A DNA stretch of 64,000 nt from Planctomycetota bacterium (GTDB taxonomy: Bacteria > Planctomycetota > B15-G4 > SIAN01), in contig JANNXA010000050.1 in the NCBI GenBank assembly GCA_031409275.1, positions 160,001 to 224,000 of the forward strand, given 5' to 3'. A program made the position numbers and the translations under genes. Positions 1 to 64,000 of the stretch are shown here, one piece after another. The notes under the pieces are model-generated. The model did no database searches and was not told the origin of the DNA. It saw only the letters and a list, made by a program, of their open reading frames with translations. Within the stretch, counting starts at the first letter, position 1, and each line of letters begins with the position of its first letter.

Positions 1-70
1 GAACAGCGAGAGCCGCAGCGCCGATCAGCGCCGCACCGAACCATCCACCGAGAAGATTCCGGCACCCCAT
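1..70 (-). CDS. 5' fragment of a probable secreted/membrane protein (runs off window edge)
   Basis: ATG at 70 preceded by a GAGGT RBS; translates MGCRNLLGGWFGAALIGAAALAV (signal-peptide-like); 24 bp downstream of the anti-sigma stop on the same strand. Confidence 0.6.
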   Translation of the reverse strand, partial: MGCRNLLGGWFGAALIGAAALAV

Positions 71-94
71 GGTCTCTACCTCGCGTGCCTTGAA

Positions 95-1138
95 CTAGCT
101 GGCGAAGAGCAACGGGTAACGACCTCGCAAACGTGTCAGGAAGCTGCGATGGCGCAGCAAGACCTGGCGGAAATCGCGCGCCCGCCGGAAGGCGGGAGCG
201 GTCATCGTCTCGAGGTGTTGGGGGAACTGCGTCGCAAGTCGATCGATCGCTTGCTCGGCGTCGTCGAGGCGCCCGAGCTTGACGCTGTAGATCGAGATGT
301 TGGTCAGCGCTGCCGCCTGATACACGTCGTTGCGATCGAGCTCCGCGCGCGCGAGCACTTCACGCTCGAGTTCGACGGCGCGGTCGAATTGCTGCGCCGC
401 CGAGTAGACACGCGAGAGCTGCTGCAGCGCGAAGAACTGGTGAGCGGCGTCGGCCTTGGAATGGAGCACACCGCGCAGCAGCTGTCGGGCCCGGTCGTAG
501 CGACCGGTCATGCTGAAGTACTTGGCGAGATAGATCCGCGCAGCGTGGTGATCATGCTGCAGGCGCAGGCACTGCTCGAGGCAGGCGCGGCCGGCCTCGA
601 ACGCCGCGTCGGCTTCCACGTCGTCGTCCGACGCGAACAGCCCCTTCTTGGTGCCAAGGGTGTCGCGCGCGCGCGCGCCGGGCTGCTTCGCGAGGCCATG
701 GTGCTCGCGAAAGAGCGCTTGCCCCTTGTGCGCGAGCTTGCTGATCGAACCGGGCTTCTTGGCGAAAAGGCGAACGCCGCGGAGCCCGGGGCTCGCTGTC
801 AGCCCCTTCGCAACGAGCGCCTTGCCGAGTTCGTAAAGCACCGTCGCGAGCTTGCCGCAGTTGTCGTCGAGCAGGCGACGCGTGAGGTCGCCCCAGAGTT
901 CCGTACCGCTCGGCAGCTCGCCTTCGCGTTGCGCCGCACCGAAGAGGTGCATCCGCGACATGCCCGCAAGCGCCTCGACGTAGGCGCGGCAGCCGTCGCA
1001 GCCCGAAAGATGGAGCGCGATCTCGTCGCTGTTGAGGGCGGTCTTCTCGCCGTCCACGAACGCGGAGAGGTCTGCCTCGAAGCGCGCGCAGGCCGACTGC
1101 GCATGGCGAGCGCGATCGTGCAGCGTCGTTTCGCTCAT
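95..1138 (-). CDS. zinc-binding (zf-HC2/ZAS) anti-sigma factor with C-terminal TPR-like repeats, 347 aa
   Basis: C...LSAFVDGE...HLSGCDGC (HxxxCxxC) motif; helical TPR-like C-terminus; ATG at 1138 overlaps the sigma factor stop (ATGA). Confidence 0.8.
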   Translation of the reverse strand: MSETTLHDRARHAQSACARFEADLSAFVDGEKTALNSDEIALHLSGCDGCRAYVEALAGMSRMHLFGAAQREGELPSGTELWGDLTRRLLDDNCGKLATVLYELGKALVAKGLTASPGLRGVRLFAKKPGSISKLAHKGQALFREHHGLAKQPGARARDTLGTKKGLFASDDDVEADAAFEAGRACLEQCLRLQHDHHAARIYLAKYFSMTGRYDRARQLLRGVLHSKADAAHQFFALQQLSRVYSAAQQFDRAVELEREVLARAELDRNDVYQAAALTNISIYSVKLGRLDDAEQAIDRLATQFPQHLETMTAPAFRRARDFRQVLLRHRSFLTRLRGRYPLLFAS

Positions 1139-1932
1139 GGCCGCGCCTCCAGGGTGTCCGACATGGCGCGCAACAGCTTCTTCCGCGCCCGGCAGACGAT
1201 CATCTTGAGGTTCTCTAGCCGAACCCCCATCCGCTCTGCCGCACGACGGTACTTGAGGCCCTTCACTTCGATCAGTTGCAGGGCTTTCTTTTCGCGATCT
1301 TTCAGTTCCGACTCGAAAACCGCGCGATAGGCCACCAGGCACAACGCGTACATCTGCGCCGCGCGCGACGATTCCTCGATGTCGGAGAGGACGGCATCGG
1401 GCGGCGCCATGCGCTCGTCCTCGACCACTTCCGCGAGCGGATCGAGGTCGACTTCGGCGCGCGGAACGTTGCGAAGGTGCTTCAACAGCGTGTTGCGCAC
1501 GATCGAGAACGACCAGTTGCGGAACGAGCAGTCCTTCTCGTTACGGAAGCGATACGGATAGCGATAGATCGAAAGGAAGACGTCTTGCAGGACGTCCTTC
1601 GCATCGATCCCAGGATGCGCGAATCGCAATCGCTTCAGGATGACGAGCAGGATCTGCCGGTGGCAGAGCTCGTACAGCAGCGAGAAGCAATCGAGATTTT
1701 GCGTTCGGGTGAATGCCTCCATCAGGAGGCTCGCCAACGCTTCCGGGGAGTGCTGGCCTTGTTCGCGAAGCACCGCGCTGCGATCGCGGAACTCCTCGCG
1801 CATGCCGACTGGTAACGCCGCGAACGCCGCCGGAAGGCGGTTGATCACGACAGTCGGAATCGCGCCGGGAACGTCCGGCACGATCGCCACTGGCTCCTCG
1901 GATCGACTGGTTGTCGATCGACGCATCGCCAC
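1135..1932 (-). CDS. ECF-type RNA polymerase sigma factor with N-terminal extension
   Basis: Region 2 DAKDVLQDVFL...FRNWSFSIVRN; region 4 HTH GLKYRRAAERMGV...RARKKL; start uncertain (1932 GTG or 1926 ATG). Confidence 0.88.
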   Translation of the reverse strand: MAMRRSTTSRSEEPVAIVPDVPGAIPTVVINRLPAAFAALPVGMREEFRDRSAVLREQGQHSPEALASLLMEAFTRTQNLDCFSLLYELCHRQILLVILKRLRFAHPGIDAKDVLQDVFLSIYRYPYRFRNEKDCSFRNWSFSIVRNTLLKHLRNVPRAEVDLDPLAEVVEDERMAPPDAVLSDIEESSRAAQMYALCLVAYRAVFESELKDREKKALQLIEVKGLKYRRAAERMGVRLENLKMIVCRARKKLLRAMSDTLEARP

Positions 1933-2214
1933 TTCCGATCCTGGAAAGGCTTCGGGGTCGGCCGCCTCCCGCTCGCCCGCGCGGAAGGGCCCATCGGCTC
2001 GACACCTCGCATTCGCTCGGACCGATCGCGAGAGCGTTGCTACCGGTCGTCGGCGGAAGCGCTACTCGAGCTCCCGAAGCCGGTCGGCGGCGCGCGCACG
2101 CGCGATTCCCGCAAAGCCGAGGAGCGCTTTGAGCCACTCCGCGATTCGCGGGACGCGCACTGAGATAACGCCGAAATCTTTGCGCGGCTAGTGGCGAAAT
2201 CCTGACGAGCGGTT

Positions 2215-3345
2215 TCAGGACTTCCCCGGCCGGTCGTCGAATCGCCGTTCGTTCGACGAGCGTTCGTCATTTGTCGCCGCTTTGCCGAACGGGTCGACGT
2301 GACCGATCCAGGCTGGGGGCAACTTGGCTCGCTCCCCGGGATCACGGAGCGCCTCGCCGGGGATGAACAGTGGAAGACCGGAGTTGTCATCCTCGACGAT
2401 GACGGGCAGCGGATCGCCCGGCCGCGGTGGCGGCGCCCCCCACGGATAGCTGCGCAACTCGTCCAAAAAACTTTGGCGCTGCATCGGCAGCAGTCGTTCG
2501 AAGCGAGTGAGTGCGGGCGGCTCGCTCACCGCGAAGAGGCGAACCCAACTCGACGCGTCGCTGAGCAGCGGCTCCGTTGCCGACTCGTCTTCTCCCTCCA
2601 CCAACCGCACGCGCGAGAGCGCCTCCTCGAGCGCGCGCCCGACGAATGGCAGCTTGCTCCACTCGAACGCAGCGCCGAGGCGGCGCGCGATGCATTCGCA
2701 GAGTTCGTCGAGGCTGAGCGGCGGAGTGCGCCCGATGTCGACCGTCTGACCGACGACGCGATGATCATCGAGCGCGCTCGCCATCGCGATGGCCGCGTCG
2801 CCGGCAGCGATCGGCTGCACGCGGCCGCCGCGCAGCAACGGCAGTCGCAATGCGCCGCCGCTGCGAGCCAGTTTCGCGAGCGCCACCAGCGCAGGAGCCG
2901 CGGGCGCCGTGACGAGACTCGCGCGCCAGATGACGAACGGCACGCCGCTGTCGCGCAGCAGCGCCTCCGCTTCGCCCTTTGCACGCAGCCACGCGTGACC
3001 TGAATCGACGGCAGCGCCGCACGCCGACAGGAAGACGAAGCGCTCGACGCCGCGCGCGCGCGCGACTTCGAGCAACGAGCGCATGGCGGCAAGCTCGGCG
3101 TCGGGACGGGTCGGCTTCTGGCCCGGAGCGACGCCTGCGAGGTGAAGGATCGAACGCACTTGCGGCAGCGCAGCGAGGAGCGCTGGCGTATCGGCGACAT
3201 CCTGCGTCAACACCGTTCGCGGACCGGAGTCCCATCCGGCGGCGCGCGGCCGCAACGACAGCTCGGTCCACGGTCGCCGTCCCGACGGCAGCAATTCGGT
3301 CAGCGCGCGCCCGACCACTCCGGTCGCGCCAGCGACGAGGATCAC
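2215..3345 (-). CDS. NAD(P)-binding atypical SDR/epimerase-family protein (NDUFA9-like), 376 aa
   Basis: ILVAGATGVVG Rossmann motif, RFVFLS, KGEAE; GTG at 3345 overlaps the upstream stop (GTGA). Confidence 0.8.
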   Translation of the reverse strand: MILVAGATGVVGRALTELLPSGRRPWTELSLRPRAAGWDSGPRTVLTQDVADTPALLAALPQVRSILHLAGVAPGQKPTRPDAELAAMRSLLEVARARGVERFVFLSACGAAVDSGHAWLRAKGEAEALLRDSGVPFVIWRASLVTAPAAPALVALAKLARSGGALRLPLLRGGRVQPIAAGDAAIAMASALDDHRVVGQTVDIGRTPPLSLDELCECIARRLGAAFEWSKLPFVGRALEEALSRVRLVEGEDESATEPLLSDASSWVRLFAVSEPPALTRFERLLPMQRQSFLDELRSYPWGAPPPRPGDPLPVIVEDDNSGLPLFIPGEALRDPGERAKLPPAWIGHVDPFGKAATNDERSSNERRFDDRPGKS

Positions 3346-4292
3346 GAGGCAACCACCCGCGCCGTCACCGGCGACGCGAAGATGCCGCGTGCGCGTAGAT
3401 GGTCGCGGAACTCGTCGAATCCATGCATCGTGTAGACCTCGCGTGGCCGCGCGACCTCGACGTATCGCATCAGCTCGTCGAAGTCCGCGTGGTCGGAGAG
3501 AGGGTAACTGCGATCGGCGCGGTAGGGCGGCGCGCCATCGCGCGCCCAACCGGTTGCCGCGATCAGCACGGGCCGGTGCGCCTGCAGCACGAGCTGCGAT
3601 GTCGAAGCGTGCGGCGGCACCAGCACCACCTTGCCGCGTGTCTGGCCCGGTCGCGCGAGTTCGTACGGACCGAAGCGCACCCCTTGCTCCTCGTAGACCT
3701 TCACCATCGCGTGCAGCGCCGGCGCTAGCGCCAACGTGAAGTCGTACGGCTCGAGCAGCTTCATCAGCTCCTGCCCGCGGCCAACGGCGTACGCCAGCAG
3801 CATCGGCGTGCCGCCCTCCGCCAGCACGGCGCGCAGGTCGGCGACGATCTTCGGCACCACCTCGGATCGCGGCGGAAAGCGGTAGTGCGGCCGCCCGAAC
3901 GTGCACTCCATCACCAAGACGTCGCACGGCACGATCACGGCCGACTCGCAGGTCTCCGACTTCTCCAGCCGGAAGTCGCCGGTGTAGACCAGCCGTTCGC
4001 TGCCGCGCACGATCTCGGCCTGCGCCGCGCCGAGGATGTGGCCGGCCGGATGGAGGCGCAATCGACAGTTTCCGCGCAGGTCATGCCACTCGCCGAACGC
4101 CAGTTCGGTGATGTTGAGCGGCCCCAACCGTGCGCGCGTCAGCGCTGCCGTCGCCTTGGTCGCGAAGATCTGCTGGTGGCGCCCGATGTGGTCGCCGTGC
4201 GCATGCGAGACGAACGCGCGCCCCTTGCGATGGCCAGGATCGAGCCAGAGATCGGCAGCCGGGACGTAGAGATCCTCGCGCCAGACGAACAT
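3342..4292 (-). CDS. MBL-fold beta-CASP nuclease (ligase-associated DNA-damage exonuclease-like), 316 aa
   Basis: SHAHGDH, AGHILGAA, YTGDF, MECTFG and LSDHAD motifs; TGATG overlap with upstream gene. Confidence 0.88.
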   Translation of the reverse strand: MFVWREDLYVPAADLWLDPGHRKGRAFVSHAHGDHIGRHQQIFATKATAALTRARLGPLNITELAFGEWHDLRGNCRLRLHPAGHILGAAQAEIVRGSERLVYTGDFRLEKSETCESAVIVPCDVLVMECTFGRPHYRFPPRSEVVPKIVADLRAVLAEGGTPMLLAYAVGRGQELMKLLEPYDFTLALAPALHAMVKVYEEQGVRFGPYELARPGQTRGKVVLVPPHASTSQLVLQAHRPVLIAATGWARDGAPPYRADRSYPLSDHADFDELMRYVEVARPREVYTMHGFDEFRDHLRARGIFASPVTARVVAS

Positions 4293-6028
4293 CAGCGCTC
4301 CGAGTTCCACCACGTCAACTGCAGCCCGCCGCTCGCGCGCTGCATCGCGACCCAACGCGCCTCACCAGCGGCCGCGCCGGCGAAGCGCATCAGCGCACAC
4401 GCCTTTTCCGGCACGTCGGCCGGCAACGCGTGCCAGTTCTCGGCCGGCGCCTCCAGCCGCTTCCACTCGCTGCGCACGACCGCGCTCGCCTTCGCGCCGA
4501 CGGCCTCGACGCACCCGCCCCCTCCGCGCTGAACGGAGTAGAAGGCCAGCGCGCCCATGCGCAGGTACTGCATCGTCGCTTCGGAGAAAAGGCCGTCGAG
4601 CGTCGCGGCGAGCAGCGCTTCCGAGGAACGGTCGTCGCGCAGCTCCCCCCAGACGCGAGCGACCATCGCGCCACTCTCTTCGCCGCTCGGCGGCGACGGC
4701 GCTTCGCCCGCTGGCTCGCGCGCCGGACCAAGCCCCATGCGTTCGAGCAGGCTCTTCTCTTCCACCGCGTCGGCGGGCGGCGGCCCCACCGCAACCCAGA
4801 AGCGCCCGCCGAAGGAGTCGAGGAACGGGGCGTCGTCGCTCTCCACGGTCGGCAGCGCGGCGGCGCGCGCCGCCTCGCGCTGCGCGCGCCGCATGCGACG
4901 GCGGGCGCGCGCGTCGAAATCGCGCTCCCATCGATCCGGCAGCTCTCCGACCACCTCGGGTTCGACCGAGGCCGCCAGCAGGATCGGCACGTCCGAAGGC
5001 GCTCCCGCGAGCAGCTCCGCGACCGGCCGCTCGCGCCACAGCCCGCTGACCGAATCGAGCAACCTTCCCGCTTCCGAGCGCAGGAAGAGGTCGAAGCGCG
5101 GCCCGCGCTGCAACAGGAAGAGGTGCTCGACGGAGACCGCCGCGTCGAGCACGACCTGCGTCGCGTTCCACGCCGCCATCTGCAGATCGGAGTAGACGTC
5201 CCAGCGCTGCTCCCCTTCGCGCTGGATCAAATCCTGCGCGAACGATTGGTTCAGCACCATCGACGAGACCATGTTTCCGACCCACTGCTGCAGGTCCTGC
5301 TTCGCCTCGCTCACCGCGGCGCCGAGCTCGAAGCGCAGGCACGCTTCCGGACCGGTCTCCGCGTCGAGCAGGCCGGTCGTCGCGAGCGTGGCCGCCACGT
5401 GCGCCGCACCGTCGCGCGCCGGAAGCAACAGCGAGAGTCCATCGCGCTCGACGAGGTGGTAGCGCACCGTCGGCGCCGCGACGTCGGCCTTGTCGTCGTC
5501 GCGACGCATGCTTCCCATCGTGTCGAAGACGAGCGTCGCAAAATCTTCGATGCGACCACGTCCGGGCAGCGCGATGCTTTCGCCGTCCATTGCGAGGCCG
5601 GCGGCGCGCGCGATCGACCGGAACTTCTCGCCACCGCCGCGCCACGCAAAGCCAAGGAAGGCGCCGTGCACGCTCGGATCGAGGAACAGCAGCGCCAGCG
5701 ACTGATCCGGAGCGATGAGATCGGCGTGGCGGGCGGCCTCCAGCACGAACAACGCCGGCCCCGCGAGCGTCTCGCGCAGCGCCTTCGGCAGCTCGACGGT
5801 TCGGTCGAGCCACGCGCTGACCGCCGGATCGGCCGGGCGCACGCGCAGGAAGCCGAGCACGTCGAGGTAAGGCAGAGTCTGGGCCAACCGACCGCCGAAG
5901 GGCGCTACCGCCGGCGTAGGAGGTCGGGCGCAACCGCAAAGCAGCGTCGTCGCCGCCAGCGTCCAAACTGCAACGGCCTCGCGCAAGCCGCGCAAGCGCA
6001 ACGCCCTATGCTCGCGTCCCGTTTCCAC
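4292..6028 (-). CDS. hypothetical probable lipoprotein
   Basis: Long ORF with protein-like composition; hydrophobic stretch ending in LLCGC lipobox-like motif; coupled to downstream nuclease; start uncertain. Confidence 0.6.
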   Translation of the reverse strand: METGREHRALRLRGLREAVAVWTLAATTLLCGCARPPTPAVAPFGGRLAQTLPYLDVLGFLRVRPADPAVSAWLDRTVELPKALRETLAGPALFVLEAARHADLIAPDQSLALLFLDPSVHGAFLGFAWRGGGEKFRSIARAAGLAMDGESIALPGRGRIEDFATLVFDTMGSMRRDDDKADVAAPTVRYHLVERDGLSLLLPARDGAAHVAATLATTGLLDAETGPEACLRFELGAAVSEAKQDLQQWVGNMVSSMVLNQSFAQDLIQREGEQRWDVYSDLQMAAWNATQVVLDAAVSVEHLFLLQRGPRFDLFLRSEAGRLLDSVSGLWRERPVAELLAGAPSDVPILLAASVEPEVVGELPDRWERDFDARARRRMRRAQREAARAAALPTVESDDAPFLDSFGGRFWVAVGPPPADAVEEKSLLERMGLGPAREPAGEAPSPPSGEESGAMVARVWGELRDDRSSEALLAATLDGLFSEATMQYLRMGALAFYSVQRGGGGCVEAVGAKASAVVRSEWKRLEAPAENWHALPADVPEKACALMRFAGAAAGEARWVAMQRASGGLQLTWWNSER

Positions 6029-6059
6029 TCCAGCACCCTCGTCGAGAGATCGCCGCACC

Positions 6060-7157
6060 GTGAGGCGCGCAGAAGACACGAACGCGCTCTACGGCGCAAC
6101 CGACGATGCGGCTCAGCGAGCTCAACTGAAAGTCGAGCTGAAGGAGCAGGCGCGCGCGCTTGGGCTCGCCGACCTCGGCGTCACCACGAGCGAACCGCTG
6201 CCACGCGGCGAGTACTACGAGGCGTGGCTCGCGCAAGGCCGCAACGCCGGCATGGCGTGGCTCAAGCCCGGCGAACGGACGCGCCCGACCGACCTGCTCC
6301 CTTCGGCGCGCACGCTGCTGGTCGCCGCCCTGCGCTACGCCAAGCCCGCCGTCGAGCCAGCCCCGATCGCCGCGTTCGCGCTCCACGACGATTACCACCT
6401 TGTGATGCGCCAGGCGCTGCGTGCGCTGTCGCGGCGCCTGCGCGCGTTCGCGCCGGGCAGCGAAACGCGCGTCACCGTCGACAGCGCCCCGCTGCGGGAG
6501 CGCGAGGCGGCGCAACGCGCCGGCATCGGCTGGATCGGCAAGAACACGATGCTGGTCCACCTGCAGCACGGCTGCTACACGCTGCTCGGAACGCTGTTGT
6601 GGAGCGAGGAGCTGCCGCCCGACGCGCCCGCCGTCGACCATTGCGCCGACTGCCGCCGCTGCCTCGACGCCTGCCCGACCGGCGCCTTCCCAGCCGCCTA
6701 CGAGCTCGACGCGCGGCGGTGCCTCTCCTACTGGACGATCGAGCAGCAGGGCGCGCTGCCACCCGAGCTGCACGCGCCGCTCGCGACGCGCGCCTTCGGC
6801 TGCGACGCCTGCCTCGCCGCCTGCCCCTTCGGCGGTCGCTCGCTGTTCGCAGAGAGTCCGCTCCTGCCCACCCTTGCGACCCACGCCAGCCTTTCGCTGC
6901 GCGAGCTGCTCATCCAGGCGCGCGACCGCTTCTGGAAGTGGTTCCGGCATACGCCGGTGTCGCGCGCACGTCGGCGTGGACTCCTGCGCAACCTGCTGAT
7001 CGCCGCCGGCAACTCGGGCGACTCCACGCTGCGCGAAGTCATCGCACCGTTCTGCCAAGATGGCGACACGCTGCTCGCCGACCACGCTCGAATGGCTCTC
7101 GACCGCCTCGACCTCGCCCGCTGCCCCGCCCCCTCTGCCCCAAAGGAGCTCCCGTGA
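6060..7157 (+). CDS. queG: tRNA epoxyqueuosine(34) reductase
   Basis: DYH, VDSAPLRERE, GIGWIGKN, two Fe-S motifs (CADCRRCLDACPT; CLSYWTIE...FGCDACLAACP), RNLLIAAGN. Confidence 0.93.
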   Translation: MRRAEDTNALYGATDDAAQRAQLKVELKEQARALGLADLGVTTSEPLPRGEYYEAWLAQGRNAGMAWLKPGERTRPTDLLPSARTLLVAALRYAKPAVEPAPIAAFALHDDYHLVMRQALRALSRRLRAFAPGSETRVTVDSAPLREREAAQRAGIGWIGKNTMLVHLQHGCYTLLGTLLWSEELPPDAPAVDHCADCRRCLDACPTGAFPAAYELDARRCLSYWTIEQQGALPPELHAPLATRAFGCDACLAACPFGGRSLFAESPLLPTLATHASLSLRELLIQARDRFWKWFRHTPVSRARRRGLLRNLLIAAGNSGDSTLREVIAPFCQDGDTLLADHARMALDRLDLARCPAPSAPKELP

Positions 7158-8065
7158 TCGTCCACGGACTCGACCTTCGACACCTCGAGATCTTCGCCCG
7201 CGTCGTCCAGGAGGGCGGCATCACCCAGGCCGCGAAGAGCCTCGGCCTGACGCAGCCGACGGTCAGCGGCCACATCCGCTCGCTCGAAGGCGAAGCCGGC
7301 GCCGTCCTGCTCCATCGCGGTGGCGGCCGCGCCAAGCCGACCGCGGCCGGGGAACTGCTGTGGCGCTTCGCGCGCCAGATCTGCGAGCAGAAGGCGCAGG
7401 CGCAGCTCGAACTCGATCGCTTCCTCGGCCTGCATCAGGGCGAGCTGCGCGTCGGAGCCTCGACGACCCCGGCCACCTACTACCTCCCGCCGTTCCTGTC
7501 GCGCTTCGCGCAGGCGCATCCGGCGATCGAGATCGTGCTGACGGTCGGCGACACGCGCGAGATCCTCGAGGCGCTCGACCTCGGCAAGATCGAGCTCGCG
7601 CTGGTCGGCGACGAGGTCGATCCCGATCGCTACCGCACGCAGCGCGTGGCCACCGACGAGATCGTCCTGACCGTCGGCCGCGACCACCCGTGGTTCGCAC
7701 GCAGCAGCGTCTCGCTGCTCGACCTGAAACAGACGGCGCTCGTGCTGCGCGAAGAAGGCTCGGCCACCCTCTCCTCGATGGAGCATGCGCTCGCCGCCGT
7801 CGGGCAGAAGCTCGGCCGCGACGTGAAGGTCGCGCTGCGGCTGCCCACCAACGAAGCGATCCGCGAAGCGGTGGCGCGCAGCACGTGCGCCGCCTTCCTC
7901 CCGAAGGTCTGCATCGCTGGGCGCGACAGCGACCTGAAGGCGCTCACGATCAAGGACCTCAAGATCGAACGACCGTTCGCGACCGTGCTCAGTTTGAGCC
8001 GCGAACCGGGCCCGGCAGCGCACACGCTGCTCGCGATGATCGGGACGGCCGCGCTCCCGAAGTGA
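7154..8065 (+). CDS. LysR-family transcriptional regulator (CysL-like), 303 aa
   Basis: HTH ITQAAKSLGLTQPTVSGHIRSLE; GELRVGASTTP substrate-binding domain; AAGGAG RBS and GTGA overlap with queG. Confidence 0.93.
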   Translation: MIVHGLDLRHLEIFARVVQEGGITQAAKSLGLTQPTVSGHIRSLEGEAGAVLLHRGGGRAKPTAAGELLWRFARQICEQKAQAQLELDRFLGLHQGELRVGASTTPATYYLPPFLSRFAQAHPAIEIVLTVGDTREILEALDLGKIELALVGDEVDPDRYRTQRVATDEIVLTVGRDHPWFARSSVSLLDLKQTALVLREEGSATLSSMEHALAAVGQKLGRDVKVALRLPTNEAIREAVARSTCAAFLPKVCIAGRDSDLKALTIKDLKIERPFATVLSLSREPGPAAHTLLAMIGTAALPK

Positions 8066-8096
8066 CCGGGAGCCGGTCGGGGCGCCCGTCGCGCGT

Positions 8097-8609
8097 TCAC
8101 GCGCCGGCCGGCGGCGGATCGATTTCGGTCGGCTCGATCTGCGCCAGATGGCGTCCGATCGCCTGAGTCGCAGCGGCGAACGCGCCGCCTCGGACGTAGT
8201 ACGCCAGCGGCGCACGCTTCGCATCCCGCCAGAGCAGGACGACTTCGCGCGCGCCGCGGCGCGCCGTGAAGGCAGAAAACTGCTCCCACGGGTAGCAACG
8301 CTCGTCGAGGATCAGGCCGGCGCTGCACGTGGCCAGCAACCGGAGCGACCCGGCCGCCGCGATCGGAGCGGTGATCAGCGCCATCACGAAAGCGATCGCC
8401 ACTCCGCCCTTGCCCATGAAGCTGACCATCAGCGCGGCCACGATCCAGACCACCAATCGCGGCGCTCGCGGCGAGCGCACGAACCAGCCGCCCTCGAGCG
8501 TGCTGCCGGCGGCGTTCGCGGCGGCGGCGGCCTGGCGCGGCCGGCGCTGCAGCGTCAGGAGCAGCGCGCCGGGATAGATCAGCACGAGCGCGATCCGGAC
8601 CCAGAACAA
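8097..8609 (-). CDS. hypothetical membrane protein
   Basis: Three hydrophobic segments followed by a short soluble region; fills the gap between convergent/divergent neighbours; TTG start uncertain. Confidence 0.55.
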   Translation of the reverse strand: MFWVRIALVLIYPGALLLTLQRRPRQAAAAANAAGSTLEGGWFVRSPRAPRLVVWIVAALMVSFMGKGGVAIAFVMALITAPIAAAGSLRLLATCSAGLILDERCYPWEQFSAFTARRGAREVVLLWRDAKRAPLAYYVRGGAFAAATQAIGRHLAQIEPTEIDPPPAGA

Positions 8610-8670
8610 GGCGGCACTCCGAAGAACGTTCGCGGTCGACGCTTTTTCCCGCCCAAGGGGTCAGACAACT

Positions 8671-8699
8671 TCAAGCGGGACGACGGGATTAACCGATGG
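8671..8699 (+). promoter_or_regulatory. putative sigma28-like promoter TCAAG-N16-ACCGATGG upstream of the PilZ-cNMP gene
   Basis: Same motif and exact spacing recur at 9933-9961(-), 47258-47286(+) and 60266-60294(+). Confidence 0.65.
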
Positions 8700-8754
8700 C
8701 GGGCTACGTGGATGTGCTGAATCCCGGTTCAGCCGTCACCGCTGGAGCCATCGC

Positions 8755-9549
8755 TTGGACCAAGGGCTGCTTACCACGCTCGGCCGCCGCAGCGCGCAGC
8801 GCATCTGCCTGCGCGCAGACGTCGGCATCCTCGATGAGGCGACCGGCGAGCGCACGCTCGGCCGATTGCGCGACCTCTCGGCCACCGGCGCCAGCCTCTC
8901 CACGCCGACCCTCCTGCCGATGGGCAAGCCGTTGCGCCTCGCCTTCGAGTTCTCCCAGACCGAAGCACCGATCCGGCTGCACGCCGAGGTCACGTGGACC
9001 GGTCGCACCGCCGCCGTGCGCGCCTCGGTGCTCACGGGACTGCGCTTCCTCGACCTCGCCGGAGCCGACTTCGCGCGGATGCGCGAGTTCATCGATGCGA
9101 AGCTCTGGGAGGTGCAGCGCTTCGTCTGCTCCCTCGACCTCTTCGCCGACCTGAACGATCTCGAGAAGCTGCTGCTTTCCACCGTGCTGCTCGACCGCTC
9201 GCTCAAACCGGGCGAGGCGCTCGAGGAGGAACTCTCCGAAGGCACGCTGATCATCGTGCGTTCCGGCACCCTCCACGGCAGCGAACGGCTGCCCGACGGC
9301 CGCATCCATCAGCGCAAGACGCTGCAAGCCGGCGACCTCGTCGGCGCGCTCCCCGTCGATCCGGGCGGCCCGACGCGGCTCACGATGCGCGCCATCACCG
9401 AAGGGGCGCTGCTGGTGGTGCCGATCGACGGCTTCGAGTACCTCCGTACGCGCCACCCCGAGACGGCATTCAAGCTGCTGTCGGCGTGGACGCTCGCGCT
9501 GCGCGATCAGCTGATGACCGTCGAGCCATCCGAGCCCGAAGCGAGCTGA
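8755..9549 (+). CDS. PilZ domain plus cyclic-nucleotide-binding-like domain protein
   Basis: RSAQR (RxxxR) and DLSATG (DxSxxG) c-di-GMP motifs, GLRF; C-terminal LKPGE...IIVRSG...LQAGDLVG cNMP-like barrel. Confidence 0.85.
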   Translation: MDQGLLTTLGRRSAQRICLRADVGILDEATGERTLGRLRDLSATGASLSTPTLLPMGKPLRLAFEFSQTEAPIRLHAEVTWTGRTAAVRASVLTGLRFLDLAGADFARMREFIDAKLWEVQRFVCSLDLFADLNDLEKLLLSTVLLDRSLKPGEALEEELSEGTLIIVRSGTLHGSERLPDGRIHQRKTLQAGDLVGALPVDPGGPTRLTMRAITEGALLVVPIDGFEYLRTRHPETAFKLLSAWTLALRDQLMTVEPSEPEAS

Positions 9550-9592
9550 GGATCGCGGCGCCTCGCGACTTCCGATCGATCGGACCGATCGA

Positions 9593-9925
9593 TCAGGCGA
9601 AGACGTCGAGCAGGGTTCCGGTGCGCTCGTGCAGCGCGCGCAGTCGCGCGGCATCGACCGCGCCGCCTTCGCGCGCCGCGAGCAGCTCCCCCACGGCATC
9701 GACGAGATCCTCGCGCGCCGGATCGACCTGCACGCGTCCCCCGGCGGTGTAGAGCGCGAGCGGCTCCGCGATCTCTTGCGCGGGCTCGGGCGACGCGGTG
9801 CGCAGCGCGGCCCGCATGGCCATCGAAGCCACGCCGCGCGGGGCGGGAGGTGGCGACGCGCGCACCTCGCTCAGCAGGCGAGCGGCGAGCGCCGAGTCCG
9901 TGGTCGCAGCGATCGGAAACGTCAT
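9593..9925 (-). CDS. small hypothetical protein, 110 aa, ending GTLLDVFA
   Basis: ATG at 9925 lies directly downstream of a sigma28-like promoter; C-terminal G-x-x-L-D-V-x-A resembles small motility-associated proteins (YjfB-like). Confidence 0.65.
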
Positions 9926-9932
9926 GCCGTCC

Positions 9933-9961
9933 GCATCGACGCGCGCGCCGCGCCGCCTTGA
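9933..9961 (-). promoter_or_regulatory. putative sigma28-like promoter TCAAG-N16-GTCGATGC
   Basis: Identical spacing to three other copies; -10 element ends 7 nt before the ATG at 9925. Confidence 0.65.
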
Positions 9962-9969
9962 GCCTGCGG

Positions 9970-9982
9970 GGAACTCTTTTCC
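9970..9982. promoter_or_regulatory. GGAA-N5-TTCC palindrome, putative transcription-factor site
   Basis: 8 nt upstream of the TCAAG element; recurs at 47307-47319 and 60244-60256. Confidence 0.5.
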
Positions 9983-10091
9983 GCGGCGGCGCCCGCAGCG
10001 CTCTCGACCTCGACCGGCAGCGCGAGCACGGTCGATCCACGTCGCTGCACCGGAGCCCGCTCCCACTCATCGCCGGCCCAAGGATCCTCCA

Positions 10092-12812
10092 TTGACGCTG
10101 CGTCGCCAGACCACCTGGACCATCGCGGTCACGCTGCTGCTGCTGGCGATTCCGTTGCAGTGGCTCCTCGATCGGATCCTGCTCGAAGGTTTCGGCCGCA
10201 TCGAGCACCAAGCGACGGCGCGCAACGTCGAACGCGTGGCGGATGCGTTCCGCGCCCAGACCGAGCAGCTCCATCTGAAGGCCACCGACTGGGCATGGTG
10301 GGACGACGCCTACTCGTTCGCCGAGGATCGAAACGACGAGTTCATCGCCTCGAACATGATGAGCTCCGGTCTGGTCTCGCTGCGCGTGAACGCCATCCTC
10401 TTCTTCGATCCCGATGCTGAGCTCATCACGTCGCGCTGCGTGGACCTCGACACCGAAGCCGAGGTCCCGCTGTTTCCTGCGTTGGTGGCGCGGTTCCACC
10501 CAGGATCCCCACTCCTGCGCCGCACCGAGTCCGATCGCGCGAAGTACGGCTTCTTCATCCATGGTGACGAAACGTGGCTGTTCACGGCGGTAGCGATCCT
10601 CGATAGCAACCAGGCTGGACCGGCACACGGCACGCTGGTGTTCGCCACCAGATTCGGTCCCTCCAAGGTCGCTGATCTCGCGGCAGTCACCCATCTCGAT
10701 CTCGCCTTGCATCTCGCAACCGACTTCGAGTCGCTCCCGCCTGACCTTGCGGCCGCGTTGCCCTCGCTGGAGCAGGACCACTCGGTCGTCGCCCCGCTCA
10801 GCGAGGACCTCATCGTCGGCGCCGGCGCGATCGAGGACGTCGACGGCGATCGCTCGCTGCTGGTCCGCATCACCGAACCGCGTGCGATCCACGCGCAGGC
10901 CCTCGCGACCTGCCGCACCGCGCAGGTGGCGTTCGCCGCGACGGCGATCGTGCTCGGCCTCGCGCTGCTGTGGCAACTGCGGCGCGGCGTCGTCGCCCCG
11001 TTGTCGATCCTCTCCACGAAGGTACGTGCCATCGAAGAGAGCGGCGACCTCGACACGCGCATGCCCGAGACGGGCGCCAGCGAACTCGCCGCGCTCGGCC
11101 ACGGCATCAACCAGATGCTCGGCGCGCTCGGCCGTCAGCGGGCGGAGCTCGCCGAGCTGTCGACTTCGCTGGCGACCGCGCGCGACGAGGCACTCGATGC
11201 GGCGCGCGCGAAGTCGGAGTTCCTGGCCAACATGAGCCACGAGATCCGAACGCCGATGAACGGCGTCATCGGCATGACGGGAGTCCTGCTCGACTCGAAG
11301 CTCGACCCCGAGCAGCACGACTACGTCGACACGATCCGCGGCTGCGGCGAGGCGCTGCTCGACCTCATCAACGACATCCTCGACTTCAGCAAGATCGAGG
11401 CCGGGAAGATGACCATCGAGGTGGTCGACTTCGACCCGCGCCACCTCGTCGAGGAGTGCCTTTCGCTGCTGGCCGAACGTGCGCAGCAGAAGGGGCTCGA
11501 GCTCTGCTGCCAGCTCGCGCCGGAGGTGCCCGCCTTCGCCGCCGGCGACCCGGGACGACTTCGCCAGATCCTGCTCAACCTCGTCGGCAATGCGATCAAG
11601 TTCACGGCGAAGGGCGAGGTCGTGGTCCGCGTCAGCGTCGAGCGCGCCGAGGCCGACGCCGACGTGCTGCGGTTCGAAGTCGCGGACACCGGCATCGGCA
11701 TCACGCCCGAGCAGCAGAAGAAGCTGTTCCAGTCGTTCAGCCAGGCCGACGCCTCGACGACGCGCAAGTTCGGCGGAACCGGGCTCGGGCTCGCGATCAG
11801 CAAGCGGCTGTGCGAGCTGATGCAAGGCACCATCGGCGTGCGCAGCGAAGCGGGCCAGGGCAGCTGCTTCTACTTCACCGCGTCGCTCACCCGCCGCGAG
11901 GGGGCGGCGCCGAAAGCCGCTGCGATCACCGCCGAACTCGTCGGCAAGCGCGCGCTGATCGTCGATGACAACGCCACCAACCGCTTCATCCTCGGCAAGC
12001 AGCTCGAGCGCTTCGGGCTCAAGTTCGCGGCGGCCCCGGGCGGCGCCGAGGCGCTGACCCTGCTGGCGCAAGAGCGCGCAGCCGGCCGCACGTTCGACCT
12101 CGCGATCCTCGACTACATGATGCCGGAGATGGACGGCCTGCAGCTCGCCACGCGGATGCGCGCCGATCCGGCATGCGCGACGTTGCCGCTCGTGCTGCTC
12201 TCCTCGGCGGTGGCGCGCAGCCAGGTGCGCGCGAACGAGCCGCGAACCTTCGCGGCCTACCTGCTGAAGCCGGCGCGCGTCGAGCAGCTCCACGAGTGCT
12301 TGAAGATCGTGGTCGGCCACGCGCAGGTCACGAGCCAACCGCCCGAATCTGGCGCGCGCGTAAGCACGACGACAGCCGCGTCGGCGCCGCCGGCGCCCGG
12401 CTCGCGCGGCCGACTGCTGCTGGCCGAGGACAACGCGGTGAACCAGAAGATCGCAGTTCGCCTGCTGCAGACGCTGGGCTGGCAGGTCGATGTCGCCAAC
12501 AACGGCATCGAAGCGGCGCTCGCCGTCACGCAGCGCCGTTACGACGCCGTGCTCATGGACTGCCAGATGCCGGAGATGGACGGCTACGAGGCCACGCGGG
12601 AGATCCGCAAGCGCGAAGTCGCGACCGACGGGGGCGGACACGTCATCGTCCTGGCGATGACCGCCAATGCGATGCAAGGCGATCGCGAGCTCTGCCTCGC
12701 GGCCGGGATGGACGACTACCTCGCCAAGCCGATTCGCCGCGAGGAGCTGCAGCGCGCGCTCGATCGTTGGGTGGCGCCAGCTGCCAACCGAACCGCGCCC
12801 GTGGTCGGGTGA
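10092..12812 (+). CDS. hybrid sensor histidine kinase (CHASE4-HAMP-HisKA-HATPase-REC-REC), about 906 aa
   Basis: TM then DWAWWDDAY (CHASE4); [16 protein letters not shown]-box; N/G boxes ([22 protein letters not shown]); two receivers ([18 protein letters not shown]); TTG start after AAGGA. Confidence 0.95.
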
Positions 12813-12822
12813 TTCCGCTGGG

Positions 12823-13488
12823 TCAGCCCCTTGCCCTGCGCGGCGCCGGCCAGCCTTCGAACAAGACGTACGCGGCGAAGGCGATCGTGTAGGCACCGAC
12901 CACGTCGATCGAGTAGTGCAGGTGCGCCAGCAGGACCACCGCGGTCGTTGCGAACTGGGCCACGAGCGCCGGCCACGCGAGCCCGCGCACTCGCCGGCAA
13001 TAGAGCCACAACAGGAAAGTGCTGGCCACGTGGCCGCTGAAGTAGAGGTCCTTCGTCAGCGCGACGTGCGGCGCATCGGTGAAGAGCGCCTGCACCGGGT
13101 TCACGATCGCAAGCCACGCCGCGCGCAGCTGCTCGCCGCCGGCGCCCGCGTTGCGATCGACGCCATCGACCGGGCCGAGCCCGGTCAGCACCACGCATGC
13201 GCCGCGCGCGAGGCTCAACCAGCCGCCGAGCCACAGGAATCGCACGCCGGCGTCGCGATCGCGACGCAGCAGGAGGATCGTCAGCGGCACCCACGCCGCG
13301 AGCCACAGCCAGTAGTTGGCGTGCGCCACCCACTCGATGCGCGGCAACAGATCGAGCACGCGATCGGGCAGCGACGGCGCCGGCTGCGACTCGTGCCACA
13401 GCGCCGCGGCCACCATCGCGGCGTGCGTCGCGTAGCGCCAGGCGATGCCGAGCGCGATCGAGTCGCGCCAGCCGCGAGCCCCGCTCAT
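12823..13488 (-). CDS. PAP2-superfamily membrane protein, sphingomyelin/IPC-synthase-like, 221 aa
   Basis: Multiple TM helices; DLYFSGH and HYSIDVVGA motifs; ATGA overlap with the upstream GT2 stop. Confidence 0.78.
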   Translation of the reverse strand: MSGARGWRDSIALGIAWRYATHAAMVAAALWHESQPAPSLPDRVLDLLPRIEWVAHANYWLWLAAWVPLTILLLRRDRDAGVRFLWLGGWLSLARGACVVLTGLGPVDGVDRNAGAGGEQLRAAWLAIVNPVQALFTDAPHVALTKDLYFSGHVASTFLLWLYCRRVRGLAWPALVAQFATTAVVLLAHLHYSIDVVGAYTIAFAAYVLFEGWPAPRRARG

Positions 13489-14180
13489 CGCCCGCCCCGT
13501 CGCAGCACTCCGTAGCGGAAGATCGTCCAGAGGATCTTCCAGCTCGCGCGCAACGTGCCGCTCACCGTCCCGGTGATTTTCGAGACGCCCTTGCGCCTTC
13601 GGTAGCTCACCGGCACCTCGACGATGCGCAGCCGCTGGTGCAGCGCCTTCAGCTGCATCTCGACCGTCCACCCGAAGTTGGTGTCGACCATGCCGATGCG
13701 CGTCAGCGCCTCGCGCGTGATCGCGCGGAACGGGCCGAGATCGCTGTAGCGGAAGCGAAAGAGCAGTCGCATCAGGAAGCAGGCGAGCTGGTTGCCAAAG
13801 CGCGCCTGCGGCAGCAACGCTCCCGGCTCGGCAACTCCTCGCATGCGCGAGCCGACCACGAAGTCCGCCTCACCGCGCTCGATCGGCGCGAGCAACCGCG
13901 ACACCTCGTCGGGATGGTCGGAGTAGTCGGCATCGAGGAAGACGACGACATCACAGTCGGCGGGGAGCGCCGCGATCCCGGCCAGGCAGGCCGATCCGTA
14001 ACCCCGACGCGGTTCGCGGACGACGATCGCACCGGCCGCCTCCGCGACCGCCGCGGTGCGATCACGGGAGCCGTTGTCGACGACGAACACACGCGGCACC
14101 AGGGCGTCGGGAAGGTCGCGCAGCACCAGCCCGATCGAGGCCTCCTCGTTCAGTGCCGGAATGATGGCGCAGGCGCGCAT
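13485..14180 (-). CDS. family 2 glycosyltransferase (DPM1-like), 231 aa
   Basis: IIPALNEE, VVDNGSRD, GYGSAC, FLDADYSD, DLGPFRAI, GWTVEMQ. Confidence 0.92.
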   Translation of the reverse strand: MRACAIIPALNEEASIGLVLRDLPDALVPRVFVVDNGSRDRTAAVAEAAGAIVVREPRRGYGSACLAGIAALPADCDVVVFLDADYSDHPDEVSRLLAPIERGEADFVVGSRMRGVAEPGALLPQARFGNQLACFLMRLLFRFRYSDLGPFRAITREALTRIGMVDTNFGWTVEMQLKALHQRLRIVEVPVSYRRRKGVSKITGTVSGTLRASWKILWTIFRYGVLRRGGR

Positions 14181-14321
14181 GACGACGGGCGGCTCCTCCG
14201 GGGCCCACGGGGGAACGAAGAACATCGTTCCCGCCGACCTCCCCAGTCTGGGATGCGTGCTATATCCTCCGCGCCTGCATCCCCCCGGTGACTTCGCTTC
14301 CCTTCGACGGGTTCGATTCGC

Positions 14322-15428
14322 ATGCAACTGCCCTGCATCGCCCCTCCATGCCTTGCCGCGCTCGCCTTGGCATCGCTGCTCGCCGCGCCGGCTCCCGCTC
14401 AGGTGTGGGTCAACGCCGGCCAGGACACGATGCTGCCGGCCGGTCATTCGATGATGCGCCTCGCCGGCAGCGCCGGAGGTTTCTCGCCCCTCGACTTCTG
14501 GGTTGCGGATGGCGACGGCCTGACGGAAAACCGCCTGCTCAAGTGGAACGACGTCACCGGACTCACCGTGGTCGGCCCTCTGCAGACCGCCGCCGGCCGC
14601 GTCTACGGCTGGCCGAGCGACTTCGAGCGAGTGCGCGGCACGGTCTACGGAATCGAGACCTTCGACAAGAAGCTCTACACGCTCGACGGCAACACCGCGA
14701 TCTGCACCGACGTCGGGCCAGCGCTGTCGTCGTACACGCGCCTGTTCGGCTTGGCCTACGACTTCGGCAACGACCACCTCTACGCGGTCGACAACAAGAC
14801 GCGCAAGATCATCAAGATCGATCGCACCACGGCGGTGTCGAGCGTGGTGATGACGCTGCCGAGCAACTTCAGCGACGTCCGCGGCCTCGCCTACCGTGTC
14901 GGCGACGGAAAGCTCTATTTCTGCGACGACGCCACCGAGACGCTGCAGCGGATCAACCTCGCGACGCTCGCGATCGAGCACGTCATGGACTTCAATGACG
15001 GCCCGAACGCGAAGGTCGACGAGATCGAGTTCTACGAGGGGCAGCTCTTCTGCTGCTACCGCAGCTATGACTCGCTCACCGACATCTGGTCGGCGCAGCT
15101 CGCTCGCCTCGACGTCGAAGACGAGATCGCGATCCCGTACGGGCCGCTGATCACCGACGTTTCGGCGCACAGCCTCGTGATCTTCTCGGTCCCCGAGCAT
15201 GCGCGCTGGGTGCAGGTCTCCGGTCCCGCCACCGCGCAGATCCTGCAGCAGAACCAGCTTGACTCGCCCGTCACGTTCCCGGCGCCGGGCCAGTACGTCT
15301 TCGAATTGCGCGCGGAACTCTTCCGGAACGTCGTCACCGCCGATCAGGTGACGATTCGCGTGCAGCCGAAGCGCCCGCCGAACTCCGCCGGCGGGCCCGG
15401 TGGCAACGGCCCCGCGCCGGTACACTGA
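14322..15428 (+). CDS. secreted protein: beta-propeller-like region within a PKD/Ig-like domain
   Basis: Signal peptide ending APA-Q; repeated GLAY...LY blades; VNAGQD at the N-terminus and WVQVSGP...GQYVFEL...DQVTIRV at the C-terminus. Confidence 0.75.
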   Translation: MQLPCIAPPCLAALALASLLAAPAPAQVWVNAGQDTMLPAGHSMMRLAGSAGGFSPLDFWVADGDGLTENRLLKWNDVTGLTVVGPLQTAAGRVYGWPSDFERVRGTVYGIETFDKKLYTLDGNTAICTDVGPALSSYTRLFGLAYDFGNDHLYAVDNKTRKIIKIDRTTAVSSVVMTLPSNFSDVRGLAYRVGDGKLYFCDDATETLQRINLATLAIEHVMDFNDGPNAKVDEIEFYEGQLFCCYRSYDSLTDIWSAQLARLDVEDEIAIPYGPLITDVSAHSLVIFSVPEHARWVQVSGPATAQILQQNQLDSPVTFPAPGQYVFELRAELFRNVVTADQVTIRVQPKRPPNSAGGPGGNGPAPVH

Positions 15429-15486
15429 CGCCCTCGCCGCGGCGACCTTTCCCGTCCGCAGCGCCGCGCAGAGCCGTCAGGATCCG

Positions 15487-15963
15487 ATGACCGAACCGCC
15501 GATCAATTCGCCGACCTTCCTCGCGCTGCTGTCAGCGCACGCCTCGATGATGACCCTGCTCGAAGAGCACCAGGCGGCGCTCCTCGATCGCGACTTCGGC
15601 CGCGCGCTCGAGCGCCTGCTGGAACTGCGGCGCGAGTTCGAGCACCACGTGCGCGGCGAGGAGGAGCTCTTCACCCGTCTCTTCGCCCAGGTCGATCAGG
15701 TGCGCGGGACGCCGCTCGACCTCTTCACCGGCGAGCACAAGCACCTGCGCGAGATGCTCGGCGAGTTCGAGACTTCCTTGCGGCGCTTCGACGCCACGGC
15801 GACCGGCCGCAACGTGATCGAGCTGATCGAGGATGAGCTCGTGTTCAAGTCCTTCTTCCGCCACCACGACGAGCGCGAGAAGAACCTGCTCTACCCCGCC
15901 TTCGACACCGGGACCTCCGAGGCGAAGCGCGCCGAACTGCTGCGCCGCTTCCACACGGGCTGA
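15487..15963 (+). CDS. hemerythrin (HHE) domain protein, 158 aa
   Basis: H...HVRGEE...EH...HDEREKNLLYP pattern. Confidence 0.85.
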   Translation: MTEPPINSPTFLALLSAHASMMTLLEEHQAALLDRDFGRALERLLELRREFEHHVRGEEELFTRLFAQVDQVRGTPLDLFTGEHKHLREMLGEFETSLRRFDATATGRNVIELIEDELVFKSFFRHHDEREKNLLYPAFDTGTSEAKRAELLRRFHTG

Positions 15964-16006
15964 CCTACCGACGGAGCGCGCGGCGCGACTTCCACGGCCT
16001 GCCGCG

Positions 16007-16765
16007 TCACGCCAGCGCGAGCGCCCCCTCGATCAGCAGCTTGCCGCCGGCGATCAGCAGCACGACACCGAGCAGACGCCGCAGCCGTCGCGGATCGATC
16101 CGGCGCACGCCGAGCGAACTGCCGACAAAACCGCCGGCCAGCACCACCGCCGCGAAGAACGGCAGCTCGTGCGGCAGCGACTCCGCATGGACCCGGTGAC
16201 CGACGAGTCCGGCCACCGACGTGACGAGGATGAAGACCGACGCGAGCGCCGAGATCTCCCGGACGCGTGCCCAGCGGCACAGCAGCGCGAGCGGCGACAG
16301 GAAGATGCCGCCGCCGGTGCCCGTGATTCCCGACACGAAGCCGATCGCGGCGCCGACCGCCAGCGCCACCGCACGCCGCGGCGGCCGCGGCGCTTCCACT
16401 TCCTGCTCGCCCTTCAACAGCAGCAGTCGCGTCGCCGCCGCCAGCAGCACCACGCCGAGCAGCGGCTTGTAGATCCGCGCATCGAGCGCGAGCCGACCGC
16501 CGAGGAATGCGAGCGGGACGGTCGCCACGCCGAACGGCCAGAAGAGCGACCAGGAGAAGAGCTTCGCGCGCACGAATCGCCACGCGCCGAGCCCCGCCAC
16601 GACGATGTTCAGCACCAGTGCGGTCGGCTTCATCTGCTCCGGCGCGACGTTCAGCAGCGCCATCGTCGCGAGATATCCCGACGCTCCCGCATGACCGACC
16701 GACGAGTAGAGCGCCGCGACCGAGAAGAAGGCGACGCAGAGCGTGACCGTCGTGGTCAGTTCCAT
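16007..16765 (-). CDS. TauE/SafE family (sulfite exporter-like) membrane protein
   Basis: YSSVGHAGASGY and SGITGTGGGIFLSP repeats; about 8 TM helices. Confidence 0.92.
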   Translation of the reverse strand: MELTTTVTLCVAFFSVAALYSSVGHAGASGYLATMALLNVAPEQMKPTALVLNIVVAGLGAWRFVRAKLFSWSLFWPFGVATVPLAFLGGRLALDARIYKPLLGVVLLAAATRLLLLKGEQEVEAPRPPRRAVALAVGAAIGFVSGITGTGGGIFLSPLALLCRWARVREISALASVFILVTSVAGLVGHRVHAESLPHELPFFAAVVLAGGFVGSSLGVRRIDPRRLRRLLGVVLLIAGGKLLIEGALALA

Positions 16766-16810
16766 CGGGAGGGTCCCAAGTCGCCGCTCGCGCGAGTCAT
16801 GCGTCGCGCC

Positions 16811-18466
<1,656 letters not shown>

Positions 18467-18751
18467 GGCGTGATTCTCGGAAGGTCTCGAAGAGCCCGGA
18501 GCGGGCGCGCGATCGTAGCCCCAACCCGCGACGCCGCGACCGCTCACGCCAGGGCTATCGTTGCGGCGCATCTGGAGCCCGCGATGCGCAAGCTGCTTCC
18601 CGCCATCGCCGCAGTCACCGCGATCGCGCCCCTCGACGCCGGCCACCTCTCCGTCGTGATCCCGGGTTCGAGCGCGCGGAGCCGCCGTCCACCGCCTCGC
18701 GCTGGTGCAGGAGTGACGAAGCGTCGCGAGAGTTTCAAAAGGAAGTGAGCC

Positions 18752-20926
18752 ATGCGACGGATCGCCGTTCCGTTGGTCGTCGTCCTGTCGATCGCGCTGC
18801 TGGCGTGGCTCTTCCGTGGTGAAAGGCCGCCGCGCCTCGCGGTGCAGCCGGCCGCGCCACGATCCGTCGCGGACCAGCCCTCCGAGCCGCCCGCCGCCGT
18901 CGAGGCCACGGCAGTCGCCGCACGCGAACCACTGCCCGACTCGCCAGCGGAGCGCGCGGCGCCGCCTCCAGTCGCCGACAGCGAAGCAGTCGCGCCGTCG
19001 ACGACCAGTGACTACCCGGGCCGCATCGTGCTGCGCGACGTCGAAGGACACCCGATCGCGGCTGGATCAGGGATCCTGGAAGGCTGGCTCAAAAGCACCG
19101 GGAGCAGCTTCGGAAGCGGACCGATCGCGGTGCATGAAGGGAGCTTCCGCCTCCCCTTGCCCGACCGCTGCGGCTTCGTGCCGTCGCGCCTCGACCTCAA
19201 CGACGAGCTGGTGTGGACCGATGCGACCGCGGTCGAACTCGATTCGCACGGCGAGTTGGTGATCGAGGCGCGCCGCGTTCCGCCGATGCGGCTGCACGTC
19301 GTCGACGCGAATACGCAGCAGGACCTCGAAGGAGTCGATGTCGTCGCGCTCGCCGGCGGGGTGTTCGACGGCGTCGACCAACCGGGCGAGATCGCTCCCG
19401 AGGACCGGCTGGTCGTCGACGGACGTTCGCCACTGACGCTCGCCCCGCGACTCCGCCACGGCGACATCCGCTGGACGCTGACGGTCGCCGTCCACGCACC
19501 CGGCTACGCATGGCGCCTCCTGCCGCTCGACTTCGCGCGCGGCGGCGACGAGATCGTCGCGCTCGATCGGGGCGCGGACCTCGACGTCACGATCGCTGGC
19601 GAGTTCGAGCGCGGCGAACCCGGGCCACTCCGCTGGGACGACTCGCGGCCGCAGCTGCGCGTGCGCCACCTCGCCGCCGATTCGGAGCCGGCGCTCGATC
19701 GCGAGAGGTTGTTGGAACGCGCCCGCGCGGCGATCGCCGAACTCGACGAGGAGGAGCGCGACGAGCTCTTCCCGGACGGTGTCGTGCCCGACGAATCGAT
19801 GCTGCTCGAATTCATCGAAGCGCAACGCGAGGCGGCGCTGAACTTCCGCGCCATGGCGCGGCTCATCGCGCAGCGGCTCCCCGAGCCTGCCGGCGCGACC
19901 CGCTTCAAGGGGCTTCCGCTCGGACGCGTTCTCGTGGCGCTGGAGCAAGGCGAACACTGGTCGAACCCGAGGGTGCTCGCCGAGAGCGTGATCGAACTCA
20001 CCGCCGGCACGACGTCCGCGGTGCAGCTTCAGGTGCGTCCCGATGATCGGCCGGCCGGCGTGCCCCTCGCCGGACGGATCCGCCTCTCGCCGAGTTGGAA
20101 CGACAGCGACCCGCTCGACCTCTGTTTCGAACCGATCGCCGTACCGGGCGCGACGAGTGCGGAGGAGTTCAACATCGACGTGAAGCTGATCGGCTCGCCG
20201 GATGGGCCGGAGTGGCACCGCTTCGACGCCGGCCGAAGGCTGCCGGGTCGCTGGCTGGTCACTTCCTACGCCTACGACTTCCAGGTGATGGTCGACACCG
20301 GACCGGCGGGACGCAGCGATGCCGAGATCGTGATCGGCGATCCGGCCGATGCGTGGATCAAGCTGATCGACGCGAGCAGCGGCCAGACCATCGCCGTCGA
20401 GGACAAGCAGGGGCTCCACTGGTGGTGCCAGCGACCCGCCGAGAGCAACGGTGGAAGCCTCGAGAGTGCGCGCTTCAACGAACCGGCCGACGCGTGGTAC
20501 TTCCGCGCGCCGGAGGGCCGCGTCGGACTCTCCCTTCGCGACGAAGCGGGACTGCGCTACCGCGAACCCGACGATTGGGTCGTCACCCTCTCGCCCGGCC
20601 GCAACGACCTGACGTTCACGCTGCAGCGGGTGCAGTCGCTCGAGCTGCGCTTCGAACTCGACGGGCGCCCGCTCCCTGAATCGACCCTCGCGTTCCAGTT
20701 CGAGATCGACTCGAGCTCGGCTCGCGCCATCAACACGGCCAATGGCAAGAAGCTGCGCGGCTCCAGATGGAGCCGCTCGAAGCTCTGGTTCACTTTCCCG
20801 AAGCCGGGCCGCTGGCGGATCGAGGTGGCCCCGCTGCCCGGCTATGCGTCGGTCGAGCCGTTCGAACTCGACATCGCGGAAGGAGAACTCGTCGTCCACC
20901 GTCTCGCGCTGGTGCGTGAGGAGTAG
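18752..20926 (+). CDS. large N-terminally anchored exported protein with carboxypeptidase-regulatory-like (Ig/prealbumin) repeats
   Basis: N-terminal TM, Pro/Ala linker, beta-rich repeats ([22 protein letters not shown]). Confidence 0.7.
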
Positions 20927-20944
20927 GCGCGCGAGTGCTACTCG

Positions 20945-23191
20945 CTACGGCGCCCCCGCCGGCTTGCTCGCGGCGCCGGCGGCCGCGGCGGCGGGCGCCG
21001 CCTTCAGCCGCTCGATCTGCTTGGCGAGGAAGTCGACGTCGCTGAACGGGTCGCCGCCGGTGCGCTTCCAGCGGACGCGGCCCTGCGCGTCGACGAGGAT
21101 GGTCGAGTGGAGCTCGATCTCCTCGAAGTCGTCGTAGCTCGCGAAACGGCGCGCGTTCTCGTGGTTCGCGTCGGAGAGCAGCCGGAAGGCGAGCCCGCCG
21201 AGCTTCTCCGACTCGCGATTCTTCTCGGGCGGCGTGCTGCTGACGCCAAGCAGGACCGTGTCTCCGAAGCCACCCTCCTTCGCTTTCGCGTTCAGCTTCT
21301 GCAGTTGCTCGACGCAGTGGACGCACTCTTCGTCGAGATAGAAGACCAGCAGCACGTTTTTGCCGCGGAAGTCGGCGAGGCGGACGCGGGTGCCGGCGGC
21401 ATCGACGACGTCGAGCTCGGGCGCAGCGAATGGTTCCCAATCGAGCGGCCCGACGTCGGCGTTGGTGTTGCGGTCGTAGGGCCGTTCCGGAGCAGGCGTC
21501 GCGGCCACCGGCTGCTCGCCGAGCGCCAGCGCCGCGAGCTCGCGCGGCCAGCGCAGCCCAGGATCGGCCGCTGACCAGACGTCGGCGAAGCGGCCAGCCG
21601 CGTCGCGCGCCGCCTCCTTCTCGCCGAGCGCGTGACGCGCCTGCGCGAGCGCCGCCAACACGAAGGCGTCATTGGGCAACGCGTCGAGCGCTCGCTGGTA
21701 GGCGGCGACGGCGAGGCGGAGATCCCCGTGGCGGCGGAAGAGCTCGCCGAGCACGTACCACGCAGACCACGGATCGTCGGGCGGGTCGTTCTCGTAGCCG
21801 TCCACGGCGCGCTGCTCGGTCTCGAACTCGCCGGCCTGCGTGAGGCGCTGAACCGCGCCCAGCAGGTCGCCGTCCGCCTCGCGCAACAGCCCCTCCGCGA
21901 TCGCGAGACGCATCGACAGCGGCCCGCCCACGGCGTCCCCCTTCTCCACCGCCTCGACCCGCTTCTTCAGCTTCGCGAGTCGCGGACGCGCCTCTTCCGT
22001 CTTGCCCGTCGCGAGGAGGGCGATCGCCTCGGCGAACGCGCGCGAATCCTTGTCGCTGTCGAGCTCGCGCCACGGGATCGCGCCCGATTTGAGGATCTCG
22101 TCCCACCGCTCGAAACGCAGCAGTCCTCGCACCAGCGCCTTCATCCCTTCGTCGATGTCGCCGTAGCTGCCGTCCTTGTTCTTCTCCGGATCGCGCGGCG
22201 CATCGATCAGGTCGCGCGCGCCGGAGCGCGCCGCCGCCTCCATCCCGAGCTGCTCCTGGATGTGACAGAGGTAGTTCCTGTTGTGGGCGAAGTTCCACGA
22301 CTCGAAGGGGAAGGCGAGGTGGTCGTTCATGTACTGCAGCTCGACGCGCGTCGCGCGGTCCATCGAGCGCGCCGCCTCATGCCACATGCCGATCTTGCTG
22401 TAGATGTGGCCGGGCATGTGGTTGGCGTGGCCGCTCTTCGGCGCCACCGGGCCGTAACGCGCGCAGCTCGCGAGCGCTTGCACCGGATCGGCGCGATCCC
22501 AGTTGTGGATGCGGTAGTGGTGGGCGCCAGGATGATCGGGCTGCTGCGCGAAGACCTGCTGCAGCACGAGCTCGTTGCCGATCGCGTTCTTCTGCCGGAT
22601 CGAGAAGAGCGCGAACAACGCCTTGGCCTCGACGTCGTCGGGATAGGCCAGCACGACCTTCTGCAGCCTGGAGGCCAGCCTCTTCTGCGGCTCCTTCTCG
22701 CCGGCGCGGTAGGAGTCGGCCCACGCCTCGAGGTAGGCGCGCTCGCGCGGCGTCACCTTCGCCTTGCGCTTCACCGCCTCGGCGAGGAAGTCGCGATAGC
22801 GCTGGTTCTCCGGCTCTTCGAAATTGGCGTCGACGAACCAGGTGAGCCCCGTGCGCGCGAGCCCCCAGTAGGCCATGGCGCACTCGGGATCGAGCTTGAG
22901 GCACCAGCGGAACGACCGCTCCGCCTCCTCGAACCAGAAGTTGTGCAGCAGCGTGTTGCCCTGGTCGAACCACTGCTGCACCTCGGCCTGCACCGCTGGC
23001 ACGTTCACCGTGATCGGGAAGTGCGTCGTGCCGATCCCTTCGAACTTCCAAGGCCGCTGGCGCATGCCCGAGTCGAAGGCGCTGCCGTGCTTGCTGTGGC
23101 CCGGGCCGTCGCTGACGAAGGGCGCAACCAGCGGCGTGGCGAGCGGCGCAGCGAACACGAGGGCGACGGCGGCGGCGAGCGCGGGGTGCAT
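20945..23191 (-). CDS. secreted TPR protein with C-terminal AhpC/TSA-like redoxin domain, 748 aa
   Basis: Signal peptide; TPRs with His-rich motifs (HPGAHHYRIH, HANHMPGHIY); LADFRGKNVLLVFY...CVHC...LLSD thioredoxin fold. Confidence 0.85.
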   Translation of the reverse strand: MHPALAAAVALVFAAPLATPLVAPFVSDGPGHSKHGSAFDSGMRQRPWKFEGIGTTHFPITVNVPAVQAEVQQWFDQGNTLLHNFWFEEAERSFRWCLKLDPECAMAYWGLARTGLTWFVDANFEEPENQRYRDFLAEAVKRKAKVTPRERAYLEAWADSYRAGEKEPQKRLASRLQKVVLAYPDDVEAKALFALFSIRQKNAIGNELVLQQVFAQQPDHPGAHHYRIHNWDRADPVQALASCARYGPVAPKSGHANHMPGHIYSKIGMWHEAARSMDRATRVELQYMNDHLAFPFESWNFAHNRNYLCHIQEQLGMEAAARSGARDLIDAPRDPEKNKDGSYGDIDEGMKALVRGLLRFERWDEILKSGAIPWRELDSDKDSRAFAEAIALLATGKTEEARPRLAKLKKRVEAVEKGDAVGGPLSMRLAIAEGLLREADGDLLGAVQRLTQAGEFETEQRAVDGYENDPPDDPWSAWYVLGELFRRHGDLRLAVAAYQRALDALPNDAFVLAALAQARHALGEKEAARDAAGRFADVWSAADPGLRWPRELAALALGEQPVAATPAPERPYDRNTNADVGPLDWEPFAAPELDVVDAAGTRVRLADFRGKNVLLVFYLDEECVHCVEQLQKLNAKAKEGGFGDTVLLGVSSTPPEKNRESEKLGGLAFRLLSDANHENARRFASYDDFEEIELHSTILVDAQGRVRWKRTGGDPFSDVDFLAKQIERLKAAPAAAAAGAASKPAGAP

Positions 23192-23278
23192 GGCGGCTCC
23201 GTGCGAGCGAAGAGAGGTGGCGACGGCACGATCGGCGCGGCAAGCTATCGAGCCGCCCGACGAAAGGGGAAGTCCCCG

Positions 23279-26050
23279 ATGCGCGGACACTCGATCGGAC
23301 GAAGCAGCCGGCGGGCCGCGCGCGCGATCGTCGCGCTGCTGCTGCTGATCCCGGCACTGCTCGCGTGGCTCCTCCTACGCGAACCGCCGTCGCGCCGTGC
23401 AGCACCGGCCGTCGACGACCCGACACCACGGGACGCGACGTCGCACGACTTGGGACACGACGACCCGACGAGAACGGGCGACGGCGACGCGGTGTCGAGC
23501 GCGCCATCGGTCGAAGTTCCCGATCCCGCGCGCGAGTCGGTCGTCGCCGACTTCGTCGAGACGATCGGCCCCACCATCGTCGTCCTCGAACGCGAGACGG
23601 GCCGGCCGCTGCCCGATGCCGGCGTCTGGTGGCTCGCGCGCGACGAGGTCGAGGCGGCTCGATGGCGCGAGCTGCAACGCGGCGACGCGGCGACGCTCGA
23701 AGCGCTGGAGCACGATGGCCACGCGGTCGAACTCGACGCGTTGGCCGGTGCCGAGCTGCCGTGGCGCGCGAGCCTCGCCCGTCTTTGGGTGCGCGACGGC
23801 GACCGCGAGGCGCTGCGCACGATCGCGCTCGATGAGCGCGCGCACCATCGGATCGCGCTGGCACGCGCCGAAGCGCTAACGCTTCGCGCCGTCGATGGCG
23901 ACGGCCGCCCAGTGCGCGACGTGCCGGTGGCGCTGGCCGCGTGCCCCGTCGTCGACGGCAACCTCACGCCGCAGCGCGAGGAGCCGCTCCACCTCGTCGA
24001 TGCCGTGACCGATCGCGATGGCGAGGTGCGTTGCGAACGAGGGAGCCGCTGGCTCGACGAGCACGTCGATGGCGACGGGCTGGCGACGCGACAAGCGCTG
24101 ATCGCTGCGCTGGCGTTTCCGTGCCGCGACCGTCGCACGACCGCGATCGACCCGCGCGACGGCTGCAAGGCGCCCATCGAGCTGCGCCCGCCGCTTCTGG
24201 CGGACTTGCGATTGCGCGCGGCGCTGGCGAACGACGCGCCGCGCCTGGTGCCGGTGATCGTCCAGATCGCCTGCGCCGAGCCGATCGCAGGCCCGCTGCC
24301 GAGCTTCGTCGCGCAACGGGCGCTGCCGGCGGGCGAAGCGATCGAACAGGTGATCGAGGCTGCGGGCCGCTTCCGGATCGAGGCGGAGAGCGACGACGGG
24401 AAACTGGTCTCTGATCCGATCGTCGTGACTGCCGGTGCCGTGGCGACGACGACCGAGCTGCTGATCCGGCTGAAGCCGCGCCCGCCGCCGCCGCTCGGCA
24501 CGATCGTCGTGCTCGATCCCGGCAACCGGCCGCTGGCGACGACCGAGGTCGCATGGCAGCCGGCCGACAAGGTCGACTTCCCGAAGCCAGCGGCGATGCT
24601 GCTCGGCACGACCGATCCGCGTGGCCGGCTCGCGGTGAAGCTCGAATCGCTGCCGCGGCCGCTTCCGGGAGAGTCGTCGGCGCTGCAGCTCTACGCCGGC
24701 CTGATCGACGGAGGCGACGGCGGCGCACGCCTGCGCGGCCAGCTCGTGCTGGTGAAGTCGAGCTACGCGGATGGCGAAATGCTGGGACAGGTGGTGATGG
24801 CCGAAGTGCCGCGGATCGTGGCGGGACGCGTCGTCAGCGGGAGCGGCGCCGGGCTGCGCGACGTGGCGCTGTCGATCGTCGATCGCGATCGTGCGTGGAT
24901 GGACCACGGGCGGCTCGCGCTGGTCGAGCAGTCGCTTGGCCTGCGGGTCCATTGGAACACGCGCAGCGGCGAGGAGGGACGCTTCGAGGTCCACTCGAGG
25001 CCAACCTGCACCGATGTGGTGATCCGCGCCGAACTCCGGGGCTGGCACCATGTGGCGACCGTGGAGGAAGCCCGCCTCCAGCCGCACGACGAAGCATCGG
25101 TCGGGGCGGATCAGGCAACGGTCGTGATGCGGCGCAACGGTCGCGCGCGCGGTCGGCTGCTGGTCGAGCCGGGCGTCTCGATCGCCCGCCTCGCACTGCG
25201 AAGCGATCCCGACGATCCCGATGGCGCTCCGCTGTTGCGCGCAGAGCTCGCCGACGACGGTCGCTTCGAGGTCGAGGGAATCCCGGGTCGCTTCACGCTG
25301 CAGGTCGTGTCGCGCACCGACCCGGCCGTCGCCGGCCAATCGTGGACGAGAGCGGCACACGTGCTCGCGGAAGTGGCCGACCTCGCGTGGGTCGAGGATC
25401 AGTTCATCGTCGACCCGCGCCTCGATCCGATCGACCTGCGCGGCGCACTCGAGACGATCGAGGTCGTCGCGCGGACACCGGAGGGCGAGCCGATCGCCGG
25501 CGCGCGCCTCTTCCTCGTGGGCAGCCGGGACGATGTCATCGAGCTCGCACCGACCGCCGATCCCTTCGGCCGCGCGGTCGTCTCTGTGCCGATCGGAACG
25601 CCGCGCCTCGTCGTCGGCACTCGCGATCGGTTGGTGCAGTGGACGCGTTTCGATCGACCACAGTGGGAGCTCGTGCTGCCGCCAGCTCCGCGCGTGCGAC
25701 TCGTGCTGCCCGGCGCCGACCACCCGCTGCGGGGCATGCCGGCGGTGCTCGAGCTGCGCCAAGCCGACTTCGGCGACGCCACCAACGACGTTGCGCGGAG
25801 CCTGGGCCCGTTCGAGTGCCGCCGGGTCGGTGACGACGACTCCCGCGAGATGTTGCTGGAGTCGGGTGTCCCCTTCTTGGGCACCTGGTACGCCCGCTTC
25901 CTCACCTCGCCCTCGGATCGCAGCGCGCTCTGGTCGGTCCGTGTCGAAGTCCGCGCAAACGATCCGATCGTCGAAGTGCGCGTCGAGCTGACCGCGGCGC
26001 AGGTAGAGCAGATCGAGCAGCGGAGGGGCCCGCTACCATCCCGCCGATGA
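23279..26050 (+). CDS. large N-terminally anchored exported protein with carboxypeptidase-regulatory-like repeats, 923 aa
   Basis: TM ([17 protein letters not shown]), linker, repeated V-D-x-x-G-x-P...T-D-x-x-G motifs; stop overlaps the next start. Confidence 0.72.
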
Positions 26051-26988
26051 TCGAATTCCAGCGCTTGATCCTCGGCGATGCGCGGCGCAACGAGCTCTTC
26101 ACCGAGGCGCTGCGGCGCGTGATCGTGCCGGGCAGGACCACGGTCGCCGACCTCGGCGCCGGGACCGGGTACCTCTCGTTCGTGGCGCGCCGGCTTGGCG
26201 CCAGGCACTGCCACCTCGTCGAGATGTCGGAGCTGATCGGGCTCGCGAAGCGGCTGGCAAAGGCGAACGGGATCGACGGCTGCACCTTCGTCTACGGCCA
26301 CTCGACCGAGATCGACCCGCCGCCGCAGGTCGATCTCGTCGTCAGCGAGACGCTCGGCAATCTGGCGTTCGAGGAGAACCTGCTCGAGACGATGCAGGAC
26401 GCGCGGCGCTGGCTGGCGCCGGGCGGGACGATCGTGCCGCAGCGCGTGCGGCAGTTCGCGGTCCCGATCACCGAGCCGCGCTACTTCACCGAGCTCGACG
26501 TCTTCTCTCGTCTCGGGTCCAGACTCGACTTCACGTTGGCGCGCACCATCGCCACCGACAACGTCTACGTGCGCCGCTTCGCGCCCGCCGACTTGCTGCA
26601 GGAGGGGCGCGCAGCGCAGTGCCTCGACGACGTCGACTTGCGCAAGCGAACGGGCAGCGTGCGACGCGGCACCGCGGAATGGCGGCTCCCGAAGGCGACG
26701 CCGCTGCTCGGCTTCGCGCTGTGGTGGGAGTGCGAACTGATCGCCGATGCGCCCGACCTGATCCTGTCGACCTCGCCGCTGGCGCCGCCGACCCACTGGG
26801 AGCAGATCTGGCTGCCGCCGCGCGCCACCCTGCAGGCCAGGGCGGGCGATACGTTGCGGCTCGAACTGGAATGCGACTCGCGGCCGCAGGTGAAGATCAA
26901 CGTGAAATGGAAGACGACGCTGCTCGATCGCGCCGGCAAGGTGCGCGAACAGACGCAGCAGGACATGAAGAAGGGGTACATCGAATGA
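26047..26988 (+). CDS. class I SAM-dependent methyltransferase with protein-arginine N-methyltransferase (PRMT) signature, 313 aa
   Basis: [25 protein letters not shown] (double-E loop), [29 protein letters not shown] (THW loop). Confidence 0.85.
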
Positions 26989-28202
26989 CGTTCCCTGCGC
27001 TCGCCGGCGCCATCGCCCTGCTCGCTGCCGGAATCACGCTCGCGCCGCAGGAGTCGACCGCGGAGAAGGCGCGGCGAATCCACGCCGACCTGCCGGTGAT
27101 CGATGGCCACAACGACCTGCCGTGGGAGATCCGCGAGAAGCTGAAGGGCGACGCGCAAGCCGTCGACTTCCGCCAGCTGCAGCCGCAGTTCCACACCGAT
27201 CTGCTGCGGTTGAAGCAAGGCGGCGTCGGCGCGCAGTTCTGGTCGGCATGGGTCGCCTTCGACGAGGAGAAGTCGACCACCAGCCTCTTCATCGAGCAGA
27301 TCCTGCAAATCCATCGACTGGTCGCCGCCTACCCCGAGCAGCTCGAGTTCGCGCTCACCGCCGATGAGATCGAGTCGATCCGCAAGCGCGGCAAGGTCGC
27401 GTGCCTGATCGGCGTCGAAGGCGGCCACGCGATCGACGATTCGCTGGCGAACCTGCGCGTGCTCTTCCAGCTGGGCGCGCGCTACATGACGCTCACCCAC
27501 GGCGGCACGCTGTCGTGGGCCGACTCGGCCACCGATGTCGCGAAGCACGGCGGCCTCACCGCGTTTGGCGAAGAGGTCGTCCGCGAGATGAACCGCCTCG
27601 GGATGCTGGTCGACCTCTCGCACGTCTCGCCGGAAACGATGGACGATGCGCTGCGCGTGACGAAAGCGCCGGTCATCTGCTCGCACAGCTCGGCGCGCGC
27701 CATCGCCGACCATCCGCGCAACGTCCCCGACGCGCAGCTCACCGCGATCGGCGCGAACGGCGGCGTGGTCATGGTGAACTTCTTCCCCGGCTTCGTCGTG
27801 CCAGGCTCCGCGCAGACGCTGGTCGACGGCCTCGCCCATCGCTTCGAGCTGAAGGCGCAGGGCATGAAGGGCGAGGAGCTCTCGAAGACGATGGATGCGT
27901 GGAACGCCGACCATCCGCTCGACCGCGGCTCGCTTGACGACGTGATCGCCCACATCGAGCACCTTGCGCAGGTCGCCGGCAAGGAGCATGTCGGGATCGG
28001 CTCCGACTTCGACGGCATCCCGTCGGTGCCGGTCGGCCTCGAAGACGTCTCCAAGTACCCGGCCATCACCGCGCGGCTGCTCGAACGCGGCTGGAGCGAG
28101 AAAGAGGTGCGCGGCCTGCTCGGCGCCAACGTCCTGCGCGCCCTGCGCGAGGCCGAGCGCGTGGCGCGCGCCGCCCGCGACGCTCGCGACGTCCGCAAGT
28201 GA
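26985..28202 (+). CDS. membrane dipeptidase (peptidase M19), secreted, 405 aa
   Basis: [47 protein letters not shown]. Confidence 0.95.
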
Positions 28203-28218
28203 GCGGGCGGTCGCTGCG

Positions 28219-28992
28219 ATGACCACCGCGCCGCGCGTGCTCGCGCTCTTCGCCCATCCCGACGATGCCGAGCTCCTTTGCGGCGGCACGCTCGCGCTGC
28301 TCTCCGAGCTGGGCTGGCGCGTCCACCTCGCCACGATGACGCCGGGCGACCTCGGCTCGGCGACGCTCGATCGCGAGGCGATCGCGGCGATCCGTCGCGA
28401 GGAAGGGAAACGCGCGGCCACGCTGCTGAAGGCGACGTGGCATTGCCTCGAAGCGCGCGACTTCGCCGTCCTCTACGGCGAAGAGATCTGCCGTCGCGCG
28501 ACGGCGCTGATCCGCAACGTCGTGCCCGACCTCGTGCTGACCCACTCGCCGATCGACTACCTCGCCGATCACGAAGAGACCGCACGCATCGCCGCGCAGG
28601 CGTGCTTCGCCGCGCCGGTCCGTCTTTATGCGACCGACGACGACGCGCCAGCGACCGCCACGATCGCGCCGCTCTACTACGCCGATCCGGTCGAGGGGAT
28701 CGACCGCTTCGGCGACGTGGTGCGACCGCGCCTCGTCGTCGACGTCGAGTCGACCTGGCCGATCAAGGAGCTGTTGCTGCAATGCCACGGCAGCCAGCGC
28801 GAATGGATGGCGCGACAGCACGGCTCCGCAGACTTCGTCGCGACCGCGAAGTCATGGGCCGCGAAGCGCGGCGCGTTGGCCGGGATGGCGCTCGGCGAGG
28901 GTTTTCGCCCCCACCACGGCCACGCCTTCCCGCGGACCGCGATCCTCGAGACGACGCTCGGCCGGAGGTGTCGGGTGCCGATGTCGTCGTGA
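28219..28992 (+). CDS. PIG-L/LmbE family deacetylase, 257 aa
   Basis: AHPDDAE, RREE, THSPIDYLADH, CHGSQ. Confidence 0.92.
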   Translation: MTTAPRVLALFAHPDDAELLCGGTLALLSELGWRVHLATMTPGDLGSATLDREAIAAIRREEGKRAATLLKATWHCLEARDFAVLYGEEICRRATALIRNVVPDLVLTHSPIDYLADHEETARIAAQACFAAPVRLYATDDDAPATATIAPLYYADPVEGIDRFGDVVRPRLVVDVESTWPIKELLLQCHGSQREWMARQHGSADFVATAKSWAAKRGALAGMALGEGFRPHHGHAFPRTAILETTLGRRCRVPMSS

Positions 28993-29038
28993 CACGCGCC
29001 GCGAGTCGCGGCGTCGGGAGGAAGTCCTTCTCAGGCCC

Positions 29039-30571
29039 TCAGTCCACTCGCCCCCCCGCCGCGCGGGCGGCCGCGACCAGCGCGCCGCTCTTCACCAGCT
29101 CGGTGAGCGCTTCGAGGTCGGGGGCGAGGTAGCGATCGTCGGCCAGCGTCTTCACGCGGCGACGCACCAGCCGATGGACCGCCTGCAGCGGGGCCGTCGT
29201 GCGCAGCTTCTTCTCGAAGTCGAGCCCCTGCGCCGCGCACAGCAACTCGATGGCCACGACACGCTCGGCGCACTCGACGATCTGCAGCGCCTTGCGCGCC
29301 GCGATCGGCCCCATCGAGACGTGGTCCTCTTTGTTGGCCGAGGTCGGAATCGAGTCGACCGAGGCGGGAAAGGAGAGCGCCTTGCACTCGCTCACCAGCG
29401 CGGCGGCGACCACCTGCGGGATCATGAAACCGGAGTTGATGCCGGGCCTGGGCGTGAGGAACGCGGGCAGGCCGGAGAGATCGGGATTGACCAGGTTCTC
29501 GGTGCGCCGCTCGCTGATCGAAGCGAGGTCGGCGATGGCGGCCGCGATGCGATCGGCGGTGGCGGCGATCGGTTGCGCGTGGAAATTGCCGCCCGAGAGC
29601 ATCTCGCCCTCTTCCGCGAAGACGAGCGGGTTGTCGGTCGACGCGTTGATCTCGATCTCGACCACGCGGCGCGCCTCGACCAGCGCGTCGCGACAGGCGC
29701 CGTGCACCTGCGGCGCGCAGCGCATCGAGTAGGGATCCTGCACGCGCCCGCAGTCGGCGTGCGAGGCGAGGATCGGGCTGCCGTCGAGCAAACCGTAGAG
29801 GTTCTTCGCAACGCGAAGCTGGCCGGGATGGGGCCGCGCTTCGTGGATGCGCCGATCGAACGCCTTGTTCGTCCCCTTCAGCGCCTCGATGGTGAGCGCG
29901 CAGGCGAGGTCGGCCGTGCGCGCGAGGTTCTCCGCCCGCAGCAGTGCCTGGGCGCAGATCGCGGTCGTCACCTGCGTGCCGTTGATCAGCGAGATCCCTT
30001 CCTTCGCCTGCAACCGCAGCGGCTCGATGCCCGCCTTCTTCAGCGCCGCCGCGATCGGCAGCGAGCGACCGCGCAGGCGCGCGTCGTCGCCTTCGCCGAT
30101 CAGCGCCAGCGCCAGATGGGCCAGCGGTGCGAGGTCGCCCGATGCGCCCACCGATCCCTGTTCCGGCACCGCCGGGACGAGGTCGGCCGCGAGCAGCGCC
30201 GCGAGCTTCTCGACGACCGCCAGGCGCACGCCGCTGCGACCGGTCGCGAAGGTGCGCGCGCGCAACACGATCAGCACCCGCACCAGCTCGGGCGAGAGCG
30301 GACGGCCGACGCCGCACGCATGGCTGCGCAGCAGGTTCACCTGGAGCTGCTCGAGCTCGGCCGCGCCGATCCGCTCGCGCGAGAGTTTGCCGAAGCCGGT
30401 GTTGACGCCGTAGACGGTGGCGCCGGAGCGCAGCATCCGCTCGACCACTTTGCGAGCGGCCTTCACCTTGCGCCGGACATCGGCACCCACGGCGAGCGTG
30501 ACCGCTTCGCCGGCGAAGATCGGAGCGAGGTCGTCGAGGGTCAACGGCGTGCTGGTGAAGGTGAGCTTCAT
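29039..30571 (-). CDS. hutH: histidine ammonia-lyase, 510 aa
   Basis: VYGVNTGFG, NLLRSH (His selectivity residue), GSVGASGDLAPL (MIO), QDPYSMRC, GGNFH, EDHVSMG. Confidence 0.97.
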   Translation of the reverse strand: MKLTFTSTPLTLDDLAPIFAGEAVTLAVGADVRRKVKAARKVVERMLRSGATVYGVNTGFGKLSRERIGAAELEQLQVNLLRSHACGVGRPLSPELVRVLIVLRARTFATGRSGVRLAVVEKLAALLAADLVPAVPEQGSVGASGDLAPLAHLALALIGEGDDARLRGRSLPIAAALKKAGIEPLRLQAKEGISLINGTQVTTAICAQALLRAENLARTADLACALTIEALKGTNKAFDRRIHEARPHPGQLRVAKNLYGLLDGSPILASHADCGRVQDPYSMRCAPQVHGACRDALVEARRVVEIEINASTDNPLVFAEEGEMLSGGNFHAQPIAATADRIAAAIADLASISERRTENLVNPDLSGLPAFLTPRPGINSGFMIPQVVAAALVSECKALSFPASVDSIPTSANKEDHVSMGPIAARKALQIVECAERVVAIELLCAAQGLDFEKKLRTTAPLQAVHRLVRRRVKTLADDRYLAPDLEALTELVKSGALVAAARAAGGRVD

Positions 30572-30676
30572 GGTGGGCCGAGAGCGTAGCAGCCGTCCGC
30601 AGCGAGGGCGTAAGCTCGCGCCCCGCGTCTCGTCCTCCCGCCGTCCCCTGCCACTCCCCTGACGGAACGCCACGCC

Positions 30677-32464
30677 TTGAGCGCCAAGCCAAATCGCCCT
30701 GTTGCAGCGCCGGTTCGTGAACCGGCCCGCGAACCCGCTCGCCCCGAGTCGGCCGAACCGTCGCGATCACGACGCTTCGTCGCCCACCTGCCGCGCGCCG
30801 GGCTCGTCCTCTTCTTGATCGCGATCGTCATCGTCTTCCGCGAGGTGCTGCTGCCGTTCGTCCTCGCGATCTTCGTCGCGTACCTCATCTATCCGATCGT
30901 CTCGCGCCTCGAGCGCATCCCCGTGGGCAAGCGCCACCCGCCGCGCTGGCTGGCGGTGGTCAGCGTCTACGCGCTGCTCTTCACGCTGGGTTGGTTCGGC
31001 GTGCCGCCGTTGGTGGGCAACGTCTCGGCGCAGCTGCGCAAGCTCGGCAGCGACCTCCCCAGCCACTTCCAGTGGGTCCAGAAGCAGCGCAAGGGGTTCG
31101 ATGAGTGGGTCGCCAACAAGCTCGAGGTCGAGCACCTCACGGCGCCGACTCCCGAACTCCTCTACGCTGACATCGACGACCTCGCCACCGACACGCTCGA
31201 AGCGCTTCCGGCCAACGAGGAAGAGCTGCTGCTGCCGCCGCCACCGAAACTCGATCCGCCGCCGGCCAAGGGCGAGGCGACCAGCGCGCCGACGATCGTG
31301 CAGCTCTTCGCCATCAATTTGACGCTGGGAGATGGCAGCAAAGTGCCGCTTGTGCCAGCGGCCGCCGGAGGCGACACGAACGCCACGGATCCGCCGGCGC
31401 CCGACGCCCAGAACGGTGGCGAGACGATCGAAGAGGGTGACGACCACCGCGACTCGTCGAGCTTCAACGCGCCGGCCACCCTGCGCTTCGACGCCGAGCG
31501 CGGCACGGCGCTGAAGAAGGAGCTGTTCGACGCGATCAACGCCGAGCTCAAGCGCCCCGGCCTCGCGAAGGGCGTGGCGGCGAAGGTCGAGCGCGAGATC
31601 GTGCCTGCGCTCGCGGCCAAGCACCTCGGCCTGCCAGACGGAGATCCCGGGATCGCCCGACTGGCTCGCAACGTCGGGCTGCGCGTTCGCGATGCGGTGA
31701 AGCAGGAGGACTACGCCAGCGTCGTCAACGCCTACGTCGTCGCCGGTCTCGAAACGGCACGGCGCTGGGTCCAGGCAGAGCTCGCTGGACTGCTCGGCTG
31801 GGTCACCGGCCTCGCGCACGGCGTCTTCGACTTCTTCATGGTGCTGATGCTCACCGCGTTCTTCCTGATCTTCTTCCCGACCATCCGCGACTACATGCGC
31901 GATCTCGTCGCACCGCCCTACCGAGAGGACTACGGCGCGGTGCTGAAGCGCATCGACACGCGTCTGTCAGGCGCCATCCGCGGCCAGGTGCTGATCTGCC
32001 TGGTGAACGCGATCCTGACCTTCCCGGGCCTCTGGTTCATCGGCGCGCACACCGATGCCACCAACCTCGCGAGCTACTCGGTGCTGCTCTCCTTGCTGGC
32101 CGGCGTGCTGTCGATGATCCCGATCTTCGGCGTCATCCTCTCGACGGTGCCGATGGTGGTGCTGGCGCTCGCGCAGGGGTCGCTCGGCGGCGCGCTCGCA
32201 GTCGTCGCGTGGATCTGCGTGATCCACGCGATCGAGGCCTACATCCTGAACCCCAACATCCTCGGCCACAGCGCCAGCATGAACCCGATCATCGTGGTCT
32301 TCGCACTGCTGGCCGGAAAGCACGTCGGCGGCATGCTCGGCGCGCTGCTGGCGGTGCCGGTCGCATCGGTGGTCGTATCGCTGTTCGGTTACTACCGACG
32401 GCTGGTGGCCGAAGGACATGGCGAGGCGGCAAGCGGGGATCCAGCCGATCGCTGGGGCGACTGA
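30677..32464 (+). CDS. AI-2E family transporter with a large soluble insertion, 595 aa
   Basis: LLPFVLAIFVAYLIYP; IRGQVLI, IPIFG, EAYILNPNILG, GALLAVP. Confidence 0.9.
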   Translation: MSAKPNRPVAAPVREPAREPARPESAEPSRSRRFVAHLPRAGLVLFLIAIVIVFREVLLPFVLAIFVAYLIYPIVSRLERIPVGKRHPPRWLAVVSVYALLFTLGWFGVPPLVGNVSAQLRKLGSDLPSHFQWVQKQRKGFDEWVANKLEVEHLTAPTPELLYADIDDLATDTLEALPANEEELLLPPPPKLDPPPAKGEATSAPTIVQLFAINLTLGDGSKVPLVPAAAGGDTNATDPPAPDAQNGGETIEEGDDHRDSSSFNAPATLRFDAERGTALKKELFDAINAELKRPGLAKGVAAKVEREIVPALAAKHLGLPDGDPGIARLARNVGLRVRDAVKQEDYASVVNAYVVAGLETARRWVQAELAGLLGWVTGLAHGVFDFFMVLMLTAFFLIFFPTIRDYMRDLVAPPYREDYGAVLKRIDTRLSGAIRGQVLICLVNAILTFPGLWFIGAHTDATNLASYSVLLSLLAGVLSMIPIFGVILSTVPMVVLALAQGSLGGALAVVAWICVIHAIEAYILNPNILGHSASMNPIIVVFALLAGKHVGGMLGALLAVPVASVVVSLFGYYRRLVAEGHGEAASGDPADRWGD

Positions 32465-32484
32465 GAGCGTTCGAGGTCCGACGC

Positions 32485-35400
32485 TCACCGCGACGGCGGG
32501 TGGAGCAGGCCGCCGTCCATCGCGCTGTAGAGCAGGCCGGCGCCTTCGCGCTCGTCCTTCAGGAATGCCTGGAAGAACCAGCCATCGCCGGGACGCGCGT
32601 CGTCGCCGGCGGGCGGTGGCGTGATCGACTGCTCGCCGCTGGCGGGCAGCTCGAACGGGAAGAGGATCTCGCGGCCGTCGAACTTGCAGGCGCGCAGCTG
32701 CCCGACGTTCTTGCCTTGCAGCGCTTTCAACTCGAAGTCGCGTGCGACGATCAGCGTCCCCTTCGCGTGCGGCGGGCCGCGCATCACGAGCAGCGCCGTG
32801 CGCCCGTCGCCGTAGACGGAGGTCAAGTGCAGCGTGCAACGCCCGTCGCCGAGCTCGAGGTAGGAGGAGGTTGCGTCGACGTCGAGCGGAACGACCCGCT
32901 CCCGCTCGAACTCGCGCACGGTGGCACCGTCGCGCAGGGTGATCCGCTCGCACGCGCTGTCGTTCAGGACCAGCGCGGAGCGGGTCGCGACGAGGCCGGA
33001 GTCGCGCGCGTCCACGTCGCCGAAGCGGACGCGCGCGGCGTGCAGCGTGCTGTCGACCAGCTCGGTCGCTCCGAGCGGCAGATCGAAGAGCAGCACCTCC
33101 CCGCTCTGCTCGATCCGCACGAGCGACGGCAGGTGAGTCGCGAGCGCCCCTTTGGCGACGCCCCCGAGCCCCTGCAGCACGATCGAGCCGGCGCAGCGAA
33201 GGATCGAGAGCGATCCGCGCTCCTGCGGCGGGACATCGGGATTGGGCAGCGGCGGGACCTCGCTCCCGAACACGACTCCGATCGTCGCCACCCGCTCGCC
33301 CGCCGCGACGCCCTCGATCCGCAAGTCGCGCAGTCGCGCGCCACCGATCGGATCGGACACCAACGTCAGCCCGCGCCGGATCGTGGCACTGCCGTACTCG
33401 CCCGATTCGAGCCGCACCGTCGCGCCAAGGGGCGCCGCGTCGATCGCCTGCTGCAACGCCTGCGGGTCGCCGCCTGAAGTCACCGTGATGGCGTCGTTGC
33501 GCCACGGCACGATCGGCGGCGACGCTCCGCCCGGAGCGCGAGTCGCGTACCAGCCGAGCACGCCAACCACCAGCGCCGCTTGCAGCGCGAGCGCCAGCAC
33601 GTCGGCGCGCAGCAGCGGACGCTGCGGCCGCTGCACGAACAGGGCGGTCAAGATCGGCCGCGAAGAGGAGGGCGAAACGGGTGGCAACGGAGTTCCGGAG
33701 GCCGCGGCTGCGGCGACCGCGCGCTCGCGCCGCAGCCCCACCCGCCACGCGAGCACGACCACCAGCGCACCCAACGTCAGCAGCGCGCCGGCAGGGATCG
33801 ACTTCGGCGTGAACTCGAGCTCGACGCGCCACTCGCCCTTGCGAACCGGCAGCGCGATCAGCCCCTTCTCGGCGTGGCACGTCTTTCCGCTCGTGGCGTC
33901 GCGCCAGCCAGGGAAGAAGGTCTGGTTGATCAGCAGCGTGTCGTCGGCTTCGAGCGTGCCGGTGACGACGATGCGGCTGGGGGTGAACTCCGCGGCGACC
34001 TTGCCGTGGCCGCCCGCGAGGTACGCCTCGCCGCGGTAATCGAGATCGCTCTTCGCCTTCGCCGCCGCGAGCGACGGCACGTCCGATTGGCCGCTGATGT
34101 TCCCGGTGTTGCGCAGGATCGCTTCGTAGAGCGGCCCACCCCATTGCTGCGGCACATCGGCGAAGCGCGCCTGCGTGAACGCGGGCCGCTCGAGCGAAGC
34201 CGCGGCGGCGGGCGGCTCGACCGGAAACGCCCCCTTCGCGATCGGCGCGTTGAACCAGAGCAGCGGCCCGGCCACGGCGCCGATCAGCAGCGCCGTGAAG
34301 TTGCGACCGAAGCGCGCGCCGCGGCGCGCCGCCCATCGCAGCACTCCTTCGCTCCCGAAGCCCGCCAGCAGCGCCAACGCGAAGGCGACGTAGCCCATGA
34401 AGCGCTCGGGCGCTTGCATCGACGCGTAGACCGGCAAGCGGTGGAGCGCGTCCCACAACGAGGGCTGCACGCTCGAACCGGCCGCCAGCCACGCAAACGC
34501 GAACGCGAGCCCCGCGAAGGGCCACGCGCGCCGCCACGCGCACCCGATCGCCAGCAACGCCAGCAGCACGACCAACGGCCCGACGAACGCGCCGCAGTCG
34601 ACCCAGTAGAGGACGCTGCCGCCCTGGACGCTCACGCGCAGCCCCTCTTCCACGCCCGGCGGATGCGGCAGCAGAAGCGACTTCGCCATCATCTCGACCG
34701 GCATGAATCGGCCGCTCGCATCCAGACGACGCGGGAATTCGGAGAAGAGCTCGAGCAGCGGCACGAGTCGCACCAGCGACAGCGCGATGCCCGCGATCCC
34801 GATCGCCGCGCTCGCCAGCAGCGGCCGCACGCTGCGCTCTCGCAACGCGCGCGCGACCGCCTCGACCGCCAGCACCAGCGGGAAGAAGACGAAGTGGTGG
34901 ACGCTGCCGGCGAACAGGATCAGCGCGAAGAGCAGCGCCCCGCCGACGATCCAACCGCGGCTCGCGACGGCGCGGCGGCTGGCCAGCAGCAGCCACGGCA
35001 GGATCGCCATGCCGAACAGCCAGTTCGGCAACCCGCCGTTCACGTAGAGCGAGAGCGGGCTCGCGGCGACGAACGCGACGCCGGGAATCAGCGCGGCGCC
35101 GCCGCGCAGGCCGAGGTCGCGCGCCAACGCGTAGAGCCCCATCCCGCAGGCGACGAAGAGCGGCACCAGCAGCGCCTTGAACGCGAGCGGCGCCCCCAGC
35201 CACAACGCCAGCGGCGTGACCGGCGTGAGGAGCATCGACTCGGGCTGCGCGAACGAGACCTGACCGCCGCGTCGCCACGGGTTCCACGACGGGAACTGAC
35301 CGTAGTCGAGCAGCGAGGAGACTTCGGCCGCCGCCTGGCCGAGGAAGGCATTCCAATCCTTGCCGCCGAGCCGAGCGCCGCTGGTGAGCGCCGGCCACAG

Positions 35401-35502
35401 GAGCGCCAAGGCGAGCCCGGTGAAGAGGAGGAGCGCCCCGAACGTCGGCACCGCGCGCGGCGCCGGATCGGTGGTCACTGCCGAGTTGGGCTCTAGATCC
35501 AT
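32485..35502 (-). CDS. YfhO-like polytopic (GT-C) membrane glycosyltransferase fused to a C-terminal extracellular domain, 1005 aa
   Basis: GQFPSWNPW..GG, many TMs, PERF, NQTFFPGW...LIALPV...VELEFTP; after an extra TM a domain starting LQQAIDAA. Confidence 0.78.
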   Translation of the reverse strand: MDLEPNSAVTTDPAPRAVPTFGALLLFTGLALALLWPALTSGARLGGKDWNAFLGQAAAEVSSLLDYGQFPSWNPWRRGGQVSFAQPESMLLTPVTPLALWLGAPLAFKALLVPLFVACGMGLYALARDLGLRGGAALIPGVAFVAASPLSLYVNGGLPNWLFGMAILPWLLLASRRAVASRGWIVGGALLFALILFAGSVHHFVFFPLVLAVEAVARALRERSVRPLLASAAIGIAGIALSLVRLVPLLELFSEFPRRLDASGRFMPVEMMAKSLLLPHPPGVEEGLRVSVQGGSVLYWVDCGAFVGPLVVLLALLAIGCAWRRAWPFAGLAFAFAWLAAGSSVQPSLWDALHRLPVYASMQAPERFMGYVAFALALLAGFGSEGVLRWAARRGARFGRNFTALLIGAVAGPLLWFNAPIAKGAFPVEPPAAAASLERPAFTQARFADVPQQWGGPLYEAILRNTGNISGQSDVPSLAAAKAKSDLDYRGEAYLAGGHGKVAAEFTPSRIVVTGTLEADDTLLINQTFFPGWRDATSGKTCHAEKGLIALPVRKGEWRVELEFTPKSIPAGALLTLGALVVVLAWRVGLRRERAVAAAAASGTPLPPVSPSSSRPILTALFVQRPQRPLLRADVLALALQAALVVGVLGWYATRAPGGASPPIVPWRNDAITVTSGGDPQALQQAIDAAPLGATVRLESGEYGSATIRRGLTLVSDPIGGARLRDLRIEGVAAGERVATIGVVFGSEVPPLPNPDVPPQERGSLSILRCAGSIVLQGLGGVAKGALATHLPSLVRIEQSGEVLLFDLPLGATELVDSTLHAARVRFGDVDARDSGLVATRSALVLNDSACERITLRDGATVREFERERVVPLDVDATSSYLELGDGRCTLHLTSVYGDGRTALLVMRGPPHAKGTLIVARDFELKALQGKNVGQLRACKFDGREILFPFELPASGEQSITPPPAGDDARPGDGWFFQAFLKDEREGAGLLYSAMDGGLLHPPSR

Positions 35503-35528
35503 ACGGCGCGAAACGTATCACTCGCGAC

Positions 35529-36269
35529 GTGGAACCCGAAGAGTACGCCCGCATCCATCACCACGAGCAGCGCCACTTCTGGTACCGCGGCGTCCACGCC
35601 CTCTTCGTCGGCGCGCTCGCGCGCTCGCTGCCGGGCGGGCCGCAACGGCTGCTCGATGCTGGCTGCGGCACCGGCGGGCTGCTCGAGTCGATCGGGAAGC
35701 GCTTTCCGCGGGCCCGCCGCTTCGGGTTCGACCTCTCGCCGCACGCCCTGCGGTTGGCGCCGGCGCGCGCCTCCGCCCCGTTGGCGCGCGCCTCGATCGA
35801 GCAGGTGCCGTTCCGCGACGCCAGCTTCGACGCCGTAGTCTCCGCCGACGTCCTCTACCACCGCGCCGTCGCCGACGACGCTGCCGCGCTGCGGGAGCTG
35901 GCGCGAGTGACGCGGCCCGGCGGCGTCGTCCTGCTCAACCTGCCGGCGCACCGCGATCTGTACGGCGCGCACGACGCCTTCGTCCACACGCAGCGTCGCT
36001 ACGAGCGAGCCGACGTGCTGCGGATCGCGGCGGCGGCCGGGCTTTCCGTCGAGCGCCTCTGCTGGTTCAATTCGGCCCTCTACCCGATCGCCCGCGCGCG
36101 GCGGCGCAACACGCGCCACTCCGCGGCGAAGTCGGACGTCTCGCTGCCGCCGGCGCCGATCAACGGGCTGCTCGCCGCGTGGCTGCGCTTCGAGGCGTGG
36201 TGGACGCTGCGCGCGCCGGCACCGGCAGGACTTTCGCTGTTCGCCATCCTGCGCCGACAAGGTCCCTGA
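35529..36269 (+). CDS. class I SAM-dependent methyltransferase
   Basis: EQRHFWY, LLDAGCGTG, PFRDASFD, DVLYH, RPGG, HD...H.RRY. Confidence 0.92.
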   Translation: MEPEEYARIHHHEQRHFWYRGVHALFVGALARSLPGGPQRLLDAGCGTGGLLESIGKRFPRARRFGFDLSPHALRLAPARASAPLARASIEQVPFRDASFDAVVSADVLYHRAVADDAAALRELARVTRPGGVVLLNLPAHRDLYGAHDAFVHTQRRYERADVLRIAAAAGLSVERLCWFNSALYPIARARRRNTRHSAAKSDVSLPPAPINGLLAAWLRFEAWWTLRAPAPAGLSLFAILRRQGP

Positions 36270-36338
36270 CAGGCGCCGCGCGCTACACTCGCGCGCCCGG
36301 CCAATCGAGCCCCCTTCCTCCGGACGGCACAGCACCGC

Positions 36339-37115
36339 GTGGGCGACACCCAAAAGACGGCGAACAACAGCGCTCGGCCGGGGATCTCGGTCTTCTTCCC
36401 CGCCTACGGCGACTGGGGCACCATCGCCAGCCTCGTCGTGCTTTCGGAGGCGGTCCTGCGCGAGCTGACCGACGACTGGGAGATCGTCGTCGTCAACGAC
36501 TGCAGCCCGGACCACGTCGGGCAGATCCTCGCCGAACTCGCCGGGCGCTACCCGCGACTCAAGGTCGTCACGCACGAGAAGAACCGCGGCTACGGCGGCG
36601 CGCTGCGCAGCGGCTTCGCGAACTCGACCAAGGAGTGGGTCTTCTACACCGACGGCGACGCGCAGTACGACGTGCGCGAGTTGAAGCTGCTGGTCGAGGC
36701 GCGTGACGCCGCGGCGGCGCGCGGGCAGCCGGCCGACATGGTGAACGGCTGGAAGATCGCGCGCCACGACCCGATCCACCGCAAGCTGATCGGCAAGCTC
36801 TACCACTGGTGCGTGAAGCGGGCGTTCGGGCTGCGCATCAAGGACGTCGACTGCGACTTCCGCCTGGTGCGACGCAGCGTGTTCGACAAGATCGAGCTGA
36901 CGCGCAACTCCGGCATCATCTGCGTCGAGCTGGTCACCAAGATCGAGAAGAACGGCTTCCGCGTCGAGCACGTGCCGGTGCACCACTACCACCGCATTCA
37001 TGGCAAGTCGCAGTTCTTCAACTTCGCCCGCGTCGCGCGCGTGGCGCTCGACATGGGCCGCCTCTGGCACGAGCTGATCTGGAAGAAACAGGTGACGCGC
37101 GCGGGGAAGCCATGA
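36339..37115 (+). CDS. family 2 glycosyltransferase (polyprenol-phosphate GT-like)
   Basis: SVFFPAY, VVNDCSPD, NRGYGGAL, YTDGDAQYD, DVDCDFRL. Confidence 0.93.
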   Translation: MGDTQKTANNSARPGISVFFPAYGDWGTIASLVVLSEAVLRELTDDWEIVVVNDCSPDHVGQILAELAGRYPRLKVVTHEKNRGYGGALRSGFANSTKEWVFYTDGDAQYDVRELKLLVEARDAAAARGQPADMVNGWKIARHDPIHRKLIGKLYHWCVKRAFGLRIKDVDCDFRLVRRSVFDKIELTRNSGIICVELVTKIEKNGFRVEHVPVHHYHRIHGKSQFFNFARVARVALDMGRLWHELIWKKQVTRAGKP

Positions 37116-38158
37116 CTCAGCCGGTCGATCTCGCCGCCGCATTCGCCGGCAAGGATGTGCTGGTCACCGGCGGGCTCGGCTTCCTCGGCAGCAACGTCGC
37201 GCGCCGCCTCGTCGCCCTGCGCGCGCGCGTCACGGTGCTCGACTCGATGATTCCCGGCTACGGCGGCAACCGCTTCAACCTCGCCGGGATCGAGGATCAG
37301 GTCACCGTCAACATCGCCGACGTGCGCGACCGCAACGCGATGGACTACCTGATCCGCGGGCGCGACTACCTGATCAACCTCGCCGGCCAGGTGAGCCACA
37401 TCGACTCGATGAAGGATCCCTTCACCGACCTCGACATCAACTGCCGCAGCCAGCTCTCGATCCTCGAATCGTGCCGCCACTTCAACCGCGGCGTGAAGAT
37501 CGTCTTCGCCGGCAGCCGCCAGCAGTACGGCCGGCCGCAGTACCTGCCGGTCGACGAGAACCACCCGATCCGACCGGTCGACGTCAACGGCATCAGCAAG
37601 GTGGCCGGCGAGTGGTACCACCTGCTCTACCACGACGTCTACGGCATCCGCGCGACTTCGCTGCGTCTGACCAACACCTTCGGCCCCGGCCAGCTGCTGC
37701 GCCACAACCGGCAGGGCTTCGTCGGCTGGTTCATCCGCAAGGCAGTCGAGGGCGCGACCATCCAGCTCTACGGCGACGGCAGCCAGCAGCGCGACTTGAA
37801 CTTCGTCGAGGACGTGGTCGACGCGCTGCTGACCGCGGCGGCCGACCCGCGCGCCGACGGCCGCATCTACAACCTCGCCGGTACGCCGCCGGTGAGCCTG
37901 CGCACCCTCGCCGAGTCGATGCTGGAGCTCGCCGGACACGGGCGTCTCGAACTCGTCCCGTGGCCGCCCGAGAAGAAGGCGATCGACATCGGCAGCTACT
38001 ACGGTAGCGCCGAGCTGATCGGCCGCGAGCTCGGCTGGACTCCCAAGGTCGCGCTGCGCGACGGCCTCGAACGGACGATCCGCTACTACCAGCGCCATCT
38101 CGCCCATTACGTCGACGGCCCGCAGTTTGGCGGCGCCACCGAGGAACCGCAGCCGTGA
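37112..38158 (+). CDS. NAD-dependent nucleotide-sugar epimerase/dehydratase, 348 aa
   Basis: VLVTGGLGFLG, NLAGQVSH, GDGSQQRD; ATGA overlap. Confidence 0.93.
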   Translation: MTQPVDLAAAFAGKDVLVTGGLGFLGSNVARRLVALRARVTVLDSMIPGYGGNRFNLAGIEDQVTVNIADVRDRNAMDYLIRGRDYLINLAGQVSHIDSMKDPFTDLDINCRSQLSILESCRHFNRGVKIVFAGSRQQYGRPQYLPVDENHPIRPVDVNGISKVAGEWYHLLYHDVYGIRATSLRLTNTFGPGQLLRHNRQGFVGWFIRKAVEGATIQLYGDGSQQRDLNFVEDVVDALLTAAADPRADGRIYNLAGTPPVSLRTLAESMLELAGHGRLELVPWPPEKKAIDIGSYYGSAELIGRELGWTPKVALRDGLERTIRYYQRHLAHYVDGPQFGGATEEPQP

Positions 38159-39267
38159 GCCAGCCCGCGAAGCTCCCGTTCCACGACCTGCGGGCCTCGT
38201 TCGTCGCGCAGCGCGACGCCATCCGTGCCGCAGTCGAGCGCGTGCTCGACGGCGGCTGGTACATCCTCGGCCGCGAAGTCGCCGCCTTCGAGGAGGAGTT
38301 CGCCCGCTTCTGCGGCGCGAAGCACGCCATCGGCATCGGCAACGCAACCGAGGCGCTGCAGGTCGCGTTGATGGCGCTCGACGTGAAGGCGGGCGACGAC
38401 GTGGTGGTGCCGGCGCTGACCGCCGCCCCCACCGGCATGGCGGTCTGCGCCGTCGGCGCGCGCCCGGTCTTCGCCGACATCGACCCCGCCACCTTCACCG
38501 TCACCGCCGCCAGCGTCGAGCGGGCGCTCACGCCGCGAACGAAAGTGGTGATCCCGGTCCACCTCTACGGCCAATGCGCCGACATGGACCCGCTGATCGA
38601 GTTGGCAGGCGCGCGGGGCGTGCGCCTGCTGGAGGACTGCGCGCAATGCCAGGGGGCGCAAGATCGCGGCCGTCCCGCCGGCACGCTCGGCATCGCCGCC
38701 GCGTGGAGCTTCTATCCCACCAAGAACCTCGGCGCGTTCGGCGACGGCGGCGCCCTCACCACGCAGGACGACGCGATCGCCGCGCGCATGAAGCGGTTGC
38801 GCAACTACGGCGCGATCGAAGGCTACGACTTCGCCGAACCTGGCCTGAACGCGCGACTCGACGAGATGCACGCCGCGATCCTCCGCGTGAAGCTGCACAC
38901 GCTCGCCACGAACAACGAGCGGCGGCGCGCCACCGCGGCGCGCTACCACGCCGAGATCCGCAACCCGCTGGTCAAGCTCCCCATCGAGCGAGCCGGCGCC
39001 TTCCACGTCTGGCACCAGTTCGTGGTGCGCTGCGCCACACGTGATCGCCTGCGTGCCCACCTCGCCGCGCGCGGCCTCGAGACGCTGATCCACTACCCAC
39101 GCGCCATGCACCAGATGCAGGCCTTCGTGCGCCACGGCTTCGCGCCGGTCGAGCCGCGCGAGGCGGCTCGCGCTGCCGCCGAGATCCTGTCGCTGCCGAT
39201 CTACCCCGAGGTGCCCGCGACGCAGGTCGACGCCGTGATCGCTGCCGTGAACGAGTTCCGCGGCTAG
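38155..39267 (+). CDS. DegT/DnrJ/EryC1/StrS sugar aminotransferase
   Basis: PVHLYGQ, EDCAQ, SFYPTKNLGAFGDGG, NARLDE. Confidence 0.95.
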   Translation: MSQPAKLPFHDLRASFVAQRDAIRAAVERVLDGGWYILGREVAAFEEEFARFCGAKHAIGIGNATEALQVALMALDVKAGDDVVVPALTAAPTGMAVCAVGARPVFADIDPATFTVTAASVERALTPRTKVVIPVHLYGQCADMDPLIELAGARGVRLLEDCAQCQGAQDRGRPAGTLGIAAAWSFYPTKNLGAFGDGGALTTQDDAIAARMKRLRNYGAIEGYDFAEPGLNARLDEMHAAILRVKLHTLATNNERRRATAARYHAEIRNPLVKLPIERAGAFHVWHQFVVRCATRDRLRAHLAARGLETLIHYPRAMHQMQAFVRHGFAPVEPREAARAAAEILSLPIYPEVPATQVDAVIAAVNEFRG

Positions 39268-39276
39268 GCGACCGAA

Positions 39277-40569
39277 GTGCAGCCCCCGCCATCTGCCGCG
39301 GATCGCCGCCGTCGCGCCCTCATCCTCGCGCTGCTCTTCCTGGCGACGCTGGTCAACTACGTCGATCGCCAGGTGCTGTCGATCCTGAAAGGCCCGCTCT
39401 CCGACGAGTTCCACTGGAGCGAGCGCGACTACGCCAACCTCGTCCTCTGCTTCCAGATCGCCTACGCGATCGGCCAGGCCGCGTCGGGAGTGCTGCTCGA
39501 CCGGATCGGACTGCGTTTCGGATTCGCGCTGGCGGTCGCGGCATGGTCGCTGGCGGCAGCGGGCCACGCGTTCGCGGCGTCGCTCGCCGGTTTCGCCTTC
39601 TGCCGCTTCCTGCTCGGCCTTTCCGAAGCGTCGAACTGGCCCGCCTCCGCGAAAGCGACCGGCGAGTGGTTCGGGCCGCGCGATCGCGCGTTCGCCACCG
39701 GCGTCTGGAACACCGGCAGCGCGACCGGCGCGGTGATCGCCGCGCCGCTGGTCACCTGGATCGCGCTCCACTTCGCGCGAGCGCGACCCGAAGGCGGCGA
39801 GAGCCACAACTGGCAGCTCGCGTTCCTCGCGACGGCAGGCTTCGGGGCCATCTGGATCGTGCTGTGGCTGCTGGTCTATCGGCCGCGCTCGGCGGCCGCG
39901 ACGGCCGTGACGGCAACCGCGGCGGACAGGGCGGCGGAAGCGGACGTGACGCGCGCGCAGCTGCTGCGGCTGCCGGAAGTGTGGGGCCTCTTCTTCGCGC
40001 GCCTGCTCACCGATCCGGTGTGGTGGTTCTATCTGCTGTGGCTGCCGGGCTACCTTTCGAAGGAGCGCGGCCTCACCTTGGCGCAGGTCGGGCTGGTCGC
40101 CTGGATCCCCTACCTCGCGGCTGACCTCGGCAGCCTGCTGGGCGGCCTCACGTCGAGCTGGATGATCCGCCGCGGCGTGCCGGTCCTGCGCGCGCGCAAG
40201 CGGGTGATGCTGATCGCCGCGCTGATCACCCCCATCGCGATGGGGGCGGCGCGCGCCGAGACGACCACCACGCTGCTCGCCTGCATCTGCACCGCCACCT
40301 TCGCCCATCAGTGGTTCGCGAGCAGCATGCTCACGCTGCCCGCGGACCTCTTCCGCGGAACCGTGGTCGCCACGTGCAGCGGGATCTCCGGCGTCGGCGC
40401 GACGATCGGCGGCATCATCGCCACGCTTGGAATCGGCCATTTCGTGGGCCGGATCGGTTACGGTCCGCTCTTCGTCCTCGCCGGCCTTGGCCATCCGCTG
40501 GCCGTGGCGCTGATCTTCCTGCTGGTGCGCCGCCGTGAGACGGCGCTCGATTCTTCGGAGCGTGCATGA
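39277..40569 (+). CDS. MFS transporter (ExuT/hexuronate-like)
   Basis: NYVDRQ, DRIG, RFLLGLSEA, EWF, LTDPVWWFYLLWLP. Confidence 0.9.
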   Translation: MQPPPSAADRRRRALILALLFLATLVNYVDRQVLSILKGPLSDEFHWSERDYANLVLCFQIAYAIGQAASGVLLDRIGLRFGFALAVAAWSLAAAGHAFAASLAGFAFCRFLLGLSEASNWPASAKATGEWFGPRDRAFATGVWNTGSATGAVIAAPLVTWIALHFARARPEGGESHNWQLAFLATAGFGAIWIVLWLLVYRPRSAAATAVTATAADRAAEADVTRAQLLRLPEVWGLFFARLLTDPVWWFYLLWLPGYLSKERGLTLAQVGLVAWIPYLAADLGSLLGGLTSSWMIRRGVPVLRARKRVMLIAALITPIAMGAARAETTTTLLACICTATFAHQWFASSMLTLPADLFRGTVVATCSGISGVGATIGGIIATLGIGHFVGRIGYGPLFVLAGLGHPLAVALIFLLVRRRETALDSSERA

Positions 40570-41534
40570 AGGCTCGACTGCTTCGCGATCGGCGCCTGGC
40601 TCGCGCCGGCGTGCCGTTCACGACGTTGCTGCTGGCCGCCTGCAGCGTGTCGGGCGGGCCGCGAGTGCCCCCACCCGCGTTCGCCGGCCACGCCCCCGAT
40701 CGCCTCGAACGGCCCGCCGAACCGCCACGCTTCTTCGCCTTCGGCGACTGCGGCACCGGCGGCAAGGGGCAGGCGCGCGTCGCCGCCGGCATGGTCGCGC
40801 GCGCGCGTGCGGCGCCGCCCTCCTTCTTCGTGCTGCTCGGCGACAACTTCTATCCCGACGGCGTCGACGACCTCGACGACTCGAAGTGGCGCACGCACTT
40901 CGAGGAGCCTTACGCCGACGCCGCCTTCGCGCGTCCGTTCTATGTCACGCTCGGCAACCACGACCATCGCGGCAACGTGCAGGCGCAGCTCGACTACGCG
41001 CACGGCCATCCGCGCTGGCTGCTGCCCGCGCCGTGGTACGAGTTCCACGTCATGCTTCCGGGTGGCGCGATCGCCGACTTCTACGCCCTCGACACCACGC
41101 AACTGATCGACGAGACGGCGGTCGCCGAGCAGCAGTTGCAGTGGCTCGCCGACGCGCTCGGTCGTTCGAACGGCCGCTGGCAGATCGTGCTGGGCCACCA
41201 TTCGGTGCGCAGCACGCAGAGCCGCAACCTCGGCAACTACCGCGAGCGGCTCGAGCCGGTCCTGCGCGGATTCGGCGTCGACCTCGCCCTCTTCGGCCAC
41301 GACCACTTCTCGCAATGGCTGGTGCCGGTCGGCGAGTTGCACGTCGCCATCGCGGGCGGCGGCGGCGGCACCGACAACGCCAATCGCGCCAACCCGAACG
41401 TGCTCGCCGAGTGGTCGGCGAGCGGTGGCGGATTTGCCGATGTGACCGTCACCGACGAGCGAATCGTCGTCGAGTTCGCCAACGCCGATGGCGCCACCCA
41501 GTCCCGCTTCGAGATCTCCGGAGGAACGCCGTGA
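40566..41534 (+). CDS. purple-acid-phosphatase/ACP5-like metallophosphoesterase, probable lipoprotein
   Basis: LLAAC lipobox; GDCG, GDNFY, GNHD, GHH, GHDH. Confidence 0.9.
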   Translation: MKARLLRDRRLARAGVPFTTLLLAACSVSGGPRVPPPAFAGHAPDRLERPAEPPRFFAFGDCGTGGKGQARVAAGMVARARAAPPSFFVLLGDNFYPDGVDDLDDSKWRTHFEEPYADAAFARPFYVTLGNHDHRGNVQAQLDYAHGHPRWLLPAPWYEFHVMLPGGAIADFYALDTTQLIDETAVAEQQLQWLADALGRSNGRWQIVLGHHSVRSTQSRNLGNYRERLEPVLRGFGVDLALFGHDHFSQWLVPVGELHVAIAGGGGGTDNANRANPNVLAEWSASGGGFADVTVTDERIVVEFANADGATQSRFEISGGTP

Positions 41535-42502
41535 TCGACGTCGAGTTCGAGCTGACCCAGGATGAACTGCGCGGGGCCGCGCGGACGCGCGCCTTCGCTG
41601 CCGTGACCGCGCTCGGCGTGAAGCGGATCGCCCTCCTCGCAGGTGACGAAGTGGCGGCGAAAGGAGCGATGGTCGCCGCACGCGAGGCGAAGCTCGCGGT
41701 CGTGGCCATCGTCGAAGGCGGCGCGCCGGCGGGTCGTTGCCCCAATGACGCGAAAGTGCGAGCGGCCGCGGTCGAGCGCGCCGGAGTCGCGGCGACGCGA
41801 TTGGCGCCCGCGGCGGTCGAGCTCTGCGGCTTCGGGTTCCCCGACAGCCGCGCCGCCGCGTCGGGCGCCGCGCGCTTCCTCGAGGCGCTGTGCACCTGCG
41901 AAGGGTGCGCGCGACGGCTGGCGACCCGCCAGCTCGATGCGACCAGGATCGCGAGCAAGGTGAAGAAGCTGATCGAAACGGCGCGCGCCGAGGCTGGCAA
42001 GGAGAGCACGCCACTCGAGCGGCCCGAGGAGATCGGTCCGTGGCTGGTGAAGCAGCTCGGCGCGATGGAGTCCGCGGCGCTGCTTTCGGTGCGCCGCGAA
42101 TCGCTCGTCGCACTGGTGCAGGAGGTGCAGAAAGCGCTGCCGAAAGGCGTCGTGCTGCAGGCGGTCGCTCACCCATCGCCCTTCGCCGGCGGGCGCGCGT
42201 TGGGCGGCGGACTGCTGGCGCTGACCGATTGGCTCGAGAGCTTCACCCTCGAACTCGCCGCCACCGACGACCCGCTCGACGCGCCGCGACTCGCCGCCAT
42301 CGTGAAGAGCGCGCGCACCGCCGCGATGCCGACCAGCCGCTTCACGCTGCGCCTGCCGATGCCGCCGCTCGAGCGGCGCACCGAGCAGGTCGCCGCGCTG
42401 CGCGCTGCGGCCAAGGAAGGTCTCGCGGGCGTCCGACTCGTCGGCGCGGCGAGCTGGCCGGACAACGAGCTCGTCGCGCTACGCGGGGCGCTTTCGCGCT
42501 GA
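41531..42502 (+). CDS. hypothetical protein with CP and CxCxxC motifs, possibly a degenerate glycoside-hydrolase-like barrel, 323 aa
   Basis: GTG at 41531 overlaps the upstream stop (GTGA) after a GGAGG RBS; CPND and LCTCEGC. Confidence 0.65.
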   Translation: MIDVEFELTQDELRGAARTRAFAAVTALGVKRIALLAGDEVAAKGAMVAAREAKLAVVAIVEGGAPAGRCPNDAKVRAAAVERAGVAATRLAPAAVELCGFGFPDSRAAASGAARFLEALCTCEGCARRLATRQLDATRIASKVKKLIETARAEAGKESTPLERPEEIGPWLVKQLGAMESAALLSVRRESLVALVQEVQKALPKGVVLQAVAHPSPFAGGRALGGGLLALTDWLESFTLELAATDDPLDAPRLAAIVKSARTAAMPTSRFTLRLPMPPLERRTEQVAALRAAAKEGLAGVRLVGAASWPDNELVALRGALSR

Positions 42503-42518
42503 CTCGCGGCGATCTTGG

Positions 42519-43235
42519 TTACTGCGGCGGCGTCGGCGGAGCGCCGGTGGCGATGTCGCGTCGGATCGCCTCTTCGGCGCGCTTCTGCGCCGGCGGAATG
42601 ACGTCGGGCACCGAATAGACCGCGTAGCCGTAGATCGGCTCGCCGCGTCGCAGCATCGCGTCGTAGGCCGCGCGCCGCTCGGCCGCGTCGAGCGCGAGCG
42701 CCTGCTCGCGCAGCTCGCTCAGCGGCCGGTCGTAGGCGTCGTCGTTCAGCGGATCGAAACCGAAGCAGCCGGCGAGCGCATCCCCGAGCTCGGCGAGCCG
42801 CAACGTCGCGTTCAGCCCGATGTAGGCGAGATGGAAACCGATGCCGACATCGGCGACCCCGCGATCGCTCTCCATCTGCCAGGAGAGCGGATGCTCGCTG
42901 TAGCCGGGATCGGCGAAATAGGGCTGACGCAGGTCCAGCAGCGCGCGGCTGTCCCGACGGTACTCGTAGGTGTGCAGCAGCGACACGCCGAGTTCGCTGC
43001 GCTGTTCGCGCGAGCTCGCGAAGCGGCCCTCGACCAGCCCCGCCGCCTGCCCGTCGAACGAGCCGGCTCCGATCTGCGCGAGCTCGGTGACGCGCGCGTG
43101 CACGGCCAGCCCGGGACCGACGGTGACGCCGGCCTCGACCACCTGGGCGAAGTCGTGGGCGCGATCGCGCCACGCCGCCGCGGTGCATCCCCCACTCGTC
43201 GCCACCAACAGCAGCGCGCCCAGACGTGCCTTCAT
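42519..43235 (-). CDS. hypothetical lipoprotein
   Basis: MKARLGALLLVATSGGC lipobox-like N-terminus; beta-strand-like Gly/aromatic segments. Confidence 0.7.
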   Translation of the reverse strand: MKARLGALLLVATSGGCTAAAWRDRAHDFAQVVEAGVTVGPGLAVHARVTELAQIGAGSFDGQAAGLVEGRFASSREQRSELGVSLLHTYEYRRDSRALLDLRQPYFADPGYSEHPLSWQMESDRGVADVGIGFHLAYIGLNATLRLAELGDALAGCFGFDPLNDDAYDRPLSELREQALALDAAERRAAYDAMLRRGEPIYGYAVYSVPDVIPPAQKRAEEAIRRDIATGAPPTPPQ

Positions 43236-43272
43236 GCTTCGCCGACCTTCCTGTGCAACGTGCCGCGACCGT

Positions 43273-44439
43273 TCAGCGATACGCGGGAATCCCGGTCACC
43301 GCCTCGCCGATGGCGAGCGTGTGGATGTCCCAGGTGCCCTCGTACGTGTTGACCGACTCGAGGTTCACCATGTGGCGCATGGTCTGGTACTCGTCGAGGA
43401 TTCCGTTGGCGCCGAGCATGTCGCGGCAGATGCGCGCGATGTCGAGCGCCCAGCCGACGTTGTTGCGCTTGGCCATCGAGACCTGCGAGTGCGTCGCCTT
43501 GCCGGCTTCCTTGAGTCGCCCCAGGCGCCACGCGAGCAGCTGCCCCTTGGTGATCTCGGTCACGATCTCGGCGAGCTTGGCCTGGACCAGCTGGAACCCC
43601 GCGATCGGCTTGCCGAACTGCACGCGCGACTTCGTGTAGTGGAGCGCCTCGTCGTAGCACGCCATCGCGGCGCCGAGCGCACCCCAGACGATGCCGTAGC
43701 GCGCCTGCGTCAGGCAGGAGAGCGGACCTTTCAGCCCCTTCACGCCCGGCAGGCGATTGGCGTCCGGGACGACGACATCCTGCATGACGAGCTCGGAGGT
43801 CACCGACGCGCGCAGCGAGAGCTTGCCCTTCATCTCGGGCGCGCTGAAGCCGGGACTCCCCTTCTCGATGAGGAAGCCCTGGATGCCATCGGGAGTCTGC
43901 GCCCAGACCACCGCCACATCGGCGATGGTGCCGTTGGTGATCCACATCTTCGCGCCGTTCAGCACCCAGTCGGCGCCCTTCTTGACGGCGCGCGTCTCCA
44001 TGCCGCCCGGATCGGAGCCGTGGTCGGGCTCGGTGAGGCCGAAGCAGCCGATGGCCGCGCCCTTCGCCATCGCCGGCAACCAACGCTGTTTCTGCGCTTC
44101 GGTGCCGTAGGCGTGGATCGGGTACATGACGAGGCTGCCCTGTACCGAGGCGCAGCTGCGCACGCCCGAGTCGCCGCGCTCGAGCTCCTGCATGATCAGG
44201 CCGTACGCGACCGGGTTCAGCCCGGCGCAGCCGTAGCCGCTGAGGTTCGCGCCGAAGACGCCAAGCTCGCCCATCGCCGAGATGAGCTGGCGCGGGAACG
44301 ATCCGATGCGGCACTGCTCGGCGATGATCGGGAGGATGTTCTCGTCGACCCACGAGCGGATCGTGTCACGGATCAGCCGCTCGTCCTCGGAGAGGAGATC
44401 GTCGAGGACGTAGAAATCGACTCCCTGGAACTTGCGCAT
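43273..44439 (-). CDS. acyl-CoA dehydrogenase (glutaryl-CoA dehydrogenase-like)
   Basis: ELERGDSG, GCFGLTEPDHGSDP, KMWITNG, SLRASVT, TYEGTWDIH. Confidence 0.95.
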   Translation of the reverse strand: MRKFQGVDFYVLDDLLSEDERLIRDTIRSWVDENILPIIAEQCRIGSFPRQLISAMGELGVFGANLSGYGCAGLNPVAYGLIMQELERGDSGVRSCASVQGSLVMYPIHAYGTEAQKQRWLPAMAKGAAIGCFGLTEPDHGSDPGGMETRAVKKGADWVLNGAKMWITNGTIADVAVVWAQTPDGIQGFLIEKGSPGFSAPEMKGKLSLRASVTSELVMQDVVVPDANRLPGVKGLKGPLSCLTQARYGIVWGALGAAMACYDEALHYTKSRVQFGKPIAGFQLVQAKLAEIVTEITKGQLLAWRLGRLKEAGKATHSQVSMAKRNNVGWALDIARICRDMLGANGILDEYQTMRHMVNLESVNTYEGTWDIHTLAIGEAVTGIPAYR

Positions 44440-44506
44440 CGGTAGCGAAACCTCGGTTGCGGCGGACCCGGTCTGCGGGCGCGCGAAGGGCAGGGATCGT
44501 AGCCCG

Positions 44507-45799
44507 CTAGCGAGCGGCGAGCCAGCTCTGCCACGCGAGCGGCTTCAGACCGAAATCCTCGCCCGAGATGAAGCGCAGCGCCGTCAACGCGTCCTCGCGG
44601 GCGAGCTCGGCGCCGTGCGCCACGACTTCGATCAGCGCGGCGAGCGCGGCGTCGCTGCCGATCTCTCCCAGCCCGTAGGCCGCGGCCAGGCGCACCTCTC
44701 CGGCGCGATCGAAGCGCAGCATCAGTTGCAGCGACTCGATCGCCTCGTCCCGTCGCGTCGCGCCGAGCGCCACCGCGCACCGTTCGCGCAGCGGAGCATG
44801 CCGCGATCGCTTCATGATCCCGGCCAGTTCGAACAACTCGCGGGTGCCGAGCTTCGCGACCCAATCGGCGCCGCTGCCGTCCGCGCACGGATTGAGTGAT
44901 TCCGCGACCAGCTCGGCGACGCTGCGCAGCACGATCGGCGCCCGCGGGAGCTCCGGCTCGAAGGGGCGCGTGCCCGGCAGCGGCAGCAGCGTGAAGACGA
45001 AGTCGAGCGCGACGCCCGCGGGCGGCAGCTTCTCCTCGTCGACGTCGGCCCATGTGTATGGCTCGTCGTCCTGGGCGTAGACATCGAAGAGACAGTTGTC
45101 CGCGCGCGACTTGTCGGGATGGAGCGTGAGGATGTTGCCTTCGTAGTCCGCGAGGAAGACCGACTTCTTCTCGGTCCCGAGCAGCACCTCGTCGAAGCGC
45201 GAACCGAGGTAGACGTAGCCACGCAACGGCAGCGGCCGCGTGGTGCGCAGGTCGACGAAGAAGTCCTCGAAGGCGCGCGTCACCGCGGTTCCGTCCGGCT
45301 CGTTCCAGCGCACGTAGAGGAAGACTCGATCGCCGCTCGGCGCGAGGACCTCCCACGGCTCGATCAGTCCGGCGTCGACGTCTTCGCGCGAGGGCAGTGG
45401 ATCGCGGAGCTGGCGGCGGCGCGCCATCCCTGGCTGCAACCCCATCGCGAGGAAGCAGGCATTCAGCAGGCTCGGCGTGCACGTCACGATGCCGAACGCC
45501 TCGTGCGTGAAACCGCCTTCGATGACGATGCCGTACTCGACGGGGTACTCGCGCGAGCGCTGCCGGCGGATCAGGTCGCCGCGCACATGCACCTCGCGGC
45601 GCGCCCGATCGAAGGTGATCCCGTCCGCTTCGAGACGCTTGGCGAACTCGGCGGCATCCTTCGGTGGCGGCGGCGTCTCGCGGCCCGCGCGCGAGCCGGC
45701 GTGGTCATGGTCCGTCGGATCCTGCGCCGGAAACGCGGCACTCGAGAAGGCGAGCAGCAGGACGCAGGCGAACAGAGGGTGGGCGCGCATGGCGGTCAT
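44507..45799 (-). CDS. secreted protein with a YdjY-like domain and C-terminal HEAT repeats
   Basis: Signal peptide; VEY...G.THE motif; AVALG and AAYGLGEIG HEAT-PBS-like repeats; start 45799 or 45790. Confidence 0.68.
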   Translation of the reverse strand: MTAMRAHPLFACVLLLAFSSAAFPAQDPTDHDHAGSRAGRETPPPPKDAAEFAKRLEADGITFDRARREVHVRGDLIRRQRSREYPVEYGIVIEGGFTHEAFGIVTCTPSLLNACFLAMGLQPGMARRRQLRDPLPSREDVDAGLIEPWEVLAPSGDRVFLYVRWNEPDGTAVTRAFEDFFVDLRTTRPLPLRGYVYLGSRFDEVLLGTEKKSVFLADYEGNILTLHPDKSRADNCLFDVYAQDDEPYTWADVDEEKLPPAGVALDFVFTLLPLPGTRPFEPELPRAPIVLRSVAELVAESLNPCADGSGADWVAKLGTRELFELAGIMKRSRHAPLRERCAVALGATRRDEAIESLQLMLRFDRAGEVRLAAAYGLGEIGSDAALAALIEVVAHGAELAREDALTALRFISGEDFGLKPLAWQSWLAAR

Positions 45800-45846
45800 G
45801 TTGCGCTCAACGCCACGCGAAGCAAGCGGTTCGGCGGCGGCGCCCG

Positions 45847-47154
45847 TCAGCTCACGAGCGCCCCGCTCGCGGCGAACCCTGCGTTCGCGCGTGCAAGGCA
45901 CTTCTGCGCCTGATCGGGCTGGCCCAATCGCGTGAGCAGCGCGCCAAGCTGCTGCCAGACGCGCGACGCGTCGGGTCGCGCCTTCGCTTCGGCGAGCAGG
46001 AACTTCACTGCATCGCCAGCGCGTTGCGCGACGACGAGCGCATCGGCCTTGAGCTGCACCGCCGCCGGATATCCGGGCCGCGCTGACAGTGCGCGCTCGG
46101 CCGCCGCGATGGCCGCCGTCGCGTCCCCCTTCTTCAACCACAGCCGCGCCGCAAGCGCCTCGGCCTGCGGACCGGCAAGCCCCGGCCGCCACGCCGTCTG
46201 ATGGGTCCGACGCCGTGCTCCGGTGCATTCCGCGACATGAGCGAGCGCCAGGTCGATCTCGCCCGCCGCCTCGCGCGCCAGCGCCGCGACGTAGGAGTAC
46301 GCGGGCGAATCCTGCGCGAGCGGCGGATGCAGCGCGACCAGTTCCAACGCCTGGTCGCGATCGCCCGATTCGAGGCGTGAGGCGCACGCGATCGCGAGCA
46401 GTTCGGCCCAATACGGCGGCGGCGACTCGCCGCGCGCCATCGCCGCCTCCGCCAACGCGAGCGCTCGCTCGGCCACCGGTCGCGCCGCCTGCTTGTCCTG
46501 CGCTTGGCCGCGCAGGAAGTCGGCGAACTTGTACCAGAGGTAGGGCTCCTCGGGGTGCTGGGCGACCCCCTTCTTGAAGAGCTTCAGGTTGCGTTCGACC
46601 TTCCCATGCGCGGCGATCGCGTCGGGCAGGTAGCCGTCGTGCACGACGCGTAGATCGTCCAGCAGGGCGAAACGCTGGCCCGTGCGCGCGCGCATGCGCT
46701 CGAGGTCGGGCAGCACCTGCTCGTGGATCGGGAAGCGGAAACGCACGTCCGGCGCGTGCCGCCACAGTCGCAAGATCGTCGAGTCGAGCCGCTCGCCTCC
46801 CGCAAGATCGCTCGCCACCGGAAGGAAGTAGCCGAGGTACTCGGCACGCTGCAGCGCCGCCCGCAACCCGGCCGGCCGCGGCGGAACGAAGTGCTCGTCG
46901 CAATCGAGCAGCAGGATCCACTCGCCACGCGCCACTTCGAGGCCGGCGTTGCGCGCGGCCGCGAAGTCGTCGTCCCATGGTCGCTCGATCACCGTCGCGC
47001 CCGCAGCCCGCGCCCGCGCCACGCTGTCGTCGCGCGACCCGGTATCCACGACGACGATCTCGTCGACGACGCCGCGCACGCTGTCGAGGCAGCGAGTGAG
47101 CGAGGCGCCACCGTCCTTCACGATCATGCAGAGGCTGAGCAGCGGCTTGGCCAT
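45847..47154 (-). CDS. family 2 glycosyltransferase with TPR repeats (flagellin-glycosylation type)
   Basis: LSLCMIVKD, VVDTGSRD, DDFAAARN, LDCDE, IHEQ, HDGY...KVERN, then TPRs; divergent from the flagellar operon. Confidence 0.92.
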   Translation of the reverse strand: MAKPLLSLCMIVKDGGASLTRCLDSVRGVVDEIVVVDTGSRDDSVARARAAGATVIERPWDDDFAAARNAGLEVARGEWILLLDCDEHFVPPRPAGLRAALQRAEYLGYFLPVASDLAGGERLDSTILRLWRHAPDVRFRFPIHEQVLPDLERMRARTGQRFALLDDLRVVHDGYLPDAIAAHGKVERNLKLFKKGVAQHPEEPYLWYKFADFLRGQAQDKQAARPVAERALALAEAAMARGESPPPYWAELLAIACASRLESGDRDQALELVALHPPLAQDSPAYSYVAALAREAAGEIDLALAHVAECTGARRRTHQTAWRPGLAGPQAEALAARLWLKKGDATAAIAAAERALSARPGYPAAVQLKADALVVAQRAGDAVKFLLAEAKARPDASRVWQQLGALLTRLGQPDQAQKCLARANAGFAASGALVS

Positions 47155-47167
47155 GGCGAGACGCGCC

Positions 47168-47184
47168 GGGCAAACCGCTTGCCG
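47168..47184. promoter_or_regulatory. putative sigma54 -24/-12 element readable on both strands (GGCAA-N5-TTGCC)
   Basis: Minus strand CGGCAAGCGGTTTGCC; plus strand GGGCAAACCGCTTGCC; both are GG-N10-GC with TTGC. Confidence 0.6.
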
Positions 47185-47257
47185 TCGTCGCCTCCGCCTT
47201 TCCCGGGCGCGGCTCCTCTCGCGTCGCGGCCACCCCTCGTTTTTTTCCGGGTTGTGC

Positions 47258-47286
47258 TCAAGCCAACGGAAGAAAACGCCCGAAAA
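47258..47286 (+). promoter_or_regulatory. putative sigma28-like promoter TCAAG-N16-CCCGAAAA upstream of the TPR/flagellar operon
   Basis: Matches the recurrent motif with identical spacing; TTCC half-site 9 nt upstream. Confidence 0.6.
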
Positions 47287-47306
47287 GGAGCCAGCGAGCT
47301 CGTTCC

Positions 47307-47319
47307 GGAAAGTCGTTCC
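47307..47319. promoter_or_regulatory. GGAA-N5-TTCC palindrome, putative transcription-factor site
   Basis: CGGAAAGTCGTTCCC; same form as 9970-9982 and 60244-60256. Confidence 0.5.
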
Positions 47320-47357
47320 CGGAAGGGGCTTCGCAGGGCGTGAGCGAGGCGAGGACC

Positions 47358-48179
47358 ATGGCGGACAACAAGAGCCAGGAAGCGGCGACCGCGGCAGCGC
47401 CCGCGAAGAAGCCCCCGATCGACAGCGTCGAGCGCAAGCTCGACCCGGTCGACTTGATCGAAGATGAGTTGCTGGCGGCGACGCCGTACGCGCCGATCGT
47501 CGAGGCGATCGGCGGGTCGCGCGACTTCCAGAGCGGAGACGGCTACGGAGCGCGCGGCTCCTCGCGCGCCCTCTGGTTCTTCGGCGCCGTCGTCAGCGCC
47601 TTGTTGATCCTGCAGACGACGCAACTCTTCCTCGACCGCGAAGAGCGACTGGCGCCGTCTTCTCCGACCGCCGCCGGAGAGGAGTCGACCGCGACGGGCG
47701 AGTCCCACCGATCGCCTGAGCAGGAGGTCGACCGCCTGCTCTACGAGTCGCGCATCAAGCTGAATCGCGGCGTCTACGAAGACGTCATCCGCATCCTCGA
47801 GCCGCTGGTCGCCGATTCGACGTTGACCGGCAAGGAGCAGCGCTGGGAGAGCTACCTGCTGCTGGCGCGCGCCCATCGCGCGCTTGGCAACGTGGAGCGC
47901 GCACAGTCCTACTACCTGCGCGCCACCGACCAGAGCATCGATCGGCAGGAGCCGGCGCTGGTGCTGGAGGACGCGAGCGACCTGTCGGCAAGCGGCCGCT
48001 TCCTGGAGGCGCGCGAGACCCTGTTCGGCCTTCTCGCTCGTCGCGATGGCCTGCCCAAAGCGGCCGCACCGTTTGCGGCACTCGCTGAAGCGCGCGTCGC
48101 CGACTCCTGGTACGCGCAGGCGCTCGCGACCGGCCAGATCGCGCCGCTTCCCGGCGAACCGATGGAGGCATCGCATTGA
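47358..48179 (+). CDS. single-TM protein with C-terminal TPR-like repeats, 273 aa
   Basis: GAGGA RBS; TM ALWFFGAVVSALLIL; YLLLARAHRALGNVERAQSYY TPR. Confidence 0.75.
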   Translation: MADNKSQEAATAAAPAKKPPIDSVERKLDPVDLIEDELLAATPYAPIVEAIGGSRDFQSGDGYGARGSSRALWFFGAVVSALLILQTTQLFLDREERLAPSSPTAAGEESTATGESHRSPEQEVDRLLYESRIKLNRGVYEDVIRILEPLVADSTLTGKEQRWESYLLLARAHRALGNVERAQSYYLRATDQSIDRQEPALVLEDASDLSASGRFLEARETLFGLLARRDGLPKAAAPFAALAEARVADSWYAQALATGQIAPLPGEPMEASH

Positions 48180-49822
48180 GCGCGAGCCTCGTCGCCCTGC
48201 TCGCCGCGCTCCTCGCGCAGGCGAATCCCGCCGACGAGCGCACCGCCGACGCGGCGGAAGCGCTCGAGCGCGAGGTCCTCGCGCAAGACGACGCCTCCGA
48301 AGTGAGGCTCGTTTCAGCGCCCGACGATCCGGAACTGCTCGACGTGGTCGCGCACGGCGTGCCCGCCAGCGTCCTCCTGCAGAAGATCGCCAAGGTGACG
48401 CAACGCGAGCTGCGCCTCGATGCTGGCGAGGCCGCGTTGCGGTCGGCCGCTCCGCTCGACGTCCACTTGAAGCGCCGTCCCACCCATGAAGTGGTCGAGT
48501 GGGTCGCTGGCGCCGCCGGTCTTTGCGCCGAGCTGCTGCGCGCCTCGATCCGCGTCCACGCCGACCGCATCGAAGGGCGCGCGGCGGAGGACGCGCTGCA
48601 GCGTGCGATCGACGGCTGGCACGCCTCCCTCCTGCGCGATCCGCTGCAACCCGACGCCCCGCGCCTGCGCTTCCAGATCGGCAACGCGCTCTACCAACTC
48701 GGCGACTTCCAGAACGCGATCCTCGTCTGGAAGGAGCTCGAGACGAACACCAAGCCGGGGCGGCCGACAGCGTCCGGCTCCGTGGGCGCGGACGACGACT
48801 TCGGCGACCTGCCGATGGTCTACTTCCGGTGCGGCCACGCCTACGCGGCGATGGGCGACGAGCCCAACGCGCAGGAGCAATGGCTCACCATCGCGCAGAG
48901 GTTCTCCGCGAGCGAGCTCGTGGCGAGCGCCCGCCTGGCAGCGGTGCAATCGTTCCGCCGTCAGCATGACGAGACGAACGCGAGCCTCGTGCTTCGGATC
49001 GTCATCGAGGGGATGAGGAGTGGCCTCGCGCCGCTCGACCTCGTCACCGCGGCCGAACTGCTGAACGAGGGTGGCAGCTACGAGCGCGCCTCCGAGGTGC
49101 TGCGTTACGGGATGCCGTCGTTCACCGATCCCAAACTCGAGAATCGCGCCGCGATCGCGTTGGCGCGCAGCCTCGCCGGCCAGCACGACTGGCACGGCGT
49201 GATCGACGCCGCTCAGCGCTTCGCCAAGGAGAGCGGCGATGGCGACCGCGCTGCCGAGATGTGGTTGCTGCTCGGCGAGGCGCACCACCAGCTCGACGAT
49301 CCGTTCACGGCGTTGCTCGCGATCCGCCGAGCCCGCGAGCTCGGCCCGCGGATGGAGGTCTCCTTCGCCATCGACCTGCTCGAGGGCCGGGTCTGGGCGC
49401 GCTCCGGCATGCTCGCCCGCGCGCAACCCTGCCTCGAACGCGCCGGTTCGTGCGCCTTCCCGAGCCTCGCGGCGCCAGCGCTGGCGTTGCACGCGCAGTT
49501 GCTGCGCGACGACGGACAGCTCGAAGCGGCGGCGCGGGCGTGCCAGCAGCTGCAGGCGATTCCGGGCCACGAGGTGGAGGCCGCGCTGGCGCTGGCTCGC
49601 ATCTTCCTCGAGCAGCGCAATCGCGAGCGCTGCCTCACCCTGATCCGCGACACCTTGCCGCTCGCCGATGGCGAACAGCGCGCGGCCCTTTCTGAAATCG
49701 CCCACGAGGCGCTGCGCGACGCGCCGCCCGATCTGAAGTGGCCGGAGTTCCTCGACGCCGAGGCGAGCACGACCACGCCGTCCGAGTCCGACCCTGTGAA
49801 GGAGCCCGCTCATGGCCGCTGA
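48176..49822 (+). CDS. exported TPR protein with an N-terminal secretin-N0/STN-like segment, 548 aa
   Basis: Signal-like N-terminus; LDVVAHGVPASVLLQKIA and LDVHLKRRP alpha/beta segments; many TPRs (FQIGNALYQLGDF, WLLLGEAH). Confidence 0.75.
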   Translation: MSASLVALLAALLAQANPADERTADAAEALEREVLAQDDASEVRLVSAPDDPELLDVVAHGVPASVLLQKIAKVTQRELRLDAGEAALRSAAPLDVHLKRRPTHEVVEWVAGAAGLCAELLRASIRVHADRIEGRAAEDALQRAIDGWHASLLRDPLQPDAPRLRFQIGNALYQLGDFQNAILVWKELETNTKPGRPTASGSVGADDDFGDLPMVYFRCGHAYAAMGDEPNAQEQWLTIAQRFSASELVASARLAAVQSFRRQHDETNASLVLRIVIEGMRSGLAPLDLVTAAELLNEGGSYERASEVLRYGMPSFTDPKLENRAAIALARSLAGQHDWHGVIDAAQRFAKESGDGDRAAEMWLLLGEAHHQLDDPFTALLAIRRARELGPRMEVSFAIDLLEGRVWARSGMLARAQPCLERAGSCAFPSLAAPALALHAQLLRDDGQLEAAARACQQLQAIPGHEVEAALALARIFLEQRNRERCLTLIRDTLPLADGEQRAALSEIAHEALRDAPPDLKWPEFLDAEASTTTPSESDPVKEPAHGR

Positions 49823-50654
49823 GAAGCTGTTTGCCGCTCTCCTGGCGCTGACCGGCGGCGACACCATCGAGGAGATGCTGCGCGCCAACGAGTTGCTGGT
49901 GACGCAACTGCTCGATCTGCAGCAGCGCGTGCGCTCGGGCGAACTCGTGCCGCTCGCCGAGCTCGGACTCGCGGCGCCGACGCGCGAGGAGATCCTCTCG
50001 GGACTCGACGTGCGCGCCGCATTGAAGCTCGGCATCGAGCCTTCCGCCGTTCGTGATCGCCTCGCACCGGGATTCGACGCCGAGCTCGATCAGCTCGCGA
50101 CGCAACGTGAGAAGCTCCTGTCGGGCCCGCCGTCGGACCCTTCGCCTCTCCTCACGCTGATGCTCGACTTCGAGGTCGAGATGAAGGCGCTGCAGGATCG
50201 CCGCCGCCAATCGCTGCGGCTGAAGAACCCGCTCGACTCCGGACCGCTCGCCTCGACGCTCCAGCCCGAAGGTGCTCCCGGTCCTGCGGTGGTCGATGGA
50301 GTCGACGCCGCGGCTCCGGCAGACGGTGGCAGCTCGCACCGCCCACGGCCCTCCCCCGTCGACGCTCGCCTTGCCGCCGCCGCGCTCTATCGGGCGGGCC
50401 GTTGGCAAGAGGCACTCGACGCGTGGGGCCGCATGGCCTCGGACGCGAAGCCGACGATCGAGGAGGAGTACCAGCGCGCCGACTGCCTCATGCGCCTGAC
50501 GCGTGCCGACGAGGCGATCGAGATCTGGGAGAAGATCGCGGCCGAACACGCCGACACGCCGTGGGGCGCGCAGTCGACCTTCTCGCTCAAGGTGGCGCGC
50601 GCCCTCTCGGCGCTGCAGCGAGCCAAGCAGCCCGCGGCGGGAGGCAAGTCGTGA
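49812..50654 (+). CDS. hypothetical protein with C-terminal TPR repeats, 280 aa
   Basis: GGAG RBS; LYRAGRWQEALDAW and YQRADCLMRL...EAIEIWEKI...TPWG. Confidence 0.75.
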   Translation: MAAEKLFAALLALTGGDTIEEMLRANELLVTQLLDLQQRVRSGELVPLAELGLAAPTREEILSGLDVRAALKLGIEPSAVRDRLAPGFDAELDQLATQREKLLSGPPSDPSPLLTLMLDFEVEMKALQDRRRQSLRLKNPLDSGPLASTLQPEGAPGPAVVDGVDAAAPADGGSSHRPRPSPVDARLAAAALYRAGRWQEALDAWGRMASDAKPTIEEEYQRADCLMRLTRADEAIEIWEKIAAEHADTPWGAQSTFSLKVARALSALQRAKQPAAGGKS

Positions 50655-51904
50655 ACGCCGCCGTCGCCGTTCGCGATCCGCAGGCGCTGGCGCGCAGCTT
50701 CGACGCCTTCACCCGCATCTCGCGCGAGCTCGAGGTCGCGTACGACCGGCTGCGCGAGCAGGCGGCTCGCATCGACCTCGCGCTGGCCGACACCAACCGT
50801 CGACTCGCCGCCAAGGTCGCCGAGCTCGATGCCGTGCTGTCGAGCTTGAAGGGCGCCGTCGTCGTGACCGATCCGGAAGGCCGCATCACGCTGGCCAATC
50901 GTTCGTTCGCCGAGCTCGCCGGCTCCGAGCCCGACGCCCTGGTCGGCCGTCGCAAGGCGGAGCTGCGCGACGAGCAGGGGCTGCCGCTGTGCGAGCCGAA
51001 CGGCGAGGACGCTGACCGCGTCGCCCTCCCCTGCCGCACGCTCGCCATCGAGGGGGCCACCCGCGTGGTCCGCTCGTCGCGGGCGCCGGTGGTCGACGCC
51101 GATGGCCGCGCGCTCGGCGAGGTCGAAGCGCTCTCGGACGAGACCGAACTCGAGGCGCTTCGAGACGAGGTGCGCCGTCGCGAGACGCTGACCGCGCTCG
51201 GCGAGATGGCCGCCGGCATCGCCCACGAGATCAGGAACCCGCTCACCGCGATCGAAGGCTTCTCGCAACTGCTGATCGCGGTGCTGCCGGACGGCAACGA
51301 CGACTGCGCCAACCATGCGCGACGCATCAGCCAGGCGGTCCGCAAGGCCAACTCCATCATCACCAACCTGCTCTGCTTCGCGCGGCCGGACCAGTTCCGG
51401 CCCCAGCGCTCCCGCCTCGCACCGCTGCTGGCCGAGCTGCGCGCCAGCTTCGTCGACGGCGCCGAAGGGCTCGCGACTGTCGAAGTGCGCGCGACCGAAC
51501 CCACCGATCTCACGGTGGCCTGCGACCTCGCGCTGATCGAGCGCGTGCTGGTCAATCTGGTCGAGAACGCGCGCCGAGAGGCCGGCGCCGCCGGTCGCGT
51601 CGTCGTGCGCGCTCGCGGCGGCGAGGACGAGGTCGTGCTCTCCGTCGAGGATGACGGCCCCGGGATCCCGACCGCGCTGCGCGGGAAGCTGTTCCGACCG
51701 TTCGTCACCGGCCGCGCCGACGGCACCGGACTCGGCCTGTTCCTCGTCCACCGCATCGTCGAGCTGCACCACGGCCGCGTCGTCGCGCAGGACCGCGTCG
51801 GCGGCGGCACGACCTTCACCGTCCACCTGCCCACCGGCGCCGCGACGGCGGCCGCCTCCGCATCGGTCACCGCCTTCGCCAATCTCCGAGGGATCGAAGC
51901 ATGA
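50651..51904 (+). CDS. cytoplasmic PAS sensor histidine kinase (FleS/FlgS-like), 417 aa
   Basis: N-terminal coiled coil, PAS (VVVTDPEGRITLAN), LGEMAAGIAHEIRNPL, NLVENA, DDGPG, GTGLGL. Confidence 0.93.
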   Translation: MNAAVAVRDPQALARSFDAFTRISRELEVAYDRLREQAARIDLALADTNRRLAAKVAELDAVLSSLKGAVVVTDPEGRITLANRSFAELAGSEPDALVGRRKAELRDEQGLPLCEPNGEDADRVALPCRTLAIEGATRVVRSSRAPVVDADGRALGEVEALSDETELEALRDEVRRRETLTALGEMAAGIAHEIRNPLTAIEGFSQLLIAVLPDGNDDCANHARRISQAVRKANSIITNLLCFARPDQFRPQRSRLAPLLAELRASFVDGAEGLATVEVRATEPTDLTVACDLALIERVLVNLVENARREAGAAGRVVVRARGGEDEVVLSVEDDGPGIPTALRGKLFRPFVTGRADGTGLGLFLVHRIVELHHGRVVAQDRVGGGTTFTVHLPTGAATAAASASVTAFANLRGIEA

Positions 51905-53328
51905 AGCTCGAACGGGCGCTTGTCGTCGAGGACGACCAGCTCGGCCGCGAGTTCGTCGCGGAGGCGCTCGAGCGCCTCGGCATCGCCGCACGCGTGGCGA
52001 GGAACGGCCGGGAGGCGATCGCGCTCCTCGAACGCGAGGAGGTGGACTTCATCCTCACCGACTTGCGCATGCCGGAGGTCGACGGGCTCGGCGTCCTGCG
52101 CGCCGCGCGCGAACTCGCGCCCAACACCCCGATCGCGCTGATGACGGCGCACGGCACGCTCGACATCGCCGTCCAGGCGCTGCGAGAGGGCGCCGACGAC
52201 ATCCTGCTCAAGCCGTTCGGACCCGACCAGCTCGCGCTGCTGCTCGAACGGATCGGCGGCCGCATGCAGCTGCGCCACGAGAACCGGCGGCTGCGCCTCG
52301 AACTCGAAAGCGATGCCGGCACCCGCGAGATCGTCGGCAGCTCGCCAGCGATCCGCTCGGTGCTCGACCAGATCCGGCGCGTCGCGGCCAGCAAAGCGAC
52401 CGTCTTCATCCGCGGCGAGAGCGGCACCGGCAAGGAGCTCGCGGCGCGCGCGATCCACCAGATGTCGCCGCGCAAGGACGCCCCCTTCGTTCGCGTGAAC
52501 TGCGCCGCGCTTTCCGAGACCCTCCTCGAGAGCGAGCTGTTCGGACACGAGCGCGGGGCGTTCACCGGCGCGACGCAGCGGCGCGAGGGGCGCTTCGAAC
52601 TGGCCCACAAGGGAACGTTGCTGCTCGACGAGGTGAGCGAAGTGTCGCCGCGGATCCAGGCCAAGCTGCTGCGCGTCCTCGAAGAGGAGGAGTTCGAGCG
52701 CGTCGGCGGCACGCGCACGCTGCAGGTCGACGTGCGCGTCATCGCGACCAGCAACCGCGACCTCGAAGCGGCGCTGCGCGACGGGTCGTTCCGCGAGGAC
52801 CTCTTCTATCGACTCCACGTGGTGCCGCTGCAGCTGCCGCCGCTGCGCGAGCGGGCGCAGGACGTCCCCGAACTCGCGGCCGCCTTCCTCGCCCGCTTCG
52901 CCAAGGAGAACGGCAAGGTCGTGCGGCGGATCACTCCCGAAGCGATGGGCCGGCTCGCCGCCTATCGCTGGCCGGGCAACATCCGCGAGCTCAGCAACGT
53001 GATCCAGCGCGCCGTCGTGCTGGCGCCCGGCGACACCGTCGAAGTCGAGCAGCTGCCGCTGCCGGCCGTCGAACAGGGCCGCGCCGACGCGATGGCGGGC
53101 GCGGTCGGCATGCGCGCCGAAGACGTCGAGCGCGAGCTGATCCTGCGCACGCTGCGCTCGACCGGCGGCAACCGGACGCGAACCGCCGACCTGCTCGACC
53201 TCACCGCGCGCACCATCAACAACAAGATCCGCCTCTATCGCACGCAAGGCCACGCGATCCCGGAACCGACTCGCGGCATCGCGCGCCCCAAGCCCCGCGA
53301 ACTCGAGGCGGCGGGAGAAGTGACATGA
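51901..53328 (+). CDS. sigma54-dependent response regulator (FleR/FlgR-like; REC-AAA+-HTH)
   Basis: DLRMP, GESGTGKE, ESELFGHERGAFTGA, LLDE, FREDLFYRL, WPGNIREL, GNRTRTADLL. Confidence 0.95.
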   Translation: MKLERALVVEDDQLGREFVAEALERLGIAARVARNGREAIALLEREEVDFILTDLRMPEVDGLGVLRAARELAPNTPIALMTAHGTLDIAVQALREGADDILLKPFGPDQLALLLERIGGRMQLRHENRRLRLELESDAGTREIVGSSPAIRSVLDQIRRVAASKATVFIRGESGTGKELAARAIHQMSPRKDAPFVRVNCAALSETLLESELFGHERGAFTGATQRREGRFELAHKGTLLLDEVSEVSPRIQAKLLRVLEEEEFERVGGTRTLQVDVRVIATSNRDLEAALRDGSFREDLFYRLHVVPLQLPPLRERAQDVPELAAAFLARFAKENGKVVRRITPEAMGRLAAYRWPGNIRELSNVIQRAVVLAPGDTVEVEQLPLPAVEQGRADAMAGAVGMRAEDVERELILRTLRSTGGNRTRTADLLDLTARTINNKIRLYRTQGHAIPEPTRGIARPKPRELEAAGEVT

Positions 53329-53699
53329 ACGATTTCGACAAGAGCTTCGCGGTCACGCAGAAGATCCTCGACTGGACCACGGCGCGCGCACGCGCGTTGA
53401 CGACCAACATCGCCCACGCCAGCGAACCGGGCTACAAGCGCGTCGACGTCAGCTTCGCCGACCTGCTGGACGCGATGCGCGCGGAGCGCGATCACGGCCA
53501 GAAGGGCGCGCTCGCCCGCGCCACGCCCAAGCCGGAAGTCGACCTCTTCGCGGCGCCGAGCGCCAACGGCAACACGGTCGACTTCGAGCGCGAACAGGTG
53601 CAGATCGACAAGAACTCGATGACCCACGAGCTCGCCACGTTCTTCGCGAACTCGAAACTCAACTCGATGCGTTCCGCGATCCGCGGCCACGCGAGCTGA
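53325..53699 (+). CDS. flgB: flagellar basal-body rod protein FlgB
   Basis: NIAHASEPGYKRVDVSF, NGNTVDFERE; position before flgC. Confidence 0.9.
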   Translation: MNDFDKSFAVTQKILDWTTARARALTTNIAHASEPGYKRVDVSFADLLDAMRAERDHGQKGALARATPKPEVDLFAAPSANGNTVDFEREQVQIDKNSMTHELATFFANSKLNSMRSAIRGHAS

Positions 53700-53710
53700 A
53701 GGAGGTTGCC

Positions 53711-54151
53711 ATGTCGGAACCGCTGTCGTTCCAGGTCTTCGACATCACGGCGTCGGCGCTCGCCGCCGAACGCACGCGCCTTGCCGTGATCGCGCAGAAC
53801 ATCGCCAACTCCGAGGTGACGAAGGCGGCGAACGGCCAGCCCTACCGCCGGCAGCGCGTGCAGTTCGAGGGCGTGCTGGCGCAGGAAGTCGCGCGCCGCG
53901 GCAAGGGCCAGGGCAGCCTGCCGGCCGGCGGCATTCGCGCCATCGTCGGCGACGCGCCCGGCGACTTCCAGCGCGTGCGCGACCCCGGACACAAGGACGC
54001 GGACAAGGACGGCTGGGTGCAGAAGCCCAACGTCAACGTCGTCGAGGAGATGGTCGACATGATCGACGCCTCGCGCACCTACGAAGCGAACCTCTCCGCG
54101 CTGCGCACCTGGAAGCAGATGCTGTCGCGCACGCTCGAGATGACCCGGTGA
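53711..54151 (+). CDS. flgC: flagellar basal-body rod protein FlgC
   Basis: ASALAAERTRL..IAQNIAN, PYRR, DPGHKDAD..G.V..PNVNVVEEMVDMI.ASR.YEAN. Confidence 0.97.
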   Translation: MSEPLSFQVFDITASALAAERTRLAVIAQNIANSEVTKAANGQPYRRQRVQFEGVLAQEVARRGKGQGSLPAGGIRAIVGDAPGDFQRVRDPGHKDADKDGWVQKPNVNVVEEMVDMIDASRTYEANLSALRTWKQMLSRTLEMTR

Positions 54152-54441
54152 GCGGGCTCGACGTCAGCCAGGTCCGCTCGCTGCTCGAGCAGGCCCAGAA
54201 AGGCGCCGCCGGCAAGTCGAATGCGACGCCGGCCCAGGACTTCGCCGACCTGCTGGCCGAGACCAGCCAGAAGCAGCGCGGGGCCGAGAAGGCGTTCGAG
54301 GACTACGCCGTCGCCGGCAAGGGCGAACTGCACGACGTGATGGCGCAGATGGCGAAGGCCGACGTCGCGTTCCGCTTCCTGCTCGAGGTGCGCAACAAGC
54401 TGACCGACGCCTACCAGGAGATCTCGCGCATCCAGGTCTAG
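54148..54441 (+). CDS. fliE: flagellar hook-basal body protein FliE
   Basis: LHDVM..M.KA.V.F...LEVRNKL..AYQEI. Confidence 0.95.
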   Translation: MSGLDVSQVRSLLEQAQKGAAGKSNATPAQDFADLLAETSQKQRGAEKAFEDYAVAGKGELHDVMAQMAKADVAFRFLLEVRNKLTDAYQEISRIQV

Positions 54442-54484
54442 GCCCTGATTCGTGCCCGATCGAACCACCGAAAGCGAGTGATCC

Positions 54485-56095
54485 ATGAACTTCTGGCAGG
54501 AGATCCTGAGCCGTCCCCGCGACGTCTACGCGAAGCTCTCGCGCGGACAACGCTTCGGCGTGCTTGCGCTCTTCTCGATCGGTGTCGTCGTCGCCGTGCT
54601 GTCGAGCCTGCTCGCCGGCCGCCAGAGCTACTCGATGCTCTACAGCGGCCTCGAGCCCGACGCCGCCAGCGAGCTGGTGACCAAGCTCGCCGAGCTCGGC
54701 GTCCCCTACACGATCTCGCCCGACGGCGGGATGGTGTCGGTCCCCGACGACCGCGTCGCCGAGATCAAGATGCAGCTCGCCGCGGCAGGGCTGCCGAAGA
54801 TCGGCTCGAGCGGCTGGGACCTCTTCGACGGCAACCAGCTCGGCCTCACCGACTCGCTGTTCAACGTCAACCTGCAGCGCGCGATCCAGGGCGAGATCGA
54901 GAAGTCGATCACCAAGTGCGGCCCGGTGAAGCAGGCGCGCGTGATGGTCTCGCTCAAGGAACCGGGCGTCTACTCGAAGGACAAGTCGCGGGCGTCGGCG
55001 TCCGTCACGCTGTGGCTGCGGCCCGGCATGCCGCTGTCCGACTCGCAGGTCGCCGCGGTCGCTCACGTCGTCGCCGCGGGCGTCGGCTACGGCATGCGTC
55101 CCGAGGACGTGAAGATCAGCGATTCGAACTTCAACCTGCTCTACCCAAGCGGGAACGGCAACGACCCGATGTTCTCGACGGAGTACCTCCAGAAGGCGCA
55201 GTCGCTGGAGCGCGCGCTGCAGGAGAAGGCCGAGTCGCAGCTGCGCACGGCGTTCGGCGAGAACAAGGCTTCGGTGCGGGTCAGCGTCGAGCTCGACCTG
55301 AAGCACCGCGAGAAGGCGATCGAGAAGGTCGACGACAAGAACAAGGTCCCGGTGAAGCTGTTCGTCGACAAGGAGGAGCTCGCCGGCGGCAGCGCGACCG
55401 GCGGCGACCCGAGCCTTTCGAGCGGACCGAAGAAGAGCGGCGAGCCGAAGACGCTGCGGTCGGAGTCGCAGACGGAGTACCGCGAAGGCGTCGAGCGGTC
55501 GCTCGAGATCGAGGCGGCCGGCCAGATCCTCCACATGTCGGTGAGCCTCCTCCTCGACGAGAGCCTGATCGCGCCCGGAGCCGACGGCCAGCCCGCGGTG
55601 AAGGCCGAAGACATCGAAGCGATCGTGAAGAACGCGGTCGGATTCGTCGAGGGCAAGGGCAAGACTCGCCAGGACTCGTTCAAGACGATGACCACCGCCT
55701 TCGCGAAGGCGGCGGCGCCGGAGGAGCCGGCGGGCCCCTTCGCGATCGAGAACCTGCTGCCGCTCGCCGGCCACCTCGCCGAGGCGATCACCGTCCTCGT
55801 GGTCCTGCTGACGCTGACCCGCATCGTGCGCGGCGGCGCTCCGAAGGCCAAGAAGAGCTCGGCGACGACGGCGATGAGCGGAGCGAACGGCGCCGCGATG
55901 GCGGGGAAGGCCGGCAAAGCCGGCAAGCCCGCGAAGAACACCGGCGTCGAGGACCTCGACGAGATGGAGGAGCTGGTGCTCGGCGCGGAGCGAGGCATCG
56001 ACGTGCGCACGCGCCTCGCCCGCTTCGTCCAGCACCATCCCGACCAGGCGCGCGAAGTGTTGGTGGCGTGGCTCAAGGAAGAAGCGGCGGCCTGA
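54485..56095 (+). CDS. fliF: flagellar MS-ring protein FliF
   Basis: N-terminal TM, LYSGL, G.DLFD, RAIQGEIEKSI, ARV, ASASV; second TM; P...REVLVAWL. Confidence 0.93.
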   Translation: MNFWQEILSRPRDVYAKLSRGQRFGVLALFSIGVVVAVLSSLLAGRQSYSMLYSGLEPDAASELVTKLAELGVPYTISPDGGMVSVPDDRVAEIKMQLAAAGLPKIGSSGWDLFDGNQLGLTDSLFNVNLQRAIQGEIEKSITKCGPVKQARVMVSLKEPGVYSKDKSRASASVTLWLRPGMPLSDSQVAAVAHVVAAGVGYGMRPEDVKISDSNFNLLYPSGNGNDPMFSTEYLQKAQSLERALQEKAESQLRTAFGENKASVRVSVELDLKHREKAIEKVDDKNKVPVKLFVDKEELAGGSATGGDPSLSSGPKKSGEPKTLRSESQTEYREGVERSLEIEAAGQILHMSVSLLLDESLIAPGADGQPAVKAEDIEAIVKNAVGFVEGKGKTRQDSFKTMTTAFAKAAAPEEPAGPFAIENLLPLAGHLAEAITVLVVLLTLTRIVRGGAPKAKKSSATTAMSGANGAAMAGKAGKAGKPAKNTGVEDLDEMEELVLGAERGIDVRTRLARFVQHHPDQAREVLVAWLKEEAAA

Positions 56096-56122
56096 CGGCC
56101 CGATCCGGATCGGAGGAACTCC

Positions 56123-57124
56123 ATGGTCATGAAGCTGCGCGGTGCCCAGAAGATTGCAGCGGTCCTGCTCGGTCTCGACAAGGACGTCGCGGCGCGGCTC
56201 ATGCAGGCGTTGCCCAGCGATCGGCTCGATCCCGTCACGGAGGCGATGGTCGAGCTCTCCGATCGCCGTCTCACGCCGCAGGACACCGAGCCGGCGCTGG
56301 ACGAGTACGTGAAGCGCATCGCGGCCGGCGCATCGGCCACGAACGACTTCAAGGAACTGCTGCGCCAGGCCCTCGGCGCGGAGAGGGCCGACGAGCACCT
56401 CCACAAGATGCAGGGGCTGCGCGAGCGCGGCAATCCGCTGGCGCCGCTCGAGCTGCTGCCGCCGCAGGAAGTGGCGGAAGTGCTGCAGGACGAGAACGAG
56501 CAGGTCTGCGCCATCGTGCTGACCGGCATGAAGGCGACCGCGGCGGCGCGCGTGCTCGAGTGCTTCCCCGTCGAGCGCCGTCCGCTGGTGATCGGCCGCA
56601 TCGCCAAGTCGGCGACGCCGCGCCGCGAGCTGCAGGAGGAGATCGCGGCCGCGCTGCTGATGCGACTGGCACCGGCGCAACCGACACGTCGCGGCGACGC
56701 CCGCGGCGTCTCCGTCGCGGCGCAGATCATCAACTACCTCTCGCAAGACACCGAGGCAGCGATCACCGAGTCGCTGCAGCAGTCGGAGGAGACGCTGTTC
56801 CAGCAGATCGACGAGCAGCGCGTGACGATGGAGGACCTCGTCGGCATCGACAAGCGGGCCATGCAGAAGATCCTCGCGGCGATCGACACGCGCGTGCTCA
56901 CCGTCGCGCTCAAGAGCGCCTCCAAGGAAGTCGAGAGCGCGATCCTCGACAACGTCTCGAAGCGTTCGCGCGAGACGATCCTCGAGGAGCGCGAGCTGCT
57001 CGGCGCGCTGCCGATGACCGAGATCCAGCAGGCGCGCATGGAGCTCCTGAACCAGGTGCGCGCGCTCATGAAGAGCGGCGAAGTGAAGCTGCGCCGAGCG
57101 GGAGGCGACGATGTCGTCGAATGA
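56123..57124 (+). CDS. fliG: flagellar motor switch protein FliG
   Basis: GAQKIAAVLL, ENEQVCAIVL, AAQIIN, ALK, NVSKR..ETILEE. Confidence 0.93.
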   Translation: MVMKLRGAQKIAAVLLGLDKDVAARLMQALPSDRLDPVTEAMVELSDRRLTPQDTEPALDEYVKRIAAGASATNDFKELLRQALGAERADEHLHKMQGLRERGNPLAPLELLPPQEVAEVLQDENEQVCAIVLTGMKATAAARVLECFPVERRPLVIGRIAKSATPRRELQEEIAAALLMRLAPAQPTRRGDARGVSVAAQIINYLSQDTEAAITESLQQSEETLFQQIDEQRVTMEDLVGIDKRAMQKILAAIDTRVLTVALKSASKEVESAILDNVSKRSRETILEERELLGALPMTEIQQARMELLNQVRALMKSGEVKLRRAGGDDVVE

Positions 57125-57686
57125 CGCCGCGAACGACAAGGTCTGCCACGCGCTCGCCGGAGTGGGCGCGCGCGCGGGCGGCGTCTCGATGCGCGCCGGA
57201 GCGACCGTGCGCGTGGTCGATCGCACCCCGGCGCTGCCGCCGCCGCCGACCATCGATGTCGCGCCGCTGGCGCGCGCGCTCGAGGCCGGCTTCAAGTCCT
57301 TGAAGGTGCAGGTCGAGATCAGCTTCGCCGAGATCGAGCGCGAGTGCGTCGAGCTCGCGCTCGGCGCTGCCGAGGCGCTGACGCGCGCGCGCTGCGAGCG
57401 CGGCGAACTGGCGCTGGAGGCGCCGCTCAGCGCGCTGCTCGCAGCCAAGCGACGCGAGCTCGAGACGCTGCCCGCGCTGCTGCGACTTCACCCCGCCGAC
57501 GCCGAGGCGATCGGCCCGAAGCTCGCCGAGCTCACGCCGCCAAACGCCCGGGTCGAGCTGCTCGCGGATGGCGCTTCGCCGCGCGGCCAGCTGGCGCTCG
57601 AGATCGGCGCGGCGCGCGTGGTCTGGTCGCTCGGCCAGGAGATCGCGCAGATGCGGCGCGCGCTCTTCGACGGAGGCAAGAGCTGA
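57111..57686 (+). CDS. fliH: FliH-like flagellar export protein (short, divergent)
   Basis: Between fliG and fliI; ELAL..AE, LRLHPAD, D....RG C-terminal pattern. Confidence 0.75.
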   Translation: MSSNDAANDKVCHALAGVGARAGGVSMRAGATVRVVDRTPALPPPPTIDVAPLARALEAGFKSLKVQVEISFAEIERECVELALGAAEALTRARCERGELALEAPLSALLAAKRRELETLPALLRLHPADAEAIGPKLAELTPPNARVELLADGASPRGQLALEIGAARVVWSLGQEIAQMRRALFDGGKS

Positions 57687-59017
57687 TGCCGGCGCTGCGA
57701 CTGGCCCGCTTCAAGGAGCGGATCCCGACGGGGCTCGCGCTGCGCCGCGAAGGGCGCATCCGTCGACTCGTCGGCATGACGCTCGAGGCGGAGGGGCTTC
57801 CGGGCGAGATCGGCGAGCTCTGCTTCGTGCAGGGCGCGCACGGCGAAGTGCCCGTCGAGATCGTCGGTTTCCATGGTGAACGCACCACGCTGCTCCCGCT
57901 CGAGCGGCTCGACGGCATCGCCGATGGCGCGCTGGTCGTCGCCACCGGCGGTCCGTTCTGCGCACCGGTCGGCACCGCGCTGCTCGGCCGCGTGATCGAC
58001 GGCCTCGGGCGGCCGCTCGACGGGAAGGGCGAGCTGCAGGACGTCGGCCGCCGCCCGCTGCTCGCGCCGCCGCCCGATGCGATGAGCCGTCCCAGCATCG
58101 TGCAGCGCTTCGAGACCGGCGTGCGCGCGATCGACCTGCTGAACACGCTCGGAGAGGGACAGCGCGTCGGCATCTTCGCCGGCTCCGGCGTCGGCAAGTC
58201 GACGCTGCTCGGCAAGATCCTGCGCGAAGCGAAGGCCGACGTGACGGTGCTGGCGCTGATCGGCGAGCGCAATCGCGAAGTGCGCGATTTCGTCGACAAG
58301 CAGCTCGGCGTAGCCGGACTGCGCCGCGCCGTGGTGGTCGCCTCCACCTCCGATCGCCCCGCTCTGCAACGGCTGAAGGCGGCGCACCTCGCGGCCACCA
58401 TCGCCGACCACTTCCGCGACGAAGGCAAGCGCGTGCTGCTGGTGATGGACAGCGCGACGCGCTTCGCGATGGCGCTGCGCGAGGCGGGGCTCGCTGCCGG
58501 CGAGCCACCGACCACGCGCGGTTACCCGCCGTCGCTCTTCGCCGAGCTGCCTCGATTGGTCGAGCGCTTCGGAACCAGCGCCAAGGGCTCGATCACCGCA
58601 TTGCTCACCGTGCTGGTCGAAGGCGACGACATGAACGACCCGGTCGCCGACTGCTTGCGCGGCCTCCTCGACGGCCACCTCGTGCTGTCGCGCACGCTGG
58701 CGGAACGCGGCCACTATCCGCCGATCGATCCGCTGAAGAGCCTGTCGCGTCTCATGGACCAGGTCAGCGGCGCGCGCCACCAGGCCGCCGCGCAGAAGCT
58801 GCGCCACTGGCTGGCGCTCTACGAGGACCACCGCGACCTGATCGAGATCGGCGCCTACCGACGCGGCAGCGAACCGATGCTGGACAAGGTGCTGGAGAAG
58901 CTGCCGCAGATCCATGCGCTGCTGAAGCAGGCGCCGGACGAGCGCGCGCCCTTCGACGCCGCGCTCGCCGCGCTGGTCGCGCTGACCGAGCCGACCGAGC
59001 CGAGGAGCTCGCCGTGA
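57686..59017 (+). CDS. fliI: flagellar export ATPase FliI, 443 aa
   Basis: GQRVGIFAGSGVGKSTLL, LIGERNREV, GEPPTTRGYPPS, VLVEGDDMNDP, DGHLVLSR. Confidence 0.96.
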   Translation: MPALRLARFKERIPTGLALRREGRIRRLVGMTLEAEGLPGEIGELCFVQGAHGEVPVEIVGFHGERTTLLPLERLDGIADGALVVATGGPFCAPVGTALLGRVIDGLGRPLDGKGELQDVGRRPLLAPPPDAMSRPSIVQRFETGVRAIDLLNTLGEGQRVGIFAGSGVGKSTLLGKILREAKADVTVLALIGERNREVRDFVDKQLGVAGLRRAVVVASTSDRPALQRLKAAHLAATIADHFRDEGKRVLLVMDSATRFAMALREAGLAAGEPPTTRGYPPSLFAELPRLVERFGTSAKGSITALLTVLVEGDDMNDPVADCLRGLLDGHLVLSRTLAERGHYPPIDPLKSLSRLMDQVSGARHQAAAQKLRHWLALYEDHRDLIEIGAYRRGSEPMLDKVLEKLPQIHALLKQAPDERAPFDAALAALVALTEPTEPRSSP

Positions 59018-59460
59018 AGAAGAGCGGGCTGGCGAGCTGGCACAAGCTGGTCGACGCGCAGGTGCGCGAGCGCAAGCTCGCGTTGGCGCGGGCGCGGCAA
59101 CTGGCGGCGCGCTGCGCCGACATCGAAGCGGTGCTCCTCGGCGAGAGGGCTCGGCGAGACGAGGAGGAGCGGCGCCTGCGCGCGGCGGGCGAGCTGCCCG
59201 ACTTCGCGCGCGAACGGATGAACGTGCTGCTCGAGCAGACACTCGAGCGCGCACGCGACAAGCTCGCCGCCGCACGCGTCGGCGAGGAGCGCGCGCTGGC
59301 CGGGCTGCGCGAGGCGTGGCAGCGCGCGACCGCGGTGGAGCGACTGCTCGACCGCCGCCGCGAGCGCGACGCGACGCAGCGGCTGCAAACGGAACAGAAG
59401 GAAATCGATGAGGTCGCGACGCGGCGTGCCGCCGCTTCGCTCACGGAGACGCGGCGATGA
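59014..59460 (+). CDS. fliJ: FliJ-like flagellar export protein
   Basis: 148-aa coiled coil after fliI ending EQKEIDE. Confidence 0.8.
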   Translation: MKKSGLASWHKLVDAQVRERKLALARARQLAARCADIEAVLLGERARRDEEERRLRAAGELPDFARERMNVLLEQTLERARDKLAAARVGEERALAGLREAWQRATAVERLLDRRRERDATQRLQTEQKEIDEVATRRAAASLTETRR

Positions 59461-60182
59461 AGAAGCTGATGCCTTGGCTGCGATTGGGTGCGTTCTGCTT
59501 CGCGCTGTTCGGCATCTCGGCGTTGGCCGTGCTGCTCAAGCAAGGGCGCTTGCTGCAGCACGAGAAGGGGCCCGACGAGCAGGTCGGCGAGCACCCCGAA
59601 GGTGAGCCCGAAGAGAAGGAGGAGGCGGTGAAGGCCTCCCTTGGCGGCAGCACGAATCCCGCCGCCGGCACCGACGACGCCAAGCGCGCGAAGTCGCTTG
59701 CGACCGGTCGCGCGCTGTTCGACCTGCCGGCACCGATCTCGATCGCCGAGGCGAGCGACCTGCTGAACGAGCTCAAGCGGCAGAAGGCCGACAACGACGT
59801 TCGCCGCGCCGCGCTCGAACAGCGCGAGCGTGAAGTCGCGGCCATGGAGAGCGAGATCGAGACGCGCCGGACCGAGGTGATCAAGCTCATCGACAAGCTC
59901 CAGCTGAGCACGCCCGTCGCCCCTGGCGACGCCGCCGAAGAACCGCTCGATCCGAAGGCGCTCACGGTGCTTGCCGGCATCGTCGCGTCGATGCAGCCGG
60001 ATGTCGCCGCGCGTTGGTTGGAGCAGACGGAGGCCGGCAAGGCGGCGATGATCCTGCTGCGGATGGAAGAGGCGAAGGCGGCCGAGGTGCTGGCGCTGAT
60101 CGCGCCCGACAAGCTCCTCAAGCTCACCGACATGCTGCTGCGGACGAAGGTGGACACGGACGCGGAGAGCGACGGCGGCTGA
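59457..60182 (+). CDS. MotE/YlxF-like flagellar protein (TM, coiled coil, MgtE-N-like C-terminus)
   Basis: SMQPDVAA..L...AAMILLRMEEAKAAEVLALI.P; position after fliJ. Confidence 0.8.
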   Translation: MKKLMPWLRLGAFCFALFGISALAVLLKQGRLLQHEKGPDEQVGEHPEGEPEEKEEAVKASLGGSTNPAAGTDDAKRAKSLATGRALFDLPAPISIAEASDLLNELKRQKADNDVRRAALEQREREVAAMESEIETRRTEVIKLIDKLQLSTPVAPGDAAEEPLDPKALTVLAGIVASMQPDVAARWLEQTEAGKAAMILLRMEEAKAAEVLALIAPDKLLKLTDMLLRTKVDTDAESDGG

Positions 60183-60243
60183 CCCCGTCGACCGGCGCGC
60201 GCGTCGGTCGATGACGGAGAGGAGCGGCGGTCCGGCGCCGCTC

Positions 60244-60256
60244 GGAACGAAGTTCC
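60244..60256. promoter_or_regulatory. GGAA-N5-TTCC palindrome, putative transcription-factor site
   Basis: CGGAACGAAGTTCCC, 9 nt upstream of TCAAG. Confidence 0.5.
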
Positions 60257-60265
60257 CGCTTCTCC

Positions 60266-60294
60266 TCAAGCGTGGGCCGATCGTCGTCCGATAG
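60266..60294 (+). promoter_or_regulatory. putative sigma28-like promoter TCAAG-N16-TCCGATAG upstream of fliL
   Basis: Best match of the four copies to the GCCGATAA -10; lies in the 265-bp gap before fliL. Confidence 0.68.
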
Positions 60295-60384
60295 GTCACC
60301 CGGCGCACATTCCGGCCGAGCGGCTCACCCCGACCGGTCAGGGAACGACGGGCGTCTCCGGAGGGGGAAGCGCGCGACGCGTGC

Positions 60385-60400
60385 AGGAACCGCATTGGCA
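60385..60400 (+). promoter_or_regulatory. possible sigma54 -24/-12 element upstream of fliL
   Basis: AGGAACCGCATTGGCA is GG-N10-GC with four mismatches to TGGCACG-N4-TTGCW. Confidence 0.35.
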
Positions 60401-60447
60401 TCTCGACGGAAGCGTCGGCGCCGAGCGCTGACGCAGGAGATCGGCAG

Positions 60448-61026
60448 ATGTCCGAGGCCGAAAAGAAAGAACCAGCCAAGGACGGCGCCCCAGCCGCCCC
60501 AGCCGCCCCAGCCGCCCCAGCCGCTCCGAGCAAGCTCAAGTCGCTGCTGCCCTATCTCCTCGGCGGCCTCACGTCGATTGGACTCGGCCTCACGGCCGCG
60601 ATCGTCACCGCTCCCGTCCACAGCGATCCGACGGTGATCGAGGAGCACGAAGAGCCGCCGCCGACGCCGCTCGACTCCTTCCTCCCGCCTTGCAAGATCG
60701 CCCTCGGCGAGATGACCGTGGGGCTCGCCAGCGCCGGCAAATCCTCCGGCGCGAACATGAGCCTCGTCCTCGAGGTGCGCGTCAAGGACCTGCTGAAGCA
60801 GAAGGAGATCGAGGAGGGTTGCGCCAAAGGCGGAGGGCTCGCCGCGCCGGTGCGCGATGCGCTGATCACGCTGATGTCCGGCAAGCAGGCGACCGACCTC
60901 AAGTCCCCGCATGGCCATCAGCTGTTCAAGCTCGAGGTCCTCGACAAGCTTGCGCCGATCCTCTTCCCCGACCAGGCCGAGGGCGCCCTCACCGGCGTCT
61001 ACTTCGAAAAGTTCCTCGTCGAATGA
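60448..61026 (+). CDS. fliL: flagellar basal body-associated protein FliL
   Basis: N-terminal TM; VRDALITLMSGK...L....G...FK; VYFEKFLVE terminus. Confidence 0.9.
   Translation: MSEAEKKEPAKDGAPAAPAAPAAPAAPSKLKSLLPYLLGGLTSIGLGLTAAIVTAPVHSDPTVIEEHEEPPPTPLDSFLPPCKIALGEMTVGLASAGKSSGANMSLVLEVRVKDLLKQKEIEEGCAKGGGLAAPVRDALITLMSGKQATDLKSPHGHQLFKLEVLDKLAPILFPDQAEGALTGVYFEKFLVE
60487..60522 (+). repeat. perfect 9-bp tandem repeat (GCCCCAGCC)x4 encoding (APA)4 in the FliL N-terminus
   Basis: Read directly from the sequence. Confidence 0.95.
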
Positions 61027-62060
61027 AAGGCCCCGCGAAGAGCTACGACCTCTCCACGCCCGCGCCGCTCCCTCGCGAGTCGGCGCGCCGGCTCGAGACG
61101 CAGCGCGAGTCGCTTGCCGAGGAGATGCGCATCCACGTGCGCCGCCTCCTGCGGATCCGCACCGAGGTGTCGGTCGGCGCGGCCGACGTCGCGCGCGTGC
61201 GCCACTTCTCGGGATTCCACGACGGCAAGGCGTGGTGGTACAGCGGCGCCAGCAAAGCGGACCCGACCGCACGCACCGTGCTGCTCGGCTGCGCACCCGA
61301 CCTCGTCTATGCCGCGATCGACCGCCAGCTCGGCGGCCCCGGCCAGGCCAAGGCGACCGGCAAGGCGCCCACCACCATCGAGTTCGAGCTCGGGATGCGC
61401 TTCCTGCGCGATCTCTTCCTCGGTCTCTCGCGAGCGCTCGAACTGCCGCCGTTGGCGCTTTCGCTGACGCCGACGCGACCGCTGCCCGAGCCGCTCCTGA
61501 CCTTCATGCCCGACCTCGAAGAGCCGTTCGCCCGCATCCCGTGGAAGGTGAAGCTCTTCGATCAGGAGCACGAGCTCCTGCTTTGCGTCTCGCGCCGAAT
61601 CCTCGAAGCCGCCGAACCCAAGCCGACCGAGAACCAAGGCGGCGCCTCCGAGGTCGATGGCCCGATCGCGGTCACGCCGCTCGAACTCATCGTCGAGCTG
61701 GCGCGCTGCCGGCTCACGATCGACGAAGCCGCGGCGCTGGCGCCGGGCGATGTCGTCCTCTTCGAGCTGCCGCCGGGCGAACCGATCGACGTGCACATCC
61801 AGGGCAAGGCGCGCTTCCGCGCCAAGCTCGGCACCCACGAAGGCCGCTACGCCATCGAGGTCGCGCAAGTGCTGGAGCCGCTGGCGCCAAAGAATGCGGC
61901 GGTGGCTCCGACGCCACCCGCCGCCCCGGCGGCCCCGGTGGCCACGGCGACAGCGCCTGCCGCGAAGGCTGCCAGCGCCGGCGCGCCAGCGGGAGGCGGG
62001 GGCGGATCTGCGGGAACTCCGCGTCCAGCGGCGGCACGGCCAAAGCCGAAGAGTCCCTGA
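61023..62060 (+). CDS. fliM: flagellar motor switch protein FliM (N-terminally shortened), 345 aa
   Basis: YDL, IDRQLGGPG, PTTIE middle domain; SpoA domain (VELAR..LTI..A..LAPGDVV); Ala/Pro-rich tail. Confidence 0.88.
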   Translation: MKGPAKSYDLSTPAPLPRESARRLETQRESLAEEMRIHVRRLLRIRTEVSVGAADVARVRHFSGFHDGKAWWYSGASKADPTARTVLLGCAPDLVYAAIDRQLGGPGQAKATGKAPTTIEFELGMRFLRDLFLGLSRALELPPLALSLTPTRPLPEPLLTFMPDLEEPFARIPWKVKLFDQEHELLLCVSRRILEAAEPKPTENQGGASEVDGPIAVTPLELIVELARCRLTIDEAAALAPGDVVLFELPPGEPIDVHIQGKARFRAKLGTHEGRYAIEVAQVLEPLAPKNAAVAPTPPAAPAAPVATATAPAAKAASAGAPAGGGGGSAGTPRPAAARPKPKSP

Positions 62061-62061
62061 G

Positions 62062-62529
62062 ATGGCCGACAGCGACACTCCACCCACCGACGCGAGCGCC
62101 GCACCCGGCAGCGAATCGGGCGCCGGCACGGCGAGCGTCGCACCGGCGCAGGACGAGCCGGTCGAGCCGCAGGAACCGTCTCTCGCGTCGATCGACGTCT
62201 CGAGCCTGGGCGACGAGCCGTCGAGTGCGGCCGCGCAGGTCGCGCTTCCGGAATTCGGCACCAGCCACCCGAGCACTGGCCAGAAGCACCTCGGCATGCT
62301 GCTCGATGTCGGCGTCGAGGTCGCCGCCGTGGTCGGGACGCGCGAGCTCAAGCTCGAGCAGGTGCTCGCGATCCAGCCGGGCACGATCATCGACCTCGAC
62401 AAGCACGCCGGTCAGCCGATCGAGCTCTACGTGAACGGCAAGCCGATCGCGCTTGCCGAGATCGTCGTCGTCGACGGCCGACTCGGCGCTCGCGTCGTCG
62501 AATCGCTCAGCGCCCGCAAGCCGCGCTGA
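62062..62529 (+). CDS. fliN: flagellar motor switch protein FliN, 155 aa
   Basis: LLDVGVEV...VG...L....G.IIDLDK.AGQPIELYVNG...A.AEIVVVD..LGARV. Confidence 0.93.
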   Translation: MADSDTPPTDASAAPGSESGAGTASVAPAQDEPVEPQEPSLASIDVSSLGDEPSSAAAQVALPEFGTSHPSTGQKHLGMLLDVGVEVAAVVGTRELKLEQVLAIQPGTIIDLDKHAGQPIELYVNGKPIALAEIVVVDGRLGARVVESLSARKPR

Positions 62530-62544
62530 GCGTCGGCGCCGCGC

Positions 62545-63960
62545 TCAGCGCACGGCGCGGTCGATCGGCTGGTCCTTCGTCTCCGGCAACAGCGCTCCAC
62601 CCACGACCAGCGACATCAGGCAGACGGCGATCGGATAGGCGAGCCCAGCGTAGGCCGCGTTGTCGCCGAACCGCTCGCGCACCCAAGGCGACGTCGTCAG
62701 CGCGGTCGCAATCAACGGCAGGAAACCGCCGAACCAGCCGTTGCCGAGGTGATAGGGCAGCGACATCGAGGTGTAGCGGATCGACGTCGGGAACAACTCG
62801 ACGAGGAACGCGGCGATCGGCCCATAGACCATCGCCACCCACACCATCTGCAGCGCCACCAGCAGGATCATCCCGACCACGTTCGCCACCGGCAGCGACT
62901 CGACGTTGCCGGTGAAGTCAGGATTCGCCAGCGCCGTCAGCGCGCGATAGATCGGCAGGTAGCTCAGCGCGGCGAGCGCCATGCCGGCCAGCATCACCTT
63001 CTTGCGGCCGACCTTGTCCGACCAGCCGCCGAAGACGAGGAAGAGCGGCGTGCCGAGCAGCAGCGCACCCGCCACCACTCCGTAGGCGAGTTGCCAGGAG
63101 AGGTGCAGCGTCGCCTGCAGGAACGTGAGCGCATAGAACTGCCCGGTGTACCAGACGACGCCCTGCCCGGCGGTCGCGCCGAACAGCGCCACCAGCACGT
63201 AACGCAGGTTGACCGGGTTGGCGAAGCTCTCCTTCAGCGGATTGGCGACCACGCGCCCTTCGAGCTTGAGCTTCGCGAAGAGCGGCGATTCGCGCATCCG
63301 CAGCCGGATCCACAGCGACAGCGCCAGCAGCACGAACGAGACCAGGAACGGCAGTCTCCAGCCGAACTGAGCGAAGCGCTCCGGCCCGCACCACGCGCGC
63401 GTCGCGCCGATCACTCCGAGCGAGAGGAAGAAGCCGAGCGTCGCGGTGGTCTGGATGAAGCTCGTGTACCAGCCGCGCCGAGCGTCGGGCACGTGCTCGG
63501 CCACGTAGGTGGCGGCGCCGCCGTATTCGCCGCCGAGCGCGAGTCCCTGCACGAGGCGCAGCGTCACCAAGGCGATCGGCGCGAAGAGGCCGGCGTCGGC
63601 GTAGGTCGGCAGGACGCCGATCAGCGCGGTGGCAAGCCCCATCGTCACGATCGTGACGAGGAAGGTGTACTTGCGGCCGATGCGGTCGCCGATGCGACCG
63701 AAGACCAGCGCGCCGAGCGGCCGCACGCCGAAGCCGGCGCCGAAGGTGGCGAGGCTCGCGAGCAATGCCGTCCGCTCATTGCCGGCCGGGAAGAAGAGAC
63801 CGCCGAAGAAGACCGCGAGCGATCCGTACAGATAGAAGTCGTACCACTCGAAGAGCGTCCCAAGGCTCGACGCGAGGATGACGCGGCGAATGCCGGCCGC
63901 GTCGAGTGCGGGCGAACCGGGACGCTCGACGGCAGCGGCTGAGGCGACGGGTTGAACCAT
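62545..63960 (-). CDS. MFS transporter, metabolite:H+ symporter (MHS) family
   Basis: ASSLGTLFEWYDF, RPLGA, GDRIGRK, QGLALGGEYGGA, ESPLF, ELFPT.IRYT, PET. Confidence 0.95.
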   Translation of the reverse strand: MVQPVASAAAVERPGSPALDAAGIRRVILASSLGTLFEWYDFYLYGSLAVFFGGLFFPAGNERTALLASLATFGAGFGVRPLGALVFGRIGDRIGRKYTFLVTIVTMGLATALIGVLPTYADAGLFAPIALVTLRLVQGLALGGEYGGAATYVAEHVPDARRGWYTSFIQTTATLGFFLSLGVIGATRAWCGPERFAQFGWRLPFLVSFVLLALSLWIRLRMRESPLFAKLKLEGRVVANPLKESFANPVNLRYVLVALFGATAGQGVVWYTGQFYALTFLQATLHLSWQLAYGVVAGALLLGTPLFLVFGGWSDKVGRKKVMLAGMALAALSYLPIYRALTALANPDFTGNVESLPVANVVGMILLVALQMVWVAMVYGPIAAFLVELFPTSIRYTSMSLPYHLGNGWFGGFLPLIATALTTSPWVRERFGDNAAYAGLAYPIAVCLMSLVVGGALLPETKDQPIDRAVR

Positions 63961-63966
63961 CGCGGG

Positions 63967-63972
63967 AGCTTA
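63967..63972 (-). promoter_or_regulatory. putative housekeeping -10 element TAAGCT giving a leaderless transcript for the MFS gene
   Basis: Exactly 6 nt between the hexamer and the ATG at 63960; no SD sequence. Confidence 0.55.
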
Positions 63973-64000
63973 GCCCGCCTGATTCATGAGCCCCTGCTGC

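Follow-up and report, generated by a model that had tools for sequence, protein, structure and literature searches.

Four TCAAG-N16-NYCGAW motifs in a 64-kb window of a planctomycete genome (the whole 64,000-nt stretch of DNA analysed here) are part of a conserved genome-wide class of about 50–75 likely promoters, where Nx gives the number of nucleotides between the −35 box (TCAAG type) and the −10 box (NYCGAW type). On sequence evidence, we consider it probable that the motifs are N15–16 promoters read by sigA28, a WhiG-like member of the sigma28 family encoded outside the flagellar cluster, which would stand above FliA in a regulatory cascade.

All four N16 sites reported in an earlier note are confirmed at their positions. 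In each, TCAAG and the downstream 8-mer are separated by exactly 16 nt, and the site is intergenic and directed at the next gene (Table 1). These 4 matches compare with 0.43 ± 0.64 expected; 0 of 100 shuffles yielded 4, and among the other spacers from N11 to N20 the window holds a single match (N14, at 54954 inside fliF). In the non-flagellated genome G013, a homologue of the gene downstream of the fifth, divergent site also has an N16 site (L163). Because an in-frame ATG at 9925 follows the end of the minus-strand 9961 site by 7 nt, the orphan ORF that this site faces is read as 110 aa long and likely leaderless. Genome-wide, an ATG lies at +7 from the −10 box in 6/108 N16 sites against 0/251 controls, with no excess at +8 (4/108 against 8/251). 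An NCBIfam/Pfam search with the C-terminal 76 aa of this ORF found nothing; Atlas comparison gave a best value of 0.90 (unnamed) and 0.88 for a FliE-like cluster, a lead only.

Table 1. Predicted promoter sites, associated genes and sigma28 paralogues (window positions unless a contig is given).
Feature	Coordinates	Strand	Remarks
N16 site TCAAG-N16-ACCGATGG	8671..8699	+	Promoter-like; before PilZ-cNMP gene; matrix 17.3 bits
PilZ + cyclic-nucleotide-binding protein, 264 aa	8755..9549	+	Likely target; Pfam PF07238 and PF00027 above cut-off
Orphan ORF, 110 aa	9593..9925	-	Likely leaderless target
N16 site TCAAG-N16-GTCGATGC	9933..9961	-	ATG 7 nt past −10 box
GGAA-N5-TTCC palindrome	9970..9982	.	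Lies 8 nt upstream of the 9961 −35 box, in the gap separating the divergent N16 pair
Fifth, divergent site TCGAC-N16-GTCGATCC	10010..10038	+	Before hybrid kinase; 15.3 bits; absent from the earlier note
Hybrid sensor histidine kinase	10092..12812	+	Likely target; NCBIfam BarA/TorS-like, below cut-offs
N16 site TCAAG-N16-CCCGAAAA	47258..47286	+	Heads first flagellar operon; N16 best in 4/4 genomes with the gene
GGAA-N5-TTCC palindrome	47307..47319	.	20 nt downstream of −10 box
First flagellar operon	47358..60182	+	Three TPR proteins, sensor kinase, sigma54-type response regulator, flgB, flgC, fliE, fliF, fliG, fliH-like (by position), fliI, fliJ-like (by position), MgtE_N protein
GGAA-N5-TTCC palindrome	60244..60256	.	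9 nt upstream of fliL −35 box
N16 site TCAAG-N16-TCCGATAG	60266..60294	+	Before fliLMN
fliL-fliM-fliN	60448..62529	+	NCBIfam matches below curated cut-offs, plus synteny
sigA28 (WhiG-like, outside flagellar cluster)	G000 C14:269578-270417		TIGR02479 253.9 bits (cut-off 189.6)
sigB28	C51:338057-338818		TIGR02479 199 bits (cut-off 189.6)
Flagellar-cluster FliA			TIGR02479 208.5 bits (cut-off 189.6)

The earlier note had tied its reading to an excess of this spacer, and a genome-wide scan for TCAAG-N-NYCGAW with a spacer histogram finds N16 enriched, with a sharp peak and no N14 excess. TCAAG-N16-NYCGAW is the top pentamer × spacer pair in 2624 upstream regions (24 against 2.64 expected), and 25 of its 29 genomic matches are intergenic, 23 being oriented and no more than 300 nt from a same-strand gene; the corresponding values (matches/intergenic/oriented) are 84/20/12 for N15, 84/9/3 for N14, 13/5/1 for N13 and 15/7/3 for N19. 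A count matrix, which was trained on N16 sites so that its N16 counts lean high, gave 64 matches of at least 15 bits at N16, 19 at N15 and 6–14 at other spacers, making N16 the modal spacer and N15 a minor class. The consensus, YT(C/T)(A/C)AG-N16(15)-G(C/T)CGA(T/A), contains sigma28-type boxes (−35 T(A/C)AAG, −10 GCCGA(T/A)), and the N16/N15 sites are oriented and clustered about 60 nt upstream of starts. They precede fliLMN, the TPR/kinase/regulator-flgBC-fliEFGHIJ operon, flgH and flbD-motAB, and also pilT genes, one pilin, the cheA operon, PilZ and HDOD genes and many others. What had been described as a four-gene motility regulon is thus better seen as about 50–75 sites, many of them with no obvious tie to motility, in a class that is also retained by relatives where no flagellin was found. 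We rejected a reading of TCAAG as merely a sigma70 −35 box (CTTGA) in reverse complement: TCAAG is as frequent in sense as in antisense orientation (307 versus 330), but N16 pairing is about twice as common on the sense strand (22 versus 10), the antisense matches probably being divergent promoters. In the sole RNA run compared, 8% of words were shared.

Divergent FliA/WhiG paralogues, to which the earlier note had pointed, do exist in the genome and are available to read N16. sigA28, sigB28 and the cluster FliA each have regions 2, 3 and 4 (Pfam), exceed the curated TIGR02479 cut-off and keep the same DNA-reading motifs; R124, S253 and Q257 of sigA28 correspond to P. aeruginosa R97, S224 and Q228 (alignment to 9wsf, offset 5) and are invariant in 84 homologues. 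By pairwise similarity alone, the solved structure nearest to sigA28 is S. venezuelae WhiG (231 bits, versus 166 for E. coli FliA). The P-to-L distance before region 4.1 is 17 residues in sigA28 (30/30) and sigB28 (40/40), versus 20 in cluster FliA (8/8), WhiG, E. coli FliA and the genome's RpoD, and this three-residue deletion recurs in 76 of the 83 best planctomycete sigma28 matches. A quick tree (109 rows, G116 left out) grouped 13 of 14 canonical-length sigma28s (SH-aLRT 96), with long-branch warnings, no reliable root and no actinobacterial sequence. The single-sequence fold of sigA28 had a pLDDT of 41; an alignment-based fold (pLDDT 79, pTM 0.45) placed short helices at 206–209 and 212–220 with moderate confidence and returned SigD/WhiG/FliA in Foldseek, a free sigma model being silent on spacer geometry.

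The N16 spacing is conserved in relatives. Upstream of fliL it is the best spacer in 8/8 genomes of family f1 (one weak) and 2/7 of family f2, and it is kept at flgH (3/6) and flbD/motA (5/6); the fliO...flhA-fliA operon is preceded by CTAAAG-N15-(T/A)CCGAC, with N15 in 7/7. For whole-genome counts, frame-matched N13 and N19 served as controls because the degenerate pattern TYMAG-N16 had proved uninformative across relatives, with a high background and a reversed-pattern control not matched in composition. Such counts speak to N16 only, N15 being outside their reach, and related genomes in them are not independent of each other. Our phylum sample of 91 genomes comprised 76 whose best sigma28 has the short helix (N16/N13/N19, 1056/723/708), 7 with the canonical form (67/69/72) and 8 without a sigma28 match (71/70/84). 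The N16 excess is confined to genomes with a short-helix sigma28, 27 of the 76 having no N16 count above both controls (for example G081, G106, G127 and G126), as in 4/5 genomes of family f5 (82/84/107). In family f4 (15 genomes, 72–92% complete) the counts are 273/81/96, and N16 exceeds both controls in 14/15 genomes; for two of them, of the 17 N16 targets that could be evaluated, 9 have a host-genome homologue with an N16 site of at least 13 bits, against a background of about 4%.

sigA28 occurs in 41/41 genomes of the order (one partial) at 57–96% identity, and the order-level distribution of sigB28 is alike (all 41, one partial), so it does not separate the two. That sigB28 reads N16, or that the paralogues divide N16 and N15 between them, seems unlikely: sigB28 has the same deletion in 40/40 and keeps the motifs DxxR...R and ESRxxQ, but it evolves fast (36–49% identity outside the family, against 57–76% for sigA28) whereas the motif holds steady through four families, and the boxes do not differ between the N15 and N16 lists. 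Genomes of the phylum with a single sigma28 match (one query at E ≤ 1e-22) still have an N16 excess (N16/N13/N19: G063, 16/0/0; G068, 15/1/1; G091, 12/0/1; G043, 17/7/3), which also argues against sigB28. With 59 Sigma70_r2 matches in the genome, the reader might instead be any of the roughly 55 remaining sigma70-family proteins, or else a transcription factor that binds a bipartite site. We regard this as very unlikely, given that the N16 boxes agree with those of the sigma28 type that this genome has at N14 upstream of its flagellins, that genomes with no sigma28 match or only the canonical form lack an N16 excess, and that the sites keep their orientation and distance to starts.

MerR-activated promoters have long spacers, and N16, 2 bp longer than N14, recalls them. 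A sigma28 of ordinary spacing could be assisted by a DNA-twisting helper, either the small MerR-type protein whose gene lies upstream of sigB28, abutting it in 15/41 genomes, or a binder of GGAA-N5-TTCC, which accompanies 12/140 N15/16 promoters against 28/2484 others. This is extremely unlikely: the MerR-type gene lies beside sigB28 in 0/15 f4 genomes, and of the 4 searched whole only one gave a match, a weak one at 37%, yet these genomes keep the N16 excess; N16 spacers are not palindromic (4.83 against 4.78 ± 0.30); and GGAA-N5-TTCC flanks the promoters at varying distances without entering the spacer and is found next to N14 promoters too. As a general mechanism we rejected MerR twisting, since the spacers hold no dyad and the MerR protein does not accompany the motif throughout. 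We also rejected N16 as a restored sigma70 geometry, since in P. aeruginosa numbering (−36..−30, −15..−8) N14 is equivalent to 17 bp and N16 to 19 bp.

The window sites differ from canonical FliA promoters in lacking the 14-nt spacing, which the late genes (flagellin and cap) carry instead. With the same boxes, the best flagellin site is N14 in 27/29 loci of the order, and fliD has N14 in 4/7. Among strong flagellin sites (score at least 19), canonical-only genomes have N14 in 6/6, and short-only genomes, where 29/44 flagellin loci are without a strong site, have N15 in 10, N16 in 2, N14 in 2 and N12 in 1 (12/15 at N15–16). There are thus two classes of promoter with these boxes. Because flagellins and fliD are at N14 and the N16 excess is kept in f4, where no flagellin exceeded the cut-off and just two sigma28 matches per genome were detected without the cluster FliA, we conclude that N16 is read by something other than the cluster FliA. 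The proposal of a divergent FliA/WhiG sigma with altered spacer preference holds in that N16 is enriched and conserved and paralogues are at hand, but not for the cluster FliA. That this FliA reads both classes as a single relaxed sigma is barely credible: the boxes are near-identical and N16 sites lie in its own cluster, but the N16 peak is sharp.

In the favoured reading, with sigA28 as the N15–16 reader, the housekeeping sigma would transcribe sigA28, upstream of which a sigma70-type promoter is seen in 8/8 family members; autoregulation through N16 was not consistently seen. sigA28 would then read the N15–16 promoters, including those of the fliO...flhA-fliA operon and of the operon encoding the sigma54-type regulator, which would serve the flgF promoter. 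A sigma54-like site lies upstream of flgF, a kinase/sigma54-regulator pair precedes flgB, and a FlgM-like protein neighbours FliA; this neighbour would hold FliA, whose later targets would be the flagellin and fliD promoters at N14. In this way the two regulons would be kept apart by spacer length even though their boxes are almost identical. Polar flagella of Pseudomonas and Vibrio follow a four-tier FleQ–sigma54–FleSR–FliA hierarchy. The planctomycete arrangement resembles it in the kinase/regulator pair, the sigma54-like site and FliA/FlgM for flagellin, but here a second sigma28-family factor, not a sigma54 activator, would occupy the tier above the pair and fliA.

In an excerpt of PMC12784957, the P. 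aeruginosa fliC promoter is TCTAAAG-N14-GCCGATAA. Compared with FliA promoters described there, the present system shares the T(C/A)AAG and GCCGA boxes, the R97/S224/Q228 equivalents and N14 at the host's flagellin and fliD; the window sites are 2 bp longer, and instead of late genes they head early/middle flagellar genes as well as pilus and signalling ones; the sigma that likely reads them is encoded away from the flagellar cluster and is three residues shorter ahead of region 4.1. For actinobacterial WhiG1/WhiG2 (Streptomyces, Rubrobacter, Actinoplanes) the consensus is XT(C/A)AX-16-GCCGA, or N15 in our notation (PMC13595943, excerpt). The 2-nt lengthening claimed earlier therefore stands against fliC, but the spacer is N15–16 and WhiG was searched at the N15 equivalent, so the gap is 1 nt as well as 2. 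As in WhiG regulons, targets include type IV pili, chemotaxis, c-di-GMP-related proteins, response regulators, sigma factors and several flagellar operons (PMC13595943, PMC8325347, excerpts). Unlike WhiG, the modal spacer is one base longer, at N16 (published WhiG alignments may show spacers up to N16), and whereas WhiG1 and WhiG2 read similar promoters, the coexisting paralogues here appear set apart by spacer; Planctomycetota has 0 occurrences in those excerpts. Chlamydia trachomatis sigma28, also of the PVC superphylum and working without flagella, bound only two targets by ChIP-seq (PMC12282069, excerpt), against about 50–75 predicted here.

Loss of about one helical turn before region 4 might, speculatively, move the −35-reading head on RNA polymerase and so lengthen the spacer. 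Actinobacterial WhiG combines a canonical helix length with N15-equivalent promoters (PMC13595943, excerpt), so the deletion is not required for a longer spacer. It is conceivable, though somewhat doubtful, that the short-helix proteins form a previously unrecognized phylum-wide sigma28 subfamily in which this loss retunes polymerase to promoters 1–2 bp longer and which, in the order, supplies a master lifestyle sigma (pili, chemotaxis, c-di-GMP effectors and early flagellum) above canonical FliA, the regulons insulated almost solely by spacer.

Planctomycetes divide asymmetrically and flagella form in the released daughter cell (PMC11958385). Our literature searches found no work on planctomycete sigma28 promoters or paralogues, nor any promoter class or motility hierarchy defined for the group. 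The predicted pair of sigmas with near-identical boxes, different spacers and a single three-residue indel is a natural test object that makes the long-standing question of what in sigma sets −35/−10 spacing directly testable, and it may yield orthogonal sigma/promoter pairs; if the reading is true, these would be natural orthogonal sigma factors arising from identical boxes. For planctomycetes, the analysis offers a concrete promoter consensus, a predicted cascade and a candidate master sigma in 76/91 sampled genomes, complete ones included.

The long-spacer promoter class is a real feature. Counting Nx as the bases from the 5-mer TCAAG to the 8-mer −10 box NYCGAWNN, we recovered all four N16 sites that the earlier note had described, with coordinates and spacing in exact agreement; 0.43 sites were expected in the window, and four were reached in 0 of 100 shuffles. 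In the host genome (G000; 4,097 genes called with a dicodon model, 90% coding), TCAAG-N16-NYCGAW has 29 matches, 25 of them intergenic and 23 oriented towards a gene; matches at other spacers mostly fall in coding sequence. A scan over all pentamer × spacer pairs upstream of YCGAW in 2,624 upstream regions placed TCAAG-N16 first (24 versus 2.64), with TTCAG-N16 (12 versus 2.0) and TCAAG-N15 (12 versus 2.6) also enriched. The same genome's upstream regions are enriched in an inverted-repeat-like pair, TTCGA-N19-(T/C)CGA(A/T) (25 versus 6.8). An iterated matrix, whose N16 counts lean high because it was trained on N16 sites, gave 64 N16 and 19 N15 sites at ≥15 bits (6–14 for the remaining spacers) and 108 N16 sites at ≥13 bits (26–40 for other spacers). 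These counts suggest about 50–75 real sites, so the four sites once read as a four-gene regulon are genuine but belong to a much larger likely class.

Coordinates of promoter sites, palindromes and associated genes (C, host contigs)
Feature	Position	Strand	Target or remark
N16 site	window 8671	+	PilZ + cNMP protein gene
N16 site	window 9961	−	orphan ORF, 110 aa; ATG 7 nt past −10 box
N16 site	window 47258	+	operon: three TPR proteins, sensor kinase, sigma54-type regulator, flgBC-fliEFG(H)I(J)
N16 site	window 60266	+	fliLMN
Fifth site (matrix scan)	window 10010		faces hybrid kinase gene
Three TPR proteins	window 47358–50654		head basal-body operon; arrangement kept in G003, G005, G006
GGAA-N5-TTCC	window 9970–9982
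GGAA-N5-TTCC	window 47307–47319
GGAA-N5-TTCC	window 60244–60256
GGAA-N5-TTCC	C50:248450
GGAA-N5-TTCC	C50:258164
GGAA-N5-TTCC	elsewhere in G000		about 30 more copies
sigA28	C14:269578–270417		WhiG-like
sigB28	C51:338057–338818
MerR-HTH-only protein, 85 aa	C51:338815–339072 (L003:2244–2501)	−	overlaps sigB28 start
Sigma70-family factor	C44:86094–86768		below FliA cut-off
HTH + receiver protein	C22:28350		carries palindrome and N16 site

An N15/16 site lies at 10 of 25 operon heads of PilT (3/5), pilin (1/9), PilZ (3/5), HDOD (2/5) and CheW-domain (1/1) genes, a set with one PilT gene lacking an upstream region and one pilin lacking a gene call, versus 140/2,624 overall; control spacers gave 0/25 at the same heads. 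Many top-scoring sites lie upstream of genes without any obvious link to motility. The genome holds seven PilT-family ATPases over the cut-off.

Spacing also divides the flagellar genes. The names flgH, flgF, fliO, fliD, flbD, motA, cheA and pilM, given to genes outside the window, come from inspecting the loci and from synteny, except where a family search is mentioned. Across the host's order, the best site upstream of flagellins is N14 in 27/29 loci and carries a tail of its own, CCGAA(T/C)(C/A)A, and fliD has an N14 site in 4/7; the Pseudomonas aeruginosa fliC promoter is TCTAAAG-N14-GCCGATAA, the canonical geometry (PMC12784957). N16 precedes fliL in 8/8 genomes of the host's family f1 (one weak) and 2/7 of f2, orf47358 in 4/4, flgH in 3/6 and flbD/motA in 5/6. 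CTAAAG-N15-(T/A)CCGAC lies upstream of the fliO...flhA-fliA operon in 7/7 family genomes, and an N15 site upstream of a FlgM-like gene (a Pfam match under the cut-off, E 0.003) in 3/5. At flgF, G000 and G006 carry a sigma54-like site, and G003 and G004 have CGGCAC variants.

Three host proteins pass TIGR02479: the cluster FliA, encoded after flhA (C50), whose relatives are labelled Planctomycetota, and two further paralogues, sigA28 and sigB28, found on the inspection that the earlier note had called for. Both paralogues are present in 41/41 genomes of the order; the third match is confined to flagellated ones. The cluster FliA is not the N16 reader, because the excess of YTCAAG-N16-NYCGAW persists in f4, where no flagellin exceeded the cut-off in 15 genomes (N16/N13/N19 273/81/96), and targets are shared: in G013 and G033, 9/17 downstream genes that could be evaluated have a homologue in G000 that is likewise preceded by an N16 site. 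In these two genomes, 34/37 N16 sites lie outside coding-like sequence, as judged by a permissive test run with no control. Counts were 158/62/57 in f1, 344/73/97 in f2 and 36/10/8 in f3, with no N16 excess in f5 (82/84/107). We consider it very probable that the class is read by a short-helix sigma28. That sigA28 specifically is this reader is a good working assignment, if less secure. sigA28 is the conserved paralogue (57–96% identity) and is closest to Streptomyces WhiG, and in 8/8 genomes of the family a sigma70-type promoter precedes it; sigB28 diverges faster. A small MerR gene adjoins sigB28 in 15/41 order genomes (f1 8/8, f2 7/12), and several further sigma28 genes of planctomycetes also have a MerR-like match beside them.

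The distance from the conserved P that follows the sigma finger to the L at which region 4.1 begins is 17 residues in sigA28 (30/30) and sigB28 (40/40), and 20 in the cluster FliA (8/8), WhiG, Escherichia coli FliA and RpoD. In a phylum sample, 83/91 genomes had a sigma28 match, the best being short in 76 and canonical in 7. For YTMAAG-Nx-RYCGAW, N16/N13/N19 totalled 1,056/723/708 in short-helix genomes, N16 exceeding both controls in 49/76 (individually P < 0.01 in 15, overstated because the genomes are kin); no N16 excess appeared in canonical-only genomes (67/69/72) or those without a match (71/70/84). Flagellin promoter spacing splits along the same line: with strong sites defined by a threshold of 19 set after the results were viewed, canonical-only genomes had N14 in 6/6 (6/11 loci), short-only genomes N15 in 10, N16 in 2, N14 in 2 and N12 in 1 (15/44), and multi-sigma genomes N14 in 4, N15 in 4, N16 in 1 and others in 2 (11/25). 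That the three-residue deletion itself causes the longer spacer is nonetheless somewhat doubtful, because WhiG has the canonical length, yet its promoters were searched at an N15 equivalent (PMC13595943), and several short-helix genomes lack an N16 excess. Flagellin open frames in the sample come in two lengths: those of about 280 aa belong mostly to genomes that have several sigma28s, and those of about 480–510 aa mostly to genomes whose only sigma28 is the short-helix form, a hint that the phylum has two flagellar systems.

GGAA-N5-TTCC has 36 intergenic copies in G000 (2–13 at other spacings), lies beside three of the four reported window sites and is retained in the G003 and G004 flagellar clusters. 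It accompanies 12/140 N15/16 promoters versus 28/2,484 others, about eightfold enrichment, and is likely the operator of a putative co-regulator, for which the C22 HTH + receiver protein is a candidate.

The system works like a WhiG-type regulon (PMC13595943, PMC8325347). HMM and DNA-reading residues place its probable sigma factor in the FliA/WhiG family, but spacer, targets and helix length all differ from canonical FliA. The literature searched held no account of planctomycete sigma28 promoters, the three-residue indel or spacer-separated sigma28 paralogues; subscription papers, figures and supplements may bear on the point.

We propose that the housekeeping sigma factor would transcribe sigA28, which may then act at N15–16 promoters of pili, chemotaxis, signalling, basal-body and switch, and motor genes, as well as those of the sigma54-type regulator and the fliA operon. 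The C44 sigma70-family factor has its own N16 site upstream, as in non-flagellated G013 (L156), which suggests a further cascade step. G000 has 59 Sigma70_r2 matches in all. In f2, sigA28 has an upstream N14 FliA-type site (L040, L042, L044, L048, L049, L050) with a flagellin-type tail, CGAA(C/G/T)AA or CGAACTT, suggesting FliA feedback onto sigA28 in several genomes. FliA would in turn serve the N14 promoters of flagellins and cap, and spacer length would hold the tiers apart.
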